A stretch of 64,000 nt of DNA from Trichoplax adhaerens (Eukaryota; Animalia; Placozoa), in the NCBI RefSeq assembly GCF_000150275.1, contig NW_002060964.1, positions 1-64,000 on the forward strand. Direction: 5' to 3'. Within the stretch, counting starts at the first letter, position 1. Every line of letters begins with the position of its first letter. Of the stretch, positions 1 through 64,000 are shown piece by piece. The notes below the pieces were generated by a model, which ran no database searches, was not told the DNA's origin, and was given only the letters and a program-made list of their open reading frames with translations. Made by a program: the position numbers and the translations under genes.

Positions 1-196
1 ATTTCTATTTAGCATTGACACCATCAAGTCAATCTATTGAAGTTTCTTTAATCAAATAGTCTCATTTAGTTATTTACAGTATTATATTATCATATTATAT
101 ATACAGTATGCTGCAATACACATAAACGCAACATTTCGATATTGAAATAAATATAAAAAATTAAGTACAGTTCGTTTTTACTGAATAATACTAAGT

Positions 197-3100
197 TTAG
201 ACCCCATTTCCATCAAGAGGATTCGCAGAAATCAGAGATTTTTCACATAGAAAGTCGTATAATTTCCTAGTTTTATTTACATCAATTCTAATAAGAACTC
301 GAGCTTGAGCTAGTTTAAGCGAACCTTGCTTTTGGTGCTCTGCCAATAATATATCTCTGTATTCAATGTAAGCTTTGGGTAAGAGCCTAAGTTGTGAGCA
401 CAGCTAAAAACAAAGAGAAATTGCTCAGTGAGATCTGTACTTCAAACAAAAAGAAATTACTTGAACACAAAAACTTACTTCCTTTTCGTCATCATCTAAT
501 TTTTCCAGTTCTGGTGCGCCACTAATATCTAATCTTGGTGCCGGTTTACGACCTTTATAAAATATCAAGGTTACTAGCGTAAGATGACTTACCTATTTAC
601 TAATTGGCATATAATTTCGTATCAGTGCTGACTTACGCATAGGTACTATGGGTTTGTAAGGCTCATTTCTGGGTAGATGAAGCATGAATGCATTTATTAA
701 TAATATGCAAAATGTGTTAGGCAATTACCATGATTGAGCAGGAATGTTATGTAAGCTAATAAGAAATTACTAACCCCGCTGTAAATTGTCTATGAATGTA
801 GCGTTGATAGTAAGAAAAGTTCTGTAGTAATTAGATAATAAAATAAAAAATTTGAGATTTGTGATCCTTTTATACATACACTGCAGTCGATCAGCTCACC
901 TTTAGCGCACTTAATGTATCTTCGAGATGATGATGTCTCATTCTTTCGTCCTCCCGTTTGCGTTTTAATTGCTCATAAATATTGCATCCTTATATTATAC
1001 GATTTTATTATCTCATCTTAACTATCGAGTAATACAGAATTGAATTAATCTACTATAGCAATATTTAGATAGATCGTCTTTACCGCGAATAGATGTAATC
1101 CCATTAATTCTATATTCTTTAAGTTTGTTAATCCGTTGTAGAAGCTGGCTTTCAACTATTGTTACAAAGATATGACTACTGTAATTAATACGATATCCTT
1201 GAGCTATGAGGCAACTACAGTGATCACATACACACACGAGGTTATATAGGATACGGTGACATTGATGTATGTGAAGAATATTTATGTTTATTTTTACGGC
1301 TACTTACACAGAATTAATTGTATACGTTTTTCGTAATCTTCAGGGGACAGGAAACGTGCAAAGGTTACGAATTGTTCTCGCAAATTGCTAAATGCATTGA
1401 TATGGTGTACAAATACAATATTGCTGAAGTTGTAAAGTTACTGCAAGACATTGGCTAATAAAAAGTACCTACCGAATAGTTCGGTCGGCCCTTCGATCTA
1501 TTACTGATGTTATCAGTGGAATATATAAAAATTACATAAGAATGGATTTGGAGCTTGGTATTTTGGCGTATATATTTTACCTTGCTGTTTCTTGATGTTT
1601 AATAGCCCGTATTCTTTCACAAATCTAATAAATGAACAATTGCCTTATCATTATACGTATAGAAAAATATTTGTAGTATTCAATGGAATTGCATAATAGT
1701 ACCTTTTACGAAGCTGTCTTTGCTGCAATCTAAAGTTATAGATACTCAACATTGCATACTTATATTCTGAAGCGAATGATTAAGAATACATTAAGCTTTT
1801 TTACTTATACAGTGACATTTATAAATTACATATTACGCTACCTCTCGATATATCTGCATCATTTTCCTCAGGTTCAGCAACATCCTGTAATATACTTTCC
1901 GCGAAGTTATCATATTCCTACATCAATTCAAGTATATTATTATCACGTTAAAATTATTCAAATACAGACAACTAATAATTTGATCGTTATAAGCTATTTT
2001 GCCTTCGTAACATGATATATTGTAGAGGATAATTGTTACCGCTGTATTTTATCGCCAATTATAGAATTGTAACTTACAATTTCGAATTCTGCCCTCGGAG
2101 AAATATAACCGGCAAGGTCGTACGACTGTGGCGAATCAATGGTATAGCGACATAGATCTTCATTAGCTACGTAAAATTTATATATATATATTTAATTTTC
2201 ACTTATCAGGACTTGATACAGCCACAGTTTGGTTTGACATTACAGATCGATGACAATTCTTGTGTACACTATTAAGAGTTGAATTTACCTTCGTACGTGA
2301 TAAGTTTTACGGATTCGTTGATTTTAGAATCCTGCAATTCGTTCTTAAAGACTGTCAGTTAAACATAAACAAGCTCAATAGTAATTCCAAGAAAGCATGA
2401 TGTAGAGAATTTCAATAACCCTAACATTATATTATTTAGGTACGTATTGTAAGATATAGACTGAAGAAATTTTCGTCATACGACTGGATTGTACTAGATA
2501 ATAATTTAAAGGATAGATCTGTTGACTACCTGAGTCGACACGAATACTATTTACTGATTCCATCCAATAATTTACATGACAGACAGTAAAATTTCATCAC
2601 ATAATCACTGCCAAAACTTTACGATTTGGCACGAACTTTACTCTTTCATGTAATAAGTTTCAACTTGACTGATTGCATTTCATAGTCAATACATATATAC
2701 TATTTTCGCTAAATAACTTTCAATCATCACAAGTTTTGTACCTGGTAGTATCCCTTGGGGGTTATTTATATACACGGAATTGTAATGTGATTCACACTCT
2801 GAACAGCAAAGACAGAAAAGTGAATAAATACGTACAATTTTCTACTGGTCACATCTTATCAATCTCTTTCATTATTATATATATAATTAGAATAGAATTT
2901 AATATTAGTAGCCATATTGGGGACTTTAGTCAGTGAAGATAAATTTAATTGGGTGGATACAACTGACCGTCTTTATTCTTAGTTCTTATTTGTTTGGCTA
3001 TTTCAGTCCTAGCATTAGCAATTAAAATCATAGTGGAAAGTGTTTTACGATATCAAGCCTATGTATGAATTGTGGAGATCTTCTGATGAGCAAATTAATT

Positions 3101-3844
3101 ATACGAAAGAAGAATTAAATGCCGATCCATACCAGTTACCGCATCCAAATTCATTTATCAACTGCAGCAATTTAGTTTCTTCACCAGCAGTCCAATGCGT
3201 TGTAAATAGTGTGAAGTTGTTTCTCTGTCATTGGGATAGCATACACGTATTATATTATTTTCTAGAATGAATTTGTTGTATATGCTACATTTCATACTAA
3301 TACTTTCGAAATAACGTAAAAATATGATAATAATACATGCAGAATATTTAAACCGAAGTGAATTCAATTCTATCAGAACTGGATGACAGAACTACAGTAC
3401 AGCGCTATCGTAATTGTTGTACACTGAACAGTTAGTACTTTCTTTAATGTCGCCCTTACCACTATCTCGTAGGAATGATCACTGCAATGTGTACCAAATT
3501 CTACTCCACGGGCGAAACAAAACATTTAGATATTGCGAATGAATGAATAACCAGCAGCAGGCTAAAATTTGGCTGTAATTAGCCTGCTTGTCACCAATTC
3601 CAAAACAGGTTACATTTACAATAGAGATTTGTGCTCGTATTACTTTACCACAAGATAAAGCACAGAAAGTTTACAAATCAATCCTATCAAGTTTACTTCA
3701 CTATTCTACGTATTTCGACTACGCGTGTATATGTCCATTTATACCTGCAAGCAAATACAGACATTATTCACACTGGCTACACAGGATATAAGGCTCTTCC
3801 AGTAAGTTTGAACATTTGCCACACCATCTCTCGTTAAGAGGCAT
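197..3844 (-). CDS. TADA2A: Transcriptional adapter 2-alpha (ADA2a; ZZ-SANT-ADA-SWIRM), multi-exon; 5' ZZ exons carry apparent lesions
   Basis: Hand-spliced exons give MPLNERWCGKCSNLLEEPYILCSQC, CFARGVEFGTHCSDHSYEIV, SANT WTAGEETKLLQLINEFGCGNWTEIAKQIRTKNKDECESHY, DLAGYISPRAEFEIEYDNFAE, and SWIRM LCSQLRLLPKAYIEYRDILLAEHQKQGSLKLAQARVLIRIDVNKTRKLYDFL. Stop TAA at 199-197. Confidence 0.92.
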
Positions 3845-3974
3845 CTTCGAGATCAATCTAAATGTGTGCAAATCAAATTATGCAACTGCAGCTTGCCAAT
3901 GCCAATGCCTCCGTCTGGGAATCTACAGCTTGTGAGTCGATGCATTAGTTCGCCAATCGCCATGTCCGAAATAC

Positions 3975-4192
3975 TACGGTACAGTACTGTACTGTACAGT
4001 ACACTGTACTGTACACTGTACAGTACTGTACACTGTAGGGTACAGTGCAGAGTACTGTACCATGTTCTGTACTGTACACTGTACACTACACCAAGTCGGA
4101 TCATATGATCAAACTTTGATTGGCGGTCAAAATTCAAATTTTGACCGCTCACAACTAGATTCCTGAACACTACAGTACAGTGCTGTACTGTA
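3975..4192. repeat. (TACAG)n/(CTGTA)n pentamer array in TADA2A-KIF22 divergent intergenic region
   Basis: TACGGTACAGTACTGTACTGTACAGTACACTGTACTGTACACTGTACAGTACTGTA... at ~3975-4090, plus TACAGTACAGTGCTGTACTGTA at ~4171-4192. Confidence 0.9.
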
Positions 4193-4339
4193 AGTAAAGT
4201 GCGGTACGGTAGGTTGGAAGAGTGCCTTTTGGATTGGATTAAGCAGCAAAATCGAATTTTGGTCTTGATTGGTTCACTTCGACACCCAATACTGTTTCAT
4301 TAGCTACCTACTTTGCCAAAATATAAAGCAATTCATTGG
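4119..4339 (+). promoter_or_regulatory. Putative KIF22 cell-cycle promoter: clustered CCAAT boxes plus CHR/E2F-like sites
   Basis: ATTGG at 4119, 4233, 4268 and 4335, CCAAT at 4286. TTGGCGG and TTCAAA (CHR TTTGAA on minus) lie at/within a 12-bp-arm inverted repeat at 4123-4148. Confidence 0.5.
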
Positions 4340-4879
4340 TATAACTACTTTCGGATCAAGTCAATTTCATGAGTATACTGTACAGTGAATGCCTTAATCA
4401 GTTATCTGCTGATCAGTTATATTACTGTGCAATGCTCGGTATTAATTAGCTATAAAATATAGTATACAGTAATCGTAGATCGATCGATTTAGGGTTCGGG
4501 TTATTTATCGTCTTCAAGATTGCTGTACTGGTGACTCTGTGGTGAGTGAGCAAATCTTGTCGTTGTCATAGTTTTCTATAAATGCTATTTCGTACTACAT
4601 GTTGGTTCGAGTAGTGAGAGAGGAGCTATTATAAAACAGAAATCAGGCTGTACATTCTGTACATTGCTTCGGTATGCATCACAAACAATATTATAATATG
4701 TATGCGAACTTATTTATTCATGGTCACTTAGTCCATTAGCAGAAGAGAGCTAAGGATGGGCTGCGCCAGCTCTTTATCTAGTCTCTTAACTCGTTCACTT
4801 TGTACAGTATTAGCTAAATTATAGCATAACCAATTGAACTAACTTTAGCTATGATCAATTTTACAGATAAACTAGAAAC

Positions 4880-7800
4880 ATGGCATCTGTCCAAGTTGTT
4901 CTTAGAGTTAGGTCATCAATAGATGATGAATCACCACTAAGGATTTGTGACGACAATCAAACAGTTGATTTATGGAATTATAGATACGACGATACAATTC
5001 GCTTCAAGTTCGTATTACATAATAAGTAATAGAATTCAATGCGGTAATAGTTAAGATTTACAATTAATAATGATGAAATGATTAAGAACACTCCAATTCA
5101 GCTTCAGTGCATCTTGTTTACGAGTACTCGAGTTCCCGAAACTTTGGTTTTCTCATTAACACTGCAATGATTGATGACTTAATAAATTACGACTATTTTT
5201 AGGTTTGATCGATGTTACAACAGCGATTGCGATCACCAAGAGATCTTTCAAAGATCTATTCAACCCTTACTAAATCACGTTTTCGACGGTCACAATGTCA
5301 GCATTTTTACCTATGGAGCAACAGGATCTGGTATTGAAACAGTACAGTAGAAACAAATCGATTGATGTTACTGATGTTAATTGTAACCCATGCCGATTTA
5401 TCATAAAATCATACTATTTCATTGATACTTTAAAACTTTTCACGTAGGCAAAACGTATACCATGATAGGAAATGAAAGTGATCCGGGTAATATGCCTAGA
5501 AATACCTGTAACAGTAATTTTACCATGTATAAATGAACTGAAATGAAGGCTATAACGGCTAACCATCATTAATTATTTAATTATCGTCACTATAAAAATC
5601 CTACTGCTACGTGCAGCTTGTCTATAGGAAAGTATTGCGCCTATGTTGATACTGCATGTAATAACGAAACAGCTAGAGACAATTAAATCCTTTCTTTATT
5701 AGCTCTCCTATTCTTTATTAATTAAATTACCTGATATTGTTTGTAGCTATGATAGCTAATATTATTGATTAATCTATCTATATAAATCAAGTACACTTTC
5801 CTTATATTTCTTTAGGCTTAATCCCCATGGCAGTTAATGAGATTTTTTCTTATACCTCTAAACAACATAAGTTACATAAAAACTGGAAATATAATATTAG
5901 CATGTCGTACCTTGAAGTTTATCAGGAGAAGGTAACTACGTAGTTTTCTGCAGTAATGCAAGATAAATTTTAACCGATTGGATTCTACTACAATATAGTA
6001 TCATAGATTGCTTAGCATAAATATTGAATAATCACAGTCCACAGTTTCAGTTGTAGAAAAATTTTACTTGTCAAAAACCTCATACATCTCCGTTAATCAT
6101 AAATTTAAAGTCCTTGCAGCTATGTCTAACCCTAAAATTTCTAATGTAGATTTTATTGAATTTAATAATGCAAAATTGATAGATTTACGACCTCATAGCC
6201 AGTGGAAACAAAGATTTAAATTTATATCAAAACAAATCTGGTAAAATTGTTGTCGGTGACTTAGCAGAGTCAGCAATATGTAGTTTTGAAGAATTTTGCA
6301 AAGTCTTTATGAAAGGTAACAACGGCAGGTTAGTAGTATTGTACATACTAGCCTAAATTAAGATAAAATACAAAGTCAACGACAGGCTAAATTACCTTAT
6401 TAATGTAAGCTAGAAGCTCGTGGCTCGTTGGTTATAAAATACTTTCATTAACAGAGTTATGGTATTGTTCATTAAAAATTCATAATTATTTAACTGCTTA
6501 ACTTCTCTTATTATTTAGGAGAGTAGCAGCAACAAAACTCAACCGCCAGTCGAGTCGAAGTCATTCCGTATTGCTACTGAAAGTACTGTATCTAACTAGA
6601 TATTTCTAGCAGCAGTTACTTCATCGTTTAATATTCTTCTCTTTCACTACTGAATCGGAATATATTTGTGATGTGCTAGATAGTAATTACAATTGATTGT
6701 GTTTCTACAGGTTGAAAAAACGGATAATTCTACATTAGAGCGATTCAATAGTAAAGTATACTTAATTGATTTAGCTGGATCGGAAGATAATAGGAGAACT
6801 GGCAATAGTGGAGAAAGGTTGTGCTCTTAATTATACTTGTGACTTACAACATCTCTGTTAGTTAGGATATTACATATCGATACACCACATCGAATAATTA
6901 TAATTGCATAATTCATGTTGCTTTATCTCATTACCATGTTGTTATGTAAAATAGATTAAAAGAAAGCGGGACTATCAATTCATCGTTGTTTGTATTGGGA
7001 AAAGTTGTTGAAGCTTTAAATCAGCAACTGGTGAGATTATCAATGTAATCATTTTTATTCCAGAACTTCTTCGTATGACACAACACCTTTCAATCAATTT
7101 CATCGCTATTTTAAAAACTTTTATATTGTTTTAATCTGTACAAAATGTTTACATTGACCATGTGTGTTGTATTTATATTCATAATTATGAATTGTAGGCT
7201 AGGATTCCGTATAGGGAGAGTAAGTTAACTCGACTTCTACAGGTGAGCGATCTTGTAAATATATGCCTAGTAGGTAAGCGAGTGTTATGCGAGTGAATAC
7301 TAATACGCGTATAATTATAATTGTGGATATCTGGATAGGATTCCATTGGCGGTAGTGCGCATTCTTGCATCATAACTACTGTCTCTGCCAGCAAATCAGA
7401 TTACTACAGCACCTATCATACACTCCAATTTGCATCGAAATCCAGAAATATTATAAATAAACCTTTTGCTCAGATTGAAAACATCAAGCCACGTCATGAT
7501 TTGTCAGAAACAAGAAAGCGTCGAATTTCCACGGCAGAGGATGATAAAAATAATAAAGTATGTGATCAAATTGCTTTTATATTAATTATATCTTGTGTAA
7601 TGCTTTGATCACCTACTGTATTATGTTTCTTGTAATAAAATTATTTTAAAAACCCAGAAAAAGAAATCTTCCGAAATTGTTCATATTGAACACGAAATTG
7701 TAAGTATTATATTTTACAGCAGCGTTTGTATTTAATCATATCTTGGTCTTGGTGCTGATAATCAATCAACTGCAGCAAAAAATTTATGATATTTTTGAGA

Positions 7801-9234
7801 TTTTGAAAAAGCTTTATTGCTGTGTCTATTTTTAACTGTAAACTAGATTACTTAGTTTAATAACTAGTTTATGCTATTGCTGTAGGTACGCTTGCATATT
7901 TCTGATCGAATCTTTCATTTTAGGGCACGCATGATAGTTCGCCTGGTATTTCATCCAATAAATGCGGAAAGTAAGTATTATATTATGCTGTGTTTATGTC
8001 ATACTTCCGAATTTCCAGGACTTGCCGACCGATCGAATATCTTCTTTATTATTCCTCCAGTGATACTGAAATTAAGTATCAATTGGCAGAATTTGAAAAA
8101 AAAATGTTATCAAGGCAGGAGCAACAGACTAAAGCCTTACTCCAGTGTTTAACGAATATGTTTCCTGAAAGCAATTCTCAGCTTGATGGCATTAGATCCA
8201 AAGTAGAAAAGGAATTGGTACGTGCATTGCCAAGGGTTGCAACAGCTACTAAGAATAGCAGAGCAGATTCGATAAACGTCTTAAACGGCAAAGAGAATTC
8301 AAAATTTAATAAACGTCCGGCTGGAGTGACGAAAAATTTGTCTTCTATAGCCCTTAAGCCTATCGAAAATAAACTTGATAACTTGAAGGTTCATCGTCTA
8401 CACAACGTGAATAAACAGGCATTGGACGTAAAGCCGATCACTTGCAGTAAAAAGTTAAGTGATGATAATACCTTATTAGATATGTTGCGGAAAGTCGACG
8501 ATAGAACAGCTAGACAAAGTAAGTCTGATTATAATTATTAATTTTGTAATATCAACACTATACTTAATTTACTAGACTTGCATGTATATGATTTTCGTAA
8601 ATCTTATTCAAACACCATTTATCAATAGAGGCGTGAAAAGCTAATATTAGCGTTAAGAGAGATTATCAATTTATTGAATTAAAAAGTTAAAACATATGTA
8701 AATAATTCAGTTTGTTGCTTTTATTTCAGTTGATGATTTACTTCGTATCTTGAACCAAGGAGACTGTAAAAGTTTAACATTACTAAATACTATTGGTAAA
8801 AAAAAAGCTAAAGCCATTATTGACTTTAGGAATATAAACGGAGAATTTTCTGATGTAAGCTCTTTAATATCTTTGTATGCAACATCGACAAATTATGATT
8901 TTTACTTGATTTCAAAATTTAATCTGTATGCTTATCTTTAAACTAATAGATTGCTGGCTTACAAAAAATACCCTGCTTTACCCCTAACACCGTGAGAAAA
9001 TTTGTTGAGGTAAACTGTAACTATTAGTATTTAGACTTTGTTTGAGTTAGTTTATTGGCCACGTTACTCGATTTAAGCCAAAAGAGTAAGAAAATTTAGA
9101 ATTTAAGTGTTCGCCACACTGGCATAACTAAGCTGCTTTAGCATCGATAATATATTTAGCTATACTTATTATAGAAGCTTTGCTTGGTTTTTACATTTTA
9201 GTGCAACATGTTTTCATCGCTTGATGTCATGTGA
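4880..9234 (+). CDS. KIF22: Kinesin-10 / Kid chromokinesin, multi-exon
   Basis: Motor motifs [22 protein letters not shown] (P-loop), [44 protein letters not shown]-terminal helix-hairpin-helix [34 protein letters not shown] 4880, TGA ends 9234. Confidence 0.93.
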
Positions 9235-9484
9235 ACCTATGCCAGAGCGATAAAGTCCAAATGATAAAGGATTTATTACTCCTCAAAATACCCCCATTTA
9301 TGGACTCCCTAAAAATACTACCTACTGTTCAATATGTAGTAAATTGGATCAAATTATGTAATATATTTATATTACTAGGCAGTTCATCAGCCTTTTAATT
9401 TAAAATTGCAGAAGAAGGAAGTCGCTGTAATACCTTAGAGTGTCATACTTTAGCATTGAGTCTTACATATATCATGAATTCTTA

Positions 9485-11790
9485 TAATTGACCTGCTTGT
9501 CGAAACCACGTAGAAGAATCACGGTTAGACCTTTATATTCTTGTATAGTATCATTCAAAACATTTCAAAATCATGTAACATAATTTCCTCTATTTTATTA
9601 TTACGGTAATACACGTATAACAATAATAGGGTTACGCTCATACAAGTTCTGTATTTTATTTGATGTTTCAATTCTATAGACTTTTGAAATTTATCTAGAT
9701 ATTTCTTGGTTTGTTTAAAATACTCGTTCATCTATAACATAAATATACGAGTATAATTATAATCAATGCGCATGCATTAAATATAAATGAATTTCATGTC
9801 ACAGTAAACTTTAAGCAATAAAATTTAATATAACGTTGAGTACCCATTACTGTATTCATCACGGTGACCTATACTCATGACTTCAAACCAATTATCAAGA
9901 TTTCCATGAGACATTTTACTAATTTCAATATTCAACCGTATCAATGATTTGTACTTTGGTAGCAGTGATGTTACGTTTTTTAGTCAAACTAATTTCTGGT
10001 AGCGCCACATTACAGAATTATAAAAATATTTTCGATCGCATTGCATTTTTAGGACAGTAGTTGTTTGAGGTACTATTAATACCGTTGCTTTGGCTATATT
10101 TGCCTCAGTTACGAGATTGTAATTACTAGCTTACGGCACGGCCCTGCAATAGCCTGCAACTATTCTTTAACATGTATAAAGCTAAATTGTAATATACAAA
10201 TATTTTGTATAGCAAATCACATAGGATAAAAAATCAGTTCACGTACCAATTAAAACTTGATTCACTAGGTAAGAATCATATTATAATTATTGTTATAAAA
10301 GCTAGATTGATGGATAAGATATTCTTAAGGTAAAATATAACTGAGACATTGACTCGCAGGGTAGTTTTCATACAGTGGCCTAGTATACTTTAACCTTGTT
10401 ACTTCCAAGAGAACAACGATCGAAACCCTGGCATACAGTAAAAGATGATTGACTTGTCCAAATAAAGACGAAAAATTAAAGCAAACCTTTACATTCTTGT
10501 ATAGTTTCATTTAAAATATTTCGAGATCATGTAACATAAATCTTTGCGTTTTATTATATAATTAATATGATTATAAATAAGATCACACTTTTTATAAGTT
10601 TTGGATTTTATCGATTTTTATACGCTATAGAGAGTATATCTTATCATAGAATTTATCTAGGCATTTTTTAATTTGTTGAAATATCTTGTTAACATAGAAT
10701 CAGTGCACTATGCATCAAATGTAAATGGACATCACGTCAGGCTAAAATTAAGCAGTAAATTTATATGATATCGAGTCCCAAATCCATAATCTTACAATAA
10801 GATAAGTCGTTATTATGACGTAAGTGCGTAAATTTTTCAAGATTTTAGTGACATTTTTTAATAAATTTTAATTTTCAATCTAATGAATATCATTACTCTG
10901 GTAGGACGTAGAAGAACTTGTGATAATAGATTCCAGTAAGACATTATAAGCTGTTAATATATATATATATTCAGTGATACTGTCTTCAGTTACAATAGTA
11001 CTGGGTGGTGCTACCTTACAGAATTGTAAAAATTTTCCATTACTCCGCATCTATAAAACGGTAGCTATTTGAAGTACTGTGCTGTAAATGCAATTACTTT
11101 AGCTATGTCTACTAGAGGTACGAGATAGTAAGTACCTGGTTTAGGCAGGCTTTTACATCAGTCTGAAACAATTTCAGCTATATAAAATTAAAATGCAATA
11201 TACTAATTTATAGTAGATGCTTTTAGTTTCTTGGTATACGTAGAATAGCATTAACATTACTTGATAATTATTAAACTTTGCTCTAATTGGAAAACTAATT
11301 ATAATCCAGCATCAATACTACAGAATGAGGAGTAAAAACATATTAATCTAATAACAAAATTAATACACAGACATTAACATTATACGCTGTAGATGTACGC
11401 CTATACAGACACTGGACTATCAAATATATTTTATTTACAGAAGCAAAATTTCTGTACTCGTTTCGCCAAAAAATTCATTCAGTTATTACTGCAATCAAGG
11501 TAGCGCCCAATGAAATATGAATCTTGATAAGTGCTTTGTTAACTGGAATCATATAAAATGCATACGTATACGCTCATATACGATACTGTACATATGTATA
11601 CAAGGCCTAAAAATTGCTTTACAACCATATTACAATCATCGCAATAAAAGCATGATAGATGCATAGATATTTTTAAGGCAAAATATAAACGTATGTTACA
11701 GAATTTGGACTTGTAAGGTAATTTCATACAGTAGCTTCGTAGACTTTAATCTTTCCATTTCCAAGAGAATAGCCATCCAAACTGTGGCAG
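9485..11790 (-). repeat. Degenerate tandem duplication of ZDHHC terminal exon plus 3' flank (copies ~9485-10430 and ~10440-11790)
   Basis: Aligned blocks: CTTTATATTCTTGTATAGTATCATTCAAAACATTTCAAAATCATGTAACATAA (~9531) vs CTTTACATTCTTGTATAGTTTCATTTAAAATATTTCGAGATCATGTAACATAA (~10487); ~10275-10415 matches ~11622-11770. Confidence 0.85.
10368..10430 (-). pseudogene. Decayed copy of ZDHHC last coding exon
   Basis: Reads SLGSNKVKVY*ATV* (premature TAG at 10382-10380) versus [14 protein letters not shown] in the intact exon at 11724-11770. Confidence 0.75.
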
Positions 11791-14700
11791 TTATCCTCTA
11801 AACTGTGAATCTATGCCAAGATTATAACATTTATACGTTCTATTTTCATACAACTCAATATCATTTAGAATTGTAAAATTGGCAATTTCTGATATTATGC
11901 AGTAGATTGTAACTATCTTTATTTATTATTAGTCCTATAACTAAAAGATAGTACATTATTACGTATACCTTCCTTGGATTATATATTGCTAAGAATCTAT
12001 TTCGGTCATGTTGATCGTTTTTTTCTACATCTTTCTTTTCTGCGCTTCGATAATGTACATATCTGTGCATCGTAATTTAATTTTCTTAACAAACGGTAGA
12101 AGGAATTATAGCTCCGTATCAGATCAGAGTAATATCTACGACAAATTACCTTGGTTGTTGACGATGGCAGAACATATATATCAGATTATTTAAACAACCA
12201 CGATCGTAAGGATTAGGTATATTATTAAATTTTTGCGTGATCTATGATAATATAATTAACATCGTTAATAATTGTTATCCTAATTATACATGACCTCAAA
12301 AGTGGATTGAAATTGTATATTGATCGGTAGTATAATCACGTTACTAACATATTCATTGGTAGATTTATTAAAGGGGACTAAGTAACAATGGAAGCCAGTC
12401 AGTCCTATAACGGGTACAAGCATTAATCCACTTATGCTTAAACATGCTATACTGATTGATTTTGTTAAAGAAAGGTTATAACGCGTAGTAGTAACAGAAG
12501 AATGACAGTTAAACTATAGTAAATACTGTTAAAAGGATACGGAAAGGCAATCTCATCTCCATTAGAAGCTGCATAAATGATATGAATAACTGTTAGGGTG
12601 CATACAATAATTCCGTACGCTGTAATAGACAGTAATAAGATAAAGAAGTATCGGTAATTTCGACGTCCAATACAATTATGCAACCAAGGGCAATGATGAT
12701 CGAATCCCTAGAAAAAAGGATGAAATTTTATGGTCGTGAATGCATCGGTATATTGTGCCCCCGGTACTGTGATTAACGGATAATATCTTACATGATCGGA
12801 TAATTTATTATGATACAACTTTAAACTAACCTCAACACAACTGTCACAAATGCTGCAGTGAGATGTACGTGGCGGTCTATAAAAATGGCAGGTATCACAC
12901 CATTTAAGTTTAATGGAAATATCACGGATGGTTACGGTTTTATAAAGAGGTGTTCGAAAATCATCCTCAAAACTGGAATGCCAAAAAGCTGAAATTTAAA
13001 AAATTAAAGAAGTAGTCATTAGCAAGCTCAGCAATGAAAAGGCTTATGTTTCATGCTATGACTTAAGCATACACATGGCATATCATGTTTAAGGGCCACG
13101 TCAAAATCTCGTACTCATGCTATAAATTAGATAACATACACGCAATCCTCGTTAGGAAAATTGATATTGTAGATATTACCTCTAGGATAATAACCAGGGT
13201 CCATGCAAGCGACACGTAGAAATAGCGCAACGATGAATAAAAATATTGCAGCCATAACGGAAGTAATAACAATTCCAGTAGTATGGAATTCAATGATGTA
13301 ATATTGACAACTAAATAATAGCAATGCAAACGGTAACGTTAATGAACAACAATTAGTTAATATTGCTTCGATAACAAAGTGATTTGAAAGATAGAGTTTG
13401 CATTCAGAAATATTTGATCACAGTAAGGGGGTGATGAGTCTATAAAGCATATGTTAATTAGTGTATATATATTTTAATAGATGATAATAACAGAACAATG
13501 TAGAAGAGAATATTTGTGATATCGTGATCTTACAAATAGCATGCAAATGAAAATATTATCATATTGTACGTTGCAAGTGGAAGTCCTTATGCTCAAGGTC
13601 TGGTTTATTGGAGCATACCATTGCAATGTTAATATGACTAACCGAACATTTCCAGACCTTGACGCGTTTAGGGTATTTTGCCTGCTATTTTCGTCTACTT
13701 ATGCGATACGGTATTTGCTAATAGGACGCTAATGATGAGGTTATTCATCAGAACATAGTCGTAAACGTTGGAATTTAACATTGAATCTATCTATCTCCTA
13801 ACGATTGGTATTCGAGAAAAAAAGCTATTAAGGTGTAACCATAACAACTAGTCCAAACTGCTACCGGTAAGGTCCCCAAAATTGATTCATCTTGTATGTC
13901 ATTTTTGAACTCATTTTGATTGTAATGAAATATTGGACTCTTGAAATTTTCCTTTTCAGCATTTAAAGCATTACTTATCTCCCGGAAATAGAGACTATTT
14001 TCTTCTACGAGATTACCAACTATTAGCTTATTAGACAAAGCATAAAAATGTAGCCTACGCTATATATAACATATATATATGTACATTGTACAGTACGTCG
14101 TAACAATACACAAGTTGGGTAGAGTGGATCTTTAACCTAAAGTTACAATTTGATTTTTGTATGAGCCTGTAAGAAAAAGTTGACCATAGTACGTTAATAT
14201 AATCTAAATACGTTCAGAGCTCCTAGCCTATAACACGCACAGTCTAATTTCATAAGAATGGTTTTAAAAGGTAAAACTGTATCATAGTAAGTTATTGTTC
14301 ACATCAACTGTATGTACTGTACTCCTTCCAGGACAGTTTATTGCAATCTACTCCTCCGATGTAATAAGGTATAATTGAACTATCAAACTGCTCCAAACGG
14401 ATTCATCACCATCTTGTAAGCAATGGGTTGAAAACGGAGACTAATACCGGTTATGGAGAATAGAGAGAGTACGCCAAATTACATAACTATTTGTATATTG
14501 TACTGTATCCTTCTACTGGTAAAACTAGGCCAGATTGAATGAATGCGCCTGAAGTGATTCAACACTCTATCCTTTCAACGTAGAAATCAAAGAATAAATA
14601 ATTTTTTTTCCATCAACGGACAATATTCAACCATTCACTGACGATCGCGATTGGAACGCTTATAGATTATTAGACTGATTGCACAATGACTGCATTCATA

Positions 14701-15127
14701 TTGTCCTATTTGTAGTAGAGCTTGAAAGAGTCTGGGTCTTATTACATTTTCATATAGGTGATTACAGTACTCTTCAAGAGTAGAACTGGCTTCGAAAACA
14801 AAGCGGCAGTCCCTACTAGAATGATTATTTCCATATCATTGTACTAGACTCCATTTGTAAACGATCGATCTTGGAAGAGTCCGGATCTCATCTCGTCACC
14901 AGAAGTGTCCTCTACTACTGTTGCGATCAAAGTAATGAACTGGCTGGAAAAGAAAGCCAAGAGACAACAAAAGGACAAACTTACGTTGAGGCAAAAAATC
15001 CAGCACTTAAAATTAAGAGGATGCTGAAAGCCATGACTACTGCAAAATACTCTTTAATAATCGATCGAATTGGCGTAAAATGCGTCCTTTGATCGTTGTA
15101 TCCATTTTTCTTTCGTTTGACCGCCAT
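11724..15127 (-). CDS. ZDHHC8: DHHC palmitoyltransferase, ZDHHC5/ZDHHC8 clade, multi-exon
   Basis: [93 protein letters not shown]; ends in YEATV* (vertebrate ZDHHC5/8 end in YEISV). Probably co-orthologous to both paralogs. Confidence 0.9.
12452..12540 (-). other. U12-type (minor spliceosome) GT-AG intron in ZDHHC gene
   Basis: 5' splice site GTATCCTTTT, branch-like CCTTTCTTTAAC at 12475-12464, AG about 12 nt downstream with no polypyrimidine tract. Splicing restores the frame ([12 protein letters not shown]). Confidence 0.88.
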
Positions 15128-15261
15128 ATCCACTAAAAATGAGATTATTGGAAAGGAGAATGACTGCTAGACATGATAGCCACTCTTGCAAGTTGACATG
15201 GAGTGGAGGCTCAGTCGCAGGAAATGGCTTGAGATTGGTCCAAACTCTATTCTACTAGTCG

Positions 15262-15328
15262 ATACAGTACTACAGTACTGTACATTGTGCACCAAGCCTA
15301 GCCAACAGTACAGTACAGTACTGTACTA
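15262..15328. repeat. (TACAG)n/(CTGTA)n array in ZDHHC-HIRA divergent intergenic region
   Basis: ATACAGTACTACAGTACTGTACA and ACAGTACAGTACAGTACTGTAC, about 135 bp upstream of the ZDHHC ATG. Confidence 0.85.
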
Positions 15329-16729
15329 GGACCACAATCAGTAGGATACAGGTACGTCGTGGATGGCTGGCTCAACAGTTTAGTAAACACCTTTTGTTAA
15401 GCGCAGGCTAGACGAGACTGCTTTGATGGCCTAGACAAATGTTGATGTGTGGTGTTTAAATATGGCTTCTTTACCGCTATTTGGGACTGTATGACGCTTT
15501 GATCAAGCGCTAGACTGAATGGAATACAGTAGGTAGAATGAAGAAAGTAACAGGAAATAGGCCAATCAACGACACTACCACTTTATAGCATTTCATTCTC
15601 ATCCTACTGAAGGTACAGCGACTGTCTTCGTCAGTATCTACCTTTGCCTTCGTATCCATTGCATGAATATCGGTCATGATTACTCATGATAGTATACTAT
15701 TTGTTTCTGCACTCTGCTCGATTCGTAAACTACTGTACACTACTGTACTCCACTATATGCGGATATATTTCCACCTCAAACCAACCAATCCATTGGTGCA
15801 TCGCTATTGCACTTTCCATCGAGAGACTGCTAAGCAAGTCCTGGTCTCTGCCCACTATCCATTCTTGATTCGGTCATTCGAGTTTGAGATAGTATCAAGG
15901 AGCTCGTTGCGCTCATGCTATGCGAGTAGTAGTCTGCTAAAAGCAAATTACTATACGGTCTACACGAATGGCTCGTTGATCGATTACTTACTTTATCGCT
16001 TTTCTTATATTCTAATTATATATGACCGTCAAAATGGCTCTGTTGCCAGTAGTGATTGCACCGGCTAACAAAAGGTTTACCCGAAATGGAATCCCTCCTT
16101 GCGAGTAATGTCTTTTCACTCGCACATCCAAATTGGACAACAGACTGTAGAATCGACAATGCTCATGACCAATGTGAAAGAAAAGCCTGGGATCAACTTG
16201 GAAAAATAGTGAGAATCTACTCGGTCTCTGTCCTAGTAGAAATTATTACTTCAACTTTCTTTTACCTCTATGCTCCCTCCATTGCGCTCGAGCTCGGACT
16301 GAGTCCACTCAGTATCACCGTCGATTCAAGTGGTATTGTAGGATCAACGCGCGCCAAGTTGACTATTTTCCAGCTTACTGTACAATACATGCGATAGTGT
16401 CCTATACGATGGTATGACAACATCAACATCGCTGCAAGTCAATAACCGAATAATATGACAACATCAGCGGACGCCGTATGTCTCCACGATGTCAAGTGCT
16501 ACCGTGTTATGACTGTCCAACCGTCCGTCTGCACACTCATCTTACTGAAGCGTACCTTCAATACGCGTAAAAGGTACAGTACGCCGTCGTCCATGTCTTT
16601 GTGCTGACGTTGAGTGGATCCATTTCCTTGACCAGCTTATTCTGTAGTGGAAGTTCTCTCCTTCTCTTTACCTTGGCTAATGTTAACATCATTTGCCAGA
16701 GCAATTATCCACACGTCCATACACTTGAA

Positions 16730-19700
16730 ATGAAGCTAGTCAAGCCAGATTGGATCGAACATGAAGGTAGCTATGGTGTATTCAATCATGACCGGTAGAG
16801 ATGAATGTTTTCCATCGACAGGCATTTTTGCATGTTGACCTTGATATTAATTATAATTATTGGCCAAGAAATGGCATCATTTTGAATCATCATCTTTATG
16901 CATTCACCAACCTCAAAGAGGGTTCCGTTATCCTATCGGACTAACGGATAGGGAAGAGATAGCGATCATGTCCACAGTGTTAGCAGGAGTGGACAGTTTA
17001 ATAATTGTAATCATCATGGACGGTGTCCAAACAACAAATTGAATTACATGTCCTACTGCCATACTGTATTTGGCACGCTATCCGCTACAGGACCACATAC
17101 TCTCCTTGACAGTGGAGTCAATCCAAACAAGTCTAGTGTTAGCTGTTGCAGCAAGCCTTTAGTTCTGATGCTACATCATTTTTTCCATAGGGAATAGGAG
17201 TAATCCATAACCCTTGCTTGCTCGATTTCTTATTATCGGCCATTTTTACCTTTAGCTTATACAAGTCCTCAATTGGTATTGTTTGCAGTTTCCATTCTTG
17301 TTACGATGCAAATGATGACAAGATTATTCTTGTGTATATGTATTATACATGATTATACTCTGCCGATACAACATTTCTTATCCTAATTACTCTATGATAA
17401 TACTAGTACACACACATAGTGATTAGTGGAAATAATCATCATATTGACAAGTTTTCTTACCTTTCTACTACATAGTCAATGCAACGGACACACTTATTTG
17501 CACATCATGTATCTCACTCACAACGACTGGAATATGAACAATGCAGCGTACGCATTCAAGTTAGAATGCTTTATTTCTACTGTTACAATTGCGCTTTAGT
17601 TATTTTTTTTTCTTAGTACTTCATCTTTGCCTACATAAAAGACAAGCTTTAAAATAATGTTAGCATGCACGCGTACAATTGTACACTTGTACATGCAAAT
17701 TACAAACGCTAACATAACATAAGCAGCCACTCTCCTTTTCCGACTTATGGTTATGACGAATTATCTGCATTAGATGAGTATTGCATCAGCAGCTTGTCTC
17801 AAATTAATTACCATAAGCAGAACGGGTAGAAATAAGAGTATCAATGCTACTCCGCTATTCAGTTGAATTTCTTGACGGCACAATTTGGTATACTTTATGC
17901 TCCAACATAAACAAACGCCAATCGTTTTGAAGTGACGCTATGGCTGGCTGCAGTGAATTTGGCGTACAGCATCTCATCGACTATAATCAGCTAACCCTTG
18001 AGCAAAAGGAATGAAATGAAACATAGTTCTGTATTATCATCTCATTGAAATCGTCTCAGTCAATTGTAATCATTGTTATTACTTTGTTGAGCAAGTCGTA
18101 TAGAAGCAAAATTATACTATTGCTACGCAAGTGGTAAAGTTTCAAATATTGAAAGCACTGAAATGCTCTGTTGATGCTGAAATTGTTGATTTATTCCAAA
18201 GTGGAGCGTAGTAGATGCAGTAGTTTACCTCGTATAACGACATTGCTTTCACCTAAACTGTTGAATTAAATGATTACTAGGCGGTGCTATCTACTCACTT
18301 GATATTCATCCAGATGGTTCGCGCCTTGCTACTGGAGGTGCAGGTTGGTGGATTATTAATATAATAATCATATCATAATCATAATATATGTGCTGTAGTC
18401 CTTGTATTAACTGCAAACGGAACCATTATTCTATGAAGCTTATCTATTCAACATAAGGTGTAGTGAATGATCGCAATTTAGTAATCGAACTTCATATTTT
18501 ACCCTCACACCCTATACAACAGTAATTGCCTTAACTACGGCATAAACTCTGCAATTGGCAATAGCTAAAAGCTTTTATTATGTCTATTAGAGGCTATCTG
18601 TATTAAGAAGTCTATGAGAACTTTATTTGCTTGCGAATATTGTACTAATAATTATGGAAATACAATGAAAATAACGGATTGATTAGAAATAGTTAGCTTG
18701 AACTTTGGATAATTTTTTTAAAATATGACTAGGTAAAGGCTGCGGAGAGATTTGCATTTGGAATATGACCCCACTAAGAATGGAAGAGGAGGAGAAGAAT
18801 GAAGCGTGCGATAGATTGTTGTGTAAGATGACAAATCACTCAGGTATTGGCGGTAATTGTGGAATTAATGGATGAGCTTGAGTTCACAAGTTTTTATCGA
18901 AATTAGAATGTCTTTGTACTCAATAATCCTATTATTGTAAGGCTATACCTATAATAATGATCGTTAATTGATTCTTTGTAATAGATAGTGTAAATTGCGT
19001 TCGATGGTCAGCTAGTGGTAACTATCTAGCGTCCTGTAGCCTTGGTATTGTGATAATTTGGCATAAAAGGTAATCAAGACTGAATAGTGCTCGTCAAGCA
19101 ACTCGTATTTAGTTGATAATTAATCAGTAGCTGACGTGGCTAAAATGGGACATTCGTTCAATTATAGCAGAGTTAAAGGATTCTTTAAGAAATATTTTCT
19201 ATTAAATGTTATAATGTCATACATGCGATATAGAACATGGGTTTTATTGAAGATATACGTTTTAAATATATGCCACCTTCTTAATTTTACTGTAACTAAG
19301 ATAAATACCTTGCATAATTGCTCTTTGTAAAATTGACTACTGATAGCACTATCTCGATATTTGCTGATTTACTTCAAGCAGTGTTGAATCTAGTACTATA
19401 TTTGGTGGAGGCAGGAATATTGAGAATTGGACGTGCTCTCATATGTTGCATTCACATAAAGAAGGTGAAGGGGTTTATAAAAATTGTTGAAAGTTTCAAT
19501 CTGATGTAATTTAATCGAGGCTTACGTCTTCAATACCGAAGTATAGATGTTCTTGACTTAGCTTGGAATACAGACGATTCTATGCTTGCAACTGCAGGAA
19601 TTGATGGGGTGATTCTTGTTTGGAATGCTAAGTGCTTCCCAGGTATAGTATTTATTGGATGCTATCTGTTAGCCGTACAGAACATCAGGCTTAACTATTT

Positions 19701-22700
19701 TAAAATTGGCCTATGAAAAATATACTATATTAGACCGTAGAAATGAAATCTGTCAACACAAAAGCAATAATTTTAGACAAACTGCGTATATACCTCGATA
19801 CTATAATGTTTAAATAAAAACCTGAATTAGATACATATTACAAAAGATTTCTATCGCTCTTTTGAATCTATTCTTCAACACAAAAAAATAAATTACAGTT
19901 AATCTTAAATTTTAATGTTATATTTAGAAATTATATCAACTATTACGGATCATCAAGGCAGTGTAAAAGGCCTTACTTGGGATCCTATAGGAAAATATTT
20001 AGCATCTCAGGTTGTGTAGTAATCTCTGTCATTTATGTTATTTGATCCAATAATAGCTCGCTACAAAATGTAACAGATGGAATATTTTCTAATTAATAAA
20101 TGTAGTCGATTGATAAATCCTTACGTGTATGGAGGACAATAGACTGGAAACAGGAGGTCGCTATTACTAAACCATACTTGAAGGTGCTGTAGATTTTACT
20201 CAAATGAACATAAGTACATGCTGTCGAATTTATCTCACTGAATCTAAATGACTATTTGATGATTTTATCAACAGACTGGTGAAACATCTTTTTTCCTCAG
20301 AATAAGGTACTTGCCGTTCATTAATGTCTGCAGCTTAAGATACAATATAATGAGACTATGCCATAACCAGTGTAACTTTGTTCTACGTTGTAGCTGGTCA
20401 CCAGACGGCCAATGCTTGGTATCGTCTCATGCCGATAATAACGCTGCTCCGGTAGCTAAGATTATCGAGCGACGCGGTTGGAAAGTTGATAAAGATTTTG
20501 TGGGTCATGAAAAAGCAGTTTGTGCTGTGGTAAATTCAAGTAGCTATATTTCAGATAGCATTTTATATAATAGTAACAGCCATCACTAATATTAATACCG
20601 TTAAATACCGTTCAGAAATTTAATCCGACCTTATTTCATGAAAATGTTCCTACAGCAAGTAAATTTGATGTAAGCTTTGCTGTTAAGTATAGTTACGGTT
20701 ATTCTACTTTTCATTATAAATCTATTGATGTGAACATTACAAATGGTTAAAAAATTTTTCATAAAAATCTTTTATAGATTTGTTGTTACTGCGCTCTTGG
20801 AAGCCGTGATTGCTCGATTTCTGTTTGGGTAAAATCTTGATATCATAGCAGGAATTAATTAACCAATATCATAGACCCTAAAGTTGTATGTTCATTATTT
20901 AAATAATGAGATGCGTTTGTTACAATTTTTCAATTTAGTCGACTGCTCTACAGCGACCGGTGGTTGTAGTTAATAATCTCTTCGATAGTACCGTAGCGGA
21001 TTTAACCTGGTATAAAGTGCTTGATTATACAGATGTAACGTGCAATTGTACCTATCGTGACTTAAATTGTTTAATACTTGACTAGGAATTCATCCGGTAA
21101 CGAGTTATTAGCCTGTTCTTTGGATGGCTCAGTAGCTTACTTTAGTTTCTCTGAAACGGAATTGGGAAAATCTCTAACAGAAAATGAAAGGGTGATAAAA
21201 TTAATTGATTGATAAATTTTTTTTGTCATTTTTAGTTATAACCTGTTAATACTGTGTTTCATATTAATTTGTTATTAGCTAATCTATTTTTTCCTGGTTC
21301 TTACAATGTAATAATAACTCTTCTATCACTCTTCCTAATACAGGCAAAATTCTTTCATAAACATTACGGAATTAATCCTAAAGTTGATGAGAATGGAATG
21401 AATGTCGGAAATGCCTTTGTTGTTGAAAATCCTGACGTATTTCGAAATCAAGTAGAACAGAAAAAATTACAACAAGCGTTGTCGCATAGAACAGAGTCAG
21501 ATACTACTTCCAACAGTAAGTCACTGCAGCTTTATCTACCTTCCTTCTTATTTGAAATTATACTATATTTTAAATCATGAAATATTATGAAATAGTAACG
21601 AAAAGGTTTTACTAACAATCAATAGCTGCAATTGATCTCATTGATAATTTATTTGATAGCTTTCTCTCCGCCAATTCTTAATAAGCCTACTGTAGCCAGA
21701 AGTATTCCTGTATGTACTTGCAATATGTATCCGCATCAATATTGGATACACTTCATGTTATAGTCATTTTATCAAATATTAATCTAATTATAGAGCAATG
21801 TAAAAGATCGTCAAATCGAAAGAAAAACTGGTGATGGCCGACGGAGGATAACACCTTTTACGATTGCTACATCAAATACAAGTGGGTTAGTCCAATAAAT
21901 ATTTATTCGGAGATTACATATACGAATGATGTCGCTATATACAATACGATATCTGTAAATCTTTAAACCTTGCTCCTTCTAGTATCGTAGATAATGAATA
22001 CTCCGCCAATATACTGGATAAACCAAATTCCGTAAGATAATATATCCGATAGATATCATTTAACCTGGCAAGTTTTAGTTACCATACATTTACGTATTTT
22101 AATAGATTGAAAACATGGAACCTGATCGGTCGATTGTACCGTTAATAATGCTGTAAGCATAGCATCAGATAATACTATATTAACGAAAGAATCTGATTTC
22201 TTGCTAGAAATTTACCGTCTATTACTTACCGAAAATAACATCTTATCGTATTCCTACTTTATAGTAAAAGAAATGCTGATACTAGCATAGACCGTGACGC
22301 TCGGAAAAAGTTAAAGTTTAAAGGTCTGGATTATAGTATACTTTTTAACTTATTTTGATATATTCTAATGGAAATATTACTTTTTGTAACTATTTACCTA
22401 CATACTCGTATACACATAAAATTAAGGTGTGCATGAGTTGATGTCGAGCACATCCAAAAGCGATGCTCACAAAGAGATGTACTGTCATTGCGATAGTCAT
22501 AGTAGAAAAGTAGTAGCTACACGCTTTGAACCATCAACTGCAGGATCCTATTTTTAATGTTAGATATTCTATATCTAGATATGGATGGAGTAGGATCAGA
22601 AAGTGGAGACGCCGCTAATAAGGTAGTTAGGAAGTGGTATAATTCATCGACATGATGTTTAATTTAGCGTTTCCTGTTAAGCCTATAATTATATATCACA

Positions 22701-25350
22701 TGGAATACTGGTAACTGCTCATATGATTGACCTTTAATGTTGATATATATCGGGATTGGATTTTCTAGATGTCAGAATCTGAAACTGAATGGATAAAGTC
22801 TGTTGCACTCAAGGGAATACATTCAAAAGCTGTGCTACCTATACCCGAAATAATACAAAAATTAACTCTACAGGTTGATACTTTTGTATTAATTTACTGT
22901 TGAAGAACTATTTGTTAATATTGCCACCTCATATGCTTATTTTTAGATTAATTGTGCAAGATTAAGCGGAAGTATAAATTCTGTGACTGTTGAAGTGATA
23001 AATGGCGAATCGTCAGGTATTAACCATGACTACATTATCATCTGATAAGAATGAATATTACTATGAATGGGTTAATAATGAATATCGGTAAGTTTTAATT
23101 TACATTACTTTAATTATCTCTATGTTCATTATAATCGTAGACCCGCGAAGCAAAATAAAGTGTACATCCAATGGCAAAATTTTGTGGGATGGTGCTTTAA
23201 ATGGCAAGGTCTTATCTATTGCTGGTAAAAGGTTAGTGTTTTGACTTGCATTTCAATACGAATTTTAGTTCGCATTTAAGGAGAAAATAACTTTTTTATT
23301 AATACTAATGTGATTTTGGAAATCTAGCAACTTTATCTGTGTAGCCTGCAGCAATAGAACTATAGTTGTCTTTACAATAAATGGTCGGCGGTAAGAGGAT
23401 AAAGAATATAAATTTATTATTTATTCTTTTCTATAATTAATAATCTAGGATCGTTCAATGAAGATTATAACCGCTCTAGTATTACAGTATTTTAGTATCA
23501 ACTTTCGTACATTATTATTTTTTTAACTTTTTTAAAAGTATTTAAAATTATGTAGTCCTTAGTCTTAACTGCTCAATTACGAAATTTTTGATGTTCATTC
23601 CAGGCTTTTTCCAGTTTTACAACTTGACGAAGCTGTCGCTTTATTACATTGCAATGATCACCATGTCCTCGCTATAACCAGAACTGGCGATTTATATATC
23701 TGGTACGATGCTAGAAAATACTATACTTAATAATGGTAATTGTAGCACGTAATTATTACATGCAGTAGCATTTAACTCTAACTATCTTTTCTTAGGAACT
23801 GTATTCTAAAGACAAACGTTGTAAGTAGACAAACTATTTGTCCGGTTTTGGGAGGTAAATACGTGCTGACAATGATAATTAAAATTAAAATAATTCTGTA
23901 ACTGATTTTTCATCGGACTATATTTTTGTAGATTCAAACCTAAAAATTATAGAAATTGAGGTTTCTCTGGAAGGTTTGCCAATATTATGCATGTCTGATG
24001 GCAGCGCATACTTATTCAGCAAGGATTTACGAACATGGTGATTATACCATTTATACCGGGTCAGCAAATTTGCAAAAATTTTCAAAATTCATTTTACATC
24101 AATCTTTAGGGTATTACTTTTCGACGGATCGGATGTGTCTGTCCGTAATATCTTCTCAGCTAGTTCGACCACATGTCATGGACGAAGTTTACCACCTAGA
24201 GGCCAATTATGGTCTTTGCAGGAGCGTTCGCGCTCACAAACGAAGTCCATCAGGTAAGTTGTTTAAATCTGTTGATTACAATTATTCGTAAGATACGTTG
24301 AAAACAAAATAGCGGTTAATTTTATGGAGCTATCCATATTAGTTAATCACTACACTATACGAGTATTTTTAAATATTTGTCCGCAGTAGTGTTAAAAACT
24401 CGAAGGCTAGAAGTTTTGATAGTAAATCCGATGATTTATTGTACATGCGGTACTTGGAGGTTAGTGCTGTTGTAGAATTTTTGTGACTTACTTATCGTTT
24501 ATGTAGTATGGAATTCTTACACTAGATCTCTACATTTTCAGAATCAAATAAATGCAACTTTAGCTATAAATTCAGCTGAGGAATATGAATATTGGCTGTT
24601 ATTATATGTTCAGTTGTTGACGAAGCGAGGTAGGAATTATAAGACTCAAAATCTATTTCATCAATTCGATACCTCTGCAATAATTTCAGCGACTGATATA
24701 GACCGATTTCGATTGGTCGATTCCATTTTTATAGAATATGAAAACAAAATTGAAGAGATTTTTCAAACGGTTACGTCTGAATATCAAAGGTTTTATTCTA
24801 AAAATTTGCCTTAAATTATTTTTGTTGACATTTGTTAGAGTTCTCATAATAGTTCTATAATTTTAACTAGATTATTCCGAAGTGATCTTAATCCTAAAAA
24901 AAGCAAAGATGTAAGTAGCCAAGCAATTTATTAAAAATCGTTGAAATTTATCGGCCTTTCATATAATTAAGAAAACAGTTCTAATCTCCGGAAATTTTGT
25001 GTTTTGCAACGATATGTAGGGGCCTCGAAAGCTACGGGAAGAAATTGTAAAAATAGTCGGTAAGCGAAATGCAAATCTTACACGCTTCCTAATGTGCAAA
25101 CGTGTTACGAAAGTATCTGCTATTCGGTAGTTTTGATTAGTACAAAAGTGTAAATACACATTGTTCTATCTCTGTAATTATATCAATCTTGATTGCACTC
25201 AAATCAAATAACGTTTAATTTAAATGTTACTATATGAACTTCGTGTCAAATCAAATTGAGTTGTTTATTCAATTCGTATTAGGTAACTGTCCTCGACTAG
25301 AAAGACTCTTTTCTCGACTAAATGATCAACTTAATGATATAGTGGATTAA
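16730..25350 (+). CDS. HIRA: Histone H3.3 chaperone HIRA, >25 exons
   Basis: MKLVKPDWIEHEGGAIYSLDIHPDGSRLATGGAG; WD40 repeats (DHQGSVKGLTWDPIGKYLASQ, SWSPDGQCLVSSHA, YCALGSRDCSISVW); B-domain QIERKTGDGRRRITP; C-terminal YLENQINATLAINSAEEYEYWL. TAA ends 25350. Confidence 0.95.
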
Positions 25351-26842
25351 CTAAACTGGCTACAGTAATGAAACTTCAGTGAAATCTTTTTTTGTAACGG
25401 AACTAAAACCAAATTATCATTAGATGATCTTTGAGATATACAAGTATTTTGTATGAATTTAATTATTATTGTAACATTTAGACTCCACTGAGGAGTGAGT
25501 TACGATTCATCTGTGCATACTACATTACTGTACTTACCATTAAATAGATACGATAAACTACCCATATTATGTTATAGTTCTCTTGTCGGTACTCAAATCG
25601 TAACTGGAAACTGTTGCATACCATTGTTGTAAAGCTCTTAGTCGCAAAATTATTTCATGCTATAATATCTTTTGTGACAGATGCGTCAGGTTATTAACTC
25701 AATCTAGTAATCCTATGATAAGGATTATAAAGATTGTACATGATATTGCTGAAACTAAATTTTGCCTAACTCTGATACTGTAATATACAACGTTAGAATA
25801 TCACTTTGCTGTTGATCTAATCTATAGTGCCTGACACATCTAATATCGGTTACCATAAAGGTTATATGAGAGTGCAGGTAATTGCCGTTTTGTATTTTAA
25901 TTATATTGTACTGTTAAAATATTTCTTTTATATAATATTTCGAGCTTCTACTGTCCTATATTATTATCCTATATGACGACAACATTGTTTATCTGCGTGT
26001 CATTTCACCAATCTAAAGTCAATAAAATTTTGTGGTACCTTAATGCCTAGTATCAAAATACATTCTCCTAGTATATTTGAACTTGCAGTTCGATGTGAAT
26101 AGTATTTTTTACTAGTCTACGCTATATTTGTTACTTAACCCAATGGTTCATGAACTTCTATATTCTGTAATATGCCAGCAGATGCTGGAATCCCGCCTAA
26201 AATTAATCAATACGTGTAACTCCAAGACTTACAGCGTACATTATAATACTAGCTTTAGATGACACTGTGATGGATTATATGTCACTTGTAAGAGTTTATA
26301 CAATTCGGATTTTAACGTGTCATTTCGACGCAGTCATGATGTTGTTGCTGCAATTTACGTTGTTAAATAAAGTACTTTTATTGTTGTTTCCTTTCGTAAT
26401 TACTTTAATTGTTGCACGTGTAAATGGCCCTAAATTTATAATAAATAGAGACCACTATGCGAATTGAAAGATTCATTTGCATTGGCTATGGGCAATTATC
26501 CAATAAAAGAAAAATCTTTTTATTGAGTAGGCGCAGTATGTAGCCTAAACAGTTCTTAGCGCCGAGTCCAAATCATTTAATTTATGCATACCTACTATTA
26601 ATAGATTAATAGATATCATCATATGTACTGTACCTGAGATTAGATTATTTATTGTTTTGTTTTAGTAGTCAAGTACAATAGTACGTACACGGCAGTAGCG
26701 GATGCATAGTGTAAGTCCTATAACTCTGATAGTATTCAGGAACCCGCGCAAAATCAAGCTGAAAATAGATCACAGTTAATAACTGGCAGTATTGTATCGA
26801 TATTTGATAACTGCAAGCTTAATTACTTGGTAACAACTCAAA

Positions 26843-28180
26843 ATGGCTCGCGCTGTCGTTTTACTCATTGCTGCTTTGTGCATCACCAACAGCTTTGCTG
26901 CTGTTAATTTTACCTATCATCATTATCCTGAAATGATAGCATTTATGCGGCAAACTCAAGCAAAGTATCCCAGTATTACGTATTTATACAATTTAGGCAA
27001 AAGCGTACAAAATCGCGATTTGCTAGTAATTGCTATTGGCGAGCAACCGAATGTACACACGCCTGGACGACCAGAATTCAAATATGTTGGAAATATGCAT
27101 GGGAATGAAGTTGTTGGACGTGAAATGCTCATCCATCTAATCGACCTTCTAGTAGAAGGATACACCAATAACGACGCAGAAATACGAAATCTGCTTAAAA
27201 CGACAAGAATTCATATTTTACCTTCGATGAATCCTGATGGTTTTGAAGCATCCTATGAAGGTAATTGTACTGGTGTTATTGGTCGCCGAAATGCCAATAA
27301 CGTCGATTTAAATCGAAATTTTCCTGATCGTTTCGTTGCAATAAATACACCAATTCAACCTGAAACACAAGCAATCATCACTTGGTTGAAACAGGAACAT
27401 TTTGTTTTGTCGGCTAATTTACATGGAGGTACTGTCGTTGCCAATTATCCCTACGATAGTTTGGCACCTTCCGTTACACCCAGAAATACATACAGTATGG
27501 CACCTGATGATGATATTCTTATCCAAATTTCTAAAGCTTATTCGGATAATCATGGCTATATGCATATCGGCCGACCAAATTGTTCTAGCAGTCCTAATGA
27601 ATACTTCGCTGATGGAATCACTAACGGTGCAGCCTGGTATTCTATTGATGGTGGAATGCAAGACTATAACTATGTTGATTCGGAATGTTTCGAAGTGACT
27701 CTTGAAATTAGTTGCTGTAAATATCCAACAGCAGATCAACTACCCTTTTTTTGGCAAGCTAATAAAAATGCTTTAATGGCGTATATGAAATCAGTTCATA
27801 TGGGCGTTAAAGGATTTATCTTCGATCAAAATCGAGTTGGCATTTCCAACGCTACGATCAATGTCGTTGGTCGAAACTATAGCGTCTCTTCTAGTGTTGC
27901 TGGAGACTATTGGCGTCTACTAATCCAAGGTACCTATTCGCTAACTGTTTCTGCTCCGGGTTACAGAACAGCAACCAAAACTATTACTATTCCAACCAAT
28001 ACTCAAGCAGTTCAAGTGAATTTTACGTTACAGAGTGCCGCAACAAGCACCATGAATACTATGGGAACGGCTACAACAAAGGCTTCTACCGTGGGAACAA
28101 TTAACTCTGCTCTTAATTTACAAGCAAATTCAGTTTTATCGATGTTCATTATAGCAATAACCGTTTTGATGGCATGGTAA
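26843..28180 (+). CDS. M14B metallocarboxypeptidase, carboxypeptidase M-like, intronless CDS, predicted signal peptide and GPI-type tail (copy 1)
   Basis: 445 aa ORF with PEFKYVGNMHGNE (Zn ligands), DLNRNFPD, SANLHGG, MQDYNY, catalytic EISCCKYP, transthyretin-like GDYWRLL domain, S/T stalk and hydrophobic C-terminus. Confidence 0.95.
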   Translation: MARAVVLLIAALCITNSFAAVNFTYHHYPEMIAFMRQTQAKYPSITYLYNLGKSVQNRDLLVIAIGEQPNVHTPGRPEFKYVGNMHGNEVVGREMLIHLIDLLVEGYTNNDAEIRNLLKTTRIHILPSMNPDGFEASYEGNCTGVIGRRNANNVDLNRNFPDRFVAINTPIQPETQAIITWLKQEHFVLSANLHGGTVVANYPYDSLAPSVTPRNTYSMAPDDDILIQISKAYSDNHGYMHIGRPNCSSSPNEYFADGITNGAAWYSIDGGMQDYNYVDSECFEVTLEISCCKYPTADQLPFFWQANKNALMAYMKSVHMGVKGFIFDQNRVGISNATINVVGRNYSVSSSVAGDYWRLLIQGTYSLTVSAPGYRTATKTITIPTNTQAVQVNFTLQSAATSTMNTMGTATTKASTVGTINSALNLQANSVLSMFIIAITVLMAW

Positions 28181-30533
28181 AATATCATATTGTAGTGAGT
28201 CCATTTTTTAGTGTAGAAAATTGTATCGTATCTGAGATAGATTTGTTATGTATGTAAGAATACAGTAACTTGTTGTACTGCACCTAACGTGTTAGCATAA
28301 GATAAGGTAATAAATTACTAAGATATAGGTATAATACGCCATTACGACTATACTATTTAAATGCAGTAAATCCTAAATAAAGGAGACTTTTAGTAAGCTT
28401 ACTAGGAGGAGTGTATCAAGTCACTCGTGCTAACGTTAACGACTAAGAGTGGAAACACAACGGATTATTTCTCATGTAATGGACCATCAGTACTTCCAAA
28501 ACCATGCTACAATTGAAGTTTTTTTAGGGTTTAAAAGTAAAAGTTATTTACAGCACCGGGTGAAATAGATGACGGGATACTCCCAAGAGTGATTTGTACT
28601 CTATCGTGATATCTCTAATAGTATTTGTATGAGTATTAGTTCAATTCTGTACCCGATCATCCAGCACAAGTTGATTGTTATTGATCTTGTATGTCATTAG
28701 CCTAGTTATTACCCGCATCAAGTACAATAAAATCTGCAAAATAATTGACTTGCTTTATTGTTGAATTTCTGGTCTGGAATGATACAATTTAAAATTCACT
28801 TATTCTATTTGGGGCTCTCATCGGTATCCTATGCTAATTTATTTGTGAAAAATCCTTCTTAATAGACTCTATAATCAAAGCAATATGAGACTAGTATCAT
28901 GTTATTATTTCAGAAAAATTGTAAAACTTTACTGATCACACGAATTTATACGTTAGAAAGGTGATGTTATTGCCTTTTAACTGTCTATTCTACTTTCGCC
29001 TAAATTAATAGAAAGGTTGTGAGTAGTCGATTCGTTAATGTATCCGATTCAGTAGACTCGGAGCATCATCCGATCGAATCAATCCACACGATTAAATGGA
29101 TCGAATTTCATCTACCCTAAAATTGGCTTGTTTGGCTGACCGCATTTTTTAGTTGATAACAGTTGGTACAGGATATCAGTCACATCATGCTTACCCGCCA
29201 CCAAGTTCTTTGATGTTGTCAAAACAATAATAGATAAACATTGTGCGCTACAATATAGCTATTAATGAACGGGTACTATATTAAAAAGATGAGTTAATTA
29301 TAGTTCTGTTGTAATTATTCTGCGGCGATAGTATACTGTAGCTCTATTGTCGCTATTGTAATCTATTGTAATGCCAGCCACAGAAAATTGCGTCATAAAG
29401 GTGGGCAATACACCCATGAAAGAAGGAACAATAAAGGTTATTAGCCTATCGCCAAAATGCTTGTCAAGTTTATCATAGCTCATACCAACATTTTTTTTCG
29501 ATTAACATTAACCCAAGATTAACTCATGTGTTGATAGTGATTAAATTACTTTGAATCCGACAACATTGCTATTTTGTCGAATTAACATTACTTTATCGTC
29601 ATCCTACCCGCTCTTGCTTTTGTGACTTTACCTTATCTAGTTAAAGCTCCGGTATCTTTGGAAATTGAAGGAATCCAAAGAAAACTCTTTGTACATGTAT
29701 TATTGATTGATAGTTTTATCGTTTGTAGAAATTAAACATTAAACTACTTCCATTTTTATATTGATGCTATTTTGTTACATCCTAATACTAATACCTTATA
29801 TGTTATTAGTAACCCAAGTCGCAATGAAATTCCTACCTTAACAAGCCCAGTTCTCGTACCCTTAGAAATTAGGTGACCTTGTAGTAAGCACTTAAATATC
29901 GCTGATACGTATGTGCTCTATCGAAATGTATAGTTTTGCTTGATAACGTTCTTATTTCTGCTAGATAAGCACATTTCTAGAGGAACAGCTCAATACTTTG
30001 AGAGTTTCTTATTCTATCAAGTAGTTTTTGGTAATTTAACTATATTTAGTAGTTTGTAATCTGGCTATTTTTCCACTCTAAATGTTCTATGATAATTAAT
30101 TATGTACATTAAACACTAGTTCGAAGGCTTCTAATATGCATCCATACTATTCATACTATATGTTCAAAATGTTTAGAGCAGATATTAACTCGTAACTCTT
30201 AGCATTCAATATGTCCAGAAGGGCTATTTGGTTCATATAATTTCTTGAAACATCTATGGTCTCACCGCCAGAAAGTGAGAGCTGTATTTCTGCACTGACA
30301 TTAGAAAATAACTACTATGACGAGACCATCTTCTATCAACTTTGTAATACACTATAATAGTAGCAATAGCGAAGCAAATTATGAATTAAAAACATCCATT
30401 AATATTCATTTAGCAGTGATAGATACGGATAGCCAACAAAATAAAATTTACATCATATTCCGTGTTTTAACAATACCTACTACCACATCTTCCATTAACG
30501 TTATCGTGGGTTGTAATAGAAAAAAAATTATAA

Positions 30534-30692
30534 TTATGGCGATGATAAAAATAACATTCGAGTATAACCGTAGCCACCACTGCTTAATCAACACTAATAC
30601 ATGTTGGAATTATGATCAATAACATCTATTAGTGTTAGTTAAGTAGTGGTGGCTACAATAATACTCGAATATCATTTTTCTCATCACCATAA
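30534..30692. repeat. Long inverted repeat (72-bp arms, 15-nt loop)
   Basis: 30534-30605 is the reverse complement of 30621-30692 with about 11 mismatches and no gaps. Confidence 0.9.
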
Positions 30693-31044
30693 CATCTGTG
30701 CTATTCTATTTGTTCAAACTTAGTGTTTTAAAATACTACCATATAGCTATCGGTAAATAAAATCAACGTAATGCATGAAATTTGTATCTGATTGGTTGTA
30801 GATATCTAGAAATTTTTCGGAAGAATGTAGAAATACCATCGAGATATTGCATAGAATTTTAGAGTTGAACTCGCTAGTTTGTAACTTACAACTAGCCACA
30901 ACGTCTCTCTTGCAGTATACTTCACATGGATAATAAATATTTACGCCTATCACTAAGATATTGAGATAATTTTATGGCCAAAAGATTTTGTTTTTAGTAG
31001 CAATGCATTACGATACATTGATGCAACGCAGATATAGTTACTCC

Positions 31045-31600
31045 TTTATGTCATCGCATTCGGTTGCCGTTTATTAGAACGGGTAAAATATGATAAAATC
31101 GAAACTAAATATAGACTTGAAAATTACTCATGAATCAATGCTCTAATATTGATGATATTGTCATTTGTTTGAAAGGATAAAATACGAAGTAATCAAAAAT
31201 AAAGATAGGCTTGAAAATCACTCATTAATTAGTGTCCTTGTATGCAATCAAGTATCTATTCGACAGCACAATATATTATATTTTATCCGAACGTGAATAA
31301 TGCCATGGATTTAACTATGATTGAGATGGAAATAATCTTTAAAACCGCTCATCAATTAATATTTTTTATACGTAAAAGGAATCTATGTCATCGTATTTGG
31401 TTGCTCAAAAAGGTAAAATACGATTGCAACCGAGAAGATAGACTTGAAAATCACTCTTTAATCCACGTCCTTTCAAGTAAAATTTTATACGTACGAGTTT
31501 TAATACCATCATATTCGGCTGTCGCCTATCGAAAAGGGTAAAATGCAATGCAATTAAAAATAGAGATTGCCTTGATATTACTCTTTAATGAGTCTTTTTC
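31045..31600. repeat. Four degenerate ~90-110 bp direct repeats
   Basis: Shared core (G)GGTAAAATA..A......A.AGATAGACTTGAAAATCACTC.TTAAT at ~31081, 31175, 31411 and 31536. Confidence 0.75.
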
Positions 31601-32209
31601 CATTTTTACGCATATCTATAAATTGATTAACATCATACATATATATATGAAGCCGTGCTGCAGGTGAAGATGCAATCAATTCTAGCCTCATTATTCTATA
31701 GTATGATATCCAAAGCCTCTGTTCTTCTACTCGGGTAGAGAATTCAAGTAGGATATCCTACTTGAATGCACAAGATTAAACCTGTTACTCGCTTTTATCA
31801 TTTCTTCAATACTTCCATGGAGATCGATAGGCTCATAATCACATGGATTGGTCCAAACGAAAGAAACAAAAGCTACTAATCCTAAAAAGTTCCATTGCCG
31901 GCAGCAAATGTTAACATCATCCAACAAGAGTGTTACCTTATTCAATCCTCACGACGAGATAAAACCTATTTAAGTGATCAAAATTGTGCGAATCTCACGC
32001 CCATAAGCGGTTAAATCATTGTTCTAATGCATTACTACACTTTGGAGTAGTTACTAGCTGAAGCTGGAGATGATATCGTAGATGGATTAATCTTTCCGTT
32101 AAGGAAAGATTGATAATATTCTCGAGTTTATTGTGAGCTGCAGGCACCGGTACGGAGTAATCCAATCGAAATATTGATAAGAATGATGCAAATAGATTTG
32201 GACCATGTA

Positions 32210-34340
32210 CATCATTGAGTCGGAATAGAGATAAAATAATCGATGTAAAAATGACAAGACTTTACAAACGGCAATGATATCAATTCTCTTCGATTCTAAT
32301 GGTCTTAGCATGATTGAATCTGCACAAGTAGAACAGAGCTTGTACAATTTAACTGATGCATTTTGCTAACATCGTACCGTCGGAATGTTGCCAATAAATT
32401 GCGACTATCTTATAACCCAGTTGGATTAAAGCCAAAATAGTCGGTGCAAAAGTAAGCCAAATTTTACAAAAAACAATACTGTCAATTCCTTTCGATTCCA
32501 GCCTATGTGTTTGCTGATTGTATTAGTAAGAATGATGCAAATAGACTGTGATCATGTTATAACCAAGTTGGAATAGAGGTAAACTCATAAATTAAATTTG
32601 AACCTGGCAAAAAGGAAGAAGCTTTGACGCAAATTTCTATCGATTTTGATTTGGCTGATGCACGTTGTAACTTACGGTGGTCAGTATGTGCATAACTAAG
32701 ATGAAATAGCGCTTAAAGCAGTAGACGTAAAAGTGGCAATATTATAAAGTAAGCAGTAATGTCAATTCCCCTCGATTCTAATTTAGCTTACGCATAGAAC
32801 TTGATTGAAACTGCAAAGATTAGAGTAGATTATAATTTAGCGGATGCATTTTTTGACTAATTAAGACCGTGAGAATGTTGTAAAGAAACTGCGACCAGAT
32901 TATAGCCAAGTTGAATTACCCGCAGCTTTTAAAATAGTGAATGGAAAGTAGAAAAACTTTATAGTAAACGATGATGTTAATTCCTTCGATTCTAATTTAG
33001 TGGATGTATACTGTAGAATATGATTAAAATTGAATGTTACAGTTAATCATAATTGAACTGATGCATTTTCTGACGTAGTACCGTGAGACTATGATAAAAA
33101 GATTGCGACGAAGTTATAACTGAGTTGGTATAGCTGTTAAAGTAATCGATGCAAAATAGTAAAATTTTACTGAAAACAATGACCTTAATTCCTTTGATTC
33201 TAACTTAATTGATACATAGAATAGAGTATGATTAAAACTGTATGGTTAGAGTAAACTATTGTAATTAAACTGCTGGATTATCGAATTACTGTAAGAAGCG
33301 AATTGGAATACCTGTTAAAATAGTAGATGTAAAAATAGCAAAATCTCACTGAAAACAATAACATCGATTTTCCTCAATGCTGTATTGATTTAATTGATAT
33401 TTAGAACATGATTGAAACTGCACGACTAGAGTAGAATATAATTGAACTACTGATTTATCGACTTACTGTAATAAGCGAACTGGAATAGTTGTTAAAGTAG
33501 TAAATGTCAAAATAGCAAAATTTTACTTAAAACAATAATATTGATTTTCCTCTACACTGATTTATTTGATATATAGAACATGATTAAAATTGCTCGATTA
33601 GAGTAGATTATAATCAAACTGCTATTTATAATTATAATTTACCGACTAAATGCAACAACCGAGTAGGAATAGCTGTTAAAGTATGCTTAGAAGATGTAAA
33701 AAAAGCGAAACATTATAGTAAACAATCATGTCAAATTCCATCGATTCGAATTTAATTGATGTAGAGATATAATTAATTGAAAGTGTACTATTACAGTTTA
33801 TTACAATTGAATTGATGACTTGCCGACTTACTATAATAACCGAATTGGAATATCTGTTAAAGTGGTAGATGTCAATATTGCAAAATTTCACTGAAAACAA
33901 TGATGTCAATTTCCCTCGATACAGATTTAGTTGATATATATAGAACGTATTTAAAACCTCGCGATTATAGTAGATTGTAATAGAAATGATACATTTTACC
34001 CACGTAGTACCGTGAGAAGATTGCAAATAGATTGCGACCTGGTTATAACCGAGTTGGAATAGAGATAAAATAATCGATGTAAAATATCGTGATAACAATT
34101 GCCTTCGATTCTAGTTTAATCGACGCATTTGTCGACTTTGTCAAACGATTGTAAGTAGATTGCTACCATATGTATCACCGAGTTGGAATAGGGGCAACAT
34201 GGCTGATGTAAAATAGCAAAACTTTACTCCGTAAACAATAATTTCAATTTCTTTCCATTCTAATTTAACGGATACATTTTGCCGACTTGTTAAATTCGTA
34301 TCGGTCGATGATGGCCTGATTAAAAGTTATAACCCAGTTA
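32210..34340. repeat. Degenerate satellite-like tandem array, ~11-12 units of ~175-220 bp
   Basis: Recurrent blocks ATAACCGAGTTGGAATAG, GATGTAAAAATAGCAAAATTTCACTGAAAACAAT, GTCAATTCCCTCGATTCTAATTTA and ATGATTAAAACTG..GATTAGAGTAGATTATAAT in fixed order. Confidence 0.85.
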
Positions 34341-35903
34341 GGATAGACTAGTTAAGTAGCACTTGTGGTATTATATGGCCATGAATAAGATTGAAGCTTA
34401 ATTGATAATCATTCCGACTCCGATTACCACTCTTGTTGTTATACGTATGTAAATAAACAATTTAAGACATGTAGAAAAAGGTCTCCTCTTCATGACATCA
34501 TTCTTGCCAAGTCGAAAGTACTGGTTTCCTTCCATCGCTAGTTAAAGCATGGATTGTATCGACATGATCAGCAGCTGTCAAGAAATACATTTTTCCGAAC
34601 CAAGTCTATTTTGCATGATAATAATGAGAATGAAAGATCAAAATTTAAGGCGCAACAAAAGCATTCATATCAATGGGCCCGTTATTGCATTTCTTATTTC
34701 CTATTGATTCCTTCCTACTTTTCAAATGGTTATTGTCCATGATTGAAAAAAGATTTGTCTACATTAGGACGCATCTGTTGGTTGGGTGTGATTTTAGCCG
34801 AATGGGTGACTGATGGAAGGCATCCTTTGCTTCGAAGATAAATCAATTTATACTATGGGTATTTCAATAAGACAAGAAAGCGGTTGGATTCAATCGCCAC
34901 CAAATTCAATTATCTTTGTAGGTGTAATTAGATAGATTGTTGCTTGTTTAGGACAACCAGACAAAGAAATGAATTACTGATGTGAGGAAAGCATAACTAC
35001 TGATACCCCTAGAGTGAAAAATTGCTTTTTGAGAATAGAATTGTATTGATCCTTGATTGTCAATTAAATTGGACCAAAAGTGAACAAAAAAGTGTTGAAA
35101 TGGAAGAAGAATAGCCGATAGTCTATCAACAGAAAATCAGCGTATGGAGCGTATATAGGATAATCCATTAACGCCAAAATTGATCGCAATCATCATGATT
35201 CATTTTCTAAACATGACGACAGCTAATAGCGTTGAACATCGGCCATCATATCGCCTTGAAATTCAACGATAATCAACCTGTCCAATCGGTCATAATCAAT
35301 TGCATTAGGGTGGCTCTAAACATAATATGTTATCCATTAAAAAAGGCAATCACTCCGATTAGGCATCATCAGATTTATTCTCAAAGAATCGATCAATCAT
35401 GTCTATGACGTCAGTTCGCAATCAATACAAAAGCTTTCATTTTAAAGTAAAACCGGCAACCAATGGATAATGATGAAAGGGGATGTAAATAAAACAGATA
35501 GATAATTAGTTTGCGTTCAAGTTATTCGCAATCTTGGATAGATTATCGAGTGAGAAAACTTCCTGGTTATTGTTTCAAGCAATCAAATCGATTGTTGATT
35601 AAATAGACAAGAACAAATACTCCTTCATTATCATCTGATCATATTAGAACAGTTCAAAGTTGAAAGAAAGAAAGAGCATTGGAAAAGAGACAAAAAAAGA
35701 AAACAAAACCCGTGTGCGCGTTGCGGCATTGGCCTGGGGTTACGTAATTTCATTGAAGGAATGGAGATACTAGTTATTATCACTAAGTGAAAAGAGAGAT
35801 TTTTAATTTATTTCGTCATATTGCAAGTACTCAAAAGGTTAGAATAAATAATTTATACCATCATATTGTTCAGCATCATTTGAAAAGGTGAGAGAAAGAG
35901 ACG

Positions 35904-35989
35904 GTAAGTGAACAAAAAAAAATTTTCAATTCCGTCCAAATTACAATTCTGCGTATTTTTCACTCATTTATCCTTCTTTGCCAAAGTAG
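35904..35989 (+). other. Putative 5'-UTR intron of carboxypeptidase copy 2
   Basis: G|GTAAGT donor, pyrimidine tract, TAG acceptor 9 nt before ATG 35999. Confidence 0.65.
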
Positions 35990-35998
35990 GACGACATC

Positions 35999-37336
35999 AT
36001 GGCTCAATCAGTTCATTTCTGCTTGATGGTAGCAATAGGCTTATTGATGGCAACATCTAGTAGCGCTATTAACTCCACTTATTTCATGTATCATAATTAT
36101 ACAAGTATGACAGCTTTGCTGCAAGATCTCAACCAGAAATATTCTCATTTAACCAAATTGTACAGCATTGGTAAATCGGTCGATGGACGCGATCTTAACG
36201 TCTTGGCCATTAGTGCTAATCCTGATCGACATGTACCGGGCCAGCCTGAATTTAAATATGTCGGCAATATGCATGGCAATGAAGTGATTGGTCGTGAACT
36301 GTTATTATATTTGTCTGTCCATTTATTGGAAAGTTATGGTACCGATAATGAAATTACTTGGTTGTTAGATAATACTCGAATTCACATTTTGCCTTCTATG
36401 AATCCTGACGGTTTCGAAATGTCCTATGAAGGCAATTGTACTGGTGTTCTTGGACGATATAATCGCAATGGTGTAGATCTCAATCGTAATTTCCCCGATC
36501 AGTATATTCCAGTGAAAAATCTATCCCATCCATTACAGCCAGAAACAATTGCTGTCATGCAATGGATACAAAGTTTACCATTTGTTTTATCAGCTAATCT
36601 TCACGGTGGAACGGTTGTTACTGTCTATCCTTATGATAATCTACCATCCAATTATACCGATCGAACCACGTATAATCGATGTCCTGATGATGAACTCTAT
36701 CGTACCATTAGCAAAATTTATTCCTATGCGCATCCTACCATGCATATCGGCATGCCCAACTGCACTGTGAATGATACCGAGTATTTCAAAGACGGCATTA
36801 TTAATGGCGCCGCATGGTATGCTATTCAAGGAAGCATGCAAGATTATAATTACTTGCAATCCAATTGCTTTGAAACCACGATCGAAGTATCGTGTTGCAA
36901 ATATCCAACTAGTGACCAATTACCTCAATTTTGGCAGCGTAATCAAAAATCATTGATTCAATATATTAAAGCAGTTCATATGGGAGTCAAAGGCTTTGTC
37001 CTTGATTCTCAAGGCAAGCCAATTTCCAATGCTACCATTACCGTCCGTGGCAACTCTCATACAGTCATCTCGGCTAAAGATGGCGATTATTGGAGGCTGT
37101 TAGTGCAAGGAAAGCATACTATCGATGTGACTGCTTCTGGCTATGTTAAAACTACTCAATTAATTGAACTTTCCAGTAATAGCGAGGTGACAGTCGTCAA
37201 TTTTACTCTACAAGCCGTCACAGCAACACAAGCAACTGTTCCAGTGACTGCTTCAACTGGACAGGGTTTTACCATCCAGTCCAATCTCTATCTTATAGCT
37301 TTACTTTTGACCTCTTTAGTCGGTTTTATTTTCTAG
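35999..37336 (+). CDS. M14B metallocarboxypeptidase, carboxypeptidase M-like, intronless CDS (copy 2)
   Basis: 445 aa ORF with PEFKYVGNMHGNE, DLNRNFPD, SANLHGG, EVSCCKYP, GDYWRLL, signal peptide and hydrophobic C-terminus. Clear paralog of 26843-28180. Confidence 0.95.
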   Translation: MAQSVHFCLMVAIGLLMATSSSAINSTYFMYHNYTSMTALLQDLNQKYSHLTKLYSIGKSVDGRDLNVLAISANPDRHVPGQPEFKYVGNMHGNEVIGRELLLYLSVHLLESYGTDNEITWLLDNTRIHILPSMNPDGFEMSYEGNCTGVLGRYNRNGVDLNRNFPDQYIPVKNLSHPLQPETIAVMQWIQSLPFVLSANLHGGTVVTVYPYDNLPSNYTDRTTYNRCPDDELYRTISKIYSYAHPTMHIGMPNCTVNDTEYFKDGIINGAAWYAIQGSMQDYNYLQSNCFETTIEVSCCKYPTSDQLPQFWQRNQKSLIQYIKAVHMGVKGFVLDSQGKPISNATITVRGNSHTVISAKDGDYWRLLVQGKHTIDVTASGYVKTTQLIELSSNSEVTVVNFTLQAVTATQATVPVTASTGQGFTIQSNLYLIALLLTSLVGFIF

Positions 37337-38764
37337 TTTAGTGCCATTGCTTCCGAGTAGCCTGCTAGTAGAATGACTCACTTTGCATTGTAGTTAATCT
37401 CTTGCTATTTTCCTTCTCTTGATTTTCAGTCATTGGTTAAGTAAAAATGGAATGTATAAATTGCGTTGAAAAAATGTTTGTCTTAATTGTACTGTAGTTG
37501 GATTCAATTCCGTGCTAATTTCTCATCTCTATGAGTTTTCTTAGTGTATCCTTCTACACAGGTTCATTTTATTTAATTAAGTTGTTATTCTTGCTGGTGT
37601 CAAGAACTACTGATGACTGTTGATCTTCTACTTAAATATAATGAAATTGATCCCATTTCTTCTTATTGCCTTCGCTTTTAATTTATCATGTTAAACTTCT
37701 TGACCTAATGGCGTCAATCATCTGACGGCAATGAGTCAGCTCTACTCAGGCACTTTAGGTGATGCACTTTTTCATCGATTGTTCGTTATCCTTATGGTTT
37801 TAAGCGTAGTTTAACTCTTTATGTAGGAAATTCTACTTCTCTACTTGATAAGCGTAGATAGATTAGTTATGTCGTATTTAATTGAACTACAAAACCTCCT
37901 TTAGTGATAGCTTTAGGCATTTTCTTGCTTCTGGCGATTACACTGTCATGATGTCCTTCTGCGAGTATCATAGTGCTGTTTCTGCTCATTTGTCATCATC
38001 CATGATCGGTTGTATACTTCTACCAGACGATTTTTTAAGCTAATAAAATTCGATAGCTATGACTTTATGCAAGTGGGAAATGTTTGTGAGAATTTTTGTG
38101 ATTGATGGGGTAGTTTTCAAGCCTAGATAAACGACGCTGTCAGGGCTAGTAACGCAACTTATGAAGTAATCATTTATAGATAGATACTTCCGTATATTGG
38201 AGAATTTTTGAACTGAAAAAAAAATCGCTAGCTACGACGCAATGGATAGGGAAGTATCGAAGGAAAGTTTATCGGACGGCTAGTTTGAAAGACTAATTAA
38301 ACTACTCGTAAGCTATCGCGATTAGCCAGTAATTAATTAAGGAGATGTGTAAAGAAATCTTTGATACTGGAGGATTTTTGAAGCTATGGTAACAAGAAAC
38401 GATGGCAATAAACTCACTAGGAAAGAAAGGAAAAACCTGCCCAAAATCAGTATATGAGACGGCCAGTTTTGAAGCCTAAGAAAACTATTGCTATCATGAT
38501 TGGCCAGTAGAGTGATCAGCTGAAGAAGATGGATTGATTATGACATACCAAGACTGCCATTTATGAAGAAGATTACTAGAACGGCAGACTAAATTGCTAT
38601 CGGGTTTTTCTTTGCCTAGGTAGACTGACTTTAACAGATTTTGCTGAAATTTGATTTATTAATTATTTATACTTAAATTTTACCTTATACTGTCAATGAA
38701 TAATCGAGGAGAATCGTTTATTTTAAATACTTTACGGAAATGAGCCACCCTAAGTATGTAAACT

Positions 38765-39500
38765 AGGATTAATCCAAGTTGAAAGCCATCCTTGAGAGAA
38801 AATATTTGTATTCATGCTTTTCTGTAGTAAAGGAAGTTTCTGCTTTAACTGCAAGTAGATTAAATATCCCAGTCTGGAAAGTCGTGCAAGAGATCAGCAC
38901 AAGTAATGGATCCCCTCCCCTCCACTCGTGATACTTGCTTACTTGTGATATGTACTGTAGACTATTTCACTATGTTGTGCTACATTAATTACCTTCATTC
39001 GAAAAGAAGAGGAACGATTTTGGCAGACTAAAGGATTGATCAAAATTTTGAATGCCTTCATAGGAAGAACATTCTGAACACATGACCTACAGTAAAGCAA
39101 GTTACATTATGAACTAGACTAAATAGCCAGCTTTAAAAAGCTAATAAGACGTCCATACAATTTACAAATCCTGTATTGCCATTTGAAAAGAAAGAGAAAT
39201 TAACTATTTAAGCAGTCGAACAAATTGATTAATTAATTGGGCCGCTTTCAACAGAAAAACATTTTATACTTTTGACGAACATCGGGTTTTCTTTTGCGTA
39301 TGTAGAGTGCGATTGATTATAAACTAACTACTAAAAAAAATACCATGGATTAATCCAAACTTAAATTAAATGTAATCATTGGAAGAACATTTTGTATTTA
39401 TGACCTCTTACTGTGAAGTATGTTATTTCTAGGGATTAACATTTTTAATAGCTACATTGCAGTTGACTAGATAGTCAGTCTGTAAAATCCATGCAAGGCA
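38765..39500. repeat. Three degenerate direct repeats, ~270-310 bp spacing
   Basis: GGATTAATCCAA...GGAAGAACATT.TG.AT..ATGACC...GTAAAG.AAGTT blocks at ~38766, 39033 and 39347. Confidence 0.65.
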
Positions 39501-40879
39501 ACTTCTTGAGTTACATTGCAATCACGATCAATACTACCCTTCAAAATGAAAACAAATCGCAACGGCAAATAAATAGATTATGGCTATCGAGTGCTTCCAC
39601 TACGATCAAGCGCGCCTTTGATGCTATCATTGCAAGAATATCTTCATGAAATTAGTATTCATGACCCTGTACAGTTCAACACGTTTATTCTTTTATTTAC
39701 AAGACAATAGTCTTTCGCTTTGCCCTTCCTTCCAGAAGTGCTATGATTAATGTTAATATTTGATCTGTGTATTTTTCTATCTAATTAATAACGAGATCAT
39801 CATTCAATTGCTTTATGAAAATGATGGCGCTACCATCCCTGCTGCGCTCAATGAATAACTCATTGATGGTTAGCAATCACTTAAGTTACAATGAGAGGAG
39901 TGATTGAATTAAGTGAAAATAAATGCCAATTGAATACTCTACTTTTTCTTGACAGCCAAATCACTATTGTCTCTAGCTGAAAAAAATAAAAACTGCAACA
40001 AGACTGGTTTTGATTAAGATCTTCTCTACGAGTAGACGCAATCCTATGGCGCTCAAAAGGAACGATTTTATGGCCATTTCCCAAGCAAACGATTGATATA
40101 CAGCTCTACATAAAATTATATACAAATAATGCATGATAATCATGAATTGTTCATCACTTTTTAAATATCTCCACTCCTTCATCAAGACATCAACATTAGG
40201 TAAACAGCTGATAATTTGGACTTTATTCGAACGGACTATCCATCGAGCTAATAAGCTACACATGATGAAAACGTTTTCTCCTTCAATAACGCATGATTAG
40301 CTCATTAGTGAACACAATCAGTAAAATTGATCTTATTATGAAAATTATTCCATGCGTTATTCTACTCAAGTATTTGGCTAGGCATGATGATGACTCAATG
40401 TGATAATTGGTATCCAAAATAAACAATTTCAATTGCTAGAGTAGGGTAAATAACAACAGAAAGAAAACATCGGCGAGATGGATTACTTTCAGCGATGACT
40501 CGTGGCCATGTTGATTCAATATGAAATAAGTCCATTTTTTTCCCTACTATTCGTTAAATTAATTGTAGAATAGCGCCTTGGTTTGCATTAATAATGAGTC
40601 GGTAGACTAGGCCAATGTCTTTCAGATCATGTTTATATTGCCTATGGATGAATACCGCTAATTAGGCTTAGTATTTTTTAATATTTGGATTGATCCCACT
40701 ATTAAAATAAAAGAGGACTGAGAAAAAAACGTACAAAAATTGCTGCATTAAGGAAACTATAATGATATGATATGTTCAGTATTGTAGAAGTAAGTAATCA
40801 TAATTTAACAATTGTAGGTACACGTAAATTAGATGACTTTATAATATTTAATATTAATATATAGTGGTCTGTAACACGT

Positions 40880-41915
40880 AATATTTCAAGCTAAGAAGGT
40901 TTCGTCATTCGCTCTGGCCTTGACTAGAAGCTGTAAATGAATGAGTAAAGTCGAACATAGTGATTATGAAATCAATGCGGTTTTTAAAAGCAGCGATATA
41001 TCATTAAATTACTACGACAGGGATTAAGAAATTCAAAAACTGCTTACATATACTCGTATAAAGAAAAAGAGAATGCAAGCAAATAAGTTTTGGCACAGAT
41101 ACTAGCCCTCTTTTTCAAGTTTAATAGGGGTTCGCCAACTGCTATAGCTAGGATTAGAAACTGTGAATTGAGGAGCAGTTGAGAATAATAATTAGGAAAT
41201 CAACATGAGTTACTAAATGTGACATTAGATCAGTAAATTTAAAACAGGAATTGAGTGTTGCAATAATTGCTCAGACGGAGGAAATAATAATTAATAAGAG
41301 AATGCTAGTAAATCAGTTTGCGTGAATATAAACCACAAGGTGTTTGTTTCAAATTTAAATTTTCATAACCTGCTATGACTCGGGTTAGAAAATGTAGCGA
41401 TATGAGCAAAATAGGGGATAATAATTGAGAAATCATCACAGTTTTTGAAAGTTGCACCAGATCAGTAAAATCGCTACATCAGCGACTAATTAATATAAAA
41501 ATTACTTAGATGAAGAAGATGACAATCAACGAATAGAAGGGCATAAATTTTGGCATGGATACCAGCTCTCTATAGCAGGTTTAAATCAAAAAGGCTTCGC
41601 TATCTACCATAGCTAGGATTAGAAACTATGAATAAATAAGCAAAGTTAAGGGTAACTCTTAGAAAAATCAGTGCGGCTTTTTTATATTTCACTAGACCAG
41701 AAAAATTACTGCCATAGAAAGGAGTGACGCAAAAATTAATTAGATGAAGGAATTAGTGATCAGAGGATGGAATCAAACAGATTTTAGTATAAACGTTAAC
41801 TCTCTATTTCAAGTTTTATATGGGTTTCGTCGTCATCTGCAGTCGGTTTGGATTAGAAATGAGAAATCAGTGAGCTACGTCGAGGGTAATAATGACGAAA
41901 TTAGTGTGGCTTGAG
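40880..41915. repeat. Five degenerate tandem units of ~230 bp
   Basis: TTTCAAGTTTAA...TTCG...CT..GATTAGAAA.TG.GA...GAGC..AGT..AG..TAATAATT.G.AAATCA at ~40884, 41112, 41346, 41575 and 41806. Confidence 0.8.
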
Positions 41916-43014
41916 TGTAGAAAAGGCTAACTTTTCAATTTCATTCATAGTGTAGTAATTGGTAATTTAATATCGTCTAATAATGATGCTAAATATTTTA
42001 AATCTATTTAACTAGCTTAATCTATTAGCATTATGCTATAACATAATTTGTAGACAAAACAGTCATTTTTCCAATCACATAAGAAATGGCAATTTTTTTG
42101 ACTCCATTTAGCACTAAATCCGCAAATTTACTGCAGTTGATGAGAGTACAAACGGAGCCTATTTTGACTAATGTTTGAAATATTGCCACTAGTAATAGAC
42201 TCCGAAAAAGACCAAATTGGAAGTTTTTCCCGTCATGGTTCACTAAATGTGAACAATAAAAATAGTTTAAAATATACATACATTAGGTATTGAAAGGTTT
42301 ATAACAGAATTTCGCCCTGTAGCAATATTCCATCAATTATAATAGATTACTGATCGTTTAAAAAATCAAGTAAAATTGGCAGTGGTAGCTCTGAATTTTA
42401 TTCAGTATAATATATTGTGCAGTATATGTTCTCGTTCATTTGAACGAGAACTCAACTAGTAATAATAATGCACCTTTAGTATAAATTATCACTTTTAATA
42501 ATCTTACTCTATATTCCAAATATTACATGATGAAAAGTAGCCATTGCAATAAGCTTATTATTATCGATATCAAGAGTGATCAATATCATCTTAATAATGC
42601 TAGCTGACTATCCATCTTAAACGTTTCTTGAGGAAAGATAACTATTGCATTGCTTTGGTTGATATTGATAAAAGAAATGGCCAGCATTACTTATATCTTA
42701 ATCACGTAGATTTACCATAAAATTTCAACGTGACTTAATAAAGGTAGCCATTGCATAAAATACTTCTACACTAGATGGGACTTGAAATTGATTCTAATTA
42801 GTTTTAAAGAAAACTATCTAGCATCTAATATAGGTGCAGAGTGCTTCTCTAATAATTTTTCCTAACATGCTGAGATTTTTTACTTTTACTACCGTGGTAT
42901 CACATTCTCTCCATTGATTTAGTTATTCTTTCGGTAATTTTCACTTTTGACATACAACAGTTTAGATACAATTTTGAAATAAACCCGGCATTACGATCAA
43001 AAGTTACGAAACGA

Positions 43015-43570
43015 GAAGTTATACAATATTTAACAAGTAAGAGAAGTATTTGGATCGCTTGATTTTGGATCCATTTTGTCTTTATAGAATATACGTATGC
43101 TGTAGCATAACGTATAAAATGAGTTATTAATCAATCTCACTTTAACGTGTGCGTATTTTACAACTAAATCTCATCGAAAATAAATAAATAGGCTTAAAGT
43201 TATCCAATATTTTAATAAAGTACGAAAAACATTGCGACCGATTTGATTTCAGATATGTTTTATCTTATTGCAATATATGAAACATAAGGTGTAAGTTGCT
43301 TGGGATTCGGATGATTCTAGACTTAACCGTCCAGTTACTAGATGTAGATTACTAAATAGACTGGTATTGAAAACAAATGGATGCTCGAAATTATCCAATA
43401 TTTTAACAAAGTACGAACAGTATTACTACCGATCTGATTTTGGATATGCTTTGTCTTGTTATAACGTAGGTAACTAATATAAGGCGCATTGAGTTAGAAT
43501 AATTCTAGACTTAATAGTCCGGTCACTAGAGGTAGATCATTGAAATATACTGGTATTAAAACAAAAAGTT
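43015..43570. repeat. Three degenerate tandem units of ~185-190 bp
   Basis: AAGTTATCCAATATTTTAA.AAAGTACGAA...CCGAT.TGATTT..GATATG at ~43016, 43197 and 43388. Copies 2 and 3 share ATTCTAGACTTAA..GTCC.GT.ACTAGA.GTAGAT. Confidence 0.85.
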
Positions 43571-44923
43571 GTTGTACGGCACTACATGAAATAGAAGTAA
43601 TTTCTCAATTTTGACTTCAATTACTATCATTTAAAGATTCCACTGTATAATGCTCTCAGATGAAATCATAAATGACCATCTGGCAATGGTAGTTAGCTGG
43701 AAGAGAAACCACCTCGAAAATACCGCGGTATCTTTAAAACTGTCATACTGCTTTTAAGTTAGTATCTTGTCTACGCTGCATAAGATTGCAAGTACGATCT
43801 ATGAACTAGCAAATCTCTTGAGAGGGTTGAGCAAATGAGTAACTTCTAATCCTATTAGCTAATATGTATACATGACAGACAATAATCATTATTTTAATTA
43901 ATCTGTATTGATCTGCAATAGGTTCCAATACGACACCATATACGAATATCTTGGAACTAGTTAAGATTGCGTAAAAATATCTAATATTGAAGCGTTTCCA
44001 GGATTTAGGTTAGCATTAAATTATCGCGTCTGATCGTTGTAAATTATCTTCAGGTTAAGTGAAGGCTTAGTGTATTTTTTCCTTCCTACTGCTCAAAATA
44101 AACTCTATATGCTATAACAGAATTAACATTACGAAAATCTATATTTCACTTATTATTTAAATTAATCAAGCTTCTCAATCCACATATACCACGAAAGAAT
44201 TCGTGATAATTAGACTGCCTTACTCATTGAAAAACTGCAAGTATCTAACAAATTGTACAAGTCTATTCGTCGACTTTATAGGAGATTGATCTTTAAATTA
44301 ATGCGTGACTGAGTTGAATAGTTACAATAACCTAATTAAGAATATGACGTTAATAAATCTATTATACGTTCGTAAGATGGTTATGAATGACAGAACTTAT
44401 AATAGAATTGAAATCCTAATTAAAATTAATAAAAGTTCTCTTATCATCTATGGGCGGCTATGATTAAATTATACAAAAATATATAAGAAACGAAGGCAAT
44501 AAAATTTGTCGTATACATTATAAGATACAATAATCCTTTATTGATCTAGAAGAGCCACTCTACGCGTATATCTATCGCAGAAACTGATTTCCGATTCAAT
44601 TTAGAATAGATAGGAAATAAGATCACGTCTCGTATTATTTAAGTTGATAATATTGTACATTATTAAAAATATTTTTAATTATTAATAAATATCATTCAAT
44701 TTCTTTATTATAATTCTTTTATAGATTATCCTATTACAGGTTAATTTTTACTTTATAGGATTGACAGAACTCGATAATAAACGCGTTTTGACAATCAAGC
44801 ATTTAGTAGGATGATGGAGGATCATTGAAGATTGAACGCAATGATACAATATTAATGGATATTAAATAGAATATTAATCATTCTAGATGGTTACTAAATT
44901 TTGTAGATATTCGCAGTAGAAAT

Positions 44924-47900
44924 TTAAGAATTGGATGTAGGCGAAGGCGATCGTATGGCTGGTGAACGAGAACGAGAGCGAGAACGAGAATGCGATGATA
45001 ATCGTTTAGAAACTGAACCTGACCTATCACTACGACCTCGATCTGGAGGCGATAGGATATTTCTAATTTTATCTTCTTGTACCTTTTGCTTTAAATTTTC
45101 TGCCTTTTGTTGAAAGCGATCTCCTTCCTTTGCAGTATTTGCTCCCAGTACTAATTCACTGTAATATACATTCATTGGTGCAAAGTGAATCAATATTAAA
45201 ATTTTATCTGAATCAAATTTTATGATATAAATCCATATCAATTTTAAAGTATTCTATAGTGTTTCCTTCGTACCTAAAGTTAATTTCTCCATCACCATCC
45301 TTATCCAATTCATCTAATAATTGCTCAAGTTCTTCTTCTCGTAATGGCACATTTGTTCTCTATTAATAATATTTTAATATTATTTCATTATATTATGCTA
45401 TTTGACAAAGTGAAGAAAAAGGAATGACTACCAAGCTTGAACAAGTCCATGTATGGCACAAGTATTTCAGCTAATGTTAAAATTTTACTGCCATAAATTA
45501 GCAACTATTCCGTTATACTGTACATATACAATTGTGAAGAGTGCTAAACTATATCAGCAGTATAAGGTACATGATCCTATATCATAACTAGTGAATAAAG
45601 AATGCACATGTTGGATTACAGCCTTACCCTAATTCCAGTTCTAAATTCGTCTCTTGTAATACTCATACTTTTATCTTTATCGAGTGCAAAAAAGAAATCG
45701 ATTAATCTCATCTTCTGATCTGTAATATATTCACGAAGTATTTGCATAGGGCGTCGTTTAGGTTGGCCTTTTCTTCCTAACTGCGCACCACCACCGCCAT
45801 AGATAAATTTAAGATCTGGATGAGTTTCTTTCATGCTTTTCATTACTTCTTCGCAGTGCTCATCGACTTGAACATTCTATGGGATAACAAAATACATATG
45901 CTAAGAATAGACGTAAAAGATATATCGATAAATTCTATAAATAATTAATTTGTCTATTTAGGGTCAAAGTTGAAGCAATGCTATTCTATAGGTTATACTA
46001 ACAAATAATTGGATTTCTCGCAGAGCTGAGCCGAGGTTCATCTTTATAAAAGTTAATACTGGAAAACATTCAATTGGATTGTAACTGATCTGTAGATAGA
46101 GCATAAAATGAAATTTATCGAGTGAGCAATTCAGTAATTTTTCGTGTCATTCTATCTTACGATGACCGTAGAGATGCTATTGCATATTCACATTTAATTT
46201 ACGGATCGTTTACTATCATTAGAAAAATATCAAGGACTAACTTTTAGTATTTCTAAAGTCTCATTTACGGCTAATCCTTCTGCAAGTCCTACTATACCCG
46301 GTGTGAAGATTCGATTATTGCTATAATTATGATAATAAAAGAAATTTTCAACCCATTTATGACATTCTAAAGAATAGACAGTATACTATAGAATAGAACA
46401 TAAAATTGTATCTTTACCTTAGATCGAGTTCTAGCAACACGTTATTGTGTTTCAAGGCATCACCCATAGCAATTGCACCTTCGTCTGCAAATCCATTCCA
46501 CGATAAATCCAACTTCTTCAGTGATACATTATTCTAAAAATAACGAAACCGTCGAACAAAATAAGCGAAATCAATTTTCGTACACTAAAGTATTAATTAA
46601 AGCATACTACGAAAAAATATTAATAAAATTAGAGTTATCTAGTTTTCAAAATTAATGAAATTGCAAAGAACCTTTAAACTGACTGCAATAGCAATAGCGC
46701 CCGTTCTACGAAATGCGTTCCAACTTAGATCAAGATTTTCAATTGAAGAATTAAAACCAATAGCAGGCCCTAAAGTTGTTCCAGCCTTTTCATCAAATTT
46801 GTTTTTACTTAGATTGAATGTGATTAATCTTGTATTCGCCTTAAAAGTTCACAAAGATGATAGCTATTAAAATGCTGTTAAATTTAGTATCCAACATACA
46901 CTATATTCACTCTAATATTCGTAATCGATATTACTGGCAATGTATTATTGATACTACTAAGTAGCAGTAAAGCTTTAAGAATAATAAGGTAATAAGTCAA
47001 TGACGTGAAATAATAAAATCTAAAAGTATAAATTACCCTGAATGCATCAGCAAACTCTGAAGCAAGTTGCAGATCGAATTCGTTGTTGCTTATGTTAAGG
47101 TCTAATAAAGTCGCATTTTGTTGTAACATTTCTGCTATAGCTAATCCACTTTTATAACTTAAACGGTTACCAGCCATATTCTAGTTAAGCAAAAATAATT
47201 ACTCCGTTAAGCCTATCACGATGCTATTAGTGAAGCAGTATGAAAATTGCATGTGAATTAGCTAAAGGCTTACTTATTCTATACTTACTAAATGTGTTAA
47301 GTAGCAGTTTTCTTTCATCATCTCAGCAATTGCACAACCACCTTCATCTCCAATCCAATTGTCGGCGAGATTAACTTTAAGTATACTAGTGTTAGACTAT
47401 AGAATAGGGATCAAAGTAGTAATTTATTAGCTCGAATAAAAAAAGTAATCGAAACTTCATTTATAACTCTTGATTTATGATTCTATATTAATTGCGTATA
47501 TCTGATGACAAACCACTAGAGTTATGGCTATCGCCTTTGCTCCTGCAGCACCTAAGCCATGATGCTTTAGATCAACTTCTGTCAAGTGTAAATTTCTACT
47601 AAAGAAGGAGACTGGCGTCACTTTCATTAGACGGCATGCTTCAATATAAGTTTTTCTCCCTGTATCATCATAATTGCCTTTCGATTCTAGGTTTAAGGAA
47701 ATAAAAAACTTATTGGTGACTTAGCCAGTCAATATGATGGTAAACAAAATGTTAAGTAATTTTATCCTTGGACAGGAAATCCCCAAATTTAGATACTGTA
47801 TTGATCGTATTCATAGTGAAAAAAGGATCAGTGGCCGTGTTAATAAAGTTTTAGATTAATTGTTATGATTATGCTTCGACTTTTAAGCCCATAAAGACAT

Positions 47901-48521
47901 ACATTCGATTAAACCCGACATGTTACTAAAATTTGCTTCCTTACATAGGGCAAGTCTCATATTAATAATACCTTATACGAATATGCGCGATCATCTTTAT
48001 CAATAGACGTACCTTCTACTTCTAAATCAGTTTCCCATCCAGAATCATCGATATCAAGTGAATCGTCATCATCTTCTACAGCAAGATGGGCTTCAACATC
48101 GTGTTCGTCATCCGTGGATTCATTAAAATTCTGTTTCATTGAAAATACATCAAATACGTCAATAACACCACTTGTGTTTAATTACATTGAATGCCAATGA
48201 CAATTTATATTTTGAAGTACAGTACTAGTATCTTGAAAATATTCACTAACAACACTAATCATCGCTTTTTGCAGCATATTATAATAAGCGCAGTCAAAGT
48301 TACCAGCTAATTCAATAGCCTTTCGTTTTTCATGACTGAAAATGAGTTCAACGAATAATATTCCGAAAGACACGATAGGAAAATAATCAAACTATATCGT
48401 CAAGTTTCACTTTTTAAAAGTACACGCTCACTTTTGATTGCCGACCAGACGGGCTATCTTCTTCATTTGATATTTGTAAATGTGTAGTGCGAAAGCTATG
48501 TAGTGAAGATTTCGCCGACAT
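44924..48521 (-). CDS. LRRC74A: LRRC74-family RI-like leucine-rich-repeat protein with C-terminal EF-hand pair and RS-rich tail
   Basis: DSGWETDLE, YIEACRLMKVTPVSFF, VDLKHHGLGAAGAKAIAITLV, 28-aa LRRs (LDLSWNAFRRTGA), EF-hands DKDKSMSITRDEF and DKDGDGEINFSEL. A vs B paralog cannot be resolved; first exon ATG 48521 is inferred. Confidence 0.85.
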
Positions 48522-48554
48522 CTTGACACCAAGTAATTAATTATAACTGCTGTT

Positions 48555-48568
48555 GTTGTCATGGCAAC
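48555..48568. promoter_or_regulatory. RFX X-box
   Basis: GTTGTCATGGCAAC, a near-perfect palindromic X-box 34 bp upstream of the LRRC74 ATG. Confidence 0.8.
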
Positions 48569-49279
48569 AAAGGTCATTCGCATATGCACTGTTTATCAGG
48601 TTATTGGATTTATATGAAAGCGCAAGACTGGTTTAAATTAATTATCTTTTAATTCAACTTAAGTACGGAGGCGGTATGACTTATTATATTCCTGTCGATG
48701 CTAAAAACATGATAACGAAGACAGTTTTCACAAGAATACACGTACTGTATAATGCAACCATTATATCGTGTTGAGTAATTCAAGAAAGATATAATTAAAT
48801 ATTATTTTTATTGATTTAACAATGGTACCGCTACATAAATGGTCGATAGAACTGAAGACATCTTGTCTTGTACTAGTTTATTTGATCATTTGATCGTGTA
48901 ATATTATAATACAATAATACGATTATAGCAATTATTAATATCATTACTACGCCATAACAACTTTATACAAATGCAATATATCTCATGTAAAAAATGAAAT
49001 AGATAAATAAAAGTCTTACATTCATATTTCTATAGCTACTAGTAGTATTCACATATTAGATAAGATTATCTAGCGTGGACAAAACAAGAGTAGCAAATTT
49101 CGTACTCGCTATGACTTTATCTCTTCGATAGAGAAATGTGGTATAACTCTGCATAGTAGAACTATAAGAATCCTAAGAATAAAACTAAATAAAAATCAGT
49201 TCTATACATTTTATTCAACGTTATCCTCGACGATCATGAAGATACTGGGATCCACAAAAAATCCACGAAAGAAAGTCTA

Positions 49280-52000
49280 TTACACGTCTTCCTCGGAATC
49301 TGTATCCATTACTAAAATATCGCCGACCTATAAAATTCATTATAAAGTGGCTTTATTATCAATCATTTGACAGTAACTACTTTAAGAATTCAGAACGCGT
49401 AAACATATCATGCCTTATCGGTAGGATTCGGAATAGAGGTAACTGATCCAGCGTAGAATACAGATTTTATCTACAAAGTTAAAGACGATATGCAATATAG
49501 CAATACAATTATATTGTTATCAATTTACAACATTTTGCAATAAATGAGGTTCAGGCAATGTTCAGTTTACAACCTTTTTATGAGGTGGTGTTCCAGGGAT
49601 AAATGCATCACCATCGGAATCTACATCTTTTCATGGTCATAAGCACATTGCAAAAAATGTAAACGTAAAGATGTGGTAATAGTTTTGTCAGTTATAGATT
49701 ACATCATTAAGACTGGCTCACCTTCTTCTTCATTGCTTTTCTGAGTTATCTGAGCTAAGTGTGCAGATGAACTGATAAAGAATTAAGACATGAGTATTTT
49801 TCTAGTTTTTGAATTGTAAGGGTCTAGTGGAAAATTTAGTAGCCGGGTACGTCTCTTTTTACCGTTTATCCTGCGTCGCTGAATCATCTTCAAGATTTGA
49901 TTTTTCTAAGATAGAGTCTTCGATAATGTGACAATGGGAATCGTCTAGGTTGGTTGTCTATGATTTAAGATTAATAGTCCAAGCAATATAAATAATGTGT
50001 CGTTCATTGCCGTACAAAATCTGTACTGCTACCTACATTTTGATGAAAAGCATTGCTCCTTTGCGATGGGGTATCGGTATCAACTAAGCTAGCCAATACG
50101 AAATCAGCTGTAAATGTATTCTCTTTCGCGATATGAAACATGATTGGCCTACCGTGTATTACAAATCATTAGCTATAGCCTCTATTTACATCATTATCAG
50201 CATAGTAAGAACAAGAATTATCGCTATCTATTGCCTAGAAAAGTAACTCATACTTTCCAGCCGATTCAAAGTGCATGGAAATAGGCTGGCCGGTATATTC
50301 GCCAAAACTAACAATGGCCTTTTGGAATATTAAAATACATCGGTACGATTACGATAGTTATATTCGATATTAAAGATAACATTTATTTTAATTCATTGTA
50401 ATATATATGGAGATAATATCTCATCTAATACATCTCTTGCAAGATCTTACACGGAATTCTTTTAGGCAGAAAGTAATGTCACCTTCCGTCTTGACATCGT
50501 AAGATAAGAATTCATGGGTAGCCAGATTCATTTCTGTATATAGCATTTTAATTAATTCTACGCAGGGAAATAATTAGTAACAAAAATTTCACTGCTTGGA
50601 ACATACTTTCATAGCTCATTACTAATAACCAATGTAAAGGAATATAAAGTACCTGCTTGATCTTCAACATAGTTCTTAATGATAATATTTTCTTTCGTAG
50701 CAACAAGTGTAATTTCTTCTTGCGAAGCGTGGAAGTTACATATAGTATTGCTGAATATCCTTTTGTGATTAAGTCATAGTTAATCCGTTATTGAACTGAA
50801 ATACTCGCTAAAAATTTGTTGGATTTAACTATCAACTGGATTATCAATTCTTATATTTATGAATAGGTCATACTTGGGCAGCGAAACGATTGCATTCGGG
50901 CAGTCGTCTTTTGTAAACATTGCTTCCAAGCTTTCGCAATCTTGTAAAAGGAGATCGAAAGCTTTTCTTATTCCTAGGTACAGGTTAATAAAAGTTATGA
51001 AATAATATCAATCGTAGTGTTTAGTAATAAAAGTATTACACCGCAGTCCTATCTTGTAACTAACCGAAACGACATTCTAGTAAAAATTTTAGACGATTTT
51101 CATTTCCATCTAGAGTAATCGAGCAGCTGTTTACATTTTTATCCGTACTTGATGATCTGAAGATATTCAGGCAAGGCTATTTTCGTTGTACGGTCAACAA
51201 AGAAATCAACATGTCAGTTTTTATTACCGAATTGTCTTGTGTGCAGTGCTTCAGCATGACTAACGATATATTAATTTAGTGCATTTACCTTCATATTGAT
51301 TTTGCACTTTAAAATGCTGTCACTGCCACCAGAGTCTGATTCTCGAACGCGAAAAGTTGAAAAGAAGCGCGATTTGAATTCCATTCGGGAATAAGCGGAA
51401 CGGGATGAGTTTACTGTTCGTAAATCGATCTGCAAGAGATCATTGTTTGGTTTTACTCATTTTGCCACGGTACCACTATTATTGTCAAAGTATTTTTATA
51501 AATAAATAAATTTACATACGCCATTTTCATTAATCTGGACATAGAGTTCGTCTCCAACTTTAGATAGACATTGAATAGCTTTACCAAAAACTACATGATA
51601 AGAATTGCTCTTTAGATTACAGAACATTGTTAAAATCTGAGTATTGTACGTATGATTTATCTATCTTGCATACTGCGCGGGCTTTACTGCTCGCTCGCAC
51701 ACGTATTGAAGTCACTGATTGATCATTTGCATAATGACCGTAAAAATATTCCTGTGTAAGAAATGGGGTAACAGCTAACACTAATCTATGATAACTTACA
51801 TATCAGTAATACCGTATATAACAGAACTGTTGCTGCTGTTGTGCATCTAATTCATTCAATACCGTACTGTGCAAGTTGATTGATTATATATTGGACTAAG
51901 GCAGCACAATTTCGTGTTTGGGGGAAAGATAATATTTCTCACCCTTAACTGATTTTCCAGGGATAACCGCAATAGCGGAGAATGCCATAGTATTCGACAT
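49280..52000 (-). CDS. RAD9A: 9-1-1 checkpoint clamp subunit RAD9, multi-exon
   Basis: GKSVKVFGKAIQCLSKVGDELY, IDLRTVNSSRSAY, LKCKINMKPCLNIFRS, NFHASQEEITL, VTFCLKEFR, HFESAGK, FVLASL; acidic tail ILVMDTDSEEDV*. Confidence 0.93.
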
Positions 52001-52184
52001 TGTGCCTGCAGTTGGAGATATGAATGGGACAGCGATCAGTTTACTCAGATATCAATTACTGTACTTATCAGTGAAATAAAGTTCATTTTCACACACCTCT
52101 ACACAAATATCAACACAAGTAGTTGCTTCTTGGCCTTTTAATCCGTCTATTAAGAACGTCTCTACAAATTTACTCCACCATCAT

Positions 52185-52250
52185 GGTCGCCATATACGCC
52201 GAAAAACTTGCCAATCACTGTGGATTATATCTTTCAAGCCAGCCAATGTT
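52185..52250 (-). promoter_or_regulatory. Putative RAD9 promoter: two CCAAT boxes 32 bp apart plus E2F-like site
   Basis: CCAAT at 52211 and 52243; CGCCGAAAAA at ~52197 (TTTTTCGGCG on minus). Confidence 0.45.
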
Positions 52251-52284
52251 AGAAGTGGCTAGAATACAATTCGAGTCAGTGACT

Positions 52285-52875
52285 GAATTTGGTAGGCAAT
52301 GGCAGAATTTCAAGGGCAATCATTCACAGTGAAATGACCTAGAATAGAGTGGCAGTCTAAGCTTAACTATTGCTATAAAATATGCTAGAACTGAATGATA
52401 TCCTAAAGTAAGCTTGAATTGGTTATGAAATAAACTGGAATTGAATGAAGGTCTAACCTTGAATTTGTTACGAAATGAGCTGAATTGACTGGCAGTCTAT
52501 GCTTGAATTTGCGATGAAATGGGCACAGTGAAATGGCCGAGAATAAAATGATAGTCTGAAATTGAATTTTGCTATAAAATACGCTAGAATTGAATGACAA
52601 CCCAAGGTGAGTTTGAATTAGCTATGAAATTGACTGGAATTGAATGATAGTCTAACCTTGAATTGGCTACGAAATAGGCTGGATTGATTGGCAGTCTATG
52701 CTTGAACTTGTAGTGAAATGGACTGGAATGGAATGGCAATGAACTAGGCTGGAATTGAATGGCAGTCAGTACTTGAAATTGCAGTGAAATGGGCTGGATT
52801 GGAATAGCGGTCGATGCTTGAATTGGCTATGAAATGGACTGGAGTGGAATAGCAGTCTAAGCTTGAATTTGCGGC
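52285..52875. repeat. ~45-bp minisatellite, about 12-13 units
   Basis: Consensus approx. TTGAATTGGCTATGAAATGGACTGGAATTGAATGGCAGTCTAAGC; unit starts at ~52413, 52458, 52502, 52612, 52657, 52701, 52772, 52817 and 52862. Confidence 0.9.
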
Positions 52876-52997
52876 CAATGGCGATCACTGCCGGTCAAGC
52901 TGAAATGGAAAGTAAGAAGTTTGTGGTTACTATGGATATGAAATGACCGATCATGTTCGTTCTTGCATACCGCAACCTGAGGCTGCAAGGCAAACGA

Positions 52998-53150
52998 AAT
53001 ACAGTACAGTATAGTACCGGTACTGGTCTACTGTCTAGTGGTAGTTAATACCGTACAGTACAGCACTGTCATGGAGCTGCAGATATCGTACTGTACTGTA
53101 CACTGTACACTGTACAGTTCGTGGTTGGAGTACTGTACTGTACCAGTACT
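52998..53150. repeat. (TACAG)n then (CTGTA)n array upstream of CCDC86
   Basis: TACAGTACAGTATAGTAC...GTACAGTACAG...GTACTGTACTGTACACTGTACACTGTACAG...GTACTGTACTGTACCAGTACT. Confidence 0.9.
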
Positions 53151-53182
53151 TCAGCATTCAACGGATTGCTTTGACGTTCAAA

Positions 53183-54879
53183 ATGGCTGGAAGCGATATT
53201 CAAGTTGGTGAGGAGAAGCACAATCATGCTGTCAGAGGAAGACGGAAATCGGGACGCGTTTGGAAAGAGCAACATGCCAGGTAGAATACTTCGTTAATCT
53301 TGATGTGAATTTGAACTTTATTGGGAAAGGAGACGGTACATTAGGTAGCATAGCACTTGAGCAGCTCAAGCTTGTAAGATGCACTTTACTACTGGAAGTG
53401 TGCAGCGGATTTTTACCTGGACGATATGGGGATTACATGTAATAGAATCCGATGTTGGTATAGGGATGGAAAGAAGATTGCATGACGGTCAATTTCTAAA
53501 TAATTTGTGGCAATGTAGAGATAGAATTTAGTATTGTACTCGTAGACTTGATGCAAAGTGATATTATAACAGGTAGTGCACAGATACTAGTACGAAAGCG
53601 ATGCATTTTTCATCTGTGTGATAGTAGTATAAAGATGGAGACAACATTTCCTCTCGATCTGTTCCTAAAGAATAGGTCGTAGTGTAGAGATAGGGTTTAG
53701 TCTCGTGTAGATTTGATGTAAAGTGGCCTACTGTACGTGATAGCTTCGTTGCTCGCCATACCTTTAAAATGGATAGCTTAGAGTAAGAGGGATGGAAGGG
53801 AGTACTGGATAACTCAAATTTGAGCGCATACTCATTATACGATAAAATCTCAACAGGAGCAACGCAAAAATGAATGTCAAGCCCTTGCGTTCATCCTGGA
53901 AGGCGAAAATGAATAAGAAATTAACTAACCAATCCATTAAAGATTTTGAGAGAGAGCTTAAAGATACCGACCGAAAAGCAAAGGAAGTAAGTTCATGAAC
54001 TAGTAACTGACATTTAAATCATTCCAATGTAACAGCTATATGATTGATAAAGCTCGTTAGCGTCATAAGCTAATTAAATCAATCGTTCCTCTGGCAAAAT
54101 TTTCTGATTGATTATATTTGTCATCCAATATCTGGATTTCAAATCAATTCCCTCCAGCATTGAACTGAAACCATTCAACAGGAATCCTAGCTATTCTCTC
54201 AGTTTATCTTGCGTAGTGATCAGAATTTTAGTGTGGCAGCTAGCTGCTCTTTACAAGTAATCGCTATCATAAGCTACATACGTATATGTTATCAGTTACT
54301 ATCGTTTGCGGATGCATATAAGAAACTGGGAACCAATCTTTTGAATATATAGTATGGAAATATATATATATATATACTGTGCGTGTATATAGCTACTAGT
54401 GGTCTATTTCTGGTACAGCGTATCAGTTCATATCAGTACAGACTCCTCAAACCTTAGCTATTTAATACATTCCAAATATAACAGAGGCAGTCATTTTGCT
54501 GTCCAGTTGGTCGAGATGAATACTACGTTGAATAGACAGTAGTCACGACTATGATAACTACGGAACATATTCTAATCTAGGAGAAAAGACTAATCATGGA
54601 GGCCAGGAAAAAGCTCAAGGAAGAAAATGCTAGAAAGGCAGAAATCGTGCAAGTGGTAAATAGACTATATTTTGTAAAATTTACAGCAACTATATCCATC
54701 GTTTTGCAATACTGTAGATAATTCATTATCACAGAAATACTATAAATTATGTCATTGCTTGAAAGAATGTGATATGTATCTTATAAAGTAACCTTTATTT
54801 CATTGAATAATAGATTACTAAATCCAGCACACTGAAGAAAATGAAGAAAAAACATTTAAAAACTATCAGAATGGGATAA
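53183..54879 (+). CDS. CCDC86: Coiled-coil domain protein 86 (Cgr1 family, nucleolar), 4 exons
   Basis: RGRRKSGRVWKE, KPLRSSWKAKM, KLKEENARKAEIVQVITKSSTLKKMKKKHLKTI*. Confidence 0.9.
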
Positions 54880-55107
54880 ATAGATATTTTACTATTAGAA
54901 TAACATACGATTTACTTAATCAGTGCAATGTACATAACAGTGTAAAGCACCCTGATTATCCGTTATTGTTACGATTGGGCAACAATGTCTTTGGATATTT
55001 ATATAAAGTATGTGAAAATTGATGAGGATTTTTTAGATATTATATACAATTGTAAAAGATAATAGTATGACAATCATGGCAGTCAATATAATACGTTTTT
55101 ATAAGAC

Positions 55108-56127
55108 TCATTCCTTATCATGGCTGTCGTAATGCTCCACTAACTTTGAATAAACCACATGTGATACACCTGTAATTAGTGTTTGATTTAAAAATTCTAA
55201 TACTAATTGCACGATAGGCCATTTTGCATCGCTGATATCATGATTACCGTTGGCCATCCATGTTTGCAACAATACAATCATTTCTATCGGGAAAATTTTG
55301 ATGATATCTCTCGCTGGAGGGAGATCATCGATGCAATGAATATGCCTAGATTTAAAACTATCAACAACGCCATTTACATCTGGTTGCATAGTATGAAATA
55401 CTTTGCCTATCCATTCACAATAGGACTGTAGAGCTGACTTTTGGTCATTTTTGTTCACAATATTGTTAGCATAATCAATCATTACCTTCCAAGGAATTTC
55501 TTCCCACTTTTGCTGATAGAATAATACTAAGGTAGCAACGAGAACTTTCTCTAGTGTATTCATTGCTATGCTAGGGATAGAGAGGTTTAACTTAGAGCAT
55601 ATATCTTTAACGATAGCGTCAATAAATGATGTTATATTATCAGGACGTGTATAACTTGCTTCAACATTACTATTCCGAATTGGACTGGAGCCAATCTGAT
55701 CAGCTGGTATGAGTTGGACATGTAGATCTTGAGTCAGAGATAGATCATGCTCTCTAGCCAGCCATGTATCCTGTAAACTTATTAATATAGATTTTTGACA
55801 ACTTCTGGACAAGAGTTCGAAGGCTGCTTTAAAGACACCTTGAATACTATAAAACCATACACCATTGGAGGTCCCACGGATGCCTTTGATGCTTATATTA
55901 TCCATGGTTAACTTAGTTGCTAGACCCTCTTTTGCATAATTTGAATGAACTCGAGGTAAATTCTCTGTTCTGATGCTGGATGATTTTAATACATCAGCAC
56001 CCAAGTATAATGGAATACATTGGCTGTCTTCTATCAACATCGTACTTACATATTGATATTTTATCAAGTAGATTACGCGAAGCTGCAGAGTACCTACATC
56101 GATTGTTGCTAAACTAATTCTATTCAT
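55108..56127 (-). CDS. Unidentified ~339-aa protein, single coding exon
   Basis: >1 kb open frame in AT-rich DNA with globular-protein composition. First ATG at 56127; the frame is open to 56196, where an AG acceptor lies. Family not recognised. Confidence 0.8.
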   Translation of the reverse strand: MNRISLATIDVGTLQLRVIYLIKYQYVSTMLIEDSQCIPLYLGADVLKSSSIRTENLPRVHSNYAKEGLATKLTMDNISIKGIRGTSNGVWFYSIQGVFKAAFELLSRSCQKSILISLQDTWLAREHDLSLTQDLHVQLIPADQIGSSPIRNSNVEASYTRPDNITSFIDAIVKDICSKLNLSIPSIAMNTLEKVLVATLVLFYQQKWEEIPWKVMIDYANNIVNKNDQKSALQSYCEWIGKVFHTMQPDVNGVVDSFKSRHIHCIDDLPPARDIIKIFPIEMIVLLQTWMANGNHDISDAKWPIVQLVLEFLNQTLITGVSHVVYSKLVEHYDSHDKE

Positions 56128-56713
56128 AGCAGAGCGTTCAATGTCTGCTAGGGAATGAGTAAAAATTTGTAACTCTTTCTCTTCCAGATGTGCCACTATT
56201 GGTCAGTCGGTCTCGCCTTGAATCTTCAATATACAGTACACTATGCAGCACGGGCGTGGGTATACATAACTTACTCTCGAATTAATTCTTACAAGGCTTG
56301 TAGGGCCTTGTAGATATTATTAAGTGCAACAACTTTCAACTATGCTTATCATTATTCCATCCAGTTAGCAATAGCCTCGCTCTCTAGCAATCTACAACCT
56401 GTATTTTCTATAGAATTTGGACTTCTAAACTACAGCACAGTAGTGTTTTGAATTAACCTATCGTCGATGTTGATTGATTCAAAGCTCACTGTATAGTCGT
56501 CGAGAATCCAAAGTCAGTAAAAGAACAAGCAGCAATTGTCAATTTGTCACTGCAGTTATTAACAATTATCTAACATGCAGTACTCGATTTACTGCAGAAG
56601 TCCATCCTTCTGGACTGCTGTACACAGGGACTAGTCTGGAGAACGGTTCGGTTCGGTTCAATACCTTTACGATCTACTATATATCAGGGACTAAAAGGAG
56701 AGACGGCGTAATA

Positions 56714-56735
56714 CCGTACTGTACTGTACTGTACG
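56714..56735. repeat. (CTGTA)n array upstream of TXNDC17
   Basis: CCGTACTGTACTGTACTGTACG, about 120 bp upstream of ATG 56853. Confidence 0.8.
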
Positions 56736-56852
56736 CTAATGCCACAAGCACTTGCGCAGTTGGAGGTCCCTAACTGATTAGAGTCTCTGTCTGTTTACTG
56801 TGTTCAGGGCCCCCACTTTACCTTTCTAATACGCTCGGTTTCCTAGACAATC

Positions 56853-58719
56853 ATGGCGAGACTAGCGGTCGTAGGCCTTAAGGAGCTTTTACAAGTTATT
56901 GCAGAGAACAAGAGCCGTTACACGACAATTTTTGTCAAATATTACGGAGATTATGATGATCATGGCCTTAGTTGGTGTCCAGATTGTGTAAAAGGTAAGT
57001 TACATGCTAATACTGGAGGATCGAAGCTTTTGCAGGCATGTTACAGTGAATGACAGTATTCTTAACATGTTCTAGTCAAATAGATCGTGGCTTGGTTGAA
57101 ATATTGCTCTCCACTCAAATTGAACTCTGTGTACGATAATTAGATTAAACTATTAGTCACATTGCTATAGGAAGTCGTTGCTATTCTATCGCTCCACAGT
57201 AAGCTTTACTTTAAGTATATAAATGATATTTTACAGAACTAATTAGCTAATTATCTTACTCGAAATACTGCACTCTCTTACTATTCTTCTCCATCCAAAG
57301 TCATACTAATAACTCACTAATAGCACTCATTTTTGAGTAGGACAGAGATTTAGTAGTCCTTGACTGTACGTATCATAGTGCAAACGCATTCAGTAGCTTT
57401 ATCTTATTGATGAATTGAACTTCATTACATGATCAGTTAAAAACGTATTTCGACAAAGTAACCTTGTCTATCAATGCCATCATAAATTTGTATGTTGATT
57501 TCGTACTATAGAGCTTCGTCATTTGTTAAAGGGTATCGAAATTAAGCTGTATCTGTAAATAGTATGACGCTAATTTTGTCATCAGTTAAAGGATATCAAA
57601 ATTAAGCTGTATCTGTAAATAGTATTATACCGAACAGGTGCTTTACTTGTAAGCATGATCTGTTCTACTGACCAGAGGACAAAGTAGAGTACATTGCTCT
57701 TCTGAGTTCTTCTAGCAGCTGCCACTCTAGTGGCGGCCTAGAAATACACTTCTATGCTAATTTAACTTAGGATCGCGACTACTACTACGAAAAATGATTG
57801 ACAATAATTAATTACAATATTAGACGTTGTACAAATCGAAATAAATGATACTAATGACTATGTTTGGTAAATACATTCCATTTAGCTGAACCCATTATCG
57901 ACAAAATTTTCAGTGAACTGAAGGATAACGTGCTGTTAGTTTCCTGTGCTGTTGGAGACCGACCAAAGTACAGTATTAAACTTTCAATTTTTATAATGGC
58001 TTTTAACTTAATCCATAGATATGTAGTCACATACACGAGACATTTAAAAGTTTTTAATCAATGATTCTTTCAACGTTAATTGAAGAGGGTAATGTAACAC
58101 AGAATTCGACGTCAATGTGTATCATGCGTCAGCGTTAACATCAATTTATATATGAACATTAATTGTTATCATGATTAAGGTGGAAAGATCAAGAGAATGA
58201 ATTTAGAAAACATGAAATCATTCAGCTGAAGTCTATTCCAACCTTAATCGAATGGGGAACTGTAAGATATTTTACTTGAATTAATAAAATAAAATACATG
58301 GAGATGAACTAACAAACAACGCCGTGATTGCACAGTTATATTACATTATGACAATAGTAAGTAACAGTCCGTCGATTTTAAGCGTTAATTCCTTCACTTA
58401 ATTCTGCACATGAAAAGTATGGTAAAAAATTAACGATAGATGAATAATTTCGTTCAGTGTTACAGACAATTTGTAATTGCTATAGCATATCCATAGAATG
58501 TATGACATTAATGCCGCATAAAATAAGACAGTAATTACAAATGCATAGGTATTTTGTTTACATGAAGTCGTTATGAGGTCAATATAAAATGAAGGGATTA
58601 GAAAGATCCCGTATAACCTAAAGTAGTTTAATTTCAAGTTTTCATTTATTTTACAGGATCGTACGGTAATTGAAGAAGATTGTCGAGATGAAAGCCTAGT
58701 TAAACAGTTTTTTCGATTA
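56853..58719 (+). CDS. TXNDC17: Thioredoxin-related protein of 14 kDa (TRP14), 4 exons
   Basis: GLSWCPDCVKAEPII active site, VGDRPKWKDQENEFRK, LKSIPTLIEWG; TAA ends 58719. Confidence 0.95.
57518..57625. repeat. 60-bp-period tandem duplication in TXNDC17 intron 1
   Basis: GTCAT..GTTAAAGG.TATC.AAATTAAGCTGTATCTGTAAATAGTAT occurs twice, 60 bp apart. Confidence 0.9.
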
Positions 58720-58851
58720 AAGTAGTTTCTTGCAAGGTCCTGGTTATGGCGATTTAAAAATTCAACTAGTCGTCTTATTTGGAACATAGTTAATTACATA
58801 GTTATTGCATAGCGTTATCATGAGTTGGCAATATCTTGTGCTTGTTCACGA

Positions 58852-59736
58852 TTAATCTTCCTTACTGATATCTCCATGTTTCATTCTTGCGATGCTTTGC
58901 AAAACATCGTCAAATCTTGTCATTTTATCACGTTTACTTCTGTTAGTCATGGAAGTTATTTTAACAGGCCGTAGTAAGTCCTCTTCCGCATCGATATCAT
59001 CGAATATATCAAAGCTACAATAACAAATACGGAGAGATCACGATTGCAATTTGGTATATCTGTTTATGTGACTAATATACTGCGCAAATACGTAAAGTAC
59101 TATAATCGTTAATAAATGCGAGGCTACAAATCTACTGTATATTGATTGGACTGAGTATTAAAACAATCAATCACCGATATTGCTTATAATTTTCAATTTT
59201 ATTGGCATAAAGTGCGTAACAGATACTGTCGCACCGTGGCCATTATTCAATCATAGCAATTTGTCGTACTGTTCGTTGTCTAGCATCTTCTGGTTTACTT
59301 TCAAGTACTGTATACCGTATAGTGATGACGTTTAGAAGTCAATCAGTAAAGTTTGATCCGAATAATACCTCAATAAACGTACAGTATTGTGATCGATAAG
59401 AGTTAAGACCAACGAATCTGTATTACTAGCATTGTTCTGTTAAGCCCAATTCATAGCAAATCTTACTGAGATAAAGAATCTCAATCTTACAAATAGAATC
59501 TTTCAAGCATGCTATACGAACATATCCTACCTACTGCTTTCTTGAATAGTTTGACTTTGGTGCCTGGCCTCTGTTATTAGCTTATTTTGGCCATGACTCT
59601 GATCAGGCTTAGGCTGCTTAGCATTTTGTTTAGGGCTCGGGTATCTACGGGTTAATTCTAATGTACCTTCCTTGTGTATTTTTTCGTATAAAGAGGCTAT
59701 TTCGGTATCGTCCAAACCTTTCAAAGTTTCAGTCAT
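58852..59736 (-). CDS. PAGR1: PAXIP1-associated protein PA1-like, 2 coding exons (59736-59531, 59014-58852)
   Basis: EIASLYEKIHKEGTLELTRRYPSP, SFDIFDD and TRFDDVLQSIAR resemble, in order, the recalled PAGR1 blocks EIQRLYELLAAHGTLEL..RRPPTP, EFDFDD and ARLDKVLSDMKR. Phase-2 splice is in frame. Confidence 0.75.
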
Positions 59737-60365
59737 TTTGATTAATTAACTGGTGGAGTACATTTTATCAAATCAATGCTTGCAAATATCCTAGAGTCAG
59801 CATTCCATGCAGTAGACAATCGTTGATGCTGTTCTATTTCAATGAGTTTAATTTATCTGCTTGCACTTTATTTCTCTTAATTACTTCAATGGCAGGTTCG
59901 CTATGGGGGCCAATAAAAAGGGTACCAAGTAGATCGGAATATTTGCTGGAGATTGTTGTATAAGCACTTGCATATAGTCTGTATGGCTATGTGTTGTACA
60001 CTTGTAGTCTGTAGATTAATTAACGTACTGTACGCCGCGTCATTAATATTATCGAGCTTCGTGCAGTCCACTTGCCAGCTCTCGATCAGTTGCTCCTTCC
60101 GCCTTGAACTACAGAACTTCAATTCACAGAACACCTTGACAAAGATACCATAAAATCTTTAGGGTAACCTGAACATTTTAAATTATAAGTTGAAAGCTTA
60201 CTTCATTATCCGCTAGAGCGTGAAGGTAGAATATTGGACTTACTCAAGATTGGATCATTTCATTAAGAGTCGACTGCCCCACTTGCAACCACAGCCATCT
60301 TGACCATCTCTTTCAAGGTAAAACCGTCCATCTGGTGTTTACGTTTTGAAGCGGCGCGGCACTAT

Positions 60366-60483
60366 TACAGTACAGTACAGTACTGTACACTGTACGCTAC
60401 TGTACTGTACTGTAGTTCCCGCGCAAACTCGGTCCGTACTGTACAGTACAGTACAGTACAGTACAGTACAGTAAGGTACTGTA
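60366..60483. repeat. (TACAG)n/(CTGTA)n array in PAGR1-MKS1 divergent intergenic region
   Basis: TACAGTACAGTACAGTACTGTACACTGTA...CTGTACTGTACTGTA and a run of six TACAG at ~60442-60471. Confidence 0.92.
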
Positions 60484-60492
60484 GAAGTCCAC

Positions 60493-60506
60493 AATGCCAT
60501 GGAAAC
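60493..60506. promoter_or_regulatory. Degenerate RFX X-box upstream of MKS1
   Basis: AATGCCATGGAAAC (2 mismatches to GTTGCCATGGAAAC), 80 bp upstream of the ATG. Confidence 0.5.
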
Positions 60507-60586
60507 TAGTCAGTGAAATCCGATCAGATTACTCATTGCACTACGGACTTGCGGACTGTCTGCTATGAACTAACAAATTCCAAAAT

Positions 60587-63500
60587 ATGGAGAACCTACA
60601 ACGAAATATAGCGTCCTATTATCGATCGAAAGATCCTATTAGAAATTTAAAAATTAGGTGAACACTCTATCCTACATGTAGAATAGAATTCGTCCTTTGT
60701 ATAGCTCAAATGTGATAATAAACTTATCAAATATAATATCATTGATGATAACTTGGATCCGTTTCCCGAATCATGAATGGGTGGCGCTTAGCATACTGGA
60801 TCGACATAATTGAAATTTAGCAGATAGAGAGTTAATGTTTTAACTCTTTATTTTTATGTATTCTATTTAGAGTCACATTGAAGAAGGTTACAGCGGCCAG
60901 CGTAGTGCCGACCTTCGCCCATGAAAACAAAAAGCCAAGTGATCAGATTGAAATGCAAACAATAAAGAAGGAAGATGAAAGTATGGAATTGACGCAGATA
61001 TCGATTACGTATTAAACTTTGCTTTCACTGTTTTTGAATACATAAAATAAGACAGCAATATTTCCACGATATGGCATTTGTTTAAGAACTCTTATAAAAT
61101 ATAATGATTATATCGTATTTCAATTTCTGTTATAGAAACTGAGAATAAAGCCGAGGAATGTGTTATTGGATGGCAAGAGAAACTGTATTGTAAGGTAAAC
61201 TGAACGCAACATCATATAACTTTTTAATAAGATAAAAATATCGAACGGATAATGTTAATGGTTTATGGTATCGCTGAAATAAGTTATCAGCTAATGTCAA
61301 ATCTCATTTAGAGGGAAACAGATTATTATGCTGATTCGGAAAACTGTAATAGCGTCCTGGATCACCTTTATCATAAGGAAGTTCTGTCCGTTAGGTAAGA
61401 TACAACAGATTTTTCTCCATAAATTGATTAATCATTATTACTGAGCGTTAAATTGTTAAAATGAGTTCTAATCCACTCTAAAGTAACGCTTTAAATTGAT
61501 CAACGTTAGAAATAGCAGGACAAACAAAAGGTTGTTTAGTTATGTGGATCATGATAATTTTGCCGATGATGAGAATGTAAGTCAACTGATTCGATATAGG
61601 ATAGAAATTTAATAGTAGAGCTCTTTAACTCTTACTAATGGAGTAATGGAATCATATGATATAAGCATGAGTTATGCTTCTAACTTGCAATGCACCTTTT
61701 ACTTGAATTGAACTCAAGTTTACAGACGGTACTTCGATAGCTTGGATTACTAATAATAGCAATTGCTGAATATTTATTACTATATTTTTTGTAGAACGAC
61801 GATGATGAAACAATCTATGTCACTCCTGTTGCGAAACGCATTTCTAATTTAAGAAGAAGACGCTTAGCTAATAAATCAATGGGAGATAGAGCGTAAGAGA
61901 TGACTATAAATACGAAAACCAAATTTTTTTAATTAAAAAAACTCTATCTAATGCAGTAATTCCTACGAATAAATATTAGAGACAAAGACGGCAACAAAGT
62001 GGCATTGCAGTTCAAGAACCCTATAAGCGACGATTCCTCTCGCACCTTATCTAAATTAATTGTTCCAGAGCAAAGCATGTTCATAATGGCAGATTTAAGC
62101 AATGACGATAGGTTGCAAAGATAATTTATTATTGCCGTATACACATAACCTTTGATTTACTGAGCATAATATTTTTTATTTATAAATAAATCAGAGAGCC
62201 AACTAAAGAGGACGAATACGTGCTATGTTCTGTTACGGTAATGAGTTGGTAACTCTCTTTCTTCAAATACTTGTTTCACTATTAACGTTATTATTTGCCG
62301 CATATAGATTAATAGTAATGGATTAATTTCAATTAAACCGGATTTTAATACGTCAAATTCCTCATATCGTATAGTTACTAAATCAGAATATCAAGGTATT
62401 GCTGATGAAACATTATGTTTAATAATACTAACCGATTGAAAAATTCTCAAGCATGTGATTGTCATTTTCCGCAGAGGTTTATGAATATCGTTTAGAACAT
62501 TGTAGCAAACCAATGTCTAAAGTAGAAGAAGATAGGGAAAAGAAGGCACTTAAAGAGGTTGTTAGCTCTCCACATATTAAACCAGATATGATATTGTATT
62601 CCTCATATATCAATGCCTACATTATACCAATCTCATTCGTAGCTTGAATTTTAATCTGATATATCAGATTTTAAATACTAAGACCTTGCACCTATTTAGT
62701 TATATCAAAGGCACGGTGCTTACCAAGCAAGTCTAATCGGTACAGAATTTGCAACACCGGTTAGTTACAAAATATTACTTACAATGCTTTTTTCTTCTAA
62801 CAATTTGTCAATTTTAAGCAAATGTTAACATTTGATCGATATTAACTAATAATTAGCCACCCTCTGGAACTTTAAGAGTAAACATCTTTGGAGAAATTAG
62901 TACGTTAATCAATTTACATGCATCTAAAGAATGATATTTTTCCGCGATTATTAAATATGAATTATCACAACTTTTCTGTAGATATGGCAAAGAATTTTGA
63001 ATACAATGATATTTATATCCACTACTGTTTATATCTTACAACTGGTATGATCACTGGAGCTATTTCACGCTACATACATACAGACGGCTGCGGTTTAGCT
63101 AATTACTTACCTGCTGCTGTTGCTGTTGTTATAATTTAGAATGGAAAACAAGAGACTCGGACGTAATTGCTGGCTTTACCCAAATTTCTAAGTGCAAAGG
63201 CGATAAAGTATGATAATTGCCCAGTAACCTTAATTTTATGTAATTTTATCGGCTACTTTAATGCTAAAAATCAAGTAATTTTATACTTACAACATATGTC
63301 TATGACTTGTGGTAATTAAGGAAAAAACTGCTCATTTTGGGCATCCTTTCGAGTTTGAAATTACGTATGAGAAAGCAAATTTTAACCAAGGTATGTTCGG
63401 AATGTCTAGATGTATACATGCGCTTTCAAATGTATGTTCCATTCAATTTTTTAAGCATTCGTATTTTTTAAACACTATTAAACATCATATAGTTGGTGTA

Positions 63501-64000
63501 TCAGAGTGGCCACAGTTATTCATAGAAGTAGTATCTTGCGATAGTTGGCAAAGATATCGTATAGAGGGATACGGTTATACCTTAATACCGCAAGCTCCAG
63601 GTATGATTAACTGTGATAAGTTGTAGTATAATACATTTGATAGTAGTAAGCTTATAATATGTTAATACAAACGTAAATTTACGCTTTAAGCGACAAGTAG
63701 ACATGACAAACTGTGAGAAATCGTAGTACTATATGCATTATGCTGTAGTTATAAACTTAAAACTGTGTTAATATAACGATACAGGTAATTTAAGTGTTTA
63801 AAAACTAGCAAAAATCATCTTACCAATACATTATTATTATTATAACAGGTATGCATAAAATCGAGATTCAGACGTGGAGACCGGTGGCCCCCGATTTAGT
63901 TTCCGAAATGAGAAGATTTTTTATTGGTGGTGCACCTGAACTTAACGATATAACTTATGTTTCACATCCTGCAGGAAGTGATGTAATTATAGCAGCGTAT
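60587..64000 (+). CDS. MKS1: Meckel syndrome 1 B9-domain transition-zone protein, 3'-truncated by window end
   Basis: YYRSKDPIRNLKIRVTL, ECVIGWQEKL, MFIMADL, GLISIKPDFN, B9 domain LRVNIFGEI, AHFGHPFEF, WPQLFIEVVSCDSWQRYRIEGYGY, TWRP, EMRRFFIGGAPEL. Confidence 0.95.

What the first reader, a model, noticed from the sequence alone, without database searches (positions are those of the whole stretch)
3975..60483. A (TACAG)n/(CTGTA)n array marks all five divergent promoter regions: candidate lineage-specific promoter system
Seen: dense GTAC-core pentamer arrays at ~3975-4192, 15262-15328, 52998-53150, 56714-56735 and 60366-60483, one in each head-to-head intergenic region. They lie ~130, ~135, ~33, ~118 and ~104 bp upstream of the TADA2A, ZDHHC, CCDC86, TXNDC17 and MKS1 ATGs. 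I found no comparable array in the 25-45 kb block or before the carboxypeptidases and LRRC74. The 5-bp period places two GTAC palindromes per helical turn. Inference: a repeat-encoded promoter mark for broadly expressed genes, such as a multivalent TF platform or nucleosome-excluding element, playing a role analogous to CpG islands or GAGA repeats. I cannot verify whether it has been described.
Basis: partly seen in the sequence, partly recalled or inferred. Interest (0 to 1): 0.9.

Follow-up and report, generated by a model that had tools for sequence, protein, structure and literature searches.

The report
Known Trichoplax GTAC-pentamer promoter arrays
The dense TACAG/CTGTA arrays are real and sit between divergently transcribed genes. 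They are the (ACAGT)n promoter repeat of the placozoan Trichoplax, published in 2010, and how they work is still untested.

Summary
Observation confirmed. All 17 matches to three GTAC cores on a 5-bp lattice lie in the five named regions, against 0 expected by chance. Each array lies between a minus-strand gene on its left and a plus-strand gene on its right. The left-hand gene of array 3 is only predicted.

RNA contigs stop 55-132 bp short of arrays 4 and 5 on both sides. That leaves untranscribed gaps of about 230-245 bp centred on the arrays.

The genome (105.6 Mb, 1414 contigs, 34% GC) fits Trichoplax adhaerens. Four-core arrays occur 6758 times genome-wide; the reversed control gives 0.

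This is already published:
- Wang et al. 2010 (PMC2871265) found (ACAGT)n to be the dominant microsatellite, 54% within 1 kb upstream of genes, and proposed it as a TF site.
- A 2026 CNN study (PMC12817080) links repeating ACAGT to insulation.
- Kim et al. 2025 (PMC12221973) describe a housekeeping-promoter loop-anchor motif.

The scan also met this before on other DNA of the same genome (s1-733980), with the same verdict.

New here: the unit is strand-symmetric GTAC+W, arrays are short, and array 1 shows no transposon signs.

Mechanism (inferred): a multivalent protein-binding platform in the nucleosome-free core of broadly expressed promoters.

The parts
3975..4192 (.). Array 1. Main block 3975-4090 (16 GTAC cores) and a second block 4164-4192, separated by a unique spacer 4091-4163 that holds an 11-bp-arm palindrome (4123-4133 / 4138-4148). 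It lies between the TADA2A-like gene (minus, ATG 3844) and a kinesin gene (plus, ATG 4880).
   Evidence: spacer is single-copy in the genome
15262..15328 (.). Array 2. Two short blocks (15262-15283 and 15304-15328) between the DHHC palmitoyltransferase gene (minus, ATG 15127) and a plus-strand gene that starts near 15676 and has WD40 exons further downstream.
52998..53150 (.). Array 3. Four blocks, including a stretch with 7-bp spacing (ACTGTAC x3 at 53095-53116). It ends 33 bp before the CCDC86/Cgr1-like ATG at 53183 (plus). A 44/199-bp minisatellite (52325-52857) lies to its left.
56712..56734 (.). Array 4. The smallest, with four GTAC cores. It lies in the middle of a gap without RNA contigs (56581-56825), between a minus-strand gene (364-aa open frame 55111-56202, RNA contigs reaching 56580) and TXNDC17 (plus, RNA contig from 56826, ATG 56853).
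60366..60483 (.). Array 5. Two blocks (60366-60414 and 60434-60483) filling half of a gap without RNA contigs (60307-60537). It lies between a minus-strand gene (exon 1 at 60242 to about 60306, intron 60133-60241, weak PAXIP1_C match) and MKS1/B9 (plus, RNA contigs from 60538, ATG 60587).
26625..26633 (.). Isolated two-core site 218 bp before the first M14 carboxypeptidase ATG (26843). It is not an array and is listed as a contrast.
48217..48225 (.). Isolated two-core site just beyond the 5'-most predicted exon of the minus-strand EF-hand/LRR gene. It is not an array.

Best explanation
These are the promoter-associated (ACAGT)n arrays already described in the placozoan Trichoplax adhaerens. 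I put that identity at 0.95 or higher. Anatomically they are short runs, usually 3-8 units, of the palindromic core GTAC on a 5-bp lattice. The spacer base is A or T almost at random, there are occasional 7-bp steps (GTAC-ACT-GTAC), and several runs often lie within 100-900 bp. They sit in the untranscribed 230-250 bp core between divergent transcription units of broadly used genes.

Most likely mechanism (inferred, not shown): the lattice is a multivalent binding platform for a so far unidentified GTAC-recognising protein, probably a dimer or oligomer. This protein would keep the promoter core nucleosome-free and could mediate the insulation and promoter-promoter contacts reported from Micro-C. 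In this it would resemble clustered CGATA/BEAF-32 sites, GAGA repeats or yeast general regulatory factor sites. The confidence given (0.5) is for this mechanism, not for the identity.
For: Presence and non-randomness: (17 matches against 0 expected). Genome-wide, 6758 four-core W-spacer sites against 0 for the reversed control.

Position: RNA contigs end 55-132 bp outside arrays 4 and 5 on both sides. ATGs lie 33-135 bp away. Over 173 kb of the same scaffold, 16 clusters were found. None overlaps a predicted coding exon. Seven of 16 are flanked minus-then-plus, against 14% of random positions (p=0.004; map).

The unit behaves like a recognition motif rather than a slippage repeat:
- 88.5% of four-core sites have only A/T spacers.
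- Only 38.5% are pure in one orientation, so neighbouring spacers differ about 38% of the time.
- G/C at the spacer (about 4% per site) is about as rare as a core change (14.4% of interior cores broken, about 3.6% per site).
- Arrays are short: the ratio of five-core to four-core counts is 0.40.

Genes without arrays in the window are two secreted M14 carboxypeptidases and an EF-hand/LRR gene.

Literature: 54% of arrays lie within 1 kb upstream of a gene, with enrichment for translation genes (PMC2871265). Repeating ACAGT was picked out by a CNN as an insulation determinant (PMC12817080). Housekeeping GP1 promoters carry a shared loop-anchor motif conserved in four placozoans (PMC12221973).
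Against: No binding protein is known and none could be tested here. The A/T spacer flips could also arise by strand-switching or hairpin-mediated mutation in a self-complementary repeat, so they do not prove selection on GTAC. All sequencing runs were assembled contigs, so exact transcription starts are not known, and contigs tend to break near repeats. The letters of the motif in Kim et al. appear only in a figure. The 2026 paper attributes ACGG, not ACAGT, to that study, so equating the arrays with the loop-anchor motif is an inference. My exon map comes from a crude codon model that misses small genes.
Confidence: 0.5

Rival explanations
1. The effect is intrinsic to the DNA and needs no dedicated protein. 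The self-complementary, TpA- and CpA-rich lattice would resist nucleosome wrapping or extrude hairpins/cruciforms. Negative supercoiling, which builds up between divergent transcription units, would drive this and keep the promoter core open.
For: Single strands of the arrays fold into long hairpins that are more stable than dinucleotide shuffles: z = -4.6, -3.9 and -3.7 for arrays 5, 1 and 2. Many inverted-repeat pairs with 80-94% complementary arms occur. Every array lies between divergent genes. The 5-bp period puts identical steps on opposite helical faces, so no rotational setting is favoured (geometry, inference).
Against: Array 4 has only four cores (23 bp), too short for a stable cruciform or for excluding a nucleosome, yet it sits in the same kind of gap. 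Array 3 folds no better than shuffles (z = -1.6). G/C spacers are as rare as core changes. That is hard to explain by flexibility alone. No nucleosome or supercoiling data were available.
Confidence: 0.2
2. The arrays are a passive by-product. They would arise and persist in open promoter DNA through slippage, hairpin-mediated strand switching, local tandem duplication, or preferential insertion of a DNA transposon whose ends carry the motif. This is the second option offered by Kim et al. On this view they have no regulatory role.
For: The repeat behaves partly like a satellite. Array-bearing units are tandemly duplicated at scaffold positions 134869-135330 (about 130 bp) and 92480-92900 (about 210 bp). 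Pure one-orientation runs are commoner than random (38.5% against 25%). Two DNA contigs of a related sample differ by 10 gapped letters across array 4 (records 27 and 28). Arrays mimic terminal inverted repeats. Kim et al. report Mutator annotations at these promoters (PMC12221973).
Against: The spacer inside array 1 is single-copy in the genome. I saw no target-site duplications at arrays 1 and 5. The four MULE transposase loci of the genome carry no GTAC arrays in the DNA fetched: 10 kb around one, a whole 6.4-kb contig for another, and the short 1.1-1.3-kb loci held for the other two. Arrays are absent from introns and other intergenic DNA in the window. Kim et al. report a motif conserved at orthologous promoters in four species. 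A CNN needs ACAGT repeats to predict insulation (PMC12817080).
Confidence: 0.2
3. The arrays are clusters of initiator-like start sites. Every unit contains CAGT on one strand or the other, so transcription would begin inside the array in both directions.
For: CAGT is the core of the arthropod/vertebrate initiator (general knowledge). CAGT/ACTG is 4.6-fold enriched in array regions. Wang et al. found ACAGT to be the commonest pentanucleotide repeat in ESTs (PMC2871265). Foreign RNA contigs containing arrays pile up on arrays 4 and 5.
Against: The RNA contigs of all four flanking genes end 55-132 bp away from the array edges, not at them. If transcripts began inside the arrays, the contigs should reach the array border.
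Confidence: 0.05

Closest known systems
(ACAGT)n microsatellite of Trichoplax adhaerens (Wang, Zhang, Meyer & Bao 2010, Biol Direct 5:18, PMC2871265)
   Same: Same unit, same genome size class, same extreme abundance and same position just upstream of genes. That paper already proposed a TF-binding role.
   Different: Nothing essential differs. This report adds three points. The unit is strand-symmetric GTAC+W with near-random A/T spacers. Arrays are short. In this scaffold they sit in the untranscribed core of divergent promoters.
Loop-anchor / GP1 housekeeping promoter motif of placozoans (Kim et al. 2025, Nature 642:1097, PMC12221973) and the repeating ACAGT insulation motif found by the Chimaera CNN (NAR 2026, PMC12817080)
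   Same: Promoters of broadly expressed, linearly clustered genes. A lineage-specific sequence motif. A link to insulation and promoter-promoter contacts.
   Different: The letters of Kim's motif are not in the text held here. The 2026 paper says the motif from Kim is repeating ACGG and lists ACAGT separately. In this genome (ACGG)4 does not occur. GTAC arrays with G/C spacers, which contain ACGG, occur 210 times, so the two may be variants of one lattice. That is an inference. I found no Mutator features at array 1, saw no target-site duplications at arrays 1 and 5, and found no arrays at the MULE transposase loci.
BEAF-32 CGATA clusters, and the DREF and M1BP sites, of Drosophila housekeeping promoters
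   Same: Clusters of a short motif in the core of divergent, broadly expressed promoters that also act as domain boundaries.
   Different: Different motif, a known protein, no strict 5-bp lattice, and no homology implied.
Heat-shock elements (contiguous inverted nGAAn pentamers bound by HSF trimers)
   Same: A modular 5-bp unit used in either orientation in contiguous arrays, with one DNA-binding domain per unit.
   Different: HSEs are inducible, few per genome and have a different sequence. This is only an analogy for how a pentamer lattice can be read.
CpG islands, GAGA repeats and poly(dA:dT) tracts
   Same: Low-complexity promoter DNA that marks constitutive promoters and disfavours nucleosomes.
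   Different: CpG is not enriched here. Sequence and lineage differ.

Membership tests
Trichoplax (ACAGT)n promoter microsatellite (Wang 2010) | Tandem ACAGT/ACTGT units, three or more | tested here: met
Trichoplax (ACAGT)n promoter microsatellite (Wang 2010) | Thousands of copies in a genome of about 100 Mb with about 33% GC | tested here: met
   6758 four-core sites against 0 for the control in 105.6 Mb. Window GC is 33.7%. The organism name itself is coded and is inferred from assembly size, contig number and this repeat.
Trichoplax (ACAGT)n promoter microsatellite (Wang 2010) | Mostly within 1 kb upstream of a gene | tested here: met
   Five of five arrays lie 33-135 bp from an ATG. 16 of 16 clusters in 173 kb lie outside predicted exons and near gene ends. 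The published per-site table is cut in the copy held and does not reach this scaffold.
Placozoan GP1 / loop-anchor motif (Kim 2025) | Sequence of the motif | not testable with these tools
   The motif is shown only in figures. Text and supplements held give no letters.
Placozoan GP1 / loop-anchor motif (Kim 2025) | ATAC and H3K4me3 peak and a Micro-C loop at the promoter | not testable with these tools
   No epigenomic tracks are available here. Only the RNA-free gaps of 232-246 bp around arrays 4 and 5 could be shown.
Placozoan GP1 / loop-anchor motif (Kim 2025) | Motif lies in the terminal inverted repeat of a Mutator element | tested here: inconclusive
   Arrays form inverted-repeat pairs. 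However, I saw no target-site duplication. The inner sequence of array 1 is single-copy. MULE transposase loci show no arrays in the DNA fetched.
Ordinary slippage microsatellite | Head-to-tail identical units in one orientation | tested here: not met
   61.5% of four-core sites contain at least one A/T spacer flip. Steps of 7 bp are common (24 against 115 steps of 5 bp in 173 kb).
MITE / non-autonomous DNA transposon | Dispersed copies sharing internal sequence, flanked by target-site duplications | tested here: not met
   flanks read. Tested for arrays 1 and 5 only.
CpG island | CpG observed/expected above about 0.6 together with high GC and CpG enrichment over background | tested here: not met
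   GC is 41-44%. CpG is only 1.2-fold commoner in array regions than elsewhere.

The most novel reading that the evidence does not exclude
The strand-symmetric GTAC+W lattice is itself the code read by an undiscovered placozoan-specific architectural or general regulatory protein that builds the promoter hubs. The published 'Mutator TIR' association would then be secondary, because self-complementary arrays look like terminal inverted repeats to transposon finders. The ACGG motif would be the G/C-spacer variant of the same lattice.
Probability: 0.3. Interest if true: 0.6.

Novelty: already known. Interest (0 to 1): 0.25.

Why it matters
Placozoans organise about a third of their genes into promoter hubs without CTCF-type loops. 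The sequence that marks those promoters is the obvious handle for finding the protein responsible. That question is open but already posed in the literature. This window adds a clean local example and a sharper description of the unit (a GTAC core, an A/T spacer, a 5-bp lattice, short runs). That description would help in designing pull-down probes and core-mutated controls. It is not a new discovery.

Tried and rejected
1. Exact transcription starts. All 24 runs offered were assembled contigs, not raw reads, so only contig ends could be used.

2. A larger genome sample. 70.8 kb of what was fetched reads N. The wider test therefore rests on 173 kb.

3. GC, AT and purine skew to the left and right of arrays as an annotation-free test of divergent transcription. 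It had no power (p = 0.29-0.41).

4. A codon-usage exon finder. It is usable (82 segments against 5 in the null at score 6) but misses small genes such as TXNDC17 and CCDC86. The minus-then-plus enrichment is therefore an underestimate.

5. A special CCGTAC/GTACGG signature at array edges. Rejected: the edges fade into degenerate TAC-W units, and G/C at position -1 is rarer than background. GTACGG is only 5-fold enriched in array regions.

6. (ACGG)n as a separate tetranucleotide repeat. It is absent from the genome.

7. Matching the arrays to the published per-site table. The stored copy is cut and holds no rows for this scaffold.

8. Spliced gene models were searched exon by exon by reference.
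Full report
**1. What is there.**
Tandem Repeats Finder reports period-5 arrays at each of them, plus derived periods of 7, 12 and 17. The three-core pattern GTACWGTACWGTAC occurs 17 times in the window. All 17 are inside the five regions, and 100 dinucleotide-preserving shuffles gave none. Elsewhere in the window there are only isolated two-core sites. Two of these, at 26625 and 48217, also lie next to gene starts.

**2. Surroundings.**
Single exons searched by reference gave these Pfam matches:
- ZZ_ADA2 on the minus strand to the left of array 1.
- A kinesin motor on the plus strand to its right.
- DHHC on the minus strand to the left of array 2.
- TXD17-like thioredoxin to the right of array 4.
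- B9-C2 (MKS1) to the right of array 5.
- A weak Cgr1 match (CCDC86) to the right of array 3.
- A weak PAXIP1_C match on the minus strand to the left of array 5.
- Two complete M14 carboxypeptidases at 26843 and 35999 that have no array.

Reading the frames gives ATGs at 3844 (minus), 15127 (minus), 53183, 56853 and 60587. The kinesin ATG is at 4880. I did not build or search joined spliced proteins.

**3. Transcripts.**
Only assembled contigs of public runs were available. Laid on 54650-60649, they gave the following.
- Left of array 4: contigs of the minus-strand gene reach 56542 and 56580.
- Right of array 4: the TXNDC17 contig starts at 56826.
- Left of array 5: the minus-strand gene has an intron at 60133-60241 (CT..AC), and its first exon reaches about 60306.
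- Right of array 5: MKS1 contigs start at 60538 and 60570.

The arrays therefore sit in the middle of gaps of 246 and 232 bp that no local transcript contig covers. Contig ends are not transcription starts, and contigs break near repeats. However, they end 55-132 bp from the array borders rather than at them. Hundreds of foreign contigs pile onto the arrays (depth 18388 in the DNA run), which shows how widely the repeat is dispersed.

**4. The genome.**
The window is the start of a 1.10-Mb scaffold of an assembly of 105,631,681 bp in 1414 contigs, with 33.7% GC. From memory, that matches the first Trichoplax adhaerens assembly. The organism names in the tools are coded, so this is an inference. 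The repeat itself strengthens it.

Genome-wide counts:

| Pattern | Count |
|---|---|
| Four cores, A/T spacers | 6758 (reversed control 0) |
| Four cores, any spacer | 7632 |
| Four cores, pure in one orientation | 1250 + 1349 |
| Five cores, A/T spacers | 2688 |
| Five units, free middle core | 3139 |
| Three cores, G/C spacers | 210 (control 2) |
| (ACGG)4 | 0 |

**5. What these counts say.**
- 88.5% of four-core sites use only A or T as spacer.
- Only 38.5% are pure in one orientation, so neighbouring spacers differ about 38% of the time, not far from random.
- G or C at a spacer (about 4% per site) is about as rare as a change in a core position (14.4% of interior cores, about 3.6% per site).
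- The ratio of five-core to four-core counts is 0.40, so arrays are short with a roughly geometric length distribution.
- In 173 kb, GTAC-to-GTAC steps of 5 bp occur 115 times and steps of 7 bp 24 times, mostly GTAC-ACT-GTAC. Seven other tetramers used as controls (six of them palindromic) gave 0-3.

The repeating unit is therefore best written GTAC+W on a 5-bp lattice with occasional +2 shifts. That looks more like clustered recognition sites than like a slippage microsatellite. Strand switching in a self-complementary repeat could also produce the flips, so this is not proof of selection.

**6. Wider sample.**
70.8 kb of that reads N. In the usable 173 kb there are 16 clusters with three or more GTACNGTAC hits, about one per 11 kb.

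A codon-usage exon map (82 segments against 5 in a Markov null at score 6) shows no cluster overlapping a predicted exon. Seven of 16 clusters are flanked by a minus-strand exon on the left and a plus-strand exon on the right, against 14% of random positions (p = 0.004). The map misses small genes, so clusters that are in fact divergent were scored otherwise; arrays 3 and 4 of the window were both scored minus/minus. By eye, nearly every minus-to-plus switch in the map carries a cluster and no plus-to-minus switch does. Large clusters contain local tandem duplications of array-bearing units.

**7. Transposon question.**
Kim et al. tie their promoter motif to Mutator terminal inverted repeats. 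Here the arrays do form many inverted-repeat pairs, for example 29-nt arms 160 nt apart in array 1 and 28-nt arms 72 nt apart in array 5. Their single strands fold into hairpins more stable than shuffles (z = -3.7 to -4.6 for three of four).

Against a transposon origin:
- I saw no target-site duplications at arrays 1 and 5.
- The 81-bp sequence between the two blocks of array 1 is single-copy in the genome.
- The four MULE-transposase loci of the genome show no GTAC arrays in the DNA I could fetch.

A transposon finder could take self-complementary arrays for TIRs. I could not test that.

**8. What is known.**
- Wang et al. 2010 (PMC2871265) reported that pentanucleotides are the commonest microsatellites in Trichoplax and that 78% of them are ACAGT. 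54% lie within 1 kb and 85% within 5 kb upstream of a gene. The associated genes are enriched for translation and protein modification. The paper suggested a TF-binding role.
- Kim et al. 2025 (PMC12221973) found 2,978 GP1 housekeeping genes in promoter hubs. These share a loop-anchor motif that is conserved at orthologous promoters in four placozoans and lies in Mutator TIRs. The motif letters are only in figures.
- The Chimaera study (PMC12817080) found repeating ACGG and ACAGT as insulation determinants in T. adhaerens and attributed ACGG to the transposon of Kim et al.
- The scan itself met the same arrays on another piece of this genome, and a follow-up there reached the same verdict (s1-733980).

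**9. Mechanism.**
Shown:
- Position in the RNA-free core of divergent promoters.
- Genome-wide abundance.
- The GTAC+W anatomy.
- Absence from the promoters of two secreted carboxypeptidases.
- No CpG enrichment.

Inferred: a multivalent platform for a GTAC-recognising protein that keeps the core open and mediates insulation or promoter contacts (0.5).

Rivals:
- A purely structural effect of the palindromic lattice under the negative supercoiling expected between divergent genes (0.2).
- A functionless by-product of mutation or transposon targeting in open chromatin (0.2).
- Initiator-like start-site arrays (0.05). The contig ends disfavour this.

**10. Verdict.**
Novelty: already known. The open part is which protein, if any, reads the lattice. 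That needs experiments that cannot be run here.

Noticed in passing
window 52325-52857: A compound minisatellite (units of about 44, 71 and 199 bp, 75-83% matches) directly to the left of array 3. It fills most of the space towards the next minus-strand gene.
   Followed up: no
window 4123-4148 and 4116-4124, 4236-4240, 4266-4272: A perfect 11-bp-arm palindrome lies inside the single-copy spacer of array 1. Three ATTGG (reverse CCAAT-box-like) pentamers occur in the same intergenic region.
   Followed up: partly
window 26843-28180 and 35999-37336: Two intronless paralogous M14 carboxypeptidase genes (445 aa each, with a CarboxypepD_reg domain) lie in tandem on the plus strand. Neither has an array. 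A 177-bp tandem repeat lies between them at 33262-33629.
   Followed up: partly
window 56640-56795: In the DNA run of the second organism label, two contigs cover array 4. One is collinear and one has 10 gapped letters. Their depths (41 and 33) add up to roughly the single-copy depth. This could be a heterozygous length variant of two pentamer units, but the tool output does not give the place of the gaps.
   Followed up: no
window 58401-58793 / 58657-59018: A joint 58261 to 58657 (GT..AG) joins the plus-strand TXNDC17 transcript to sequence that overlaps the 3' part of the minus-strand neighbour. The two genes therefore seem to overlap tail to tail, or the contigs merge them.
   Followed up: no
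window 60296-60307: The two ATGs in exon 1 of the minus-strand gene to the left of array 5 share a frame that stops after 12-15 codons, within the same exon. The real start codon may therefore lie in exon 2, with a short upstream ORF.
   Followed up: no
G000:C1393:134869-135330 and 92480-92900: Array-bearing segments of about 130 bp and about 210 bp are locally duplicated in tandem. Some promoter clusters therefore grow by minisatellite-like duplication.
   Followed up: partly
G000:C1393:172720-243534: A 70.8-kb run of N in the fetched scaffold. It is either an assembly gap or withheld sequence.
   Followed up: no
G000:C1329:10632-10871 (L011, L012): A MULE transposase domain lies inside a 401-aa open frame without stops. 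It is a possibly intact or domesticated Mutator-type gene and a speculative candidate reader of TIR-like motifs.
   Followed up: no
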